NCBI GenBank assembly: GCA_958009085.1
Contig: OY253683.1
Span: 558,001-622,000, forward strand
DNA from: Protoeuglena noctilucae
Lineage: Eukaryota
DNA length: 64,000 nucleotides
Direction: 5' to 3'
A program made the position numbers and the translations under genes. Each line of letters starts with the position of its first letter. Within the stretch, counting starts at the first letter, position 1. Positions 1-64,000 of the stretch are shown here, one piece after another. The notes beneath the pieces were generated by a model. The model made no database searches, was not told where the DNA came from, and saw only the letters and a list, made by a program, of their open reading frames with translations.

Positions 1-2631
1 GACGGGCAGCTTGGCCCACCGCGCGGCCTTGTCCGCGACCTGCTGGCTCCACAGCGAGAGCAGCTGCACGTGCGCGGGGCTCAGGTGGCAGCGCAGGCAC
101 CGGCGCTGGACGTGCAGGACGCTCTGAAACAGCGTCAGCCCCATCGACAGCATCACGTACGCCACCGCGGCAGCCGTCGCGTCCGCCTGCGTGCAGAAAC
201 GGTGCTCGTCTCGTCATAGTGAGACGGAGCGCATACAGCCGCCGCCACCCCTCGCGGCGCCCCTCACCTCGGTGCCATCTGCGTACAGCAGGAGCACCGT
301 GCCCGTGTCGCTCGCCAGGGTCTTGGACTGGGCCGCCCCCGCGCCCGCCTCGGGGTCCGGGGCCCCGCGGGCCACGGGGCTGCCGAAGCTGAGTTCCGAG
401 GCGGCGCTGCACGTGCTGGCGTCTGGGCCGGCCCTCCCCAGCGACACAGAGACAGCCCCCGCCTCCGTCGCGGCCGAGGGTGACACCACGCTGGCGCGGG
501 AGGCGCGGTGCGGCGTGGAGCCCAGGGGACCCGGGAAGGCCCAGAAGCCGGGTGCCTCGGGCGTGGGGGCGTCGACGCTGGCGCGGCTCGGGGAGGTGTC
601 GTGATCCGGGGTGGGCGTGGCGGCGGCGGCCAGGCCGGCGAGGCAGGCGCCCCCCCTGGCGGCGGCGATGTGGCGGAGGATGAGGTTGACCGCGCGCAGC
701 ATGGGCATCAGGGCCACGCCCGCCGGGTCGCGGGAGGCGGGGTTCCATGCACCCCTGGGTGACGCGCCGGGTACCTCCACGACGTGGCAGGGGAGGTGGG
801 CAGCGTGGCAGAGGAGCTTGGCGGAGGCGACCTCGGCGTGCGTTGAGGACCCGAAGGCCATCAGCTGGGGCGAGAGGACGACCGCGGCCGAGATGCGCAG
901 GCGGGCGAGCTCGCGGGCGTCCCCCAAAAGGGCGGTGCCGGCGGGCAGCGTGGCGACCAGAAGCCCCGGGGCAGCGGCGGCGGAGTGGGCGGCGCGCCAG
1001 GCGTGCATGGGGAGGAGGGCCGACACGTCCGATGCCTCCAGGGCGCGCGTGTTGGGGGCCCGCGCCGCCGCCCGGGCCCGCCGCGCCTGCGCCAGGGACC
1101 CCGCGCGGTCGGCCGCGGTGGTGGGGGCGCCGGAGGTGACGGAGGACACGGAGGGAGGCGGCTTTGCGTCCGCGAAGGCGACCGAGGCGGAGACGGACGA
1201 GGCGGTGGGCGTGGCGCTGGGCAGGGAGATGCGGAGGTGCGGGAGGCCCAGGGGGCCGGTCGGCGGGGGCGGGGTGGCGGGCGCACCCGGGGCCGCGGCT
1301 GCGAGGACCTCATGCACCCTCGCGCGGACCTGGGCCAGCGAGGGGCGCTGTCGGGGGTCGCGGACGAGGATGTAGCGGAGGATGGCGGCGACGTCGGGGA
1401 TTTCGTTCAGAGTGGCGAGGCGGGCTTCGGGGAAGAGGGGCTGGGCGTCCTGGGTGAGGCGGATGAAGAACCGGATCCAGTCGGGGTCGTAGAAGAGGAG
1501 CTCCCCGGTGGTGAGCTCGTAGAGGAGGCAGCCCAGGGACCAGACGTCCGCGGGTGGGCCGACGCCGGTGCCGGCGCGGCGGGCGTGGGCGACCTGGAGC
1601 ATCTCGGGGGACTTGACGAACTCGGTGCCGCGGTTGCGCCGCGTGGCGGGGTCGTCGCCGGGCCGGAAGAGCCGCGACTCGCCGAAGTCGGCGAGCACGA
1701 CGCGGAAGGGGAGGCGGTCGAGGTCCCAAAGGGACTCCCAGGGAGCGGCAGGGTCGAGGGGCGCAAGGAGGACGTTGTCGCATTTGAGGTCGTAGTGGAC
1801 CACGCCGCGCTCGGCCATGGCCACCACGGCGTCGACGACGGCGGCGAAGACGCGGAGGAGGGGCCGGGCGGAGGCGGCGGCGCTGGGGAGCGCGGCGCGC
1901 CAGTCCCGGAGCGACAGGGCCAGGTCCTCCAACACCAGGTAGATGTGGTGGTCATCGACGCCGTAGTCGTGCAGTCCGCACGCCCAGGGGAGGCCGTTGA
2001 GTGCCTCGAGGATGCGGACCTCCTCGAAGGCGTCCACCACGGCCGAGTGGTCGCTGGCAGAGGTTGGGAGGTCAATTGCCTTGAGGACCACAGTGCGGGG
2101 TCCCCCGAGCGCGGGCATCTGGCACCGGTGCACCGTGGCGAAGGCGCCGCGGGCGATGCGCTCGCGCGAGGCGTAGAGGGAGGGGCGGAAGAGGCAGGGG
2201 GCGGTGAGCCGCAGGAGCCGCATCACGCCCGCTCCTTGGGCCGGGGGCAGGTCATCGCAGAAGACGACCAGGTCGGGGACGGCGTGGTAGTTGAGGCGGT
2301 GGGAGAGGTGCGCGTGGAGGAGGGCGGGGACGTTGGGGGCGTGGCGGTCCACCCCAGACGCTTGGCTGCGAGGGTGGGGCGGATAGGGCTTCGCCGGCTC
2401 ATCACTACTTGCCACGTACCCTGCGCCCTGCAAGCCGTCCCTGCACCGCATCCACGTCCCCGCGTGCTCGGGCCTTGCTAGCATGCGATCAATAGCGCGC
2501 CTCACCAGTACAGGGGGCTGAGCGTGCCGTCTGAGCGCACCGCGAGCGCCAGGATGGCTTTCAGGCACGCGACCTGGAGCATCGGGTTCCGGAAGAGGGG
2601 ACGCCGCGTGCGCTCGATCAGATACTTCCAC
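1..2631 (-). CDS. Ser/Thr protein kinase domain followed by a degenerate dual-specificity-phosphatase-like domain (3' part of a large gene; runs off the left edge)
   Basis: Kinase motifs IARGAFATV, VVLK, HYDLKCDNVLL, LADFGES, GTEFVKSPE, DVWSLGCLLYEL. Splicing GT-AG intron 187-267 gives ...TVLLLYADGTE|ADATAAAVAYVMLSMGLTLFQSVLHVQRR...HVQLLSLW, which is DSP-like. Confidence 0.85.
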
Positions 2632-2779
2632 TCAGCCTCCGCGCGGCGCATGATCTCCAGGCGCTGGGCCGCGCGGCGCGCACGGGGCTCGCCCTTGCGC
2701 CTCGCGACCTGCAGACGTCAGGGACGCAGCACGGGTCAGGCATAGAGAACTCGACAAAAGAACACATTGTCACACCACC

Positions 2780-5700
2780 CCCCGTCGCGCCTCGTATGGG
2801 TCCCCACGTCTCTGTACAGGTCCCCACCTGCAGCTTGGCGCCGCGCCCTGTCATTCGCTTCTGCAGCTCCGTCAGCGCCCCCTCGTAGCCCTTGGTGGAG
2901 ACCAGCTCGTAGCACGACTCGAACTCCACGCGCTCGCGCGGCGCCCTCTGCCGGCGCGCGTCGTCGCTCAGCGCGTCCCGCTCCATAGCATTCGCCTGGG
3001 CCTCCACCGTCCGCCTCAGGTCCAAAGCAGGAACAGGGCCCGGCGCCAGGTAGGGCCTCCCTGGGCCATGGGGGATGCCCGAGGGGGGCGAGGTGGCGCT
3101 GGCCGCGTGATGCGATCGCACGCGGGAGGGGCGGGGAGGCACGCTGTCGACGCGGCTGCGGCGGAGACTCTGCGGGTGCAAGCAGAGGGCTGGGAAGCGT
3201 GACAGTGTTACAACGCAGTGCAGGGAGCCCCGCGAACCATGCGCCGTTCTGCGCTGCACCGCACCTCCAGCCCAGGGAGCGCCAGGCCCATCCCCCGCCC
3301 GGCCTGGGGTGACGGCGGTGGCAGGCCGTCGGAATCGCTGTCAGATGAGCCAGGGCCCGAGTCCAAAGCGCCCCACGGCGCGCCGCCGCTCGTGCTGTGC
3401 CGCCGGGCGCGGCGTGGCGACGCTCCGTCCGGCCCCGGAGTGTCTGGGCCGTCCCACTCCGACCCGCCCCACTCTCCCCGGTCACCCACCACAGCGCTGC
3501 CCCCGCGTCCGCTGCGCCCCGCCCTGTCCCCGTCTCCCTGCCGCGAGAGCACGCTCTTAGGCGAGAAGATGCTCAGGAAGGGGCTCTCCGTCCCCGTCTT
3601 GCGCTTCCTGCTCCGCTCCACCTCCCGCTCGTGACGCTCCAACGCCGTGGCGTCCACCTCAACGTCGCCCGTCAGCTCCGGAGCCCTCGGGGCGGAGAGC
3701 GCGTCCAGGGCCAGCGCCGGGGGCGGCGCGGCCGGCGATGCCTGCGTGAGAAAGCAGGAGGTGGGGGCACCGTGAGCAATTCCTAGCCCACCGGCGAGCG
3801 TTGGGTGAGCGTTGCCCCGGGGCCCCTCGCGACCCCGTTGGGCCCACTCGCCTCAAGCGCCTCCTCCCCGTCGCTCTGCGTCCCGCCCTTGATGACTGCG
3901 ACGGGCAGCTGGAGCTTGGGGAGCCGCGTGCTGCCCTTGCCCGTCTTGACCACCACGGCCCCCGCCAGCTTCCGCGCTCGCTCGCGCTCCCGGGCGGCCG
4001 GCCCGTGTCCCGGCGCGTGCTTTGATAGTAAGAAGCACCCCGCCTGCACCCCCCTCCACAGCTCGACGGCGCGCGACCCGACTGCCGCTGCGTGGTGCAG
4101 CATGTCGTGCTCCAGGGCCACCTCGTGCACCAGCAGGTCCATGACGCGCAGCTGAGTCAGGCGCGCGTGGGCCGCGGGGCTGTCGGACAGCGCCAGCGCC
4201 AGGAGGGCGTCCAGGTGGCCGCGCACGAGCGTCAGAACGCCGCGGTGCGGCGAACGGAGGAAGGCGAAGGGCGGCGTGGGGCCGGGGCCCGAGTGCATGG
4301 GCGCCCTGCAACAAGAGCGGGGGATGCAGGTGGTGTGGGGGCTCAACGGGGGCGCGTGGCACGCCAGCTGAGGCGTGAGCCATGCTGCGACCAAGCGCTG
4401 GGCATCTCACCGCCTCTGGGCGGGCGCGAGGAGAGCCGCCGGGTCGCCGTGGTACAGGCGCACAAAGCTCAGGAAGCTTGCGTGGACGTAGTGGCTGGCC
4501 AGGCCGGGGTCCTGGAGGGCCAGGCAGGGGCGGACGGAGAGGAGCTGCGACAACACGGGGCGGCAAGGGAGGCCATCAGGGTAAAGACACAACAGGCACA
4601 TTTGGCCAAGGTGAGAGATGCGGGCAGCTGCCACACATGCATGACTCCTCGCTCACCTCTCGCAGCACCTCGAGGGCGGCCATGACGACCTCGTCCGGCC
4701 ACACGCCCACGCTCCTACGGTCCTTGTCCCCCACTCCAGACACGGAGCAGCACCAAGGAACGCGGGAGCAGCACAGCGCGGCGAGGCAGCTGCCCTCGAC
4801 GGACAGCAGGAAGCGGAGGCGGGCCAGGCAGGCCGCGACGGGGACGCGAGTGCCGGTCGCAGCCACGCACCGCGCTGCGGCGGTGCTCAGGATGCCAGCC
4901 ACGGCGGCCATGCTCGCTGGGAGCTGGGAGGACGACGCTGGCAGCGCCAGCTCGGTCTCGGGACCCAGGCCCCCCTCGTCACCCGCATCTGTGGCCCCAC
5001 GGAGGAGCGCCGCCACGTCACGCCACAGCCACAGGACCGCGAGCTGCAGGGCGGTGCGGCGGCCGGGGGGCAGCGGCGTGGCAGGGGTGCAGAGGAGGGC
5101 GAAGCGCGTGAAGGCGCGGAGGAGGCCCAGGTGGCGTGGGTCCTGAACCAGCGTGGACAACAGGGCACGGCCCAGGGGCGTGCCGGCCGCGTGGTGAGCC
5201 ATGGATGCGAGGAGGGTGACGAGGGCCTGGAGTGTCTGCGAGAGTTGGGAATGGGGCATGGCAGTGTAACCTGGTCGTCACCGGCGAGGCAGGTTCAGCG
5301 AGAGACGGGCTTCACGACCACGCCCCCGGAGCACTCGATATCAATCTCGGTCACAGAGCAGCCCATCCACTCACGAGCACGTCGTCGAACTGCCAGTCGT
5401 CGAATGCCGCCACGTCGTCCTCCAGCGTCCCGTCTTCGTCGCACGCCGCGCGGTCGCACAGGCGGGACAGGAGGGACAGCAGGGCGGGGCCCACACGGGC
5501 CGCCACAGCCCTGGCCACCCCGACACCCGTGCTGCAGGACACGTGATGCGCGAGGCAGTACAGTTGCACGCTGGCGTCCCGTCTCCTGCACTCAGAACGC
5601 GGGGGCCTGGTCGGCAAGAGCGCTCTTCGCTCTCCACGCCAACGCACGACACCCCACGCCGCCTCACCACCGACTCCAAGCCCCCGCGTCCGCAGAGCCC

Positions 5701-8700
5701 GCCTCCACCAGCACCTCCAGCGCACGCTCCACCAAGGGGTCTGGCCCCTCCCCGTCCCCGCCTCCAGGCCCCCCCTTCGCGTCCCCCCCTGCGGCATTCA
5801 GCGCACGCAGCCCCAGCTCCCGCAGCGACCGGTCGAGCACCGCCTGGCCCATCAGCCACGCGCACTTGCGCGGCCCGCTGCCCTTGGCCCCGGGGACCCC
5901 GCACGCCCCGCCCCAGTCCGCCATCCAGTCCTCCGAAGACACCCCGTCCCACAGCTGCGGGTACACAGACCGCGGTCCCCCCGGCTGCCCCAGCCCCGCC
6001 GCGGCCCCCGCCCTCGCCGCGACCGCCAGCGTCTCCAGCACCGCCCGCCGCGCCAGGTACCCGTCCAGTGCCTCCGCGACCTCCTCCCACTCCCGCGCCC
6101 CCCCCGGCCACAGCACCCGGGCGTACCCGGGAGCAAGCGACATGAGCCCCGCCCGCAGCTGCCGGCGCAGCCCCGACGCGCTCAGCAGCCCCGGGTGCGG
6201 GCGACTAAAGATGGGGCCCGCCAGCTGCGCCGGGGTCACCAGGGGCACGACCTCCCCAGGTTCTGCAGTGGTCCCCCCGGCCCCGCCCTTGTCCCTCTTG
6301 GCCCGGGGCGCCTCGGACCGCGTCTTCATCATCAGCGCCAGGTCGGGAACCAACAAACCCTCCCCAACCGCCCTCGCAAGCGCATGGAGCTCCTCGGCCG
6401 CCTGCAACGGCGCCGCGTGGTCCCGGAAGGCATCTGCAAGGGTGCAGGGGGATGCAGAGAGGAGTTAGATGCGCTGACAACAGCGCTACGGCCAGGCATC
6501 GGGCGAAATCACTCCCCAGTGAACCAATGTAAGGGTGTCGCCTCACCTGGCCCTGCGCTGCCGTCTGCCAGCGCCGCTTCCCTCCGCGCCGCCCGCCCTA
6601 CCACCCGGCCGGGGCCCGCACCCTGCCCCAGGCCCAATGGCATCCCCGCGCTTAAGTCCAGATTGACGCTGATCTCGCGCACGTCCGACCCAGCGGCCGC
6701 GTCGCCCACCCAGGTGTCACGGTAGGGCGCCCGCGGCCCAGGCAGCCCCGCCCCACCCGAGCCGCCCCCGCGATCCGACTCCTCTCCACTCGCGGAGCGC
6801 CCGAGTGCGTACTTCGCAAGCGGTCCCCGATCCCCCTGCGCCCCGCCCTCGCTTGCTCTGGGCTCCGACGCACCCTGGGCGCCATCCGCCCCCGCCGCAC
6901 CCCTGTCCTCCTGGCCCCTCCTGCTGAGCCCGTCCCCAGCGGGAGCGCGCAAGCTGCGGCAGAAGAGGCGGCGCCCGGGACCCGCCCCCTCCTGGGCGGA
7001 AGGGACCCCACCGCGTCGATCGGTGGACAGTCGGTCGTACGCCGCGACGAGGGGACCCTGGAGCGCGGCGAGCGCTGGGCTGGCGGCGACGGGGGCGAGG
7101 GGCACGGCGCTGGCCATGACGATGAGCAGGTCGACGGGGGGAGGGGACGGCCCCCGGGTGAGCTGGTCCACGACAGCCGCGCAAAAGCGCTCGGCAGCGC
7201 ACGTCTCGGGGTCTGCGGGGAGGCTCGATGGAGAGGGTCGGTGTGGGCGTGGTCGGGGACTGCAACAGCGAGACGCCGATGCGCCGATGCTGAGGCACCG
7301 ATGCAGCGTCCTCTGCTGCCTCACCGGACCCGCCCAGCACGATCCGGATGCACTCCGCCACCTCGTCCGCCACCTCATCCGCCCGGCCCTTGGAGCGGCG
7401 CCGCGGGGCTAGCCTTAGCTGCCGCGCCACGTCCACCACGCCCACGAGGGCCTCGGTCACCCCCCGCGACACCCACTCTGACGTCAGGAAGACCCCGCCG
7501 GCCGGCGCGCCTGCCTCGGGCAGCCGGCACGCTGCCAGCAGCGCGCGGTGCACGCGATGCAGGGCCTCCACGCGGTCGGCCGCCCCGGGGGCGCAGAGGT
7601 CGGACACGAGCTCGGCGATGCTACGGTCGTGATGGGAGGGCTTAATGCCTCCCTTGCCCCTGCACGGACAGCGCCGGGAGAGATGAGATGGCTGACACGC
7701 GGTGCCACGTGCGCACGACCCATGCTCCTATGTTCCCATGCGCGGCCACTCACGAGGTCCCTGCTCCCGCCGTGACGCCCGGGACGCGGCCCCCCAGGGC
7801 GCAAGCCAGGGCCTCAGCCAGCGTGGCCACTCGGCCGGGGTGCGCGCCCGGCCGCGGCAGCGCCGCCACCGACTCGGGGATGGGGTGCGAGAGGGTCGAG
7901 TGGTCGTGGGGGAGGGGCGTGCCCATGGCATCTGTGTAGAGCACCTGCGGAGAGAGGGAAGGGGCCAAGACGAGTTGTGGGTCCCTTGCTTCAGGCGCAG
8001 CGTGTGAGGCACGTCGCCCGGCAGGTCACCTCGGCAGGCTCCAGGAGCAGCAGGCGGCTGCCGGCGAGGTCAATGCAGAGGTGCAGGGAGTCGATGCGCC
8101 CGCGCCCGGCGTCCTTGGTGGTGATAAGGAAGCCGCCCTGCGCAAAGGACACGACGCAGTCCCGGGACTCGAGGAGCTGCGGCGCGGCCACGGCCTCAGC
8201 GGGGAAGAAGAGCCCACAGTGCTCTGCGGGGAGAAAGGGGAGGGGAGGGGTGCCCTGGTCCTGGAGGCCGGCGCAACAGCAGCGCGGGCAGCGGCTGCGG
8301 GCTCTCGAGCGAGCGGGCTCACCCATGTCTGCGAGGAGGTACTCGAGTGTGGGGAGCAGGCGGTCGCACGCGCTCCGAAGGCTGTCCCACGCCTTGGCGT
8401 GGAGCGTCAGGCGAGCGGCCACGGGCAGGGTGTCGGGCAGAATCGGCACGGGCGGCGCGCCGGCGGACCCCTCGGAGAGGCGCGGGGACGTGAGGCCGCG
8501 CGGCGAGTGGCCCAGCGGAGTGGCGTAGCCAGAGGACGCCACGGCGGGGTCGTCCTCCGGGGCGTAGCGCGGCGTCGGCGTCTGACTGGACTGCACCTTG
8601 GCCACGCCGAGGGGGAAGGCCATGTGTCGGACGCACCCCGCCACGCTCATGGCCAGGCTGATGGGGGCCTGGCCCGACAGGATGTTCAGGGGGTCCGTCC

Positions 8701-8860
8701 ACACGAGCGTGCGCTCCCCGGCGTTTTGGAGGAGCGTGGCCTCGACAGCATCGCGGGTCGCCACGGCGATGCGCACGCTGTCCTCCGCGGCACACGCCCC
8801 GCGCATGCACGAGAGCCCCGCCCGCGACACCAGCGCACACTCGGCGACGAGCGCCGGCAT
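2780..8860 (-). CDS. Multi-exon helical/low-complexity coding region, probably the N-terminal part of the same kinase gene
   Basis: Chain of minus-strand coding-like segments (VEFESCYELVSTKGYEGAL, HLDALLALA...VHEVALEH, HYVHASFLSFVRLYH, RVEALHRVHRALL) flanked by GT..AG sites with no obvious intergenic gap. Candidate ATG at 8860. Could be more than one gene. Confidence 0.5.
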
Positions 8861-10324
8861 GGTGGGCGAGCGGCCAACGTCGGGATGTTCACCCCAGCCT
8901 GAACCCGCCGCGAGTCCGGCCGCGCGCCCTCGCCGGAGCGAACGAAGGGCCTGGGGAGTGCTCCCAGGGCTGTTCCACGCGGGGTGCGCACGCTGGCCTC
9001 CAGATGCGCGTACGTCCGTCCAGATCAAATCTCACTGCGATCGAAGCAACGGGGTTCGCGCTGTATCCCTCAAATCCTTCGCTGGCCTGCCAAGCGACAG
9101 CAGCCCCGGTGCGCACCGCTCCTGCAGGCCCCCGCGGCCAGGTCGACGCCCGCGCGCGCGCGAGACTGCCCTCACCACGAAGGCAGCTTCATGCGACCCC
9201 CAAACTCAGGCTCAGGTAAACGCGACTGGCATTCTCAACCGTGCCACGCAGAAACATTTCTGCGTGCGAGCGCCATTCATCTGCCGGGTGCGACGCAGGC
9301 AGCGCGCGAGCGTGGCCGCGGGTGTCGCGCGTCCGGTTCTCTGACAGGGGCAAACCAACCACGCCCTTCGCGAAGACGGGGCCCCGTCTTCCGCGGCCGA
9401 GCACTCGCAGCGCCGCGCGCTCCTCCCACGCATCAAAATTCCGTGCGTCGCGGCGCAGGGGGCCACGCGCGTGCGGCATCGTCGAGGTGAGAGAGAACCT
9501 CGCGCGCTCTGGTGTCCTCCGCCTCGGCCCGGGGGACCACATCTTCCCACTGCGTTCGCGCCTCCCGCCGGTCGTCTCGCTGGCCGTCCCCTCCCCGGCC
9601 CACGACTTCACTGACGAGCGCTCATGTCCGGCCCCCGCCCAGCGCGCTGTGCCTCCGCGCCTCCTGCCGGGGCGTGAGGCATTTATTCAAGTCGCTCCGG
9701 CCGTCTCCGTTGGGCGCCCCGGCCGTCCTCCTGGGCTGACGCCGGCGTTGCCCCCCCCGGACCGTTTCCGCGGACGCCCGCGCCTCTCGCCGACCGCCCT
9801 TGCCCAGCGGGCCTCCTTGTGACTATCCGCACGAATGACGCACGGTGACGCCGCGGGCCCGCGCGGGCTCGGCGCGGCGGGAGCCCACTTTTGGGCTGCA
9901 CTTGACGAAGCGCCCGGGCCCCCGCCCTGGCCCCGCTCGCCGGCCGCCTGCACGTCCTTTTTAAAATTTACCGCGTCGGGGCCAGCCGCGCCGCAGGCTG
10001 GTCGGGCTGCGATCCGCGAGGCCCCCCGCGCTTCCCCCGTCCCGCGCGATCCGCCCCCCGGCCCCTCCCCGGGCTCCCCCGCGGCGTTTCGGCTCTCATT
10101 CCCCGCGGGTGCCGCGCGTCGCGCGGGCGTTGGACCCCCCCCGTCGGTCGCAGCTGCATTGGGCGCCCTGGCCTGCGCGCGCGAGGCGCCCCGCCGCGCT
10201 GCGCGGTCGCGCGGGGGGCAGCCGTGCGGCCCTGCCGCGCCGGTGACTCAGCGACCATCGCCCCGCGCGCAGGGGTCGCGAGGAGGGCGGGCGCGTGGTG
10301 CGGCGGAGGGCCTCGGGCCTCACC

Positions 10325-11288
10325 ATGGGCGGCATGGATCTCCGGATCGGGGATAGGATCCAGGTCAAGTACGACCTGGTGGAGGACGACGGGGAGGTGC
10401 GTGCCGTGGGGCGAGGGCCGGCTGCATGTCGGCGCGCTCTGCCGCGGCCGGGCGACGGTCGCCCGTCGACCCCGGCGCGCAGGTCGAGTCGACCGTGTGG
10501 TGGGGAGCTCAGGTCAAGGACATCCAGATGGCTCCGGACGGGCGCCGGATTTACAGGCTCTTGTACGACGCGTACCCAGAGGGGGGTTCGGATGAGGCCG
10601 AGGTGGGATTGGAGGGCGTTGCGGCGAAGCCCGCGCCCGCGGCGCCCCGGCGTCGCCCCGTTGTCGCCTGCGCTCCGTCTCATGCCCCGCCCTCTTCCGT
10701 GCGCAGGAGCGGAGTGTGCAGCTGGGGGATGCGCCGGACCAGATATGGGAGCTGGACGACCACCTGCGGAGGACGGACCAGCAGACATTCCGCATGGAAC
10801 CGCCGGACGAGAAGGGGGTGTGGCCCGCCAACGTGAGTGAACTCTCTCCTGCGATTCGCGCCAAGGGGTCGGGGCTCGCGGGGCTCGCGGGTCTCAGTTC
10901 TGTGCGCGGCAGCGGCCGGGCAGGACCGGGACACATCCTCCACCGCCCGCAGGACGACGACACGGCGGGCTACCAGCAGTCGACGTACGCCACCTACGCT
11001 TCGATGAACCCACAGCTGCAGTGGTACTCGCAGCACGCGTACAACCAGCAGCAACAGATGGGGATGGACGCGCGGCAGCACGCGTCGTCGCAGGCGCACA
11101 ACCCCCACGCCGGCCAGCAGAGCATGCAGCAGGTCCTGCTACAACTCCAGCTGCAGGCACAGAGGCAGCAGCAGGCTGGCCAGGTAGGCGCCGGGGCGCT
11201 GCAGAGGCGCAAGGCAGGCCAGCGGGGCGCGGGCATTCCCCACATGGTCCCCTCCCTGCCCTGCTTTCAGTACCCCTACCAGCAGTGA
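10325..11288 (+). CDS. Hypothetical protein with Tudor/SH3-like N-terminal segment and Gln-rich tail
   Basis: Spliced exons MGGMDLRIGDRIQVKYDLVEDDGE|VESTVWWGAQVKDIQ...RRIYRLLYDAYPEGG..., then a Q-rich C-terminus ending at TGA 11288. Confidence 0.55.
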
Positions 11289-11970
11289 CGGCCGCGGCGT
11301 GGCCGGTGCCACGCGCTTGCGCTGGGAGTTGTGTGCTCGGGCGCCAGCTTCCTCCGCATCTTCTCAAGGCTCTCGGTCGGTCGGCGCATGCCCGTGTCGG
11401 GAGCACGGGCAGCCCGCCCCGCCGTCTGTCACTGTGTGCTGCGACTCCGCGCGACGGCTCGAGACGGGTGCACATCGGGGCTGATACTGCGCATGACATG
11501 AAGTTTGTGTGGCGAACGCCGCCCTGGCGTGAGGGCTAGGTTCCCCATGCAGCCCCGCACCCCATGCAGAGCTCTACGGAGGCGTGCGCGCATGGAGCCT
11601 TGCACGCCCCTTGAAGGCCCTCGATAGGCAGATCTCTGGGAGGTGTCGCTGGCACCCGCGGCAGAGAGGTTCCCCGGCGACATCGCCCTGCGCGATGTCA
11701 TCCACTTGCACAGATCCGATACCTCGTCGTCCAAGATGGCTCTTTGCGCCTCGATCGCCGCTGCGTTGAGGCCCCTTCCGGGCCCCTGCCGTGCCCCGTC
11801 GTCGCTGTGCAGGGCCAGGTGCGTGCAGCGACGCATTTCGTCTCATTCGCTCCACGGAGCGTCGGAGGGCCCGCACGCCTCCTTGGATCTCGCGGCCCAC
11901 GGCAGGCCGCGTCGCCCGTTAGAGCTGTCGCGTGCCCCCCCCGCGCGTGGCGCTAGAAATATGGCTGCCG

Positions 11971-13421
11971 ATGACGATTTCGATTGCCTGGGTCGTGCCC
12001 CGGCCGCGCGTTCGTCCTGGAACCGGGCGTTGACCCCAGGGGACGTGGCAAGGGACGACCCTGCGGGTCCACGCCCTGCCCGGGCCCTCGTGCGATGCCG
12101 CTTGCCTAGTGCCCGCCGGGGACGCCCTGCCCGCTCCCCAGGACCGCGAATGCGTTCGCAAGTGCGTCCCCGCGTGCGAGGGCAGGGTTCGATGGTGTTT
12201 CCGCGTCTCGCGCGCCCAGGTCGGCCGCGTTCGCACCGTCGCTGGCGCGGGGGGACTTGACGGTGCGGGCAAGAGCTACGGCCGAGGCGGGGAACAAGGG
12301 GGGCGCTGTGCAAGGCCACGACAGCTCGGCAGCGAGCAAGCCCGTCATTCGTATCGACAACAAGGTACGCGGGCTCCCGCCCCTGCTTTCGCGCTGGCGG
12401 CTCGCATCTGGCCCGCCGCGGGGAGGGGCTGCCACGGCCCTCCTCTGAGCGTGTTCTGCTGAGGCGCTTCGCCCGCCGCAAGCATTCACCTAGGTGCAGC
12501 TCGATGCTCACCTCGCCGGGCTCTGACGGCTGCGGACTGACGAGTTCTCATCTGTTGTTTGTATCCACAGAGCGATGAGTTCGCAACTGTCATAAATATC
12601 GAATTTGAGGAGGACCTGGGGGACCTGGTGGACCTGGTTCAGGCCATTCGCAACCTGGGGCTTAACGTCGTCCGCGCCTCGGTCGACTCGACTCCTGGGG
12701 ACGACCGCGCGGTGTACCAGTTCTTTGTGACGGGTGCGTGGTGCCGTTTGCCTCACATGCTTCGTGCCGGGGTGCCGAGGGTGAAAGCGGCCGTTCGATG
12801 CCTCACCGCAGACAAGTACACGAGCGACAAGGTGCTCAAGTCGGAGATGCTGGAGGAGATCCGCGTCGCCATCGCCTACTCCTTGCTTCAGAGCGTGGAC
12901 GACCTGGAGGGCAAGATCATGGCGGCCGCGCGGCCCGCCCCGGCCGAGGAGGGCAAGCCCGTGGCGCGCAACAAGGACGGCATCGCCACCAAGGTCTGGA
13001 TCTACCGGCATGTCACCGGCTCCCGCTCCATCCTCCGCGTGCGAACTTGGGTGAGGCGAACGAGAGCATTGCTGCAAATGAGCGCGGATGGGCAGGGCCA
13101 TCTGAGACTAAGGAGCTCGGCCTGGCGGCGGTGGCACGAGCAACGCAGCCTGCGCGTACCCGGCCCCATCCCTTGCATGCCTGGCGCGGTTGCCCGTTGC
13201 AGGACCGCCCCGGCGTCCTGGTGGAGATTGTGCGGACGCTCAAGGACATGAGCGTGAACGTCATCAGTGCCGAGATCGACACCATCGGCAACGAGGTGGA
13301 CGACACCTTCTTCGTCACGTACCAGGGCGAGGCTCTGCCGCCCAACATGGAGATTCTGGCCACCAACGCCCTGCAGTACCACCTCGGCCTGTTCGACGTC
13401 GAGCGGGACCACTCCTACTGA
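11971..13421 (+). CDS. ACT-domain repeat protein, ACR11/ACR12-like, probably plastid-targeted
   Basis: KPVIRIDNK|SDEFATVINIEF...LGLNVVRASV...FFVT|DKYTSDKV...EEIRVAI, and a second ACT repeat DRPGVLVEIVRTLKDMSVNVISAEIDTIG...FFVTYQGEAL. Start approximate. Confidence 0.88.
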
Positions 13422-13652
13422 ACGGACTCTGGCTGCTGCTGCCGACTGAGAGACTTGCAACGCCAGGGGGCATGACTTTGCGTCGGGCTTTTGGAGCCCC
13501 AAGCGTGCCATTTGCTTGCACCTTTCACCTTCACGTCCGCCATCCCACGGGGGCATCTACCTCCCCGGTTCTTTCTAACTAAGTCCTCTTTTGAATCCAA
13601 CCCCAATCGTCCTCAGCAGCACGGCGACATGCACAAACGGGGGCGCCCAGCG

Positions 13653-14592
13653 TCATGCTTCGGCTGCCTCCTCCCCCGCCCCCTCGCCAGCCGCCTCGGC
13701 GGCAGCCTGAGCCTCCTTGGGCCCGACGACGAACTCGTCAAACTCCAGGTGGCTCATGTTGACGTGCTCGTTCGCCTTGACCTTGTGCGTCTCCGTCACA
13801 TCTTCGATCTGGGAAACGCGCGGGGCCGGGGCGACCTATTCGCCGTGAGATCGAGATCGCCACCAGCACTTCCGAAGCCAGCAGCCGTGCCCCGCCCCCG
13901 CCCACCTTGCCCGTCCCCACGTCTTTGCGCGTGTCGACCGTCAGGCGCATCGTCCCCTTGAAGAACTCCACCTTGGCGTTGTGAAGGTGCATGACCTTCC
14001 CCGGCTGCACTTGGTCGACCTGGATCCCTCGCGTCTGCAGCACGATGACGCCCGTCGCGTCCCCGACGAGGTTCTCGGCGATCCGCAAGGGGCCCAGCGT
14101 CGCCGTCTTGGGCTTGTTCACCACCACGTTCGTGCTGACGACCTGCAGGCGCAGCGCAGGCCAGAGAGGTGTCAGGGAGCGAACCGCGCGCCGGCAGGGC
14201 CCGGCGGATCGGCCGGAGGCGCGAAAGGTGTTGCCTGCCCAGCGACGTCGGTTTACGAAGACGCACGCGGCGCAGGTGAGCTGCCAGGCGCCGCCCGACC
14301 TCTCCGAAGCGACCCAATGCCGCATGAGCGACGCGGGTGTCGCTCGCGGTCGCCGGCGCTGCATCCCACAGCCCCGGCGTGTGCGCGCCAGCAGGGGGAC
14401 GCGTCCGTGATCCCCCGCTCCCCAGGGAGGTGCGCACCCCCACGGCATTCACAAGTGGTCATGTCTGAGCGCCCGGGGCGGGACAACGGGCCCCCGATCT
14501 GCCGCGGTCACCTGGACGATCACCTCCACGTTCTCCATGCCCGGGCGCAGATCCGTCACCGACTTGACCGAGGTCGTCATGGTCGCCACCAT
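13653..14592 (-). CDS. Small OB-fold nucleic-acid-binding protein
   Basis: Three exons: MTTSVKSVTDLRPGMENVEVIVQ|VVSTN...LVGDATGVIVLQTR...LHNAKVEFFKGTMRLTVD...GK|IEDV...NMSHLEFD. Matches the plant/protist single-OB family pattern. Confidence 0.85.
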
Positions 14593-15142
14593 CAATCCAG
14601 GCAGCCCGCCGGGACAACCTGAACCCCGGGTCCGCGACTGCTCGTCGACGTTGCGGGAGGATCCGTCGTTTCCTCCGCTGAGAGCACCCCGGCTCGGATG
14701 GGGTCGGCGAATGAACCGTCGGGCATCGCGGCGGGCTGATTTCACACCGCCCCAGCTGCCAGAGCCCTACCGAAGGCCTGCCAAAGGCTGCGTGGATCGC
14801 CACGACGCCATCGTTGTCCAGACACGTGATTTATGACGCATGCGAACGTGCAGCGCATGCGCGGTCCGCAGTCCCAATCAATCGGGCCTAAACCAGGTGA
14901 ACCGTTTCTCTTTCAATTCGCGTCTGATGCCGCGGTTTCGACCGAGATTGGGTAGCTGGCGTGTGAGACAGCCTTCTCAGGCAGCGCGTCAGGCTACCTT
15001 GCCTGGTTTTTGTGCAGCATCGACGACGCGCCCGCCCCCTGCTCTTTCGCAGGTTTTCTCGCCTCTTCAACGGGCATCGCGCGAGAGTTCACGCCAGGCT
15101 GCCACCATCGCGTCATTAGCGTCATACAGAAGCCCCGCGAAC

Positions 15143-18100
15143 ATGGGTAGCCCAGGATTGCGCGGGGGGCGCACGCTCGTGCTCGTCATGCTTGCCTTGG
15201 CAGGTGCGTTCCGGCTGCCACTCCTTTCGCCCTGTCGTAGCTCCGGGCATTCGCGCACTGCACGTGGCACTCCCTACGCTCCTCCGTCGCAGCGATTGTT
15301 CGCGGGGTCGCAACAGACGAGACGTCCTCGGACCCCGACGTTGACAGCGCGGTGTGGATGCTGTCCTTCCCAAGGCGAGAGAGTCGTCCGGCATGCAACA
15401 CGCACAAGCTCGCAGTGGCGCACTCTGGGACGCCAGCCCCTTTTTGAATGTAACCGCAGTGGATTCCTGGCACATGTCTCGCGGGGTCTGTGCAGCGAGG
15501 CAGAGAGCGAGGAGGTCACGGACTTCGGCGGCACTTGCTACCGGACCATTTCGTTCCCGTCCCAGCACCTGGTGTTGGGGTCCTTCTCCCACGAGGACCT
15601 CCAGGTTGGTGGGGTGCCGCATGTCACCAGGCGTCAACACCGTTCCTGTCACGGCTGCCAACTCCCTGAGGTCCTGTGTCCTCGTCTCAGGCGATCCTCG
15701 CGAGACACGGCGGCAGCATCGAGGCCATTCATAGGGATTCCGTCATTCAGCTCGATGGCCTCGACGCGGTGGTGGGGACCGACGAGCGAGCCGATGCAGG
15801 GCCTGAAGCCAGCGCAACAGAAGCGGGGCCTGCTCGGGGTCTCCGGACGGGGGTACGTGCCCTTTTGCATGCCACATGCAGCGTTCCCGATGGCTCGCCA
15901 CAGGGATCTGTCAGCACCGCTAGCGCATGTGCAACTCCCCGTCCCTTCGGCGCTCAGGCATCCCGGCACTGGTGGCTGGACGTCATTTCCGGAGGTGACG
16001 AGGACGCACTGACTTCCTTGGCGGGTGCGGAGACGCCCGTGAACGTGTACGTGCTGGACACGGGCGTCGACGCAACCCACCCCGAGTTCCAAACTGCGAG
16101 CGGCACACGGGTCAAGTGCGCCTATTCTGTCGACGCCGGAGCGACCACGGGGCCAGGTGGGGAGCGACACACCGGGCCTGTGGACGCTGGTCATCAGCCT
16201 TTGCACCAACTCTGCCCGGTCGTCCCTCAGCTGGCCCCGCAAACAATGGCCACCCTCTCGCACGTCCAGGCGCTATGAACCGATTCCGGGACTGTGACGG
16301 GCACGGCACGCACGTGGCGTCTCTGGTGGCGGGAAACACGGTGGGCGTCAACCCCCACGCCACCGTCTACTCCCTCAAGGTCTTCCCACAGTGCAGCTCA
16401 CAGACGTCGGCATCCAACTTGCTCGGGGCGCTGGCGTGGCTGGAGTGGAACTTCCGCCCCCCGGGGGTCGTGGGTGAGCCAGGGCACGATGATGCGGCGC
16501 GAGCCGAGGTGGGCACATGTACACGCTCGCCGAGTTAGTGGGTGTCATACCAATGGCTGGTCGTGGTCGATCGTCCCGCAGTCATGTCCATGTGGCAGCC
16601 CAACGGAAACGAGCTGGTCGCCCAGGCGTTGCAGCGGCTGATCCAACTGGGAGCCGCCATCGTGGCGGCAGCAGGCAACAACACCACCTCGTACAGGTAC
16701 CAAGGAAAGCGGCGGCTCCAAGTCTTGCGAAGGCTATGTGCCGATGGCTGACACTTTCTTTTCTTGGCTAGCTCATGGCGGCGCAGGAGGTGGCCACGCC
16801 TGCAGACAGTTTCCCCACGCCAGCCTCGCCAGCCCCGCAGGACTCTACTCATGCTCCGGCTTCCCCTCGGGCATTCCCGGTGTCATTTCCGTCGGGGCAC
16901 TGGACGAGAGGCTGCGGCGCTACTACCGGTCGAACTGGGGCCCATGCGTCCACCTGCACGCCCCCGGCGTCGACATCCTCGGCGCCTCTGTCGCTCAGGT
17001 AAGAGCAGCTCAGCCTCGCGCCGTTGGCCTGGCGCCCGTCCGCACCGCCGCCCGTGTCGACGCGAGGCTCTCATCTCCTGGCCCTCAGTTCCATGGTTAT
17101 GAAAACCGGACCGGGACGTCGCAGGCCGCCCCGCTCGTGGCGGGGCTGGCGGCTCTGTACCTCGCCCGGTTCCCCTTCGCGTCGCCATCCCTCGTTGCCT
17201 CGGAGCTCGGGGCCGCAGCAGCAGGGGGAGTCCTCCGAGATGACACGGGCATCAGCATGCAAACGTTGGTGACGTCACGCGGCAGAACAAAGCTGTCCCT
17301 CCAAGGGCAGGGAGGCTCCCCACCACGGGGACACAGCCAGCCTTCCGTGCCTGGAGTAGCCGGCCCGCGTTTCCTGCGCGCAGTTCCCCGAAGCCCGCTT
17401 CGACGGCACTCTCCCGCCCGGGTGGATGGACATCAGCGCGACGCCCAACCGCGTGGCCTCGCCCATCCGCGGCGCCATGACCCTGACGCCAGGCAGCGTG
17501 GTGCTCCGTTCGGAGGGGACTTCTACGTTCACTGTGCACGTCGCCCTGCCTGTGGAGGACGACTCTGCCGGGACGAACACCCGCACCCTGGCGCTCAGCG
17601 TGACGGGGTGAGGCAGCTCTGGCCCCACGGGAAGAGGAGCAGGAGCGCGCGCTGCTGATGGTGAAAGGCCGCTTTGCAGGCCGCAGCTGGGATTCTAACA
17701 GGGTGGGTCAGTTGAGTCGCTTGCAGACCTGTCGGCTGGGACGGGAGCGAGGTGGTGGAGGCGGACACGGCAGCCGTGGAGTGGGTCAAGGAGAGGGACT
17801 ACCACTGCGACGCGAATGTGACTGTGCGGCAGGCCCTGGGCTCCACCTACGCTGTGGAGTTCCAAGTCACGGACGCCCAGGCGAGCGTAACGTGGATGGG
17901 ACACTGTCTGGAAGAGCCGACTAGAGACCCAAGCGTCGTGGTATAAAAATCAGAGAACCTTTACGCCTCCACTCCCGCACAGGACCCCAACTTCCGGGCC
18001 ATGCAGACGTTGGCGGTCCAGGACCTGCGGCCACCCGTGGGCGACGCTGTGGCGAGCGCCCGCGTCGTGAAGGCGCTGCCCCTGCAGACGCTGACCAGCA

Positions 18101-18465
18101 CGGCGCCGTTCTCGGCCACGCTCCCGTGCGCCACGGCCCCGGGGGCGCCGACGATGCAAGGCCCCGAAGTGGTGTACGCGTTCACCCCATCAGAGGACGT
18201 GGCAGTCGAGGCGTCCACGTGCGGATCGGACGTCCCCACGGCCCTCGTCTTGCTCTCGCGCCATCCCGGAGGTGCAGGCCCCGCGACGTGTTTCCTGCCG
18301 TCGTCCTCGGCCTGTCCCCCAGAGTCGCCTGCCAACGGTGTCCGGCAGTCGGTGAGCCTCTCCGCGGGCGAGACATACTACTTCGCCGTCAAGACGTCAT
18401 CGGACGACGTGGGGGTCGTGTCATTCAGCCTGACGAGTCCGCTCGGGTCCGTGTCATCCGCCTGA
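15143..18465 (+). CDS. Secreted subtilisin-like serine protease (S8, proteinase K/aqualysin-like) with C-terminal accessory domain
   Basis: Signal-like LVLVMLALA; catalytic Asp VYVLDTGV, His DCDGHGTHVAS, oxyanion Asn AAAGN, Ser GTSQAAPLVAG; also SNWGPCVHLHAPGVDI. Confidence 0.92.
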
Positions 18466-18682
18466 CTGGCAGAATGCCCCGGTTCAGCGTCCCTGGAGTC
18501 AAAAGACGTTGTTCGTCACCGTGCACGTACGCAGTACTGACGGTAGAATAGCGTCGTGGTCGCCATCGCGCGGATGTCTGTGAATCGCGACTGAAAAAGT
18601 GCTTACTTTGTCGAGACTCTGCTTGTGGTCGAGGATAGCTGGCACGTCTTGGGATATCCATGCCGATATCGTACGTTGACAA

Positions 18683-19292
18683 ATGCAGCTGGCGGCCGCC
18701 AGGACGCGCCTTGGCGTGCGCGTGTGGGCCCAGCGTCTGCTCGACATCGTGAGGGGCTGCGAGAGGAGCACGGCAAGCCATCGCAAGCCGTTGAGATGCA
18801 TCGCGGCTCGACGCATATGTACTGTTCAACGTGCGATCAACCGCAGGGCCAGTCGACCCGGGCGCCAGGTCTCGGCGCGGGCGTGTGCGGGGAGCCCTGT
18901 GCCGATGCTGCTGGACAACGAGGCGCAGGAGCAATTCCTGCGGGGTTTGAAGAGCTTCGCTGACGAGTGAGAAAAGGGTGGATATTATGGGCGCCATGGC
19001 TTTCCATTCCCCACGCTGCAACCACTTCAGCTGCCGCGGACGCAGGGCGAGGGAGGGGCTGGACGGTTTCCCGCCGGTGAGCGTGCCGGTGAACATGTCG
19101 GGAGTCGATCCCACGTCTATACTAGAGGCCGGCAGGCAGTTCGCGGCCCAAAGCTGGGAGGGCTTGCAGTCCAGCTTCCAGTCCTTATCGCTCTCCCCGG
19201 ACCCCGGCGCTGGGCTGGGGCTGAGCTGGATGTTTTACATGGCGTATGGTTTCCTGGCCGTCGTGATCTTCACACAGAGCCCCAGGCAGTAG
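18683..19292 (+). CDS. Small hypothetical protein with C-terminal transmembrane helix
   Basis: A GT-AG intron at about 18967-19030 joins the two ORFs in frame; hydrophobic end WMFYMAYGFLAVVIF. Confidence 0.45.
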
Positions 19293-19458
19293 CCGATTGT
19301 TAGCACGAGCACCGCGTGGGGCCTGAGCCACCTGACACCAGCGACACCTGAAGTCTCCATGCACGCCTACGCAAGCTTCACCAGTGCAGCGCGCCGTTTG
19401 ACCCGGGCAGCCGCAGAGCTCCAATCGCACTGCAGTTGCGACCGGGGAGCCTCGCGCC

Positions 19459-22400
19459 TCAGATGGCCTTCTGCGCCTTGAGCGCGTGGCGGAGGACCGC
19501 GAGGTTCTGCGTGACCTTGTCCCGGTTGCGTGGCTCGAGCGTCAGCTGCACGTCGTCCATGACCTTGTCCAGCGCGTTGCGCACCGTGGCCTGGCGCTCC
19601 GGCCGCTGGGACGCCACCAGCTGCTCCTTGACGTCCTGGAAACCGCGCTCGTTCAGCAGGATGAGGGGCAGGACGGGCCGGCTCAGGCTCCACTGGTTCG
19701 TCACGTCCTCGAACAGCGTCGCCTCCAGCAGCGCCCTCAGAATGGTCGGGAGCGCCGTCGGGTTGTCCTGCGCCACACCGGGGCCTCCCTCACCGATTAC
19801 ACGCCCTCAAGCCCGCATCACTAAGTCAGGCAGCCGCCCACAGCCCGGGGCCCGGCAGCGCAGCACTGGTCCTCGCCTGCAGGTGCGTCCCCAGCTGCTG
19901 CGCCTCCCTCGGCACGTCCTGCTCCTCCACGTCCACCACGTCCTGCCCCCGCGTCATGGCGTTGAAGTAGAAGGAGAGGAGGCTGTCGATGGCCGCGGCG
20001 CACTGGCTGCTCACGTTGGTATCCAGGGACTTGAGCCCCGCCTCCAGCGACCGCAGCAGGAACCGGAACGTCTCGGTGTCCGCCGCTGCCATGACCCGCG
20101 TGTGGTTGTGGCACAGGACCTGGGAAGGGGCAGAGGCGAGACGTGGGTCCGAGCGGCACAACAAGGGATTCAATGCCTGTCGATCCCAGAGCCCCGGGGC
20201 GCCGTCGCTGGGCACCGCACCTCAATCAACTGGAAGTACGCCTTGCCGACCTTGCGATAGGCGAGGATGCTGGCGAGGGGCACGAACAGCGCCATCTTGA
20301 GGGCCATCGAAAGAGCGTCCGACAGGGCTGCGGGGAAAGCGAGAGGGTGGTCCTGCCAAGGCGCCCGACTGACGCGGGCGTGACTGGCGACGCGCCTGCC
20401 CAGCCTGCGCCGCACCGGGGTCCCCGTACAGGCCAAAGACGCCGAAATTGACGTAGTTGCCCGCCAGTGCCCGGTGCAGGATGGTGAGGCAGATCCAGAT
20501 GCCCTTGTATCGGTGCGTGTAGACGTCCGAGCCCTCAAAGGGCGTCAGGGCGTGCCTGCGTCGCAGCACTCGAGCTGTGTTTGTCAGCAAGAGCACCTGG
20601 CAACCCGGAGCGGTAGCCCTGCGTTGTCTGGAGCGAGCGAGCCACAGCGGGAGGGCCTATTGCATTGCGCATCGCGTGCCCCCGCGTGCCTCTGCGACTC
20701 GCCTTCCGTACGTGACGAGGGCCTTGGACACCTCGCGGAAGAGGAGGATGCCGCTGGCGGAGCTGGCGTCGAAGGTGATGCGCTGCGTCTTGTTGGACGC
20801 CATCTCCGCCAGGAACTTCAGGAGCGGGGTGGTGACGTCGGGGACGTCCGCAAAGGCCTCCAGGCTGCGGAGGATGATGGGGAAGCGCCGGGGGTAGAGC
20901 CAGTCGAACACGGCCATGTAGGTGCGCCTCGAGTTGGTGGCCGACACGATGCCCCTCAGGTCGCGGAAGAGCCCCGACAGCGTCTCCTTGGGCACCGCCT
21001 GGCGAAGCGCTGCGACCGTGGGGCCCTCCTTCTCTATCGCCAGAAGGAGCCTGCGGGGGAGCACGGGAGAGAGGAATCAGCACTAAGGGTTCACTCAATC
21101 AACGGCATCGCTCACGCACGCCGCCAGGGCCGGAGGCGTCTTCGACACGACCGCGTCGCTCATGCGCGCCGCCAGGGCCCAAGAGCCCGTTCACCTGTGC
21201 AGGGGCAGGACGAAGGTGCGGAACTTCCCGGGAGAGTCTTCGAGGAAGAGGAGGCGTGCGAGGGTGGAGTAGTAGAGCGTCCTCCAGCGGCTGTTGGAGG
21301 GGTCTTTCAGGAAGCCAAAGTAATCCGCGGTGTGGTTGGTGAGGATGAACTGGGAGCCCTCGAGCTTCAGGAGGAGCTTGCCACTCATGTACCCGTCGCT
21401 CAGGTCCTTGAACAGCTCCAGCGTTTGCCCGATCACCGTCTCGCTCGACCTGCGGGCGCGTGCGGGCGTTGCGGTCAGGGTGGAGCGATCGTCAGCAAGG
21501 GTCCCAGTAATCATCTCAAAGCCCTGCGCGCCCGTCCACCTGTAGGACTGCAGGTTCTTGGCGATCTTTTCCAGCATGACGGACAGGACGGCGAGGTGGT
21601 TCTGGAGGCCCAGGCGCTCGGTGAGTGCCTGGTAGACCTTGCTGGCGTGCATGGCCTGCTCGCCCACGTAGACCTTCCGGAAGCCCTGGAAGAAGGACAG
21701 GATGGCGGCGTCCAGGCGCTGCCGGGAGGGCTCGGCGTACCGCGTGGCGTGGAATCCGGCGTCGCAGCTGGTGAGGAGGACGAGCACGGAGGAGGCCAGG
21801 GCGCCGTCCAGGGGCTCCTGGGAGTCGGCGGCGGAGCTGGTCAGGCGCCCGCGGATGACGGCGCCCACGATGAGGCAGAGCCACGTCAGCTGGCCCTCCA
21901 CCAGGCTGGCCTGCTCGGGCGTGGCCCCCGTCTGCGCCATCTGCTGGTACTGCGTCACGACCGGGCCCATCACGCCCTGCAGGAACGCCGCCGCCTTCTC
22001 GTACTGCGGGCAACGATGGCGGGACACGTCTGGTCAGACAGAGGGGCCCCCAGGACTTGCACGGCAGGGTCAGGCCCCCGCCAAGTCAGCCCCAGCGCTC
22101 GCCTGGAACCGGAAGAGGAAGGGCAGCGTCTCCATTTGCTCCGCGATCTGCTCCTCGCTGTCCAGGGGGTCCTCGAGCACCGCCCCGCCCAGCACGGCCG
22201 CCACGCTCTCCAGCCGGGACTGGACATACCCCTCGACTATGTCAGGCACGAAGCGGTCGAGGAGGGAGGGGCGGTCGCCCTTGAGGTACGGCACGCTGGA
22301 CACGAGCCGCGACCAGAGGCCGAGGAGGTAGAAGATGCTGGCGGCCGCCCACTGCCAGCTCTGCAGGGACGAAACGGTGAGCTTGGCCACCAGGGCGATC

Positions 22401-23903
22401 CACTCGGGGTAGCAGTCCACGGCCACGATCTCGCCGAGCTGGTAGTTGGTCTTGAGGCGCCCCAGGAGCCGGCAGAAGTTGTGGTAGTTGTCGTGGTCCC
22501 CCAGTCCCTGGCTCGTCTCCAGCACCCGCAGCGTGCTCTGCACCAGCGTGGCCACGAAGGCCTGCCGCTGCGGCTCGCCGGAGAAGAGGCTCCGCCGCAC
22601 GGACGCGAGACGCACGAGGCAGTCCAGCGCCGTGCAGCTCAGGGGCGGGGAGGCGGCCGCATATAGGTCGAGGAAGAGCGTGATGAGGGTCGTGTCCTCG
22701 ACGAGAGGGCGCCAGGACGAGGGCACCTGGATGGCCCCCGTGTCCTCGCTCGACTCGTCCACGCACGTCCCCACAAAGTCAAAGCTCAGGCACGCCTGCG
22801 CCAGGCCCAGCTGCGTGCAGGGCAGGGAGGGCGGGGCTGCTCTGCCGGCGGATGGAACCGCGGACAGCACCGGCCCGTGGGGTAAGCGCCGACTCGCTGC
22901 AGGCTTATGGCGGCCACAGTGGCTTGCTTTGCGAAACTCAGCCTCACCAGGACTTCCCGCATGGCCTGCTGGGAGGGGCCGGACTGGTGGAGCTGGCGGA
23001 GGTACTGCACGGCGAGCTGGAAGATCTTGAGGAGGGCGAGATCTCGGAAGGACACGGCGACCTTGCGGTGCTCGGAGAGGGACCGGTTGGGCGTGGGCGC
23101 GTTGACCTCGTTCACCACGTGGGTGAGGAGGCGGAGGCCGAGCATCAGGTGAGGCACGGACCCGGAGTCGAGGAACTTGGACGCGTCCTCCACCACGTGC
23201 CTGTGGCGGTCGTCCTCGAACCAGCCCAGCTTGGTGATGCGCGCCAGCAGGGTGCACGTCTTGGTCACGACCCACGCCTCCATGGACGGGCCCTTCGTGG
23301 AGATGACGTCCAGCAGGAACTGGCGCAACTCCGCGCGCATCGACACGGTCATCGGCTGGTCCGACACGAGCCGCAAGAGGCTCGAGGCGACCATCATCTG
23401 GGCGTACGGCGAGGACGTGCCCCGGAGGATGGCTTGGCACTGTGGGACATAGTCCAGCGATTGGGAGAAGACCGCCAACGACGTCTCCGCCTCGGCGCGC
23501 ACGGCCGGGTCTGCGCGGGCGAACAGGAGGGAGCGTGGGCAGAGAACTGGTGCCGACCGCAATCCTGGCGACCCAGGGGCGCACGCGATGCACGAGGAAT
23601 GACGAGGCCGGGCCATACATCCTGAACGAGTCATCGAGGGGACCGCCCCGTCTCCACGGCGAGACGGAGCGGGGGAAGCTCCCCGACGATGGGCCAGTTA
23701 CCAAGCCTTCTCCGCAGCCCCTCGCTCAGCGGACGCGGAGCGATGACAGGCCCCCGTATTGAGACATTGCCCCCGGGATCGGGCGCATGGCTCCCCGGGA
23801 TCGATGAGAATGGCTCACCATGGGCTACGTAGAGGCGTTCGCAAGCAACCTCCAGATCCTGAAGGCTTGCAAACCCGTTTCCGTTCTGCATCTCTCCCCC
23901 CAA
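19459..23903 (-). CDS. XPO7: Exportin-7 / Ran-binding protein 16/17
   Basis: LEVACERLY, ITKLGWF, HRKVAVSFRD, CLSFDFVGT..DESSED, LVRLASVRRSLF, NYHNFCRLLGRLKTNYQL, RITFDASSASGILLF, NQWSLSRP, NRDKVTQNL; about 10 introns. Confidence 0.95.
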
Positions 23904-24547
23904 TCAATCAGAGAAACCCCTGCGGGGCTCCTCACGGCGCAGGTCGTCCTCTCGGCTGCAGCATGCGTCCCCTTGCGACCCCCTCAAGAAAAGACGGCCA
24001 TCTCGCCGCCCGCCACCCGATCTCCGCGCTGGCCAGTATCTCGCGCGGCCAAGGATCAGCTGTTTGAACGCCCGAGTGTGCGACGGAGTAGTGATGCAAC
24101 CATGCGTCCGATACAACCACGCGTCCGCTGTCTTCGCACGATTATCAATCAAGTCTCGGCGAAAGAACCAGAAGTGTGTTGTCTTGACGTCAGTGCCAGC
24201 AGGGTAAGCCGGGTTGCTCGGAAACCACACAAGCTCGGGGGCCACCGTCGTTGCTCCAAGCCCTCGGGACGAAAGGTAGTCGGCCAGGGGAGAAAGGGTC
24301 TTGTCGCGGCTTGGCTCTATTGCATTTCGATACCCTGCGCCCCAGCGAGGCCTGAATAGGTCCGGCCTGGCTGTAGGCCGAAGCCTTTGCCGCTTACCGA
24401 CAACCGGCACTTGTCTCGTCTTTCCTGGGGCGGGGGCTGGCCTGAGCGGGCTGCGGCTCATGCGGGCCTGGAGCCCCGCGCTGCCACCCCCGCCGGGCTC
24501 GACGGCGCCGCATTTGCCGGCCTACCTTCTGCTCGATGAGAACAAGA

Positions 24548-26771
24548 TGCCATCAGAGGTTCGAGAACAGGTACGCGGCGCTGGACGGGGCGCACGCCGC
24601 ACGCCCGCCTCGGCGCTCTGTGCAAAAGCCTGGACCTTGATGCGCGTGCGCTTTGCAGGAGGCGACAGCAGCACGTCCAGTGGAGGGGGAGTTGGCGGAA
24701 GCCCACGTGGATGTCGAGTCTGCACCAGCGGCCGCGGGGGCAGAGGGCATCAGGGCTGTGGGCGACGGGGGGGACGCCGGACCACCTTCCATAGGGGGCG
24801 TCATTGCTGCCGGGGCTTCGTTGGGGATGCGTGTCGCAGGGGGACTCGGCCGCGTGGCCCTGGGCCCGCTGCGGCTGTTGCGTTCCGCGCTGGCGCCGCC
24901 GGCCACGCTCGCTGCCAAGGTCGGGCTGCTGGCGGTAGTCCGGGCGGTCGGGGGGGGTCCCGGTCGCGTGCTTCACGCAGCCGCGGTGCTGGTCCCCCTG
25001 GTGCAGCGGGCACGCCGTGGGCGGGGTGGGCTCCCGTTGCCAGGGCATCTGGGAGCCGCGGCGGGCGTGGCGGGGGCGTTGCTGCGGGACGCCCACGGCG
25101 CCGCGGTAGTCTTGGCGGCACTAGACGCCGTCGCGCGCCTGCGCCGGGGCGCAGAGGCGGCTGCGTCGCCCCGCACGAGCGACGACGGCTCGCTCGCAGC
25201 GGGCCCGAGCAAGATGGCCCTGCTGGTGCTCAGCTACAAGCACGTGGTCCAGCGCCTCAAGCGCCGCCTCGCCGCGCTGGGGGCTGTGCTCCCCGCGGAC
25301 CGCTTCGACGCCACGGACGCCGAGCTCGTCCGCTTCTTGGTGGCGAGCGACCTGTTGGCCAAGGCATCCAAGGAGGACCAGATCGACGCCGTGGTCGATG
25401 CAGCAGCCAAGGCAAGGCGGGGTGCCTCGCGTCGTGGCTGATTCAGGCGTGCAATCGCCGAGGCAGAGGATCGGTGCGCCCCGTGCCCCCGCAGCGCATT
25501 TTGGACGCGGTGGGCTGGCGGGAGGACTATCCGTTCATGGGCCGCATGGGCCGCAAGCGTTGGAAGCGCTACGTGCACTACCACAGGCGCGACAGGGCCG
25601 GGCGCCCGGTGCTCTTCGTGGACTTCGACCGCGCCTCCCACGAGGTGCCTCCCTCGGCCACGAGCGAGCTGGTGCGCGCCATTCTGTCCCAGGTCGAGTA
25701 CGGCGTCAACACCAAGCTCGGCGACGGGGCGCACCGCTCGGAGCAGCTCTGCGTGGTGGTCAAGTGCACCGAGACATCCATCCTCAAGGCCAACCGCATC
25801 CTCTCCATCCTCCGGCCCACGGTCCAGGCCCTCCAGCGCGCCTACCCCGAGCGGCTCGGGGAGCTCTTCCTCGTCGGCATGCCTGGCGTGATCGGGGCGG
25901 TCGTGGGCATGGTCAAGCGGCTGCTACCAACGCGCACACAGGCGACCACAGCGCAGCTCCCATGCTGCGTGACGCGGCCCTGGCGCGAGGCGCGTTTGAC
26001 GCCGGCGCACGTGTCTCGCCCGCAGAGCAAGCTTTATCTGGTGAACCAGTTCGACCCGCGGCTGCCGCCGCTCCCGGGCGTGGGGCCGGGGCCCAAGCGG
26101 CACCCGGCGACACCTGGCACCCCGGGGGATCGCGATCGCGCAGTGCAGACGGCCGCGTCGATGCCCATGCGGCCTCGGGGGAGCATCGCTGCGGCGGGCC
26201 CCTCGATGCGTGCGGCGCTTGTCCCGGGGGTTGAGGCGCGAGGTGGGCAGCGCAGCGAGCGGCCAGACACACAGGCGGGCCTGAAGGCGATGCGCAGGTG
26301 TAAACGATAGCCGCTTTCCGCGCGCAGAGCGCCGCGCCGGCCGCGCCGCCACCTTCAACGTGCGCCTGCGTGGGAGCACCGAGGCGTCGAGCTCCCGTGG
26401 CGCCCACCGCCGCCTGTCCTTCGACGATCCTGCCGTGGTAGCCAAGCATGTGGACGACACGGACGAGTACAGCGACGCTCTTGAGATGGACGGGGTGGGC
26501 CCCAGCAGGCAAGCTCTGCGGGTATACAGCCAGCTGGATGCATGGTGGGCTTGCGGGTGCGAACCGCAGCCGTTGTGTTCGCAGGGTGTTCGGCTCCCGC
26601 GCCCAGGGCCCCCACACGGACGGATGGCCTTCCGCCGGGCCACACAGCCACGAGCTCCTGGCGTGGCAGGTCCACGCGCTGGACGTGGGCCGCACAGGAA
26701 TCACTGCGTTTGCCATGGGGCTCCTCTTCTATCACATCGCCATCCAGATGGGGCTTCATCTCGGAGGCTGA
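24548..26771 (+). CDS. CRAL-TRIO (Sec14-like) lipid-binding protein with probable C-terminal TM anchor
   Basis: DAELVRFL, DRAGRPVLFV, LQRAYPERLGELFLVGMP...VKRLLPTRTQ|SKL; final exon GITAFAMGLLFYHIAI reached through a GC donor at 26509. Confidence 0.8.
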
Positions 26772-29700
26772 TAGGCGTGCAGTGCCTTATACTTAGAGGG
26801 TAAGACGCCCATCACTGTCTTAATTGCAAGAAAACAGCCAGTACCCTACCGAGAGTACGTTCTCAATTCAGATCATCAGACAGTCTCGCATCGTGTCATC
26901 AAAGTGGAACTCGCGGGATACACCGAGGCCCAGCAAATAGCGCGCCTTGGTTTCTGAATGAGGCCGGCATTGTGACGGCGCGTGTGATTTAAGCTGTCGC
27001 CGCCTGGCGGTCTCTCTACAGCCCCCTGTCTACTACTGGCAGTAATATCTCCATATCCTTGCCGCCGGCACCGGGGACACGGCGGGCAGAGATGGCGCAC
27101 CGGCAGGTCCTCGCTCCCCTGGCCTTCTTCATCCAGGAGGGGATGCCGCGGCACATCACCGTCGCGTGCACGGAGGCAAGTTCATGATGGCGCTATCGGA
27201 GCGTCGCACGTGGCCCGGGAGCTGCGATGCGCCCCTGATGCGCGCTTTAGAGCTGTTCCCATGGCTGCGTGTGGGGGCGTCCCCTGCGCAGTGCGGGGGA
27301 TGAGCGAACCGACTGACCGTCATTCATCGGTTCGCAGGTGCTGAAGCAGCTCCGGAACGACCCGACAATGCGCCTGTGGCAGACGGTGGCCAAAGGGTGC
27401 GTGACGAGACACTCTGCGGCCTTTTTCGCGAATCCCCGATCGCTAGCGACCGCGCCGTTGCATACCGCGTTTACTGCGTGTCTTGACCGCAGAGTGGAGG
27501 GCCGCGGGGACGAGGCGCTGCGCGACCTGCGCCTGCTGGAGCAGGACAGTCTCGTTGGGCCTGCAGCCATGGCCGCGTCCCTCTACATCCACCAGCAGTC
27601 GCTCATGGTGGACAGTGAGGCCATCGCGCGGCTACAGGTGGGCAGCGCGAGGATGGTCGCTTGCGCTCGTATCTGTGCCCCCCCTGCGAGTGTACAGCAT
27701 GTGGATGCTTCGCCAACATGCGATGTGCAGGGTGACCTCGAGATGTTGGAGAGCTCGGCGTCGGACGAGTCGCGAGTGGAGCTGGCACGCGTTCACTGGT
27801 GCTACGGCCAGCGGGAGCGCGCCCGGGGTCTCCTGGAGGACGTCACGCTCCTCACCTCGAAAAACGTGCCGGCCCAGTCCCTGCTCGGCTGGGTCATCCT
27901 GTCCCAGGTGCTGCGTGGAGAAGCCTGCCGTCGCTCGCAGCAGCGTCTTTCCTGTCCCTGCTGGGTGTGACAGGGGCCCACTTGCTGTGATGTTGTGATG
28001 TAGACCTTGCGTACTGTCCCAGCTCAGCGACGCCACACGTGTGTATGTCGCAGGTGGAGTCTGGCGCAGAGGAGCACGTGGAGGGAGAAGACCCTATGGA
28101 GGACGCGGCGAAAGCCCTGGACAGCGCGCTGGCCGCGTCGGACCTGGACGCAGAGGCAGCCCTGGGGCGCGTGCGCCTGTACCGCCTGCAGGGTCTCGCG
28201 GCGGAGGCCCTGTCGCTGCTCGCGCAAGTCATCGCTCGCTACTCGTGGCTCGTGCCCGCGGAGGTGGGCGTGCATGCTTCCAGGCCCCATGCCTGCCCAG
28301 CTGCGGTGCAGAGCAACGACTGGGCCGGTGCAGATTCAGACTGTGCACATCTGCAACATTCCCTTCGCAGGTGGAGCGCATGCGCGTGTTCCTGGGCGAG
28401 GTGCGCTGGGAGGAGGCCCTGGAGTCAGCGCAGAGGGCGCTGCAGGCGGACGACACCAACGCAGACGCCCTGGCCATGCTCGCCCTGTCGTCCGCAGCCA
28501 AGGACGGGCGCCTCCACGTCGCAGCTCGGTACCTCGGTGAGAGTTCGAACTGCGCTGACTCGTCAGCCTGGCTATGCATTGGCCACCGCCCTGTGCCTGG
28601 CTCACGCAGCAACATCCCACTCCCCTTCTGCAGGCGACTTGCTCGCGGCGTTGCAGACAGCTGAGCCCCGGCAATGGCGTCTGCTGTCCGCGGCTGGCGC
28701 GGCCTTCGCGAAGATGGCCACGCACGACGAGGACCTGGCCGCGGCGGCGCGGCAGCTGGCGGAGGCGGGCGTGCGTGCCGCCCCGCAGGAGGCCAAGGCT
28801 CAGTCGGCGATGGCCGCGTGCCTGCTCGCGCTGGGCGACCACGAGCGGGCGCTTGCGCTGTACAACCGCGCCGCGGAAGCGGACGTGGCGGATGTGGGCG
28901 CCATGACGGGGGGGGCGCGGTGCTTGGTGCTGCTGGGCCGCACGGAGGAGGCGCGCATCAAGGTGGACGGCCTCATCGAGGGTTTCCGCTCATTCCAGGC
29001 GACCGACGCAGAGATCATGGCCGTGGCGGGCGGCGGGCAGGGCCCCGAGGTACCCAAGCTGGAGGGCATGGGACTCGCGGAGCAGGCCACCCTGTACTAC
29101 CTCCGCGCCGCGCTGTCGTGGCTGGCCGTGCAGGAGGGCGCCGGAGAATCAGCCGAGTCGGAGGTGAGGAGCGGTGATCTCACTTCTTCTGGGACCTCGG
29201 CCATGTGGTCCCTGCTAGCACCGAGGGGTGCCTTACCGTTACGTGGGCGAAGGGCAGCGGCCATGGTGAACAGCTCTTCCCCTTCCTCGCGCAGCTTCGC
29301 GTGGCTTACCTGGAGCAGGCCATGGTGTGCTTAGGGAACCTGCTGAAGACGCACCCGGTCTCGCTCCAGGCAGCGGCCGCGGTGGACACCTCTCTGTGCC
29401 TGGACCTGGCGCTGCTGATGCTGCAGCACGTGGCGGGGGAGCCACTGGGGCAGGGGGAGGCGGCGCTCCGAGAGGTCGACCTGACGACGAAGGTGGCTGG
29501 GGGTTGAGAGCGTTCACTGCATATGGCGTTATGAGCAACGAGCTGCCAGAGGCTGGTATGCAACTTGTGCCCCTGTGATCGTCGCCCTGGCTTCCTCCCA
29601 CTCCCACGCAGCACTTGCAACGACTGTCGAAGGTCTTCCCCGGCCACCCCGGGATCCAGTGCTTGTTGGCCACGTGCTTGCTGATGTCTGGGTCCACCGA

Positions 29701-30815
29701 CGCAGCCATGAAGAAGGCAGGGGTGGTGCTGCTGAACTCACCGGAGGTCGCTGACGCGCACCTGATCGTCATCCGTGCTCACCTACAGGACAAGGTGTGC
29801 GCTGTGCTCAGGAAGGCAGCAGTGGGAGTTGCTGGGCTCGGGACGGGGCAGAGTGTTTTAATATCAGATGCATCCTGCTTCTGCTGTTCAGAACACGGCT
29901 TTGGCGAGGAAGGCGCTCGACGTGGCCGTGGCACAGAGCTACAAGATTCGTCTGACGCCCCAATACCACATGTCCATGGCGCGCTTGCTGCTGAGGGAGC
30001 GAGACGCCGCCCAGGCACTCAAGTTCCTGCAGCAGGCCGAGGTGAGACGAGGCAGACCCACGCCCGTGTATCTCTGCTGCGCCGGTCCCGCTGCGATGCC
30101 TGAACCAGCTTCCGGCCCATGCCTTTGCAGAAGATGCCGGGGATGCGTGGCCGGACCCTCCCGCGCGTTCCCGGCAGCAAGCACGGGGCACCGCTGACGC
30201 TCCACGACAAGACTACGGTGCTTCTGCTCCAGGCGGATGCCTTGAATATCCTGGGGAAAAAACCTGAGGCGCAGAAGATCCTCGCCAAGGCTGCGAAGGT
30301 GGGCAGTGCTGTGGTCTTTGGAAGTGCTGCCTTCCTGGGAGCGTCATGTCTCACTTGGCATGCTTGCATCTGTGGCGCAGGAGGCCGCAGGCACGCCGGA
30401 GGAAGTCATCGTGGCGCTCGCGAGCACAGACATGAAGATCGCCAATGGGGACGTCTCCGGTGCTATGCGGTGACCAGCGCAACAGACCTTAGAACTGCCT
30501 TTGGTGCCGCCGTGAGCATGATACGCGGTGTGACACATGCGCGTGCACCCTCACTATTACTCTGCTCTCTCCTCCCAGGGACATGGAGGCTGTGCCCCCG
30601 ACGTCGCCGCTCTTCATCCAGGCCCGCACTGCCCTGGCGCGCATCTACCTCGACAAGCGGCGCGACCGGGCGGCTTACACGAAGTGCTACCAGGACATCA
30701 TCGACCGGTTCCGGGACAAGCGCTCCTACATGCTGTTCGGCGAGGCCATGGTGCACATCCAAGAGCCCCTCAAGGCCGTCGAGGCGCTGAAGGAGGCCCT
30801 CAGGCGAGTGCGGGC

Positions 30816-30906
30816 TGCGATGAGATATGGTGGCAGATGGACCCAGATTGTGAAGCCGCACTGTGATGAGGTGTTATGACAGATGGACCCCGATTGTGAA
30901 GCCGCC
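30816..30906. repeat. Imperfect tandem duplication of about 45 bp inside an IFT139 intron
   Basis: Two copies sharing CAGATGGACCC(A/C)GATTGTGAAGCCGC within intron 30804-30929. Confidence 0.75.
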
Positions 30907-31185
30907 ATCAATGCGTCTCTCGCCTGCAGGCGCGATCCCCGCGACGCCTCGCTGGCCCTTCGCATCGGGGCGGCCCTGGTCGCGACACACGACTTCGAGG
31001 GCGCGGTGTCGTACTACGAGAAGGCAGTGAATGCGAACCGGGGGAACGTGGAGCTGCAGCTGGAGCTGGCTGGCCTCCTGGCACGGGTGGGGAGGGGGCG
31101 GGCGGCGCAGCAGATGCTGCAGCCTTTCAGGTGTGATGAAGTGACGCAATGCATGGCGATGAATCTGCTGGCGAATTCCACCTCT

Positions 31186-31226
31186 CCACACCTGTTTCAC
31201 CCACACCTGTCTCACCCACACCTGTC
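31186..31226. repeat. 15-bp minisatellite, about 2.7 copies, intronic
   Basis: CCACACCTGTTTCAC CCACACCTGTCTCAC CCACACCTGTC. Confidence 0.8.
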
Positions 31227-33075
31227 CGTTGCCCGTTCTCTGCAGGGACGCCCAGGGCTCCGTGGAGGCCATGCAGGCACGGGTCAAGGCGCTGTGTATT
31301 CTGTCTGACCTGGAGCGGCGGCAGGGGAACGCGGTTGCGCAGATCGAGCTGCTCGGGGAGGCGCTGCGGGGGCAGGAGGCGGTGGTGGAGGCCGTGAGGG
31401 GGGAGCCGGCGGAGGTGGTGGCAGCGGAGAGGCGGGTGGCGGCAGACCTCGCCTTCCGCATCTTCAGGGAGAGGGCGGACCTCGGCGTGGCTCAGGACGG
31501 GATGGTCGCGCTGCGAGAGGTGCTGCAGCGCAACCCAGCACACCACCAGGCGGGCCTCGCCATCGCGCGCATGCACCTCGCTGCCGGGGACGTCAACGCG
31601 TGCATGACGCAGTGCGAGCACCTGCTCACGGACGGTGAGATCTCTTGCAAAGGGTGCTAGATACAACTGCGTTGTGCGGCCCACCCAAGCAACTTTGGCT
31701 GGGTCATCTCCCGATGCAGATGACGGGGATGAGGAGGCGTCGATGCTGCTGGCCGAGGTGGCCGCGATGCAGGGAGACGTGGAGCCGGCGCTGGGGCGCT
31801 TCCAGGTCATCCTGGCCCGCAAGCCGGACCACTTCCGCGCTCTCTTCCGCCTTCTGGACGTGCTCAAGCGCACGGGCAACCTGGCGAGCGCCAGCGACTA
31901 CCTCGAAGCAGCGCGGCACGCCTCGCCCCGCACCGCCACCTCGGCTGGATACCAGACCTGCGAGGGGGCCCTACACCGCAGCTGCAACCGCCCGCAGGCG
32001 AGGTGCTGCGCGTGTGCGTGGGTTGGCATCACACAGCCCGCTGTGGGCTGTGCGACTCATTTGCAACCATTGTCTGGCTGCAGGAGGCCCTCCGCTGCCT
32101 GAACCGCGCCCGTGGCGACCCCGAGTGGGGCCGCGACGCCACGTACATGATGGCGGACATCTACCTCGATCCCAACAGCGAGCGCCTGTGGGCTGCTGCC
32201 GGTGATGACGAGGACAGCATCCCCGACAACTTCCAGGCCGCTGCCTCTGGGGAGAACCTGAAGGCGGTCGCCGAGCTGCTGGCCACGGTCCGCCCAGTGG
32301 CCTCGCGGGCCACGGTCCGGCACAAGGTGCTGGAGGCATACACACATATGGCTTCCGGGGAGAAGGCGGATGCTGAACAGGCACTCAGCGCGCTCCTCGA
32401 CCTCGCGAACAAGGCGAGGGCCTGCTGGCTGCCCTGGGCCCCAGTCATACTTCCCCCCGTCATGCCTCTGCTGGAGATCTGTGCTTTAGCACTCAACTGC
32501 TGGCCCTGTCTGCAGGACCGGGACCACGTGCCGACGCTGCTGGCCATGGCCACGGCGTTCATGCTCCTCCGCCAGAAACCCAAGGCGCGCAACCAGCTCA
32601 AGCGTATCGCCAAGATGCCGTACACTCCCGAATACGGCGAAGACTTCGAGGCGAGCTGGCCTGGCGTTGCCGCAAAGCCGTGTCGACGTCGGGATGCTTG
32701 GACGCAAAACTCCCACAGCTTCCGCCCGCCCTCGCAGAAGGCGTGGCTGTCGCTGGCGTCCATGCATCTGAAGGGCGGCAAGTTCGACCTGGCCCAGGAG
32801 CTGTGCCAGAAGTGCCTCAAGTACAACCGCTCGTGCGCCCAGGCGTGGGAGCTGATGGGGCAGATGCTCGAGAAGGAGGGGGCGTACAAGGTGTGTGTGC
32901 TTCCGAGTCAATAACAGCTGCTGCGGATGCCGGCCACGACAGCACCCAAGAACTCTCAGCCTCTCAGCTGTCTCTCTCGACTTCGCCAACCGCAGGATGC
33001 GGCTGAGCACTACCACCACGCGTGGGACCTGGTGCAGGGCGCAAGCGCACAGAGCGGCTACCGGCTCGCGTTCAA

Positions 33076-36584
<3,509 letters not shown>

Positions 36585-36959
36585 GATGACTGCGACGAAA
36601 AGACGCGGCGATGCCCAGACACGACGCTCAGTGGTCACTGCGGTGGCCCCTCTGACCTTGCAATAGTATTACTGGCCGTGCCACAAAGCCCGATGTGTCC
36701 AGACACGGCCGACCTGACGCACGCAGCTGAGGAGGGTCGCGCTGGCGGGCCCAGGCGAGGACAGCGCAATGAAGAAGACCTACCTGGCTGCGCAGTGCCA
36801 GCGACACCGTCCCCTGGCTTGAGATGGGACCGGGCGCGCTCACCTCCTCACAGCCCGGGGAGTTTGCCGCACAGTTGAGCCTCGCCTGTCTTGGAATCCA
36901 CGAGCGCAGCGAGCGGGAGGAGGGGTTTTTAGGGCGCGGGGTAGAAGGGGGGCCGCGAA

Positions 36960-38117
36960 ATGAGTGACACGGAACAGGAGGAGAGTAAGCGGCTCGTGAG
37001 CCAGCAGGCCTCGGACGGGGACGTCGAGGAGGGGCTTGGAGGGCGGTGCACTTCCGCGGACGAGGTGCGCTCGTCACGGAATCGCCGCGTTCGTGCGGCA
37101 TGATGCGTGATACCATTCTGCGCGTCGCGGAAGCGCCTTGCCGGACGGCTGAGCCCGCCCTTTTGCACTACCCAGGCTAGCTCTACCGGCAGGCTCCACA
37201 TATCCTTCAAGACAACGCTGGAGAAGGTCGTGTCGTTGGATGTGGACCCGAAGAGTCCAGTCAGCGAAGTCCGGAGGGTGCTTCTGCAGGTGCGCGCATG
37301 CGCCGAGGGAGCGCGGCGTGCCTGGGCGCCGGGACCGGCCGGGGGAACGCGCAATGCCGCGAACTGCCACGCGAAATGTCTTCCGCATCGCTTGCAGCAC
37401 GCGGGGGAGCTCAACTGCGACGTGACGAGCAGCAGACTGCTGTACCATGGGCGCTTCCTCGAGGACGCCGAGACGCTGGAGAGCCTGGGCATCCAGTCGG
37501 GCCACACGATTCTCGTCGTCCCCAAGTCGACGTCGGTGAGCGCTGCCAAGGCGGGCTGCGAGCGGACGCGACGCAATCGTCGCGGTACGGCATCACGTTA
37601 TGTGCGTGCCACCAAGACGGCGAGCCACCCCCCCTTTTCCCCCATGTGCAGCCCGTGGCCGCAAGCCTCTCCCTAGAGCAGCAGCAGGATGAGGAAGGCA
37701 CGAGTGGGGCTTCTGGGGAGAGGTGCGGGGGGCAAAGTGCAGACACCGGTGGCGTTGGGCGCCGCAGCATGCACCAGCTGGCCATTTCTCACGGCTTCTG
37801 AGTCCCTCCAACATCGATGCACGCAGTAGCGCTGGCAGGGAGCATATGGAGCTTGTCCTGGGCATCTTCTTCGGCTTCATGCTCGGCTGGCTGGCGCTCC
37901 TGTGCTTCTGCGAGAACCGGGCCTCCAAGCGTTTCTGGCACGGGCTCTGTATCGGGATGGGTGAGATTTCACTTCTGGCACGGCAGCCACCTGCTTCAGC
38001 CTCGCATGCTTGGTGCCCACCCCGGTTCCCGTCCCCCTGACCGCAGCCTTGAGCGTCATTTTTGCCATCCTGCAGTACCGGATACCGGAGCGTGAGGAAC
38101 ACGGCCACCACCACTAA
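36960..38117 (+). CDS. Ubiquitin-like domain membrane protein (Dsc3/TMUB-like)
   Basis: UBL segment RLLYHGRFLEDAETLESLGIQSGHTILVV plus C-terminal hairpin LVLGIFFGFMLGWLALLCF...GLCIGM|ALSVIFAIL; TAA at 38115-38117. Confidence 0.75.
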
Positions 38118-38497
38118 TCTCTCGCTGCCTGCCGCCCGTCGTGACGGCCCGGATGCCGTCCTAGCTGCCGTCGTGGCTGATTGCGGGTGCCCCTGGTCAT
38201 CCATGGTCTCTGAGACGCTGCGTTGAACTGAAAGGACTGCCCATATGTGAGCGCGGCCGGACTGTGCGGCATGCCGTGCCAGCATGCCGTGCCAGAGCGC
38301 AGCAGTGAGTTAGAAAAGCGTTTCTCTGCCTTGGCGAAGTCATGATGTTGCGGGCCACTGCGACGCGGCCACTGCATCGGTGGGGATAGGGTAAGGCACC
38401 TCAAGCCCCGCCGAACCGGCACTGGCGCGAGCGGCCGCTGGCCAGGCTGCAACCGTCGCCTGCCGGTAGGAGCCGCTCGCTCGATCGAGACGCCGGC

Positions 38498-41400
38498 ATG
38501 GCTCCACAGCCCGACTTGGAGCCTGGACAGCATGTCTCACGGCATCCGGGGGGCGCAGCGGTCGGGGAATTGCCTGAGGTTATGCACCGCGCACCTGACC
38601 ACTCGGCCGGCCCCACGCCCGCGGAAGCTGCGGTTCGCGGACGCCAAGGCGTTGTAGACGCGAATGTGGCTGCTGATGCGCCCGCTGACGTCGTCGCGGA
38701 CGGGCATGCGCATCGCGGGGACCCACGCAACGGGGCCGCACTGCCGGCATCCGAGGCGGCGCCCGCTCAAGCATACGGGGACCTATCTGGTGACGGAACC
38801 GAGATGATGAAAGCCGATTCCGCATCTGGCGCACGCGCGGACGCGGCGGAAGGGGCGGGCTGGGCCTCCGGCCCTGCACCCGACGCATGGAACATGGACA
38901 TGAATTTCGACGACCGGCGGGCGATCGGGGGCTCCCATGTCGGCTCGGGGGAGTTGTGGCCGGGTGCTGACCTGCTAGCCCAGGAAGCGCCGGAGGGGCC
39001 GTGGCTTTCCCTGGGGGGCCTGGGTGCTGTGGCGGGGGTGGGGACGGGGGCGATGTGGGACGCCCCGATGGACGGCGGCGACGGGGACTGGGGCAGCGGA
39101 CTCGGCCGCAGGGTGGAAATGGAGACGCTCGACCAGGACCCGGGCCCTTCCAGGGAACATTGGGGCGCCGAGGCCGAGGGCGATGGGCAGGCGGGGCAGG
39201 GCGGGAGGTCTCAGGGGGAGGAGGGGCGAGGCCGAAGCAAGCGACGCATCAAGGTGAGAGTGCAGTCCGGTCGGGCTCGCATGGGAGGGGGGCCGCGTCG
39301 CAGGCCGGTGGTTGGATCCAGGATGCCCTGGACCAATGTGGTTTGTGGCCTGGTCTCTGCGATGCAGCCTCCCCGGCGTTTTGTCGAGGATGAGGAGGAC
39401 GACGGGCGCCCTCGCAAGCGCCAGCGCATGCGGCTCGTGATGGTGGAGCGGCCCATGACGATGGCGGACGTGACGCAGCGCTTGGCCGGGGTCCAGTGCC
39501 GCGCGCGCTTTGACGGGCAGTGGCACGACGTGCTGTTCAAGCGCATACGGCCGAGCAAGGTGCGTCGAGATGAGCATACTTGCGCATGGGGCGCAGCTGA
39601 TTGGTGGTGACACATGCTCGTTGCTGAGCCCGCCCGGCGTCCGTGGCTGTTGCAGGGGACGTGGACGGTGGTGGTTCTGTCAGAGGACGGGGAGGAGGAG
39701 GTGGCGGAGGACAAGGACGTGAGCATCCAGGCCATGGTGGAGGCAGGGGACGTGATGGTGACGGTGCCCACGTACGAGCCCGTGCAGGGCGAGGGCAGCA
39801 CGGAGGTGAGGGCTGGGGTTGTGTGGGGGCAGCTGTGGACGTCCCGCGAGTCCTGATTGGTCCCCTGCCATGACTTCAACGGAGATGCCCTGCAAGCCTC
39901 GCTGGCCGCTAAGCGATACGCATTGCCCCGTCCCTTGGCCACAGAGCAAGGACGCGGGCGAGGGGGACTCCACGGCGGTGTCTGCCCCCCGAGGGCCCCG
40001 GGGAACGGCGGCGTCGAAAGGGCCCAAGCGCAGGGGAAAACGCGCGACCGCGAAGCAGCAGGGTCCCCGGCGGCCGGCGCGGCTGCAGGCGAAGCTGCCC
40101 CAGGGGGACCAGTTCACGTCCGGGAGTGAGTACACGGAGAGCGACAGCGAGGGCAGCTCGGGGAGCGACGCCTCGAGTCCCGGGACGTCTGACGAGTCGT
40201 CGACCTCCTCGTCCGGCAGTGACGGGGATGAGCCGAGGGAGCGGGTGCGGAAGCCGACGCTGGCGGAGCTGAAGGCGCGGCGGCAGGCGGGCGAGGGGCG
40301 AGCTGCCAAGGCGGGGCCGGCGGACAAGGCGGGGCCGGAGGAGGGTCGCGACGCGATCCTGGCGCGCATCTTGAAGCGCGCCCAGGAGCAGGCGGACGGC
40401 CCCAACTCGCCGTCGGGGGCACGGGCGGGCGGGGGCCCTCCGGCGGCGGCCGTGGTTGAGAAGCTGCGCAAGGGGGCCGCCAGCAAGCTCGGCGAGTGCC
40501 TGGCGATGGCGGTGCACGCGCTGCGGGGCGAGGGTGCGCGGGTGGGGGACGCCGGGAAGCTGGGCGTGGAAATCGAAGAGGCGCTGTTCAAGCGGCACGG
40601 GGAGGCGATGACGGGTGAGGGCCTTATGGAAGGGGCGCGATGGCACTGCAGGCGATTTCCATGGTGCGAGTCTTGCAACCCCTGCCCGTGTCTGCCACGC
40701 AATGCAGACGGATACAAGCAGCACTTCCGGTCGGTGCACTCGAACCTCAAGGACCCGCGCAACCCCGACCTGCGTGCTCGTGTCGTCCTGTTTGAGATCA
40801 CGCCCGCACAGCTGGTGGCCATGTCATCCGACGAGCTGGCCTCCAAGACGGTGTCAGGTGTGCCAAATGGCCTGGTCTCTGCGTCTGCGCTCCCGGCCCA
40901 TGCTGCTGTTTCGACTTTCATGGACGGCGTCTCTCGCCTCTCGCAGAGTGGCGGCAGCGGCAGCTGGAGGCGGCGGACAAGCAGCGGGTGCTGCCGGCCC
41001 AGGCGATCGAGCGCATCCTGGGCGTCAAGCTGGACCCCGCCCCAATGGTGGCCGAGGCGCCGGACGCTCCCAAGTCAACGCCGGAGCAAGACGCGGCGCC
41101 GGAGGGCGTCGAGGAGGGCCCCAGGGAGGACGCAGAGCCGCAGTCTACGCATGCGGAGGCCGCACCCTCGGCGGCCACCACGCCGCGGGGCGTGGCGGGG
41201 ACGCCGCGGGATGGGGGCGATGGGGGCTTCGCAAAACCCGAGGGTGTCATGGCGGAAGAGGAGGCGGGTGATGTGGGGCCGTCCGAGGTGCGATGCGTCG
41301 CGTGGGCGCTGCGTGTGTATGGGCAACGAGGCGGGCTGCATATCGCGCGTCTCTGTCGCTTGTCGGCCGCAGGCAGCGACGCAGGGGTCCTCAGGTATCC

Positions 41401-43452
41401 GAGAAACGCGCTTCTCGACGGGCATCGACTGGGCAGCGCTGCGCGCGCGTGCGGCGACATCCGCAGCGGCGGCCGCGGACGACGCAGAGGGGCCAGAGTC
41501 TCCCGACGAAGACCTGGCTCTGCCAGAGGAACCCGGGAGGAGAGGCGCGGAGGCCACTGGCAGCCCCGCAGCGCACCGCGAGGCGCGTCCCCCCGCCGCC
41601 GCCGCCCACGCCCCGGGATTTCGCGGGCACGCACACGGCGGTGGGAAGGAGCGCGTGGATCTTTCTAACCTGTGTGTGCCCGGCACGGCGCAGCACCGGG
41701 CTGTGTTGTGGCACGGAAGCCTGGACGTGTCTGGGCTGGGGAGCGCGCAGGTGCAGGCCCGGGAGCTGGCGGGTCAGGGTCCCCTCTCGGCCATGCTGGG
41801 GCAGCCTGGTGGAACACTGAACGTCGGGCGGCTCCTGGACGAGGGCAAGACGGCCAAGTTCTTTGCGGAGATGCGCCGGAGCCGGTCACGCACCTGCACA
41901 GGCGAGCGCTTCACACTTGGACGCCGCTGCCGCTCTGCCCGGAAGCCGTGGGCGTTTTCGCTAAGCCTACCCGCCTGTGCTCGCAGTGGGCGTGGTGGAG
42001 CCTGCGCCGGGGCAGGACGGGGCCCGTGACATGCTCACCCAGGCAGCCCGTGCGTGGGCGAAGTCGGGGCGGCCCCAGGTGGCCTTCGGCGAGCCGAGCA
42101 AAGGCATCGAGCTCTACCTCGTCCCGCCGGGCCCTCTCGCGGCCGCACTGCTCGCGACGGCTGCGCAGGCCGCCCCAGACAGCAATGGCCCCCGGGTCCC
42201 GCCCGCGGGGACGCTCGTGGCCGTCCTGGTGCATCGCAAGGACTTCGCGCCGCCCGAGTGGTGGAACAAGGAGGCGCCCGGGGCTGCCCACGCCGGCCCT
42301 GTGCCGCCCTCCTCAGGACCGACACCATCGGCCTCCCTTCCCCCTGTCCCGTCTGCTGCCACGTTGCGTGCGCCCCACGATCCCCGCCGGGCCGGATTAC
42401 CATCTGCGGCAGCGGGACAGGCGCAATCTGATGCTGCCCTGCCAGCGCTGACCTCCGGAAACACGCTCGCCATGCTCCAGGCTGCGTTATTGGGGCCAGC
42501 CCCGCCCACGTCAGGGCCCCACCCGCCGGCACCTGTTGGCGGGGCTTCAATGGGGTCGACTGGCTTGAACGGGAACGGTGTTTCCGCGGGCGCGTGGCAG
42601 CGAGGGACCCCGGCACAGGTAAGGATGGCAGGCAGGCGGGGCGAGCTCTTGCAACATGTGGATTTTGGCAGTTGCGACCCCTCGTTGCACCCATGTATGA
42701 TGCTTGGGAAACGCCGCAGTCATCGTTGTGCATCCCGTTGTTGTCTCAGGACGGTTTCCAGGCCCCACCGCCGTACCCGCCCATGCAACCGGACCGGGAC
42801 CCGCGTGTAGCCATGCGAGGCGGCCAGGGGCCTCGCGGAGATGGTGGGTTGGATCCGCCCCCGCACCCGTCCTCTGTGCCCGGAGCAGCGTTCCTCGGAG
42901 GGCCGCCGCCGCACACGCAGGACGTGGCCATGCCCCATCCGCCTCAGGTGTGACAGAACGTCTGGTCCCAGGCGCATGCGGATCGACGCCAGCGGCTGCA
43001 CGTGTGTGATTCAATGCCCCGCCTTGTGCTCAACGCAGGTGGGCGTGCCCCGGCCCCCTCCCAGGCATCCACTCACCAACGGCGCTCCCCCCGCGCCCCC
43101 GCCCCGACCCCCCCCCGCTGCACCCCCCATGCCTGACCTGCCAGATGACCTGGACCTGCAACTTGCAGAGCTGGCGCGCTCAGTGTCGGGAGCATACCGT
43201 GGCTCGGACGCCATGGGCATGGATGCAGGCACGGGGCCTGGGCACCGTGGAGACGGCGGCTACCGGGGCAGGGGCGACCGGGGGCGGGGTCGGGGCCGGG
43301 GGAGGCGTGGGAGGGGCGAGTCGTTCTACGATGACCGGGGGGACGGCGGCCGTGGCGGACAGGGCCGGGGGCGGGGGAGGTGGGGCGAGGGCGGGGGTGG
43401 CGGTGAGGGCCGGGGGCGCGGGCAGCGAGGGTCCTGGCGGGGGCGGGGCTAG
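38498..43452 (+). CDS. TFIIS-central-domain + SPOC-like protein (PHF3/DIDO/BORDER-like) with RGG tail
   Basis: EIEEALFKRHG...YKQHFRSVHSNLKDPRNPDLRARVV..EITPAQLVAMSSDELAS; SPOC-like LWHGSL...LNVGRL...IELYLVPP...LVAVLVHR; Pro-rich and RG-rich end. Confidence 0.82.
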
Positions 43453-43535
43453 CGCTAGCAGCGCGGACGTGCCGACCCGGCATCCGCGGTCGCATCATGA
43501 TTTCAAGCGAGAGCCTAGCCGTTTTGAATGCGTCC

Positions 43536-44655
43536 TCATCGCTGTAGCGTGCCCCACACAGCCAGGCCCGTGGCAATGACCGTGCTGGCGACCCACACGT
43601 AGCGGTTGCTGGTCCAGTCGGGAGGCCGGTACTCTTCCCAGTGCCTCTCCTCCCACGTCATCTCCCGCTGCGTCTTTGCGATGGGGACGCGCCGCACCAC
43701 CACCCCCGCGCCCCGCCCCCGATTGCGGTCGATCTGCTCCAGGAGTGCCAGCTTGACGCGCTCGTCGTCGGACAGGCGCATCTTCGGGGCCTCCATGATG
43801 AAGCGCAGGTTGGCCGCCTGCTGCCGCACGCGCTTAATGGGGTGGGTCTCCTCGAGCGCCTTGTAGATGGCCAGGCACTCGGCCTCCTCCCCACACGCCT
43901 GGTGCGCGAGGGCCAGCCACATTTGGATGTCTCCGCCCAGCAGGGAGAAGGGCCCCTGCGCGTCCAATGCCTTGACGAGGACCCTCTTGGACTCCTCGTA
44001 ACGCCCCCGGCTGTACAGCCACTTCCCCTCCTCAAAGTCGCGCTGACCGGGGAGCACCTTGGACCGTATCTCCCGGGCTCGAGCCATGAGCTGCGACTAC
44101 CAAGCGGGAGGCGAGCGTCGGCGGGCACGCGCTTTCGGAAGTCAAGACAGGCACAGCACGCTGGTCCCCACCTTGGCCTTGATCGTCTCCTTGTACTCCT
44201 TCTGGATGCTGCTCAGTTGGTCTGCCCTGGCCAGGCCCAGCGCCTCGGCAAGCAAGTCGTCCGTGTCCTTCCCAGCGTCGACACCCTCAGCGTACGCCAT
44301 CGCCGCCGCGTCCAGGTTGACGATCTGGGGCCCTTTGGTGCTGAAGAGCGGACCCTGGGCGCCTGCGACGCGGCAAGGACGAGGCGATCACGGATGGCTG
44401 AGACAGGTCCAACAGGGCCGGACCCGGGGCAATGAAAGAAAGCCACTCACCCTGCACTGCATCCGCTGCGGCTCGTCCGTCGACCCTGGCCCCATCCCCA
44501 TCATCATTCGATGCACGTGCGTATAGCCGGCAATGTCGATGGCGGACGCCTTCGCGCACGCGGCCAGGCATACGTGCAGGCCTCGCCACGCACGTCGTCG
44601 AGGCCACCTCACGGCCCGTCCGCCCCCACCGGTATCCCTGACAATGCGCGGCCAT
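43536..44655 (-). CDS. Conserved TPR-like protein with C-terminal TM helix, plant/cyanobacterial type, probably plastid
   Basis: GKWLYSRGRYEES...LGGDIQMWLALAHQACG...HPIKRVRQQAANLRFIMEAPKM; terminal YVWVASTVIATGLAVW; Arg-rich transit-like N-terminus. Confidence 0.7.
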
Positions 44656-45308
44656 CTCAACTTCTCGACGCGCACCGCGTCCTCGCGGCACGGCACGCGA
44701 TGGCCCCCAGCTCGCCCACAGCGCGTATCGGACCCGACAGCTCCGCGTCGGTTGCACCGACGCACAAAGCGACCCCCGCCTCGTTCCACCTGTCAACCTG
44801 CCACACATGCCACGCACACCGACCCGGGAATGGCTTGGTCCGGAAGATCTTGGTAAAACCCCCGTGCCAGTGCTTTCGTGTCAACCCAAACGGTATTTTC
44901 GTCGGATGGCGAGCGAGAGCGTTTTGCGATGTTCGGGCTTGCAGCCGCGTCATCTCGGCGCACGTCGGCGCATCACCGGGAAGGCGTTGCAGGCCGCGGC
45001 CGGGTTGTTCGTCCCCTGAAGGTGGGGAACGCGACTGGGTGAATGCAGAATGGTAACTGCGACCCCTTATATTGCCACAGCTCCCCCCGCGTGGCCATGG
45101 CGGTGCCGCTCGAGTTCTGCGGGGGACGCGGTCGCGGTTCGAATGTGCCACCGCTTCCGATCTTGACGGTCACTCTCGCGCTGGCGCAGCGGTGCCCGGC
45201 TGCTCGCCCGTCGCTGGCAACGGCAGCGCAATCGAACGCCGCGCACGCAGGAGGGATCCGGGAGGGCTGGGGCGTGCGCCCCTCGTTGAGTGCGCGCGGG
45301 GGCTGCAG

Positions 45309-46994
45309 ATGACGAGGATGTCGCGGCTGGCGACGCTCTGCGTCCTGGCGGTCCTCGGGTTGCTAGGTGTGGATCGCTGACGCTTCCAAGGCTGCCCCCT
45401 GTGCGTCGTTGAGGCCGCGCCGATCGGAGCTGCCCGCTTTCACCGCTCCAAACTTGACGCTGGCCCGCAGCGGTGGTGGGCGAGGCCTTAATCGTGCGGG
45501 ACAGGGTGCGGAACGACCACCGGCGCATCATCAAGGTGTACGACCGTTTTGGCTACTCGGGGCAGGCGGGCGTGGACATCCGGGTGACCGATGACTACGT
45601 GCACTTCCAGGAGGGCACGTCCGAGGCGGAGCAGGTAGCGGGGCGGAGCAAGATGGGGTTCATCCTGGGGTTCGACGAGGTCGAGAGCCTGCTGAAGGAG
45701 CTCGCCGACAAGTCCACGTCGGAGGACACGTGCCCCCTGGACGCCGAGTGGAAGGACGAGAGCCAGCGCAAGTGGCTCAAGCTCACAGACTTCACGGCGT
45801 TTGGGGACCACCCCCAGGTGGGCTTCCTCTTTGAGGAGCAGACCATCCAGGCCGAGGGGTGGCTGTCCGTGTGGTTCATCAACTGCGCACCCAAGACCGT
45901 CGTCTCCTTCGACATCAGCGTCGCCCTCTACAACATGCGCCCCGACCAGACCCGCTACTACATCTCCAAGGGCGAGCTGCCGCTCCCCGCGTGAGTCTCG
46001 CAGAAGCGCCCGCCCGCCGCAGCGCCGCTTGCTCGCAATGCGCCCAGGCCCACCGGCCGTGCCCGCCACTCGCACGCCCGCAGCGTGTACGGCATCCTGG
46101 CGGCCAGCTACTCGGTGCTGCTGGTCGTGTGGGTGTGGCTCGTCCTGCGCAACAAGGCGGACGCCCACCGCATCCACGTGCTCATGGGCTGCCTCGTCTT
46201 CTTCAAGTTCCTCACGATGATGTCCATGTCGGGGCGGTACAGGGTCGAGGCCAAGTACGGCGACGCCAACGGCTGGTCCATCGCCTTCTACATCTTCAAC
46301 GCCATCCGCGGCCTCCTCTTCTTCTCCGTCGTGGTGCTCGTGGCCGTGGGCTGGTCGTACATGAAGCCTTTCCTGTCGGACCGGTGAGACGGGGCCGTGC
46401 CGCTCCCCGCCGCTCCGCCCGCCGTGGCCCCTCCCCGCGCACCTCGCCGCCCTTCTTTCCCGCAGGGACAAGAAGATTCTCCTGGTCGTCCTCCCCCTGC
46501 AAGTCTTCATCACGATCGCGTCCATCGTGACGCAGGAGGAGGGCCCCGCAGCGCCCAACTTCACGTCCTGGGACACGCTTCTCCTTGTGGCGCAGTTCGT
46601 GTGCTTCTGCGCCATCCTGTTCCCCGTCGTATGGTCCATGCGGCACCTGAAGGAGGCGTCGTGCACGGACGGGAAGGCCGCCCGCAACTACCTCAAGATG
46701 CAGCTCTTCCGGCAGTTCTACGTCATGGTCGTCGCCTTCGTGTACTTCAAGCTCATCATCTTCTACCTCCTCAAGCAGACCCTCGCGCCCGAGCAGACGT
46801 GGCTTGCCGAGACGTCCATGGAGGTCGTCACGCTCGCCTTCTACATCTTCGTGGGCCTCAAGTTCCGCCCCATGCGTGAGAACCCGTTCCTCTCCCTCGA
46901 GATGGCCGACTTCCAACCGCCGGCGGACAGCGACGACGAGGAGAACCAGAGGCTCACCGATGCGGCTGCTGGGTCGTCGGCAAAGGCGTCGTAG
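45309..46994 (+). CDS. GPR107/108 (lung seven-TM receptor / CAND6-7) family protein
   Basis: Signal peptide; WFINC...YYISKGELPLP; HRIHVLMGCL; VAVGWSYMKPFLSDR|DKKI; AILFPVVWSMRHL...DGKAARN..KMQLFRQFY; GLKFRPMRENPF. Confidence 0.92.
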
Positions 46995-47329
46995 GCGTTG
47001 AAGTGGATGAGTTGACGGCGGGCTGCTCGTGAACCAACGTTTGGGTGGTTCGTTGCGACGGTCGTGGCTCATGACCCGTGTGTGGGACAGCTGGGATGGT
47101 CTCGCGCGCGCGAGAGCGACCAGCGGACCTCCTGAGCCGCTCAAGCATGGCCCTGGCACGATACCCTGCTTGCGCACCTCCCGCCCGAACCCTGGCTCAT
47201 CAGGGGCCGCAGGGCTCGTCCATGGGAACTTTGCCTCAAAAGCCGATGCATCGTGGCGTCGCCTTGCTGCTGAGGCGCTTCCACGCGAGACCGTTAGTTG
47301 CTGCCCTTCAACTCCAGATCCGCGCCACG

Positions 47330-49009
47330 ATGCCGCCGAGGAAGGCAGCGAAGAAGGTCGATGAGGACGACGACCTGTCCGCGGAGGACCTCGGGTCGGA
47401 TGCGTCTGACTTCGAGGAGGAGAGGCGCCGGAAGCCCGCGGTGCGTGCGCTGGACGCGCTGGCTTCCCCGAGGGCCGGACGGGGCCCATTTCGCCACGCC
47501 GCTCGCGACGATTCTGCTCCCGTGCCGATGCGCAGAAGAAGCGCGCTTCCAAGGCCGGGGAGTCCAAGGCCCGGGGCACGCTGACCGAGGGCTGGGAGGC
47601 GGTCCCGGACTGCCTGATTCTCGTGCACAAGGACCCCGAGATGCCGCCTGCCGACAAGGTAGCGGCGTTCGACTTCGACGCGACCCTCGTCACGACTAAG
47701 TCGGGCGTCTTAGTGCCCAAGGACGAGCACGACTTCAAGCTCGTCAACAACCACGTCGGGGAGAAGCTCAAGGCAAGGCGACTCGAGCCATATGCCGAGT
47801 GCGGCATGTTCGTGGCATAGCGGTCCACCGATTCGACGGACATGGGCCCCGTCGCCCCCGACCCATGCAGGGCTTTGTGGAGGAGGGCTATGCCATCGTC
47901 GTCTTCACCAACCAGGGATCCATCAAGACGGCCCTCACAGGCGAGTGATAACGCTGACCTCCTGCATGTGCGCGCCTTCAGGGGTGGCGGGGGCAGCGGG
48001 GGTGACCGTCTCTCGCCCCGCACCCTGCAGGCAAGGCGGCCAACAAGCTGACCAAGCGCATGGACAACGTTTTCTCCGAGCTCGGCATCCAGCACTACCA
48101 CGCCGTGATGGCCACGGCTGACAAGAACATGGAGAGCAACTTCCGGAAGGTGGGCAACTCTGGGCGACTCTGGGCGACTTGTGACGTGGGGGTGTGCCGT
48201 ATGTCCCTCCCAGGGGTCGCTGATGCCGGCCCTGCTGGATGGATGCCTGCAGGGTTCGGGGACGGGCATGTTCGACTACTTCGTCGAGCACATGAACGGC
48301 GGGGTGCGCCCGGGGGAAGGGTCGTTTTTCGTGGGGGACGCGGGCGGGCGCGAGGCCGACTTCGCTGCCACCGACAAGGAGTTCGCCGAGGCGTGCGGGC
48401 TCGAATACAGGACCCCCGAGGACGTCTTTGGGGAGATCAAGGTCAAGAAGCAGGCCCTGCCTGGCGCGGGGCAGGCGGTGCTGCGGGGCGAAGAGAGCAC
48501 GGGGCCCAACGCCCCCCTGGTCAACATGATGCAGGTGCGTGGGGGACGCCGCAGCGCCGAGTCCGACCCCGAGCGGGGACTGACGGGGTTCTCGCCGGTT
48601 CTCTCCGCAGCAATACCGCGAGCTCTGCTTCAAGTCCCAGAACCTGGACCCCAAGCTGAAGTTCAAGGGCATCGCCCTCGGGAAGGCCATCAAGGGCATC
48701 GAGAGCGTGCCGCACGCGATTACGAGCGGCAAGGAGGCGCAGGTGACGAGCCTGGCGCTTGCACCCACAGAACCGAGTCGACGTGCCTGCCTTGGCTCAC
48801 GCATGGGTCGCGGTTGGCCTTGGCGCCCACAGAAGATCCAGGGCATCGGCAAGGGCCTGGGCGAGGAGATTGACCAGTTCCTGGAGACGGGCTCCTTCCC
48901 CAAGATGGAGAGCCTGCTCGAGCAGGCGGGCAAGGGGCCCGGGTCGCCCGCCATCAAGAAGAAGTTAGAGGAGAAGGCCAAGGAAACGGGCGCGTTCGAT
49001 TTCGTGTAA
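47330..49009 (+). CDS. Polynucleotide (DNA) 3'-phosphatase (HAD, PNKP/ZDP/Tpp1-like) fused to a Pol X-type 8-kDa HhH domain
   Basis: KVAAFDFDATLVTTKSG, IVVFTNQG, FRK|GSGTGMF, SFFVGDAGGREADFAATDKEFA...GLEYRTPE; C-terminal ITSGKEAQ|KIQGIGKGLGEEIDQFLETG. Confidence 0.88.
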
Positions 49010-49143
49010 GGCGCCTCGACTGGCACACGCGTCGCCCAGGCCAGCGAGCATAGCGCCAGCGGCATGCGCTCCATGCGCCATGGCCGGCACCGTTGCACAC
49101 CCACGCAGCAACTACTGCGGTTGAACTTTACCCAGTCCGCTCT

Positions 49144-53078
<3,935 letters not shown>

Positions 53079-53658
53079 GCCTGCGCAATACCTTCACACG
53101 ACCATGCAAACAAAGATGTGCCTTGTTCAGGCAGTGGCAGGGCACCAGAGACACCGGCGGGCGCCAGGGCACGCTTCCCGCCGTGGATGTTCAAGCTAGG
53201 GTCCGTCGTCGGGGCGCAAGTAGCGACGAGTCTGGCTATCGCACAGGATTGCAGCACTATTGCTACGTCATCGGCCAATGCCGCGCATAAACGGCGTGCA
53301 CGGACGGATGTGCACTGCACGGACCGCCAGTGCGCAAGTCCACTGGCGCTGCCCTACAACGTTTCAGCCACGAGCCCCTGACATGCATCGTGCACGTACT
53401 GCGTCTGTGTTCACGAGGCTCTGCCTGCCCCTGCCGAGGGGTGGCAGTCTGCAAGAACAGAGGAGTGGAGTGCTTCTACCCCGCCCCGTCCCCCGATTGA
53501 GCCCGAAGATGGAGGCGGACGACACTGCAGGTGACATGCGTGAATGATGAGCGTGATGAGCTCGTGGAACCAGCGCGTCAAGGGCTGAGAGGCCCACCAG
53601 GTGCCCGTGCATCTCCTCAGGCCCACGAGGGAGCGACCGGGCGCAGTCACAAGGCCCG

Positions 53659-54260
53659 ATGGGCACCGACGTCGATCCAATGAACGCGGGAAAGGACGAA
53701 TTCTTTGGCGATGAGCTGGGAGAGGCTGGTGAGGAGGCATGCGTCGCCCCCGGGCGGTCCGCCATGCTGTGAGGATGTTTGATGCATGCTTCACGGTCTC
53801 TGCCGCCGGTGTGGCTCCAGGAGTCCACGCGGACGGGGTGAATCTGTACGACGACCTCTACGCCGGCGAGGAGGGCGCCGCGGTCCTGCAGGAGCGCGTC
53901 GACGGGCTGGAGCGGACATGCGCGAAGCAGCGGAAGGAGCTGGGCGATGCGCGGGCCGAGTTGACGCGAATCCAAGCCGAGAATGAGGCGCTGCGGAAGG
54001 ACAGGGAGACGCTGCTGAAGAACATCTCCTCCGTGTATCTCACGGGTGAGATTGGCCATTGCACAGTCATCCCAGACCCACTGTCCCCACGTCTGGGCTC
54101 CAGCGGCAATGGATGAGTTCCACATCACAGCTGCTGAGCCATGTTCCACTATCTAACCCCTTCCCCCCCCCTGAACGCAGCAAAGGGCGAGATTGAGCGC
54201 CTCCGTGGCCAGGTTCAACGGCTGAGCACCGAGCTCGCGGTCAACCGTGCGAAGAGGTGA
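53659..54260 (+). CDS. Small coiled-coil protein resembling the FLASH/CASP8AP2 N-terminal domain
   Basis: Exons 53659-53728, 53821-54045 and 54181-54260: ...VNLYDDLYAGEEG...ENEALRKDRETLLKNISSVYLT|AKGEIERLRGQVQRL. AG|GTGAGT at the end may add a short fourth exon ending near 54403. Confidence 0.65.
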
Positions 54261-54572
54261 GTCCATGGCGCGGCAGGGATGAGCCTGGCTTCGTGTCCAT
54301 GGGCTTACTTCGCTGTTGGCAGCCCTCCCCGCTTGCGCTTTGCCAGGCAAGGCTTCTTTTCGCTATTCATTGCAGTCACGGTGGTCAGGGCCCGCACTCG
54401 TGAGTCGTGCCGCCAGGGGAGGCGGACCGTCGCCACCCGAGACTGGCAGCTGTGGACGCGTCATCCGGCGGGGTCTCTCCGCGAAGGATGGCAGTTTTCG
54501 GGTTGTTTGCGTGTGTGATACGCACATCGCGAGCGCTGGAGCACCCGGACTCCTCGACCAGCAAGAGCCCGC

Positions 54573-57171
54573 CATGTCCGTCGAGCCCGAGCTTTCCCAC
54601 GGCGTCGCCGGCTGCGATCCCGTGGACGCAGCCGTTCCGCTTTCGTCAGGCTCCCCTGCGTCCGTCGTGGAGGTCGCCGCTGCGGCCCAGCCGGCCTGCA
54701 CGCCCCAGGACCTCGCCGACGCCGCGTCCCCGAGGTCCGAGGGCCAGCCAGCGTCGGGAGACGTCGTTTGCACGCCAACGAAGAAGCGCGTCGCCATCAA
54801 GTGAGCCTCCGGGCTCTGCGGGCGCCGTGACCTTTCGAGCTGGGGACCGTCACCGGCCCGGTGCATCGGCATCTCATGCTCCTTGACCCTGGCTGCTGTC
54901 TGCTTTCGCTCTGCAGTGAGGGAGACGCAGGGAAGGACGAGCCAACGTCTCCGGGGCTGGCCAAGGGCAAAGTGGGCCGCTCCTTCGCCCGACACGTTGC
55001 GGCCCAGAGCGAGAGGTACGGGCGCTGGGCGCGCGTCCCTCTCCTGCAGTTGCGCGTATGTCAGTAACGCCCACCGCAGCGTACGCGTGCGTCGCTGAGC
55101 GCGTGCTCGTGCTCGCGCGCAGGGGTGTGCTGCACGTCCTGCTCGACCAGCTGGTCAAGTTCGGCATCATCATGCTTGCTTGCTCTCCTTTCATCGGCGG
55201 CATTGCTTGGGCTGTGCCCAACGCCCTGTGCAAGGTTCCTATGGAGCAGTCCATGGCAAACGGCGGCGGCGGCAGCGGCGGCTTCTTCGACTGCCTGTAC
55301 ATGAAGCACATGGACTGGAAGGGGGCACCGACCCTGACAACGCTGGTAAGTGCATGGGTCACAGTCCGGGGATCGACAAGATGCCGTGACTGACCGTGGG
55401 CGGGTGCGTCGTGGGGGTCATGCTGCTGTATGGGTGCGTTGCCCCTCCCCGCAGCTGATGCTCTTCTGGGCCATCACTTACACGTATTCCGCCATGGCTC
55501 CCACTGTCGCCCTCATCGCCATCTTCGGCATCCGCAAGTTTACGCGCCGGGAGATTGTCAGCCAGAGCGTCATGGCTGTCCTCATGTGCGCCATCACGGT
55601 CGGCTGCATCCTGTCAGGCGAGTGACATTCCGCCGCTCGGATGTCTCGTGAAGGCCGCCTCGTGTTGGGCTCCTTCTCACGGACCCCCGCCACCCGGCAT
55701 CGGCGTCATGCAGGCATCGACGCGGACACGCAGGGCCCCCTCGGGAGGTTCCGGGGCGGGTACGTGGTGCTGCAGTACGCGCTTTCGGGCGCGATGGTGA
55801 CGCGCATGACCGGCGAGGGGAAGCTCTTGGGCATCCAGGTGCGTGGCTGTGCGGCAGGGTCTGCGCGGGCCCCTATGCCGGCCGTGGCTGTGGCGGACGG
55901 CATCTCACGCAGTCGACAACCCACGCTCGCAGTACTTCCTTTGCTGGATCGCCCTCGCCGGCATCACCTTCATGTACTCCATGATTCTCCCGACGATCAT
56001 CACCGCCCGGGCCACCGTGCCCCAGCTGGGGATCTTCGCGTTTGTCGTGCACCCCGCTATGTTTGGCGCTCTGACGTTCATGTTCCGCTTCCTCGTCCAA
56101 AAAGTGAAGATCAGGGAGCTGCGGTCTGTCAACCTCATCACAGGTGCGCTGGTGCCCCTGCACGACTGAGATGAGCGAGCACGGGGTGACCCGCAGTGCT
56201 CTCAACATGCCGCCCCTCCCTCGCAGTGCCGCTGTACCTGTCGACGCTGTACGCGCAGTTCCTCCTCCTCCAGCTCAACAACGCGGGGTCCACCTTCGTC
56301 ATCAGGGCCATCATTCTCATGGGATCCCTGGCCATGAAGTGAGGGCAGGCGCCTTGCCCCACAACTAGCGGGCGAGCTCTGCCCGCACGTCCCACACAGC
56401 CCGTGCCCCTGCTGCCCGCAGGTTGCTCATTCGCTCCAACGGCGCGCAGCAGCTGATCACCACGGAGGGCAAGCGCGTGGCTGAGGTCATGCAGGCCACG
56501 CGTGAGGACCTGGAGGACACGCTGGCCGAGGACTTCTCCTTCCACGTGGCTGACATGCTGTCCGTGGTGGCCAACACCCTCTTCTACTGCCTCGGGAACG
56601 TGGCGTCCGCGCCCGGGCAGCTCTCGTCCGCTTGGTCCAACGTCAACCAGGCGCTGGTGCAGGTGCGAGGGTCAGCGGCCTGCGAGGCGGCCACCGACCA
56701 CCGCCTCGGCGTCATGCCTGCCGCCCCCGCCCCGCCCCCAGCTCCTCGTCATCGCGCTCCAGATCGTCCTCGGCCTCCTCATCGACCGCTACGTCCACCA
56801 GGTCCCCGTGGCGGAGCTGTGGTCCCAGATGAAGCCCCGCACCATCGCCTTCTTCACCGCCGCTCTGTGCCTGGGCCTCGTCGGCGAGGTCCCCAAGCTC
56901 TTCCTCCTCTTCTGCCCCAAGTACTACCCCGAGGTGAACGGCGAGCCCGGCATGCTGGCCCCTCGCCCTCGGCCGTCACACACAGGCATGACCGCAGCGA
57001 TGGGCGCGCCCGCCCCCGCAGACGGGCGTCATTCTCGAGTACTGCAACAAGCCTTCCCTCGCCCAGTTCCCCATCCTCCTCAACCAGCGGATCAACGACT
57101 CCTCCCCAGGCCTCATCCAGACCAAGTCCCTGATCGACGGCACCCTGCTCTACTCGTCGCTGAAGCTCTGA
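54573..57171 (+). CDS. Multi-pass membrane protein of unknown function
   Basis: About 9 exons with many hydrophobic helices (FGIIMLACSPFIGGIAW, LMLFWAITYTY, YFLCWIALAGITFMY, LLVIALQIVLGLLI); TGA at 57169-57171. Confidence 0.7.
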
Positions 57172-57248
57172 GTTGCGCCACCATTGAACTCGAACAAGCA
57201 TACGCAGGCGCAACCCCTAGACGGCTGCGCTCGCCGAGAAGTGAGGCG

Positions 57249-57920
57249 CTAGATCTTGCCCAGCTTGCGCAGCAGGAAGCGCTGCTGCTTGCGGCGCTTC
57301 TCCCGCCGGTGCTTGCTCATCTTCTTGTACCGCTTCCGTTTGGTCGAGTCGAAGGCGACCTCTCGCACCGGCGCACCCGGGGCCCGCACCGGCGCAGGGC
57401 CACTCCCCAAGGGCACCCGGGCTGGGGGCTGGCCTGGGGAGAGAGGTCTCCCTGCCGGGCAGCCCAGTCCCGACGGGACCCATGTTCCCCCAACACCCCG
57501 ATCAGCTTCCCACACTCGCCTCAGACCCGGAGTAGTGACCTGCGGCAGGCAGGCGTGCAGCTACATTCATTAACGGCGGCCTGGGGCGAGCCTGGGGGTC
57601 CACTGTGACAAGTGAGCAAAGGCCGGCTGTCACCTGCCTCGATAGCCAAGGCTGTAAGGGTGAATTTGCAAAGCACGTGTTGACATGGCGCTCGGTTGCG
57701 GCGCTCACTGTGCGGGAAAGCCACCCTGCAGCGGCGGGGAGGAGAGGGGGCGAGTTTGTGAGGCACACGGCATGGCATGGCATGGATTGGCGTGTGCTGC
57801 AATAGCTCCATGTTGTTCCTCACCAGGCGATGCGAAAGAGGCCCCGGCGCTCGAGCCGCCTACGTTTCCACACTCAGCCCCCGCCATCGCAAGCCAGCGC
57901 AAGCGGAGCGCCAACCGCAT
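57249..57920 (-). CDS. Mitochondrial ribosomal protein mS38 / COX24-like (DUF1713)
   Basis: Basic C-terminus FDSTKRKRYKKMSKHRREKRRKQQRFLLRKLGKI. 5' exons and start are approximate. Confidence 0.75.
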
Positions 57921-58271
57921 GGCTCCCCCTCCCCGATCCCCAGGACCGTACAATTGCGAGAGTTACAGCAGAGGATTCCAGCCAGTTGCGAGCGATTATC
58001 AAGCGACCAAAGCCGACACGTCGATGGCGGGCAGGCTGATTCGCGATGGCAGCAGTCGAAGGGTCCACCTCGTTTTCAATGAGGGGTGAGCTGATCCCAC
58101 GAGTGCACGAAGCGTGAAAGGCAGCTGCTGCCGGGAACGGCATCGCTGACGCCAGACTCCCGTGCTGGCCTCCCGGTGAAAGCCTCCCCCGAGTCACTGA
58201 GTCGCACATTCTCTGTGATGACGGCTGGCTAATATGGCAGAAGCCGTCGCCCCATAGTCGCGAGCATCGCG

Positions 58272-61200
58272 ATGCAGAGGGCTGCACTCCGCACCGCTCG
58301 GCTCGCGAGCCGTCGGAGCGCCGCGGGGGGGCATCATGGGTGTCCCCTGGCTTTCAGCGGATCGGCACAACGACGATGCCTCAGAGCGCACGGGTTGCTG
58401 GCCTCTCGGAGGACTCTCGGCTCCGGTGTGCCTCGTGGTCCGGGGCATGCAATCCTCTGCAGCGCCGCGCTCAGCAGGGCACAACGCCGCGTCTTCCCCG
58501 TCGCGCGTGTATCTTCTGCCCCTTTGGTAACATCTACTGCGGGCGATCGTGATTCGACGCGTCCCGAGGGCAAGGCGGGGATCACACCCCGGTCCACAGG
58601 TGAGCCCCGCTCCGCGCGGTCGCTGGAGGCCGCCCTGTGTGTGCGGAATGGGAGCGGACGCTGCGTATCTAAACTTGTGATGTCGCAGTGTTTCTGGATG
58701 TCGGCGGGATGAAGTGCGGGGGCTGCTCGGCGTCTGTGAAGCGCGTGCTGTCGAAGAGCGAGCTCGTGGAGAGCGCGGCCGTGAACCTGCTGACCGAGAC
58801 AGCGGCCGTGAAACTGCGGCCAGGCATCCGCGTCGACGACGCCGAGCGTCGGTTGGCGGAGCTCGTCACGAACGCTGGCTTCCCATCACAAGTCCGCCAG
58901 CAGCAAGGTCCGGATGGGGACAGGGGCGGCTTAGGAAGCGCTGCTGGGCCCGACAGCTCAGTCGCTTCCGACACGCACGCGTCCGCCTCGCGCCCGCAGA
59001 GTGGGCTTTCGAGTCGGAGGACACGGCCCAGCAGCGGAGGGAGGCGGTGCAGCGTGCCACGCGGGACGTGGTCACGGCGTGGATCCTGGCCATCGTCTGC
59101 TGCTCCCACCACCTCGGCCACATGTTCCATGCGGTAGGCCTCCACTCCCTCGCGCACTCGGAGGTCATGGGCGTCCTCGCCAACCCCTGGGTGGCGGGCA
59201 CCCTGGGCGCCGCTGCTTTGCTGGGCCCGGGCCGCGCCCTCGTCACGGAGGGGTTCCAGAGCCTCGCCCGAGGCAACCCCAACATGAACTCTCTCGTGGG
59301 CCTCGGCTGCACGGCCTCATTCGGGTAAGTGGCCCGCCGCGCCCCGGCAGCGCTCATCACAATGAAGCGGGGCATCTGTTCCTCGAGCCATCGCGCCCGC
59401 GTCCCCGCAGGACGGGCGTGGTGTCCCAAGTCGTCCCCGGAGTGGGCATGCAGTCGGGCTTCCTGGAAGAGCCCGCAATGCTTTTGGCCTTCGTCCTCCT
59501 GGGCCGTGCCTTGGAGGCCCGTGCCCGGGCCAAGGCGGCCGAGGACCTGCGGGATCTGGCGACGCTGCTGCCGAGGGAGGCCCGCCTGGTGGCGGCCGAC
59601 GCAGCCACCCCGGAGTCTCTGCTGCAGGCCGACACGCTCGAGGTGCCCACGCGGGCGCTGCGGCAGGGGGACCTGGTGCGGGTCATGCCGGGGGAGCGGG
59701 TGCCCGTGGACGGGGAGGTGCTCGCCGGGACGTCGGGTGAGGCCCGGCGCGGCAGCTGCAGGTGCTGGCTGGGAGTCTCCATCTTTTACGCGTCACTGCC
59801 TGCCCCCTGCGACCTCACGCACGCAGCCACCGACGAGTCCCTTCTGACGGGAGAGGCAGCCCTGGTTGCCAAGCGCATGGGGAGCACGGTAACGGCGGGG
59901 ACCGTCAACTACGAGGGCCCCATCGTCGTCCGGGCCACCAGCACGGGGCAGGACAGCTCTTTGGCTGGCATCGGCCGACTGGTGAGCGTCGGTCACCGCG
60001 CAGCATCGGTCGCTTGGCCTTGCTATGCTCACTGGCCGTACCTCATCGCTTTCCTCCTCATCTCCTCTGCCAGGTGGCCAGCGCCCAGAGCCGGGAGGCA
60101 CCGGTGCAGCGGACGGCGGACGTGGTGGCGGGCAGGTTCTGCTACGGCATCATCGCCGCGTCCGTCGCCACCTTTGCCTTCTGGGCTACGATGGGGGGCT
60201 CCCTTGCCCCAGGCACGTCTCGCTTCAAGGCCTGGCAATGGAAGGGTCGTAATGAGAGACGTAGCATGACGCTTTTCGACCCCTCTCTCGCAGGCATCGC
60301 GACGAGCTCCAGCTTCCTGGCCGCCAAGCTGGCCGTGGACGTGCTGGTGGTGGCCTGCCCCTGTGCGCTCGGCCTGGCCACCCCGACGGCTGTGCTGGTG
60401 GCGTCTTCGGTGGGAGCCAAGCGGGGCCTCCTCATCCGCGGCGGTGACGTCCTCGAAGCCCTGTCGCGGGTGGACACGGTCGTGCTGGACAAGACGGGCA
60501 CCCTCACCCGCGGACGCATGTCTTTGGCGGGGGTGCGCGCCCTCCCCGAGGCATCGATGACCGAGGACCAGGCAAGGAGGGGAGATACAGTGAATAAGAC
60601 CTGCGCCGTGTGAAGTGTGACGGAGGGGGCATGGCCGGTGCACCCCTCGTCATGTGCTGTCAGCTGAGGGTCTCATGCTCAAGGGCTCCCCGTCTGCAGG
60701 TGCTGGCGGTGGCTGCCAGCGCAGAGGCGACCACGGAGCACCCCGTGGCAGCCGCGGTGGTGACGGCAGCGCGGGAGCGGGGACTGCCGGTGGTGCCAGG
60801 GAGCCGCGCAATGACCGTGCCGGGCCAGGGCGTGGTGGCTGAGGTGGAGGGGTCGCTCGTGGCAGTGGGGCAACCATCGTGGGCGCTGCAGGCGGCCAGG
60901 TGCGGAGGGAGGACGCTTGAACATTCCAAGTGTATCCCCCGCGCACAGGGCGCGTCGGGATCTCCGTGACACGACGTGAACGCACCCAACTCCCCGTCGG
61001 CGCAGGTGCGGGGCGGAGGGCCCCACGGGTGCCGAGGCGGCGATGGAGGCGCTGGTGGGCCTCATGACCGGGGCTTCATCTGCCCAGACGGCCGTGTGCG
61101 TGGCCGTGGAGGGCCGTGGCATTGTCGGGGGCCTCGTGTTGACAGACGAGCTTCGCCCCGACGCACGCTGGACCGTGGCCGAGCTGTCCTCCCGCCTCGG

Positions 61201-61926
61201 ATGCCGCGTGCTCGTTTTGTCTGGCGACAGGTGAGCGCTGGCCGCCCTTGTCCCGCACGACCGCGCCGCTGCCCGTGCCACCCTGGGTTGCACCCACGCG
61301 TGCCTCCTCCGTCACATTTGCAGGGAGGACACGGTGAAGAGCGTCGCGGTGCAGGCGGGGATCCCGGCCGCCGTGGCGTCTGGAGGCCTCTCGCCCCAGG
61401 GCAAGGCGGAGGTGGTGCGGCGGCTGCAGGACGGGGGCCAGACGGTGGCCATGGTCGGGGACGGCGTGAACGACGCGCCCGCCATGGCGTTTGCCAGCGT
61501 CGGGGTGGCGATGCGCGGGGGACTGGACGCTGCGGGCGAGGCCGCGGGCGTCGTGCTTATGGGCGACCGCCTGGGTCAGGTGGTGGAGGCCATCGACCTG
61601 TCACGCGCGGCTGCTGCCACCATCCGGCAGAACCTGGCCTGGGCGCTCGCGTACAACGCCGTGGGCATCCCTCTCGCTGCGGGGGCCCTGCTGCCCAGCC
61701 TCGGTGTGGTGAGCGGGCATGCGGCTGGGCGCGTGCTGCGCAGTGTGGCGCCGCATGTGACGTGGGAGCCTTGGCCTCTCCGCAGCTGCTCGACCCGTCC
61801 GTCGCCGGAGGTATGATGGCTCTCTCGTCCATCTTCGTCGTCTCCAATTCGCTTCTCCTCAGGGCGCGGCAGGGCGGATGGTCGGGTCGGCCGCAGACCG
61901 CCGCCCCCGTGCGCCAGAGCGTATGA
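58272..61926 (+). CDS. Chloroplast copper-transporting P1B-ATPase (PAA1/PAA2, HMA6/8 family)
   Basis: Transit-like start; HMA motif GMKCGGC; PNMNSLVGLG; DESLLTGE; VVACPCALGLATP; DKTGTLT; EHP; MVGDGVNDAPA; YN...MALSS. Confidence 0.95.
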
Positions 61927-62036
61927 ACTCTGGCATTTTTCTAGGTAGCCCCAGCCAGCCACCTCCTCCTGCGCATCCTAGGAATCTCTCGAGTTCTGAA
62001 TGGTTGCGCATCGTGTTGAATTGCCTCCCGTGACTC

Positions 62037-62041
62037 TGTAA
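62037..62041 (+). promoter_or_regulatory. Candidate chlorophyte poly(A) signal TGTAA
   Basis: TGTAA about 110 nt downstream of the Cu-ATPase stop codon in an AT-richer stretch. Confidence 0.4.
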
Positions 62042-62329
62042 TCGTGTCGTGCTGCGGCGTGTCGTCCATGGACCGCTGGTTGGCCGCTGGCCGCCCTGTA
62101 TCGTGATCTTTGATCTGGCGTCGTTCGCCTTACCTCCGTCGGAGGCTTCGCCACGCGGAGGCACCCGTCCTGGGGGCGCAGGGTCAATAATCATGAGCAC
62201 TGCAGGGTGAGCGGAGCTTCGCGGGGAGGAAGAGAAAGCCGCTCGAGCGCGCACTGCCTCGAGATGCTGCTGGCGATGACGACGATTGCCGCGCGGACTT
62301 GCTGGCGAGCGAGATGGGCAAGCGCACTC

Positions 62330-64000
62330 CATGACCCTCTTGTGTCTCGGCGCGGGGGGCGGAGGGACGGAAGGGGGCGTATCGCGAGGCCATAAATTCG
62401 CTCTTATTCCATGGCAGGCCGCGAGCTCGCGCTACCGTGACCTCGCAGAGATTTCCCACCAGGCTACGGGGACGATGGTTTGGCCCGGGCTTTCACCGCC
62501 CCCACGGCGGCACTGTTCGGAAGGCCGGCGCCGAGCCCACGAGGGAAGACCTCCGTATCATCGGAGGCGAGGGGTGACTCTTCTCCGCCGCTGGGCCAGT
62601 CCCCAGCGCGGCGGTCAATTACGCCCCAGTCCAACCGGCCCCAGTACAGCAGGTGGGCCTTGGGGACGCGAATCGCGAACGTATGTATCGACAATCGCGC
62701 AGTGGTGGGTCGGCAAGGTCCTTGAAGCCCTCGGTCCGCACGGATGCGGGGGTAGTCGGCGTGCGCCCCTTCACGCACCCGCTGCGATCGATGCGCGCAG
62801 CACGACAGAGAGCAAGGACGTCCGAGACGATGAGGACTCGGCGGGACCGTCGGCCCAGGGCAGCGCGAGGGACATCACCCTCCGGGCCATGACCATGCGC
62901 CGCCACCGCAAGGCCGATACCATCTTCCGCTCCAAGTTCGGCATCCCGGAGGGGGAGTTATTCCTGGACGAGTACCACTGCGCGCTGCAGAAGAAGATGC
63001 TGATCCAGGCGAGGGCGCAGTCACTCGCACGGCCGACCCCTTCTCGCGCAAGGGGTGCGCGACCCAGGGCTGCTCGCCTCTTCAGCCTTCTGAGAACCCA
63101 CGCTCGTCCCGCTCGCCCCCGCGTGCAGGGCCGCATGTATATCTTCGAGCACTTCGTGACTTTCTACGCCAACATCTTCGGGGTTCAGAAGGTCAAGGTC
63201 ATGGCGCTCAAGGACGTGACGGCCGTGCGCAAGGCCAAGACGCTGGGGCTGCCCAACGCCATCGAGATCACGCACAGGGGCAAGGTCGAGTTCTTCACGT
63301 CCTTCCTGGTGAGAAGGGCCGGGGTTGTCAGGCAGACGCGGCGGCAGGCGTGCATCGGCGGGCGTCCTGCCCAGAGATGCTGGGAACACGCCGTGCCCGC
63401 GATGCTCGCGGTGCGCGTGGGCGTGACGCGCGCCCTCGCCCCCGCAGTCCCGCGACGAGGCGTACCGGGTGGTGTGCTCCGCGTGGGGCAGGACCTCCGC
63501 CTATGCCAAGCTGTACCTGGGAGCCCAGGCCCTGGGGAGCTCGCCTTCGCTCGACTTCCCCGCGGGGTCCCAGCCCCGGGCGTCCGCGCTGGGCACCGCG
63601 GGCAGCCAGGAGGGGCTCCTGCAGGGTGGGCTCTCCTCCGTCGCGGCCATGGCGGCTGCCCTGGCCCACGGCGAGACAGACCGGGTGAGGAAAGGACGAT
63701 GCCATGCGAGAAGACGCATTGAGTGACTGACGGGCGAGAGGGTGCCAATAAACTCCCGTGGTTTGGGCGGTGATGCGACTGCGGCCGAGCGGCGAGTTTG
63801 CCTGCGTGGTCCTTTGCAGGAGGACGAGGACGACGAGGGTGACTCGACGCAGAATCTGCGGTGGGCGCCCCAGCACGGGCAGCCGCCCCCGCCCCGCGAG
63901 GAGCTCAAGAGCATCGCCACGTCGACGCTGCAGTGCTCGGCGGAGACGGTGTGCAGCAAGTTCCTCAGGTGAGGGGCCAGCATGCCTGGCGCGAGTGGTA
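62330..64000 (+). CDS. GRAM-domain protein (VAD1/LAM-like), 3'-truncated by the window edge
   Basis: FRSKFGIPEGELFLDEYHCALQKKMLIQ|GRMYIFEHFVTFYANIFG...GLPNAIEI...FFTSFL|SRDEAY. Start approximate. Confidence 0.85.

Follow-up and report, generated by a model that had tools for sequence, protein, structure and literature searches.

GC-AG introns in the analyzed window

In the analyzed window (the whole stretch of DNA under study, 64 kb in length), the gene models indicate that roughly one intron in five carries a GC instead of a GT donor. These are probably ordinary GC-AG introns of the U2 type, which became common through GC pressure and are tolerated where the flanking bases pair strongly with U1. 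The host is a marine alga of the green lineage whose nuclear genome is intron-rich and very GC-rich; the window has a GC content of 68%, with a GC3 of 89% in the coding regions and 67% GC in the introns.

The 21 GC donor sites examined, located on both strands, were those of the original prediction. An exonic AG had been predicted ahead of every donor and a GCRAG motif at most of them. All 21 positions read AG|GC on the predicted strand and 19 show GCRAG, the exceptions being 25942 on the plus strand (GCGAC) and 35019 on the minus strand (GCACG). RNA joints, continuity of Pfam profile positions and homologue alignments identify most of the introns as genuine, and none of the 21 sites was refuted. 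Full RNA junctions were found for three sites (19876, 22102 and 35019, all minus strand) and partial RNA support for two on the plus strand (25412, both ends; 25942, donor end). Ten further sites are backed by Pfam profile continuity or homologue alignment and two (47941 and 60572) by approximate matches, while the remaining four (26509, 41902, 53051 and 55618) are putative sites placed by the gene model only.

RNA evidence for GC-AG splicing

For the analysis of splicing, contigs assembled from environmental marine metatranscriptomes (four runs of one study, X1 to X4), rather than reads of the organism itself, were aligned to positions 19500-39499. The RNA evidence is confined to this region, and sites from 41902 onward were judged without it. 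The joints listed were 15 of 47 and the contig pieces 32 of 225. Each of the 15 joints has exactly one canonical reading, which is GC-AG in four cases and GT-AG in 11. Adjoining pieces of single contigs add the junctions 22004-22102 (GC-AG) and 22811-22947 (GT-AG). Together with a third junction read from contig pieces (25412-25494), the RNA-supported set comprises six GC-AG and 12 GT-AG introns. The GC-AG introns leave the RNA, as seen in five full junctions and one composed of two matching half junctions, and the open frames persist across them. The RNA contigs place these joints exactly at the GC donors, with no GT reading within the ambiguity range.

In the exportin-7 gene (minus strand), the introns 19768..19876 and 20556..20702 were each joined in X1, X2 and X3, with cag|GCGAGG..AG and aag|GCGAGT..AG as the sole canonical readings; removal of the former leaves the reading frame open. 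The third intron, 22004..22102, is spliced out between two neighboring pieces of a single contig (X2 record 5). The Pfam profile TPR_XPO7 runs from position 34 to 35 across this junction, and two stops occur on read-through.

In the CRAL-TRIO gene (plus strand), one contig piece ends at 25409 (X1) and others start at 25493 (X2, X3). These are the left-normalized ends of the intron 25412..25494, and the frame is open once it is spliced. For 25942..26025, with the donor GCGACC, pieces from X2 and X3 depart from the genomic sequence at 25938, which is the left-normalized donor end, and the acceptor is that of the gene model. The putative intron 26509..26584 (plus strand) was found in the gene model only; its length is not a multiple of three, so that retention would shift the frame.

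In the PFK2/FBPase-2 gene (minus strand), the intron 33441..33523 was joined in all four runs with the sole canonical reading cag|GCAAGG..AG. It is, like 20556..20702 in exportin-7, an RNA-supported GC-AG intron outside the 21 predicted sites. The intron 34929..35019, with the donor GCACGC, was joined in X1, X2 and X3; only a single reading is canonical, and the frame is open after removal. For 35765..35854, the Pfam profile 6PF2K continues from position 110 to 111.

Evidence from Pfam profiles and homologue alignments

Pfam positions are exactly continuous across the junctions at 22102, 31998, 32651, 35854, 47773, 50971 and 63009, and continuous within one position at 32414. In the IFT139/TTC21 gene (plus strand), alignments to six homologues favored the GC donor over the best GT alternative or retention at all five predicted sites, with one tie. 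The tie concerns 27176..27337, where the GC donor beats the GT alternative at 27161 in five of six homologues and retention would introduce four stops. The other four are preferred with six of six homologues. At 30804..30929 the GC donor scores 27 above the GT alternative, and retention leads to a stop. At 31998..32083 it beats the GT alternative, with ARM_TT21_5th running 89|90, and at both 32414..32515 (ARM_TT21_C within one position) and 32651..32737 (ARM_TT21_C 95|96) it beats the GT alternative as well as retention. A protein search with one IFT139 exon returned solely an ORF-style call from the window itself, in which the introns are read through and which is silent on splicing.

In the MCM6 gene (minus strand), the GC donors at 50368 and 50971 were preferred with 10 of 10 homologues, over the GT alternative and retention for 50285..50368 and over the GT alternative for 50882..50971. 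MCM_lid positions are roughly continuous across the former. At the latter, the Pfam MCM profile is matched up to position 119, followed by a 19-residue exon and the profile again from 139. The putative intron 52952..53051, which follows a 9-codon first exon, is proposed by the gene model only; the homologue alignments begin downstream of it.

The PNK3P phosphatase gene (plus strand) contains 47773..47870, with PNK3P positions 39|40 and a stop on read-through, and 47941..48030, with four stops on read-through and an approximate Pfam fit. In the Cu-transporting P-type ATPase (plus strand), the support for 60572..60699 is approximate and comes from aligning the flanking exons to solved CopA chains. 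They match adjoining parts with an overlap of two to three residues; 13 residues would be lost with the GT alternative, and read-through gives two stops. GRAM profile positions 30|31 flank 63009..63128 (plus strand), where the match of the upstream exon is weak (E=0.08). Two putative introns on the plus strand, 41902..41986 in a TFIIS_M/SPOC-like gene and 55618..55713 in a membrane protein without known family, come from the gene model only; retention would shift the frame in the first and produce a stop in the second. For 41902, 26509 and 55618, neither PDB nor relaxed Pfam searches yielded anything usable.

Share of GC-AG introns

The intron census was obtained with a gene finder trained on the same window, which gave about 150 introns distributed over 16 gene models, some of which are merged. 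When the probability of a C at position +2 was set to 0.012 and the GC-specific matrix was left out, 18 of 18 RNA junctions were recovered and all 21 predicted sites were kept. Under this prior of 1.2%, the 152 modelled introns divide into 29 that are GC-AG (19%) and 123 with a GT donor. At least one GC call of the gene finder is false (37551, where the RNA puts a GT donor at 37536), and two of the 29 modelled GC introns, 647 and 332 bases long and with poor donors, resemble merged genes.

Among the modelled GC-AG introns outside the 21 sites, three were kept under the 1.2% prior on the gene model only: 3742..3851 (minus strand, gag|GCGAGT) and, in a subtilase gene on the plus strand, 15375..15495 (aag|GCGAGA) and 17881..17982 (cag|GCGAGC). 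A further one in the Cu-ATPase gene, 60213..60293 (plus strand, cag|GCACGT), is uncertain because about 8 positions of the Pfam E1-E2_ATPase profile are matched on both sides of the junction.

The 21 sites alone amount to 14% of about 151 modelled introns, which is a lower bound. The share in the window is high, with estimates between 18-19% of the modelled introns and up to 4 of the 15 listed RNA joints (about 18-27%). An elevated share was rightly recognized by the original prediction, whose value of roughly 15% is somewhat low.

Sequence context of the GC donors

Stronger flanking donor consensus is a known feature of ordinary GC-AG introns, and a compensation of this kind had been proposed for the window. 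The RNA-supported donors agree with it. AG at positions −2/−1 was found in six of six GC donors compared to 6 of 12 GT donors (one-sided Fisher p=0.05), and the full context AG|G.RAG in five of six compared to 0 of 12 (Fisher p=0.0007). A GC donor is tied to the full flanking consensus. Among the modelled donors, 24 GC and 11 GT donors have the full context, whereas all weaker contexts together contain 5 GC and 112 GT donors. The motif AGGCRAG occurs 46 times in the window compared to 27.1 ± 5.1 times in shuffled sequences, with 0 of 100 shuffles reaching 46, and 24 of the 46 occurrences are modelled donors.

The share of C at the full-context modelled donors is 69%, and C/(C+T) in the window is 67%; at n=35 this agreement could be coincidence.

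GC and GT introns are alike in median length (100 and 97 bases) and GC content (66% and 67%). Eight RTATCCY motifs were found in the window, none of them at a modelled GC donor, so that the introns are not U12-type. U12-type introns, some of which have termini other than GT-AG, carry the donor RTATCCTT; the GC donors of the window fit the U1 consensus instead.

Origin of the GC donors

In the preferred explanation, a mutation or gene-conversion pressure toward G and C would convert the T at donor position +2 to C. The C would be tolerated only if U1 pairing is complete over the remaining donor positions, with AG at −2/−1 and RAG at +3 to +5. Position +2 would then be nearly a free site at full-consensus donors, and the T would be kept at weaker ones. 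The splicing machinery is assumed to be unchanged. GC pressure, put forward as a possible driver in the original prediction, is plausible as a cause given the base composition of the window and its coding GC3, and U1 pairing may be the means by which the mismatch is compensated.

It is possible, if unlikely, that +2 goes unread once the other seven positions in contact with U1 match, T or C being set by base composition, or, in a bolder version, that U1/U6 itself was changed to accept C.

A machinery altered such that GC is preferred and not just tolerated, with a G for A in U1 opposite +2 or changes in the U6 ACAGAGA box or Prp8/U1C, seems quite unlikely. A G in U1 opposite donor position +2 would form a standard pair with C and a wobble pair with U. 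Such a change would fit the excess of C over T at full-consensus donors (24 and 11 modelled, five and none RNA-supported) and the occurrence of the same donor type in a relative. However, GT is still the large majority (123 of 152 modelled introns, 11 of 15 listed RNA joints), and the C share at full-consensus donors matches the base composition without excess. GC is nearly missing at weaker donors, which matches tolerance; an altered U1 should permit it there. An Rfam search of the window and of the loci of four relatives had no matches of any kind, snRNA genes included.

The relative concerned carries, on contig L002 (75% GC), an exportin-7 gene 73% identical to that of the window. Its four introns were delimited by tblastn boundaries only, and one of them has a putative AG|GCGAG donor, with no GT in the 40 bases printed around the boundary. 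In the comparison of orthologous donors, the exportin-7 genes of the relatives have a single intron position in common with the gene of the window, and the donor there is GT in both.

Very unlikely is a selection for GC donors as weak, regulated sites prone to retention or alternative splicing, in place of drift under GC pressure. Unspliced contigs were found in run X4 across 22004-22102 and into 25412-25494, two GC-AG introns, and GC donors of Emiliania huxleyi were reported alongside high intron retention (PMC4028052). These contigs are either retention or DNA carry-over. An unspliced X4 contig also spans the GT-AG intron 28537-28633, and the retention signal is therefore not GC-specific. 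The GC introns lie in housekeeping genes (MCM6, exportin-7, IFT139) without a pattern, and the equal length and GC content of the two intron classes likewise argue against regulated sites.

That the introns are annotation artefacts, with true donors at nearby GT sites or the segments being in-frame insertions, is extremely unlikely and already refuted for 15 of the 21. In its favor, GT sites are available at distances of 4 to 546 bases for 19 of the 21 donors, frames remain open in a GT-only parse, six of the predicted introns have a length divisible by three and no in-frame stop, and some X4 contigs are unspliced. However, the GT-only parse loses 330 score units, and the RNA joints at the GC donors, the continuous Pfam positions and the homologue tests of single junctions, which prefer GC over both the GT alternative and retention, contradict this reading.

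Comparison with other genomes

In 121 plant genomes, algae included, the average GC-AG share is 1.2% (Pucker and Brockington, 2018, PMC6310983). The GC-AG introns of plants and animals belong to the same class, with a GC donor and an AG acceptor, whereas the share in the window is about 15-20 times this average.

In the haptophyte E. huxleyi, about 60% of the donors were reported to be GC, a share that Feldmesser et al. (2014, PMC4028052) attributed to a genome GC content of 65%. This species is, like the host of the window, a GC-rich marine alga that keeps AG acceptors; RNA-seq, ESTs and RT-PCR all verified its GC donors, and gene models based on GT-AG were wrong (PMC4028052). GC is the main donor there, whereas it makes up about 18-27% in the window and is found nearly only at full-consensus donors.

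For the pelagophytes Aureococcus anophagefferens and Pelagomonas calceolata, 14-17% predicted GC-AG introns were described and ascribed to GC content, compared to 0.32% in a relative with lower GC (bioRxiv 10.1101/2024.10.30.620910). These are also GC-rich marine algae with a raised GC-AG share, although the figures are annotation-based. They differ in being intron-poor stramenopiles with 0.19-0.92 introns per gene, while in the green-lineage window the 16 gene models contain about 150 introns. The frequency had been called unusual in the original prediction, which is overstated in view of these values of 14-17% and about 60% already in print. Its interpretation as a whole is partly supported. 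No report of a comparable GC-AG share in a green-lineage alga was found. Within that lineage, Prasinoderma was weighed as a candidate host, being 69.8% GC and equally distant from chlorophytes and streptophytes (PMC7455551), but it is not claimed, as the protein searches gave no near-identical named protein; the homologues obtained with MCM6 included no close named relative. Mamiellophyceae, Chloropicophyceae and Pseudoscourfieldia are unlikely hosts, with fewer than one intron per gene and a GC content of no more than 65% (PMC13213038).

Implications

The main importance of the GC-AG frequency is derailed gene prediction. It had been expected that gene predictors would mis-model this genome, and the GT-only parse splits exportin-7, displaces donors by 4 to 546 bases and recovers none of the six RNA-supported GC junctions. 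Predictors restricted to GT-AG will shift, split or truncate many gene models in the genome.

The green-lineage case joins those of the haptophyte and the pelagophytes, and the addition lends support to a repeated shift from T to C at donor position +2 under high genomic GC. The sharp dependence on the flanking consensus provides a simple rule for U1 pairing that compensates the +2 mismatch, which is testable genome-wide. If +2 does go unread at a full match, the genome would represent a natural titration of the U1 base pairs that a spliceosome needs, with a GC-AG share above any other known from the green lineage.

Splice donor sequences

All 21 positions of the original prediction carry AG/GC on the predicted strand (the slash marks the exon-intron boundary) and 19 of them read GCRAG, which agrees with the AG/GC context claimed for every site and the GCRAG claimed for most. 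Phase 0 was found for 16 of the 21 introns. The motif AGGCRAG occurs 46 times in the window compared to 27.1 ± 5.1 times in dinucleotide-preserving shuffles, none of which (0 of 100) reached 46, and modelled donors coincide with 24 of the 46 occurrences.

U12-type motifs are absent from all GC donors. One perfect match to the U12-type donor (ATATCCTT) is located at 27053 (+), where it precedes the start codon of the IFT139 model by 39 bases. A second one was found at 37200, and since it sits inside an RNA-confirmed exon, matches to this motif do occur by chance. The GT donors of the whole window are mostly GTG and frequently GTGCG, with a G at +3 in 101 and a C at +4 in 32 of 116 cases, so that their consensus is GC-shifted.

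Transcript evidence

Assembled contigs from four marine metatranscriptome runs of one study (X1 to X4) were aligned to positions 19500-39499, a region that takes in 12 of the 21 sites, and every placement allowed by repeated bases was enumerated for each joint examined. The best-supported 15 of 47 joints have one canonical reading each, namely 4 GC-AG and 11 GT-AG introns. Neighbouring pieces of single contigs give 22004-22102 (GC-AG) and 22811-22947 (GT-AG), both ends of 25412-25494 (GC-AG) are matched by piece ends from different contigs, and the donor end of 25942-26025 is matched by contig piece ends. With the contig-piece junctions added, GC-AG introns account for 6 of 18 junctions, the three additions not being an unbiased pick. 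Full junctions were obtained for the predicted sites 19876 (−), 22102 (−) and 35019 (−), two matching half junctions for 25412 (+) and one half junction for 25942 (+). Two further GC-AG introns with RNA support, 20556-20702 and 33441-33523 (both −), had not been predicted. After splicing of the RNA junctions, long frames stay open in exportin-7, PFK2/FBPase-2 and a CRAL-TRIO gene.

In X4, contigs of low depth (4-5) cover 22004-22102 and the GT intron 28537-28633 without splicing and also extend into 25412-25494. They span or enter introns at 21713-22142, 24305-25468 and 28512-29002, for which spliced forms exist in the other runs, and represent either intron retention or DNA carry-over. Neither would be specific to GC introns, since a GT intron is crossed as well. 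One X1 contig has an additional C behind 27021, and one X2 contig, probably an assembly chimera, links 28170 to 36232 with 14 foreign letters in between.

Homology across GC junctions

In a Pfam scan of 150 modelled exons, profiles were continuous across 22102 (TPR_XPO7, positions 34/35), 31998, 32651 (95/96), 35854 (6PF2K, 110/111), 47773 (PNK3P, 39/40) and 50971 (MCM, position 119, followed by a 19-residue exon and position 139). At 32414 the profile is continuous to within one position, and at 47941 the positions fit roughly. Under a relaxed threshold, GRAM positions 30/31 adjoin at 63009, where the upstream match is weak. In CopA chains of known structure, the exons flanking 60572 match neighbouring stretches that overlap by 2-3 residues.

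For each of the five GC introns of IFT139, the GC reading was also compared with the best GT alternative and with retention, using full-length homologues; it scored higher in all comparisons except one tie. For MCM6, it was preferred at 50368 and 50971 with 10 of 10 homologues. Searches by homology, relaxed Pfam thresholds and structure chains gave no independent support for 26509, 41902, 53051 and 55618, which are donors predicted by the gene model. Of the 21 sites, 5 thus have RNA evidence, 10 more solid homology, 2 approximate homology and 4 the model, and none was refuted. The claim of genuine GC donors holds.

Gene models with and without GC donors

Genes were modelled with a Viterbi gene finder in which 3-periodic Markov coding scores are combined with matrices for donors and acceptors and a term for intron length. 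The RNA-supported introns and exons served as its seed, and its output was then used for retraining. The gene finder yielded 16 gene models, some of them merged or split, with about 151 introns, placed a donor at all 21 sites and recovered 17 of 18 RNA junctions. At the sole missed junction a weak GC donor was picked at 37551, whereas the RNA has a GT donor at 37536.

Under a hostile prior (probability of C at +2 of 0.012, the plant average, with GC donors scored by the GT matrix), 29 of 152 introns were still GC-AG, all 21 sites were kept and 18 of 18 RNA junctions were recovered. Two of the 29, with lengths of 647 and 332 bases and poor donors, are probably products of merged genes in the model. 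Four other putative GC-AG introns of the model, neither predicted before nor covered by RNA, are located at 3742-3851 (−), 15375-15495 (+), 17881-17982 (+) and 60213-60293 (+). At a prior of 0.001, RNA-supported GC junctions begin to drop out, 25412 among them.

When GC donors were forbidden, 330 score units were lost, exportin-7 and another model were split, and the predicted donors were replaced by GT sites at distances of 4-546 bases. This parse contained the 12 GT junctions among the 18 RNA junctions and none of the GC ones. Gene predictors were expected to mis-model this genome, and the splitting of exportin-7 together with the loss of the GC junctions bears this out.

PFK2/FBPase-2 was broken into two genes by the model at 35478-35764 (−), and the RNA places an acceptor at 35477. 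Between its exons, the 6PF2K profile has a gap of about 16 positions (146-161), therefore this model lacks either a further donor or a short exon.

Share of GC-AG introns

The 21 predicted sites amount to 14% of the approximately 151 modelled introns, which is a lower bound. Without the two doubtful long introns, the hostile-prior share is about 27 of 150. The three best-validated genes (exportin-7, IFT139 and MCM6) have 11 GC donors among 42 modelled introns. We put the share of GC-AG introns in this window at 18-27%. The original prediction is confirmed in that the share is strongly raised; its estimate of about 15% was slightly too low.

Flanking context and probable GC pressure

Among the RNA-supported donors, 6 of 6 with GC and 6 of 12 with GT have AG at −2/−1. 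The full AG/GNRAG context (exonic AG and RAG at +3 to +5) was seen in 5 of the 6 GC donors and in none of the 12 with GT (one-sided Fisher p = 0.0007). In the hostile-prior parse, donors with the full context comprise 24 GC and 11 GT, whereas the remaining contexts pooled comprise 5 GC and 112 GT. A C thus occupies +2 in 69% of the full-context donors, near the C/(C+T) of the window (67%). GC and GT introns are alike in length and composition.

In the major spliceosome, pairing with U1 is the compensating contact. In the simplest reading, the +2 position would be nearly free once all other U1-contacting positions match and would otherwise be kept as T, and GC pressure would fill the free sites with C. 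The proposed compensation by flanking pairing is supported by the full-context counts, and GC pressure, also proposed, is the likely driver. A variant U1/U6 would be a further candidate cause of the GC donors, but is not needed.

Host lineage and relatives

The window has a GC content of 68% and a coding GC3 of 89%. A 10-kb stretch was found almost completely in DNA-type runs of one named organism, and about 1/3 to 3/5 of its sampled words were present in the four marine metatranscriptome runs (single study). In a protein search with an exportin-7 exon, all of the best named relatives belonged to the green algae or green plants, with identities of 59-66% and little difference between streptophytes and chlorophytes, and a metagenome protein matched at 73% identity. 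Chloroplast-type copper ATPase, ACT-repeat and IFT139 genes are also located here. The window is interpreted as part of the nuclear genome of a green-lineage alga that is marine and rich in both GC and introns.

The left end (1-12000) has a GC content of 71-75%, above the remainder, and contains a minus-strand modelled protein of about 2366 residues in which Pfam recognizes nothing but a protein kinase domain at the C-terminus. The only entries for this DNA in the protein collection are ORF-style calls. P0121 and P0145 (27991-29331, + and approximately 52000-52700, −) are contiguous calls of this type that read through introns; P0121 (418 aa) includes intron-encoded stretches. Protein searches with exportin-7, IFT139 and MCM6 queries found no spliced protein from the organism.

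Scanning metagenome contigs with the exportin-7 exon identified four loci. L001 and the relative L002 have 71-75% GC. L002 (73% identity, 75% GC) encodes exportin-7 with four introns (tblastn boundaries), one of which has an AG/GCGAG donor with GT absent from the 40 bases around the tblastn boundary. The GC donor type therefore seems to occur in this GC-rich relative as well. A third locus, L003 (50% identity, 45% GC), encodes exportin-7 without introns. The gene thus has 9 modelled introns in the window, compared to 4 in L002 and 0 in L003 by tblastn boundaries, and positions are mostly unshared: only one is common to the window gene and the relative, with GT in both.

Comparison with published cases

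The mean GC-AG share over 121 plant genomes, algae included, was reported as 1.2% (PMC6310983). In E. huxleyi (65% GC), a majority of about 60% GC donors was reported from ESTs, RNA-seq and RT-PCR; GT-based gene models were wrong, and the authors attributed the change in donors to GC content (PMC4028052). A share of 14-17% is reported for the pelagophytes Aureococcus and Pelagomonas, compared to 0.32% for a relative with a lower GC content (bioRxiv 10.1101/2024.10.30.620910). No publication on GC-AG introns in Prasinoderma was found, nor, in the openly accessible literature searched, one that describes a raised share for any green alga. Judged from this window, an alga of the green lineage can be added to the haptophytes (E. 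huxleyi) and pelagophytes, in which GC-AG introns likewise make up tens of per cent.

Follow-up and report, generated by a model that had tools for sequence, protein, structure and literature searches.

The closest described counterpart of the protein reported here is the N-terminal domain of human FLASH, a protein of 1982 residues. SLBP and histone stem-loops are known in algae, although to our knowledge the formation of non-polyadenylated histone stem-loop ends outside animals has not been worked out, and we know of no characterization of the algal machinery that cuts histone mRNA.

Beyond its N-terminal domain, human FLASH has a central region that binds Ars2, and its contact with NPAT is made by a SANT/Myb-like domain at the C terminus (PMC5636114). 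The N-terminal domain (residues 51 to 137; PDB entries 6ANO, 6AOZ, and 6AP0) consists of a flexible helix at residues 53 to 70, followed by a long helix at residues 71 to 137 (PMC5636114). Its LDLY motif (residues 55 to 58) is required for binding of the histone cleavage complex, Tyr80, Met87, Phe94, Asn101, and Asn108 are dimer-interface residues, and mutation of Leu118/Ile119 abolishes Lsm11 binding (Aik et al., PMC5636114). According to the available portion of PMC7026596, human FLASH fragments comprising residues 1 to 139 or 52 to 139 recruit symplekin, CPSF100, CPSF73, and CstF64 to the core U7 snRNP and support cleavage in vitro. A 200-residue FLASH fragment has been used in reconstitutions (PMC10730174).

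The available text of a preprint of October 2026 (bioRxiv 10.64898/2026.10.14.759114), the one work on nonanimal FLASH that full-text searches brought up, reports widespread detection of FLASH, LSM10, and LSM11 beyond the metazoans, with green algae among the groups that have LSM10 and LSM11. It also reports that canonical histone stem-loops accompanied by purine-rich downstream elements are retained in green algae and that histone genes of Chlamydomonas and Volvox have both of these features. An initial annotation of the locus described below, made from the DNA sequence, had regarded U7-dependent processing as characterized mainly in animals and an algal U7-like system as undescribed, and the notion that such factors lack a description outside animals has been partly overtaken by the preprint's account of FLASH, LSM10, and LSM11. 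The same text names no algal FLASH and no form that consists of the N-terminal domain only, while Figure 2 and the supplements of the preprint may list such proteins. The general idea is thus already in print, as far as the text goes, and what appears to be new here is the stand-alone N-terminal domain architecture with spliced-RNA support. The initial annotation had also set the locus against the histone mRNAs of volvocine algae; this framing is not established, and the window is represented in marine metatranscriptomes.

A spliced and expressed five-exon gene

The locus lies on the plus strand of the 64-kb stretch of DNA that was analyzed (the window), which is nuclear eukaryotic DNA with a GC content of 0.64 to 0.74 and short GT..AG introns. 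RNA contigs from four runs (X1 to X4), all from one marine metatranscriptome study, were aligned to positions 52800 to 56300 of the window; regions without RNA cover in X2 to X4 are not evidence of absence. The main support is a 2452-nt contig from X1 that begins at approximately position 53457. Exon 1 (53457 to 53530, the 5′ limit being the end of the contig and not a mapped transcription start) contains the 5′ untranslated region and the first 22 coding bases from an ATG at 53509, whose context is gAAGATGG. Intron 1 (53531 to 53620; GT..AG, 90 nt) is removed in this contig, which brings ATG 53509 into frame and gives a protein of 152 aa encoded by five exons. In X3, on the other hand, a contig that runs without a break from 53523 to 53692 retains intron 1 and may represent an isoform, pre-mRNA, or library DNA. 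With the intron retained, a 12-codon upstream ORF ends at 53547, and the start would instead be ATG 53659, from which an ORF of 132 aa in four exons extends to a TGA at 54401 to 54403. The FLASH-like region is wholly encoded whichever of the two starts is used.

Exon 2 (53621 to 53728) contains ATG 53659 and encodes a first acidic/aromatic stretch, DEFFGDEL. It is followed by intron 2 (53729 to 53820; GT..AG, 92 nt), which is spliced out in both X1 and X4 contigs. Exon 3 (53821 to 54045) encodes an LDLY-type motif, NLYDDLY (53841 to 53861), a linker, and most of a long helix up to LLKNISSVYLT (54012 to 54044), as assigned by translation, PDB and profile searches, and AlphaFold2. The next motif, AKGEIER (54045 plus 54181 to 54200), is divided by intron 3 (54046 to 54180; GT..AG, 135 nt, phase 1), which is removed in the X1 contig. 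Exon 4 (54181 to 54256) encodes AKGEIERLRGQVQRLSTELAVNRAK, which, judged by translation and by alignment with a relative, P0005, completes the counterpart of the human Lsm11-binding region. After intron 4 (54257 to 54375; GT..AG, 119 nt), also removed in X1, the coding part of exon 5 (54376 to 54403) supplies SHGGQGPHS and the TGA. The calculated pI of the product is 4.9, i.e., it is acidic.

We conclude that the locus is a real, spliced, and expressed five-exon gene. Translation of the window finds the motifs where the initial annotation had read them (53841 to 54200), and the three coding introns that it had proposed (introns 2 to 4) are all spliced out in the X1 contig, each with GT..AG boundaries. 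Its estimate of about 125 aa was too short, the actual length being 132 aa (from ATG 53659) or 152 aa (from ATG 53509). Its description of the protein as stand-alone and limited to the domain agrees with the spliced RNA, in which the stop codon falls 27 residues past the EIER motif that ends the domain.

Two relatives among representative proteins

An exhaustive HMMER search of 1,835,955,588 representative proteins gave three proteins with an E value of ≤0.001. One of these (P0003) is the window's own ORF, and the other two, P0004 and P0005, are the only relatives found. Both are 43 to 45% identical to the exon 3 product and keep both motifs. P0004 is 82 aa long and ends in YLTGES, which is the end expected of an ORF call that reads into a splice donor at the place and in the codon phase of intron 3. 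P0005 is 138 aa long, continues uninterrupted through RNISVLYKTAVEEIGRLR, and ends at a similar distance past the domain. All three proteins share an LY/IY-acidic motif (NLYGDIF and GIYDEF in the relatives), an invariant R.C..Q, and N..L...R.TL.(K/R)NIS..Y.T, and the further TA..EI.RLR is common to P0005 and the window protein. Because the collections consist mostly of prokaryote-style ORF calls, two relatives say little about the true range of the family.

When the window ORF was used as the query of a word-indexed protein search, the 13 candidates included no match other than that ORF. The same kind of search with the family alignment returned the three family members and three rows with E values of 0.9 to 9.2 among 1886 candidates, and none of 7999 scored candidates in the range of 243 to 2000 aa reached an E value of ≤10. 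A single metagenome locus (L001) was confirmed out of 585 pattern matches and was rejected, being a generic coiled coil beside a thioredoxin-reductase-like ORF on a bacterial contig. In a scan of viral contigs, none of 180 pattern matches was confirmed.

Similarity to the FLASH N-terminal domain

Sequence searches were made against 177,635 distinct PDB sequences. With the exon 3 peptide as the query, the N-terminal domain from human FLASH (6aoz_B) ranks first of 14 rows with an E value of 0.1, and query positions 5 to 72 align colinearly with chain positions 5 to 70 of 96. With P0005, the two best of 10 rows are both FLASH (E values of 0.09 and 0.18), and the alignment covers ...NIS.L.KTA..EI.R. 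P0004 finds FLASH second (E value of 0.2), with the CEP85 centrosomal coiled coil first at equal bits. The pairwise similarity to FLASH is low (~16 bits), and each of these single-sequence matches is nonsignificant when taken alone (E values of ~0.1 to 0.2). A wider alignment, with the exon 4 peptide as a separate row, was set aside because MAFFT misplaced that row. A profile built from the three sequences finds two FLASH entries with E values of 3.5e-4 and 1.3e-3, and the next match is a designed/synthetic zipper at 0.032. The similarity to the solved human FLASH domain is thus of moderate significance and comes from a profile of three sequences only.

In a comparison by ESM Atlas features, the cluster nearest to P0005 is a chordate "C8AP2 protein (Fragment)," with a score of 0.95 and 174 of 256 features. 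The second and third clusters consist of short proteins without a name, one from oomycetes (100 aa, 91 members) and one from arthropods (133 aa), which suggests that short proteins resembling the FLASH N-terminal domain may be more widespread. With the truncated exon 3 peptide of the window, the Atlas gave only generic matches (0.91) with low recognition. Pfam searches gave 11 generic coiled-coil families, all under their curated cutoffs, for the exon 3 peptide and no family for the exon 4 peptide. The 25-aa exon 4 peptide is too short for a PDB search of its own, which gave one unrelated match and did not find FLASH. A Foldseek search of the PDB with the P0005 model gave a best E value of 4.8 and was uninformative, as expected for a single helix.

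The correspondence between the two proteins can be followed residue by residue. (Human numbering is anchored by C54S, which is at chain position 5 in 6AOZ, and by PMC5636114.) In the exon 3 alignment, NLYDDLYAGEEGAA of the window protein aligns with LDLYEEILTEEGTA of FLASH; the L-Y-acidic-acidic-aliphatic pattern and EEG.A are kept, and the first Leu-Asp of the human protein is Val-Asn. At the level of sequence, there is thus an LDLY-type motif N-terminal to the coiled coil, but it reads NLY and not LDLY. In the numbering of the 152-aa protein, NLY is at residues 51 to 53 and the Asn of KNIS is residue 111, so that L52 and N111 are 59 residues apart, compared with 57 residues between human L57 and N114. 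The alignment has two one-residue gaps in the linker and is then gapless over human residues 73 to 119.

Over the long helix, the heptad a positions C77, L84, L91, N98, R105, I112, and A119 correspond to human residues 80, 87, 94, 101, 108, 115, and 122, a series that takes in the five dimer-interface residues listed above, and the d positions I94, L101, L108, and V115 correspond to human I97, L104, L111, and L118. Of the 24 a and d positions, 13 are hydrophobic, and the Asn at an a position matches human Asn101. Human Leu118/Ile119 corresponds to V115/Y116 in the window protein and to Leu/Tyr in the relatives. The profile alignment pairs the invariant Cys of the family with human Cys83; we do not adopt this pairing, because the gap of three residues that it requires interrupts the heptad register found in the ungapped exon 3 alignment. 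A counterpart of the segment that binds Lsm11 in the human protein (residues 100 to 139) can be recognized from the sequence, with KNISSVYLTAKGEIER facing KNISALIKTARVEINR, and exon 4, which was part of neither the exon 3 query nor the profile query, extends the match in register, with TAKGEIER facing human TARVEINR.

For the window peptide, AlphaFold2 predicts a short helix of low confidence at positions 8 to 14, over LYDDLYA, and a helix at positions 16 to 73 with pLDDT above 90. For P0005, it predicts a low-confidence helix at positions 26 to 44 and a long helix at positions 48 to 131 with pLDDT above 90. This two-part architecture agrees with that of the human domain. The likeness to human FLASH residues 51 to 137 (6ANO, 6AOZ, 6AP0; PMC5636114) comprises an LY-acidic motif on a short helix, a long helix, the heptad register, a buried Asn, and the series NIS..TA..EI.R. 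Based on the top-ranking profile match in the PDB (E value of 3.5e-4), the C8AP2 cluster in the Atlas, the colinear motifs, and the matching heptad register, the homology to FLASH/CASP8AP2 that the initial annotation had proposed holds at moderate strength, and we consider it very probable that the window protein is a true homologue of the FLASH N-terminal domain.

The protein is limited to the domain

The window protein differs from human FLASH in having NLY instead of LDLY, in its low identity, and in lacking everything beyond the N-terminal domain. Neither the central region nor the C-terminal SANT/Myb-like domain of animal FLASH is present, so that the window protein does not qualify as a full-length orthologue of FLASH. 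One model used for recognizing FLASH, cd12202, presumably describes the C-terminal SANT-like domain. In the available text of the preprint, FLASH was called with PANTHER PTHR15489 at an E value of <1e-5 and with CDD cd12202 (bioRxiv 10.64898/2026.10.14.759114), so that a protein of 132 to 152 aa with only the N-terminal domain may be missed by that approach.

In extent, the window protein equals the 139N and delta-51 fragments of human FLASH as these are described in the available portion of PMC7026596. Those fragments were made in the laboratory by truncating an animal protein, whereas the window protein is a natural gene product, known from its sequence. Since the human N-terminal fragments are sufficient in vitro, as reported in that portion of the paper, the missing FLASH regions matter less for mechanism than one might suppose.

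Neighboring genes: MCM6 and a downstream ORF

The gene is arranged head to head with an MCM6 gene (50057 to 53157, minus strand), which was identified by its Pfam MCM_N, OB, P-loop, and lid domains and by its best PDB match, MCM6, which scores ~10 orders of magnitude better than other MCM proteins. The first intron of MCM6 that is seen in RNA (52952 to 53051) reads CT..GC on the plus strand and is therefore a GC..AG intron. The 5′ end of the MCM6 RNA contig is at 53157, so that the 5′ ends of the two RNA contigs delimit a divergent promoter region of ~300 bp (53158 to 53456). Sharing a promoter region with a replication gene fits a role in S phase, but this is circumstantial. A single E2F-like core, TCCCGCC, is present at 53176 and is too weak to use. 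The scan, which covered E2F and MSA-type promoter motifs, also gave a perfect GCGGGAAA, but this lies inside coding exon 2 and was likewise set aside as too weak.

Downstream of the stop codon, a transcribed spacer of 170 nt (54404 to 54573, plus strand) separates the gene from the ATG of the next ORF at 54574. The X1 contig is unbroken from 54374 to 54800 and continues via six more introns into this ORF, covering 53457 to 56300 on the plus strand in total, and X2 contigs also cover the spacer. The downstream ORF encodes at least 374 aa and is hydrophobic, its fragments have no Pfam match, and it looks like a multi-pass membrane protein. The arrangement may reflect a bicistronic mRNA like those described from green algae or, equally, two overlapping transcripts merged by assembly. 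Upstream ORFs of green-algal bicistronic mRNAs have median lengths of 444 to 600 nt (PMC7896298), and the FLASH-like upstream ORF has 459 nt. Eight ATGs, including that of the upstream ORF itself, precede the start of the downstream ORF in the spliced RNA, which speaks against simple leaky scanning. Cover in X2 sets in within intron 4 and is lacking from the upstream exons, which hints at a separate transcript start, although the depth is only ~3. The poly(A) signal TGTAA occurs seven times per strand in the 64 kb, which by our estimate is no more than chance. No copy lies between the two ORFs and one lies at 57653, so that the signal cannot tell a single transcript from two.

Two smaller observations concern the downstream gene. 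Its intron at 55618 to 55713 (plus strand), which is spliced out in the RNA contig, has a GC..AG boundary (CAG/GCGAGT). At 54604/54682, within the first exon of this gene, opposite strands are joined in a small X2 contig, which is probably an artifact of assembly or library preparation.

A possible role in histone mRNA processing

By analogy with the FLASH N-terminal domain, we infer that the long helix would form a parallel coiled-coil dimer and that its C-terminal half, from KNISSVYLTAKGEIER onwards, would bind an Lsm11-like subunit of a U7-type Sm ring at that subunit's N-terminal region. Together with this Lsm11-like partner, the flexible helix that carries NLYDDLY at the N terminus would dock the cleavage module (CPSF73, CPSF100, symplekin, and CstF64), and histone pre-mRNAs would then be cut 3′ of their stem-loop. 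The gene may also be coregulated in S phase with the divergent MCM6. We put the probability that the protein works in the formation of histone mRNA 3′ ends in this manner at about one half, and the locus suggests that this organism may process histone mRNA in the animal style.

The same evidence of homology would equally fit a true homologue of the FLASH N-terminal domain that has taken on another job, as a dimeric adaptor that brings CPSF73/symplekin or some other partner to a different class of RNA, or that serves an S-phase process without a U7-type snRNP. We regard this as the strongest competing explanation, albeit an unlikely one. It is in keeping with the absence of the C-terminal FLASH region, which targets histone locus bodies, and with the content of the window, where no Rfam family reaches its gathering score in the 64 kb and a six-frame scan with short motifs finds no core-histone motif. 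We know of no other function of the FLASH N-terminal domain, which counts against this explanation. The best-conserved segment, moreover, is the one that corresponds to the Lsm11-binding residues 100 to 139 of the human protein (PMC5636114), and LSM10 and LSM11 have been reported from green algae in the available text of bioRxiv 10.64898/2026.10.14.759114.

It is improbable, in our judgment, that this is an unrelated small coiled-coil protein whose likeness to FLASH comes from chance and coiled-coil composition. The pairwise E values of 0.09 to 0.2, the generic coiled coils that follow closely in the single-sequence searches, the generic Pfam and Atlas matches of the window peptide, and the empty structure search are what such a protein would give. 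In contrast, the profile finds FLASH with an E value ~100-fold better than that of the best generic coiled coil, and FLASH tops the list with two of the three family sequences and ranks second with the remaining one. Similarity is also found outside the coiled coil (LY[DE][DE][IL]..EEG.A) and at nonheptad positions (NIS, TA, and EI.R), the match extends into exon 4, which was not used in the search, and the top Atlas cluster of P0005 is C8AP2.

It is very improbable that read-through, a frameshift, or alternative splicing joins the FLASH-like ORF to the downstream membrane-protein ORF in one longer product, even though both ORFs are on one RNA contig 170 nt apart, since TGA 54401 to 54403 is present in the spliced contig, the second ORF is in frame 2 relative to the first with stops in the spacer, P0005 (138 aa) also ends soon after the domain, and, as weak evidence, none of the 7999 longer proteins matched.

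Returning to the reading in which the protein serves histone mRNA 3′-end formation, we tentatively suggest, as an idea that is possible but for which the odds are below even, that this is a natural mini-FLASH. A stand-alone module of ~90 residues in a marine unicellular eukaryote would be the ancestral and sufficient adaptor between a U7-type Sm ring (Lsm10/11) and the CPSF73 module, induced with DNA replication via the promoter shared with MCM6, and animal FLASH would consist of this module plus later histone-locus-body and apoptosis additions. If this is true, it would argue that the U7-type machine has a core older than animals and that animal FLASH acquired its remaining parts later. A natural protein that has only the FLASH module and bridges Lsm11 and the CPSF73 complex would, if confirmed, also be a small and tractable handle that makes histone mRNA processing outside animals directly testable. 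The value of the finding is tempered by the preprint, in whose available text FLASH, LSM10, and LSM11 are already claimed to occur beyond animals (bioRxiv 10.64898/2026.10.14.759114), and by the fact that the proposed function is drawn from homology.

Other features of the window

Positions 1 to 12000 are the most GC-rich part of the window (0.72 to 0.74), and several reading frames there contain very long ORFs. Of those with ≥220 aa that were scanned in this part, the sole Pfam match is a protein kinase domain (217 to 2631, minus strand). A TTC21/IFT139 gene, of the intraflagellar transport type, is present at 27991 to 32911 on the plus strand, and since a protein of this type is encoded, the organism is probably flagellate.
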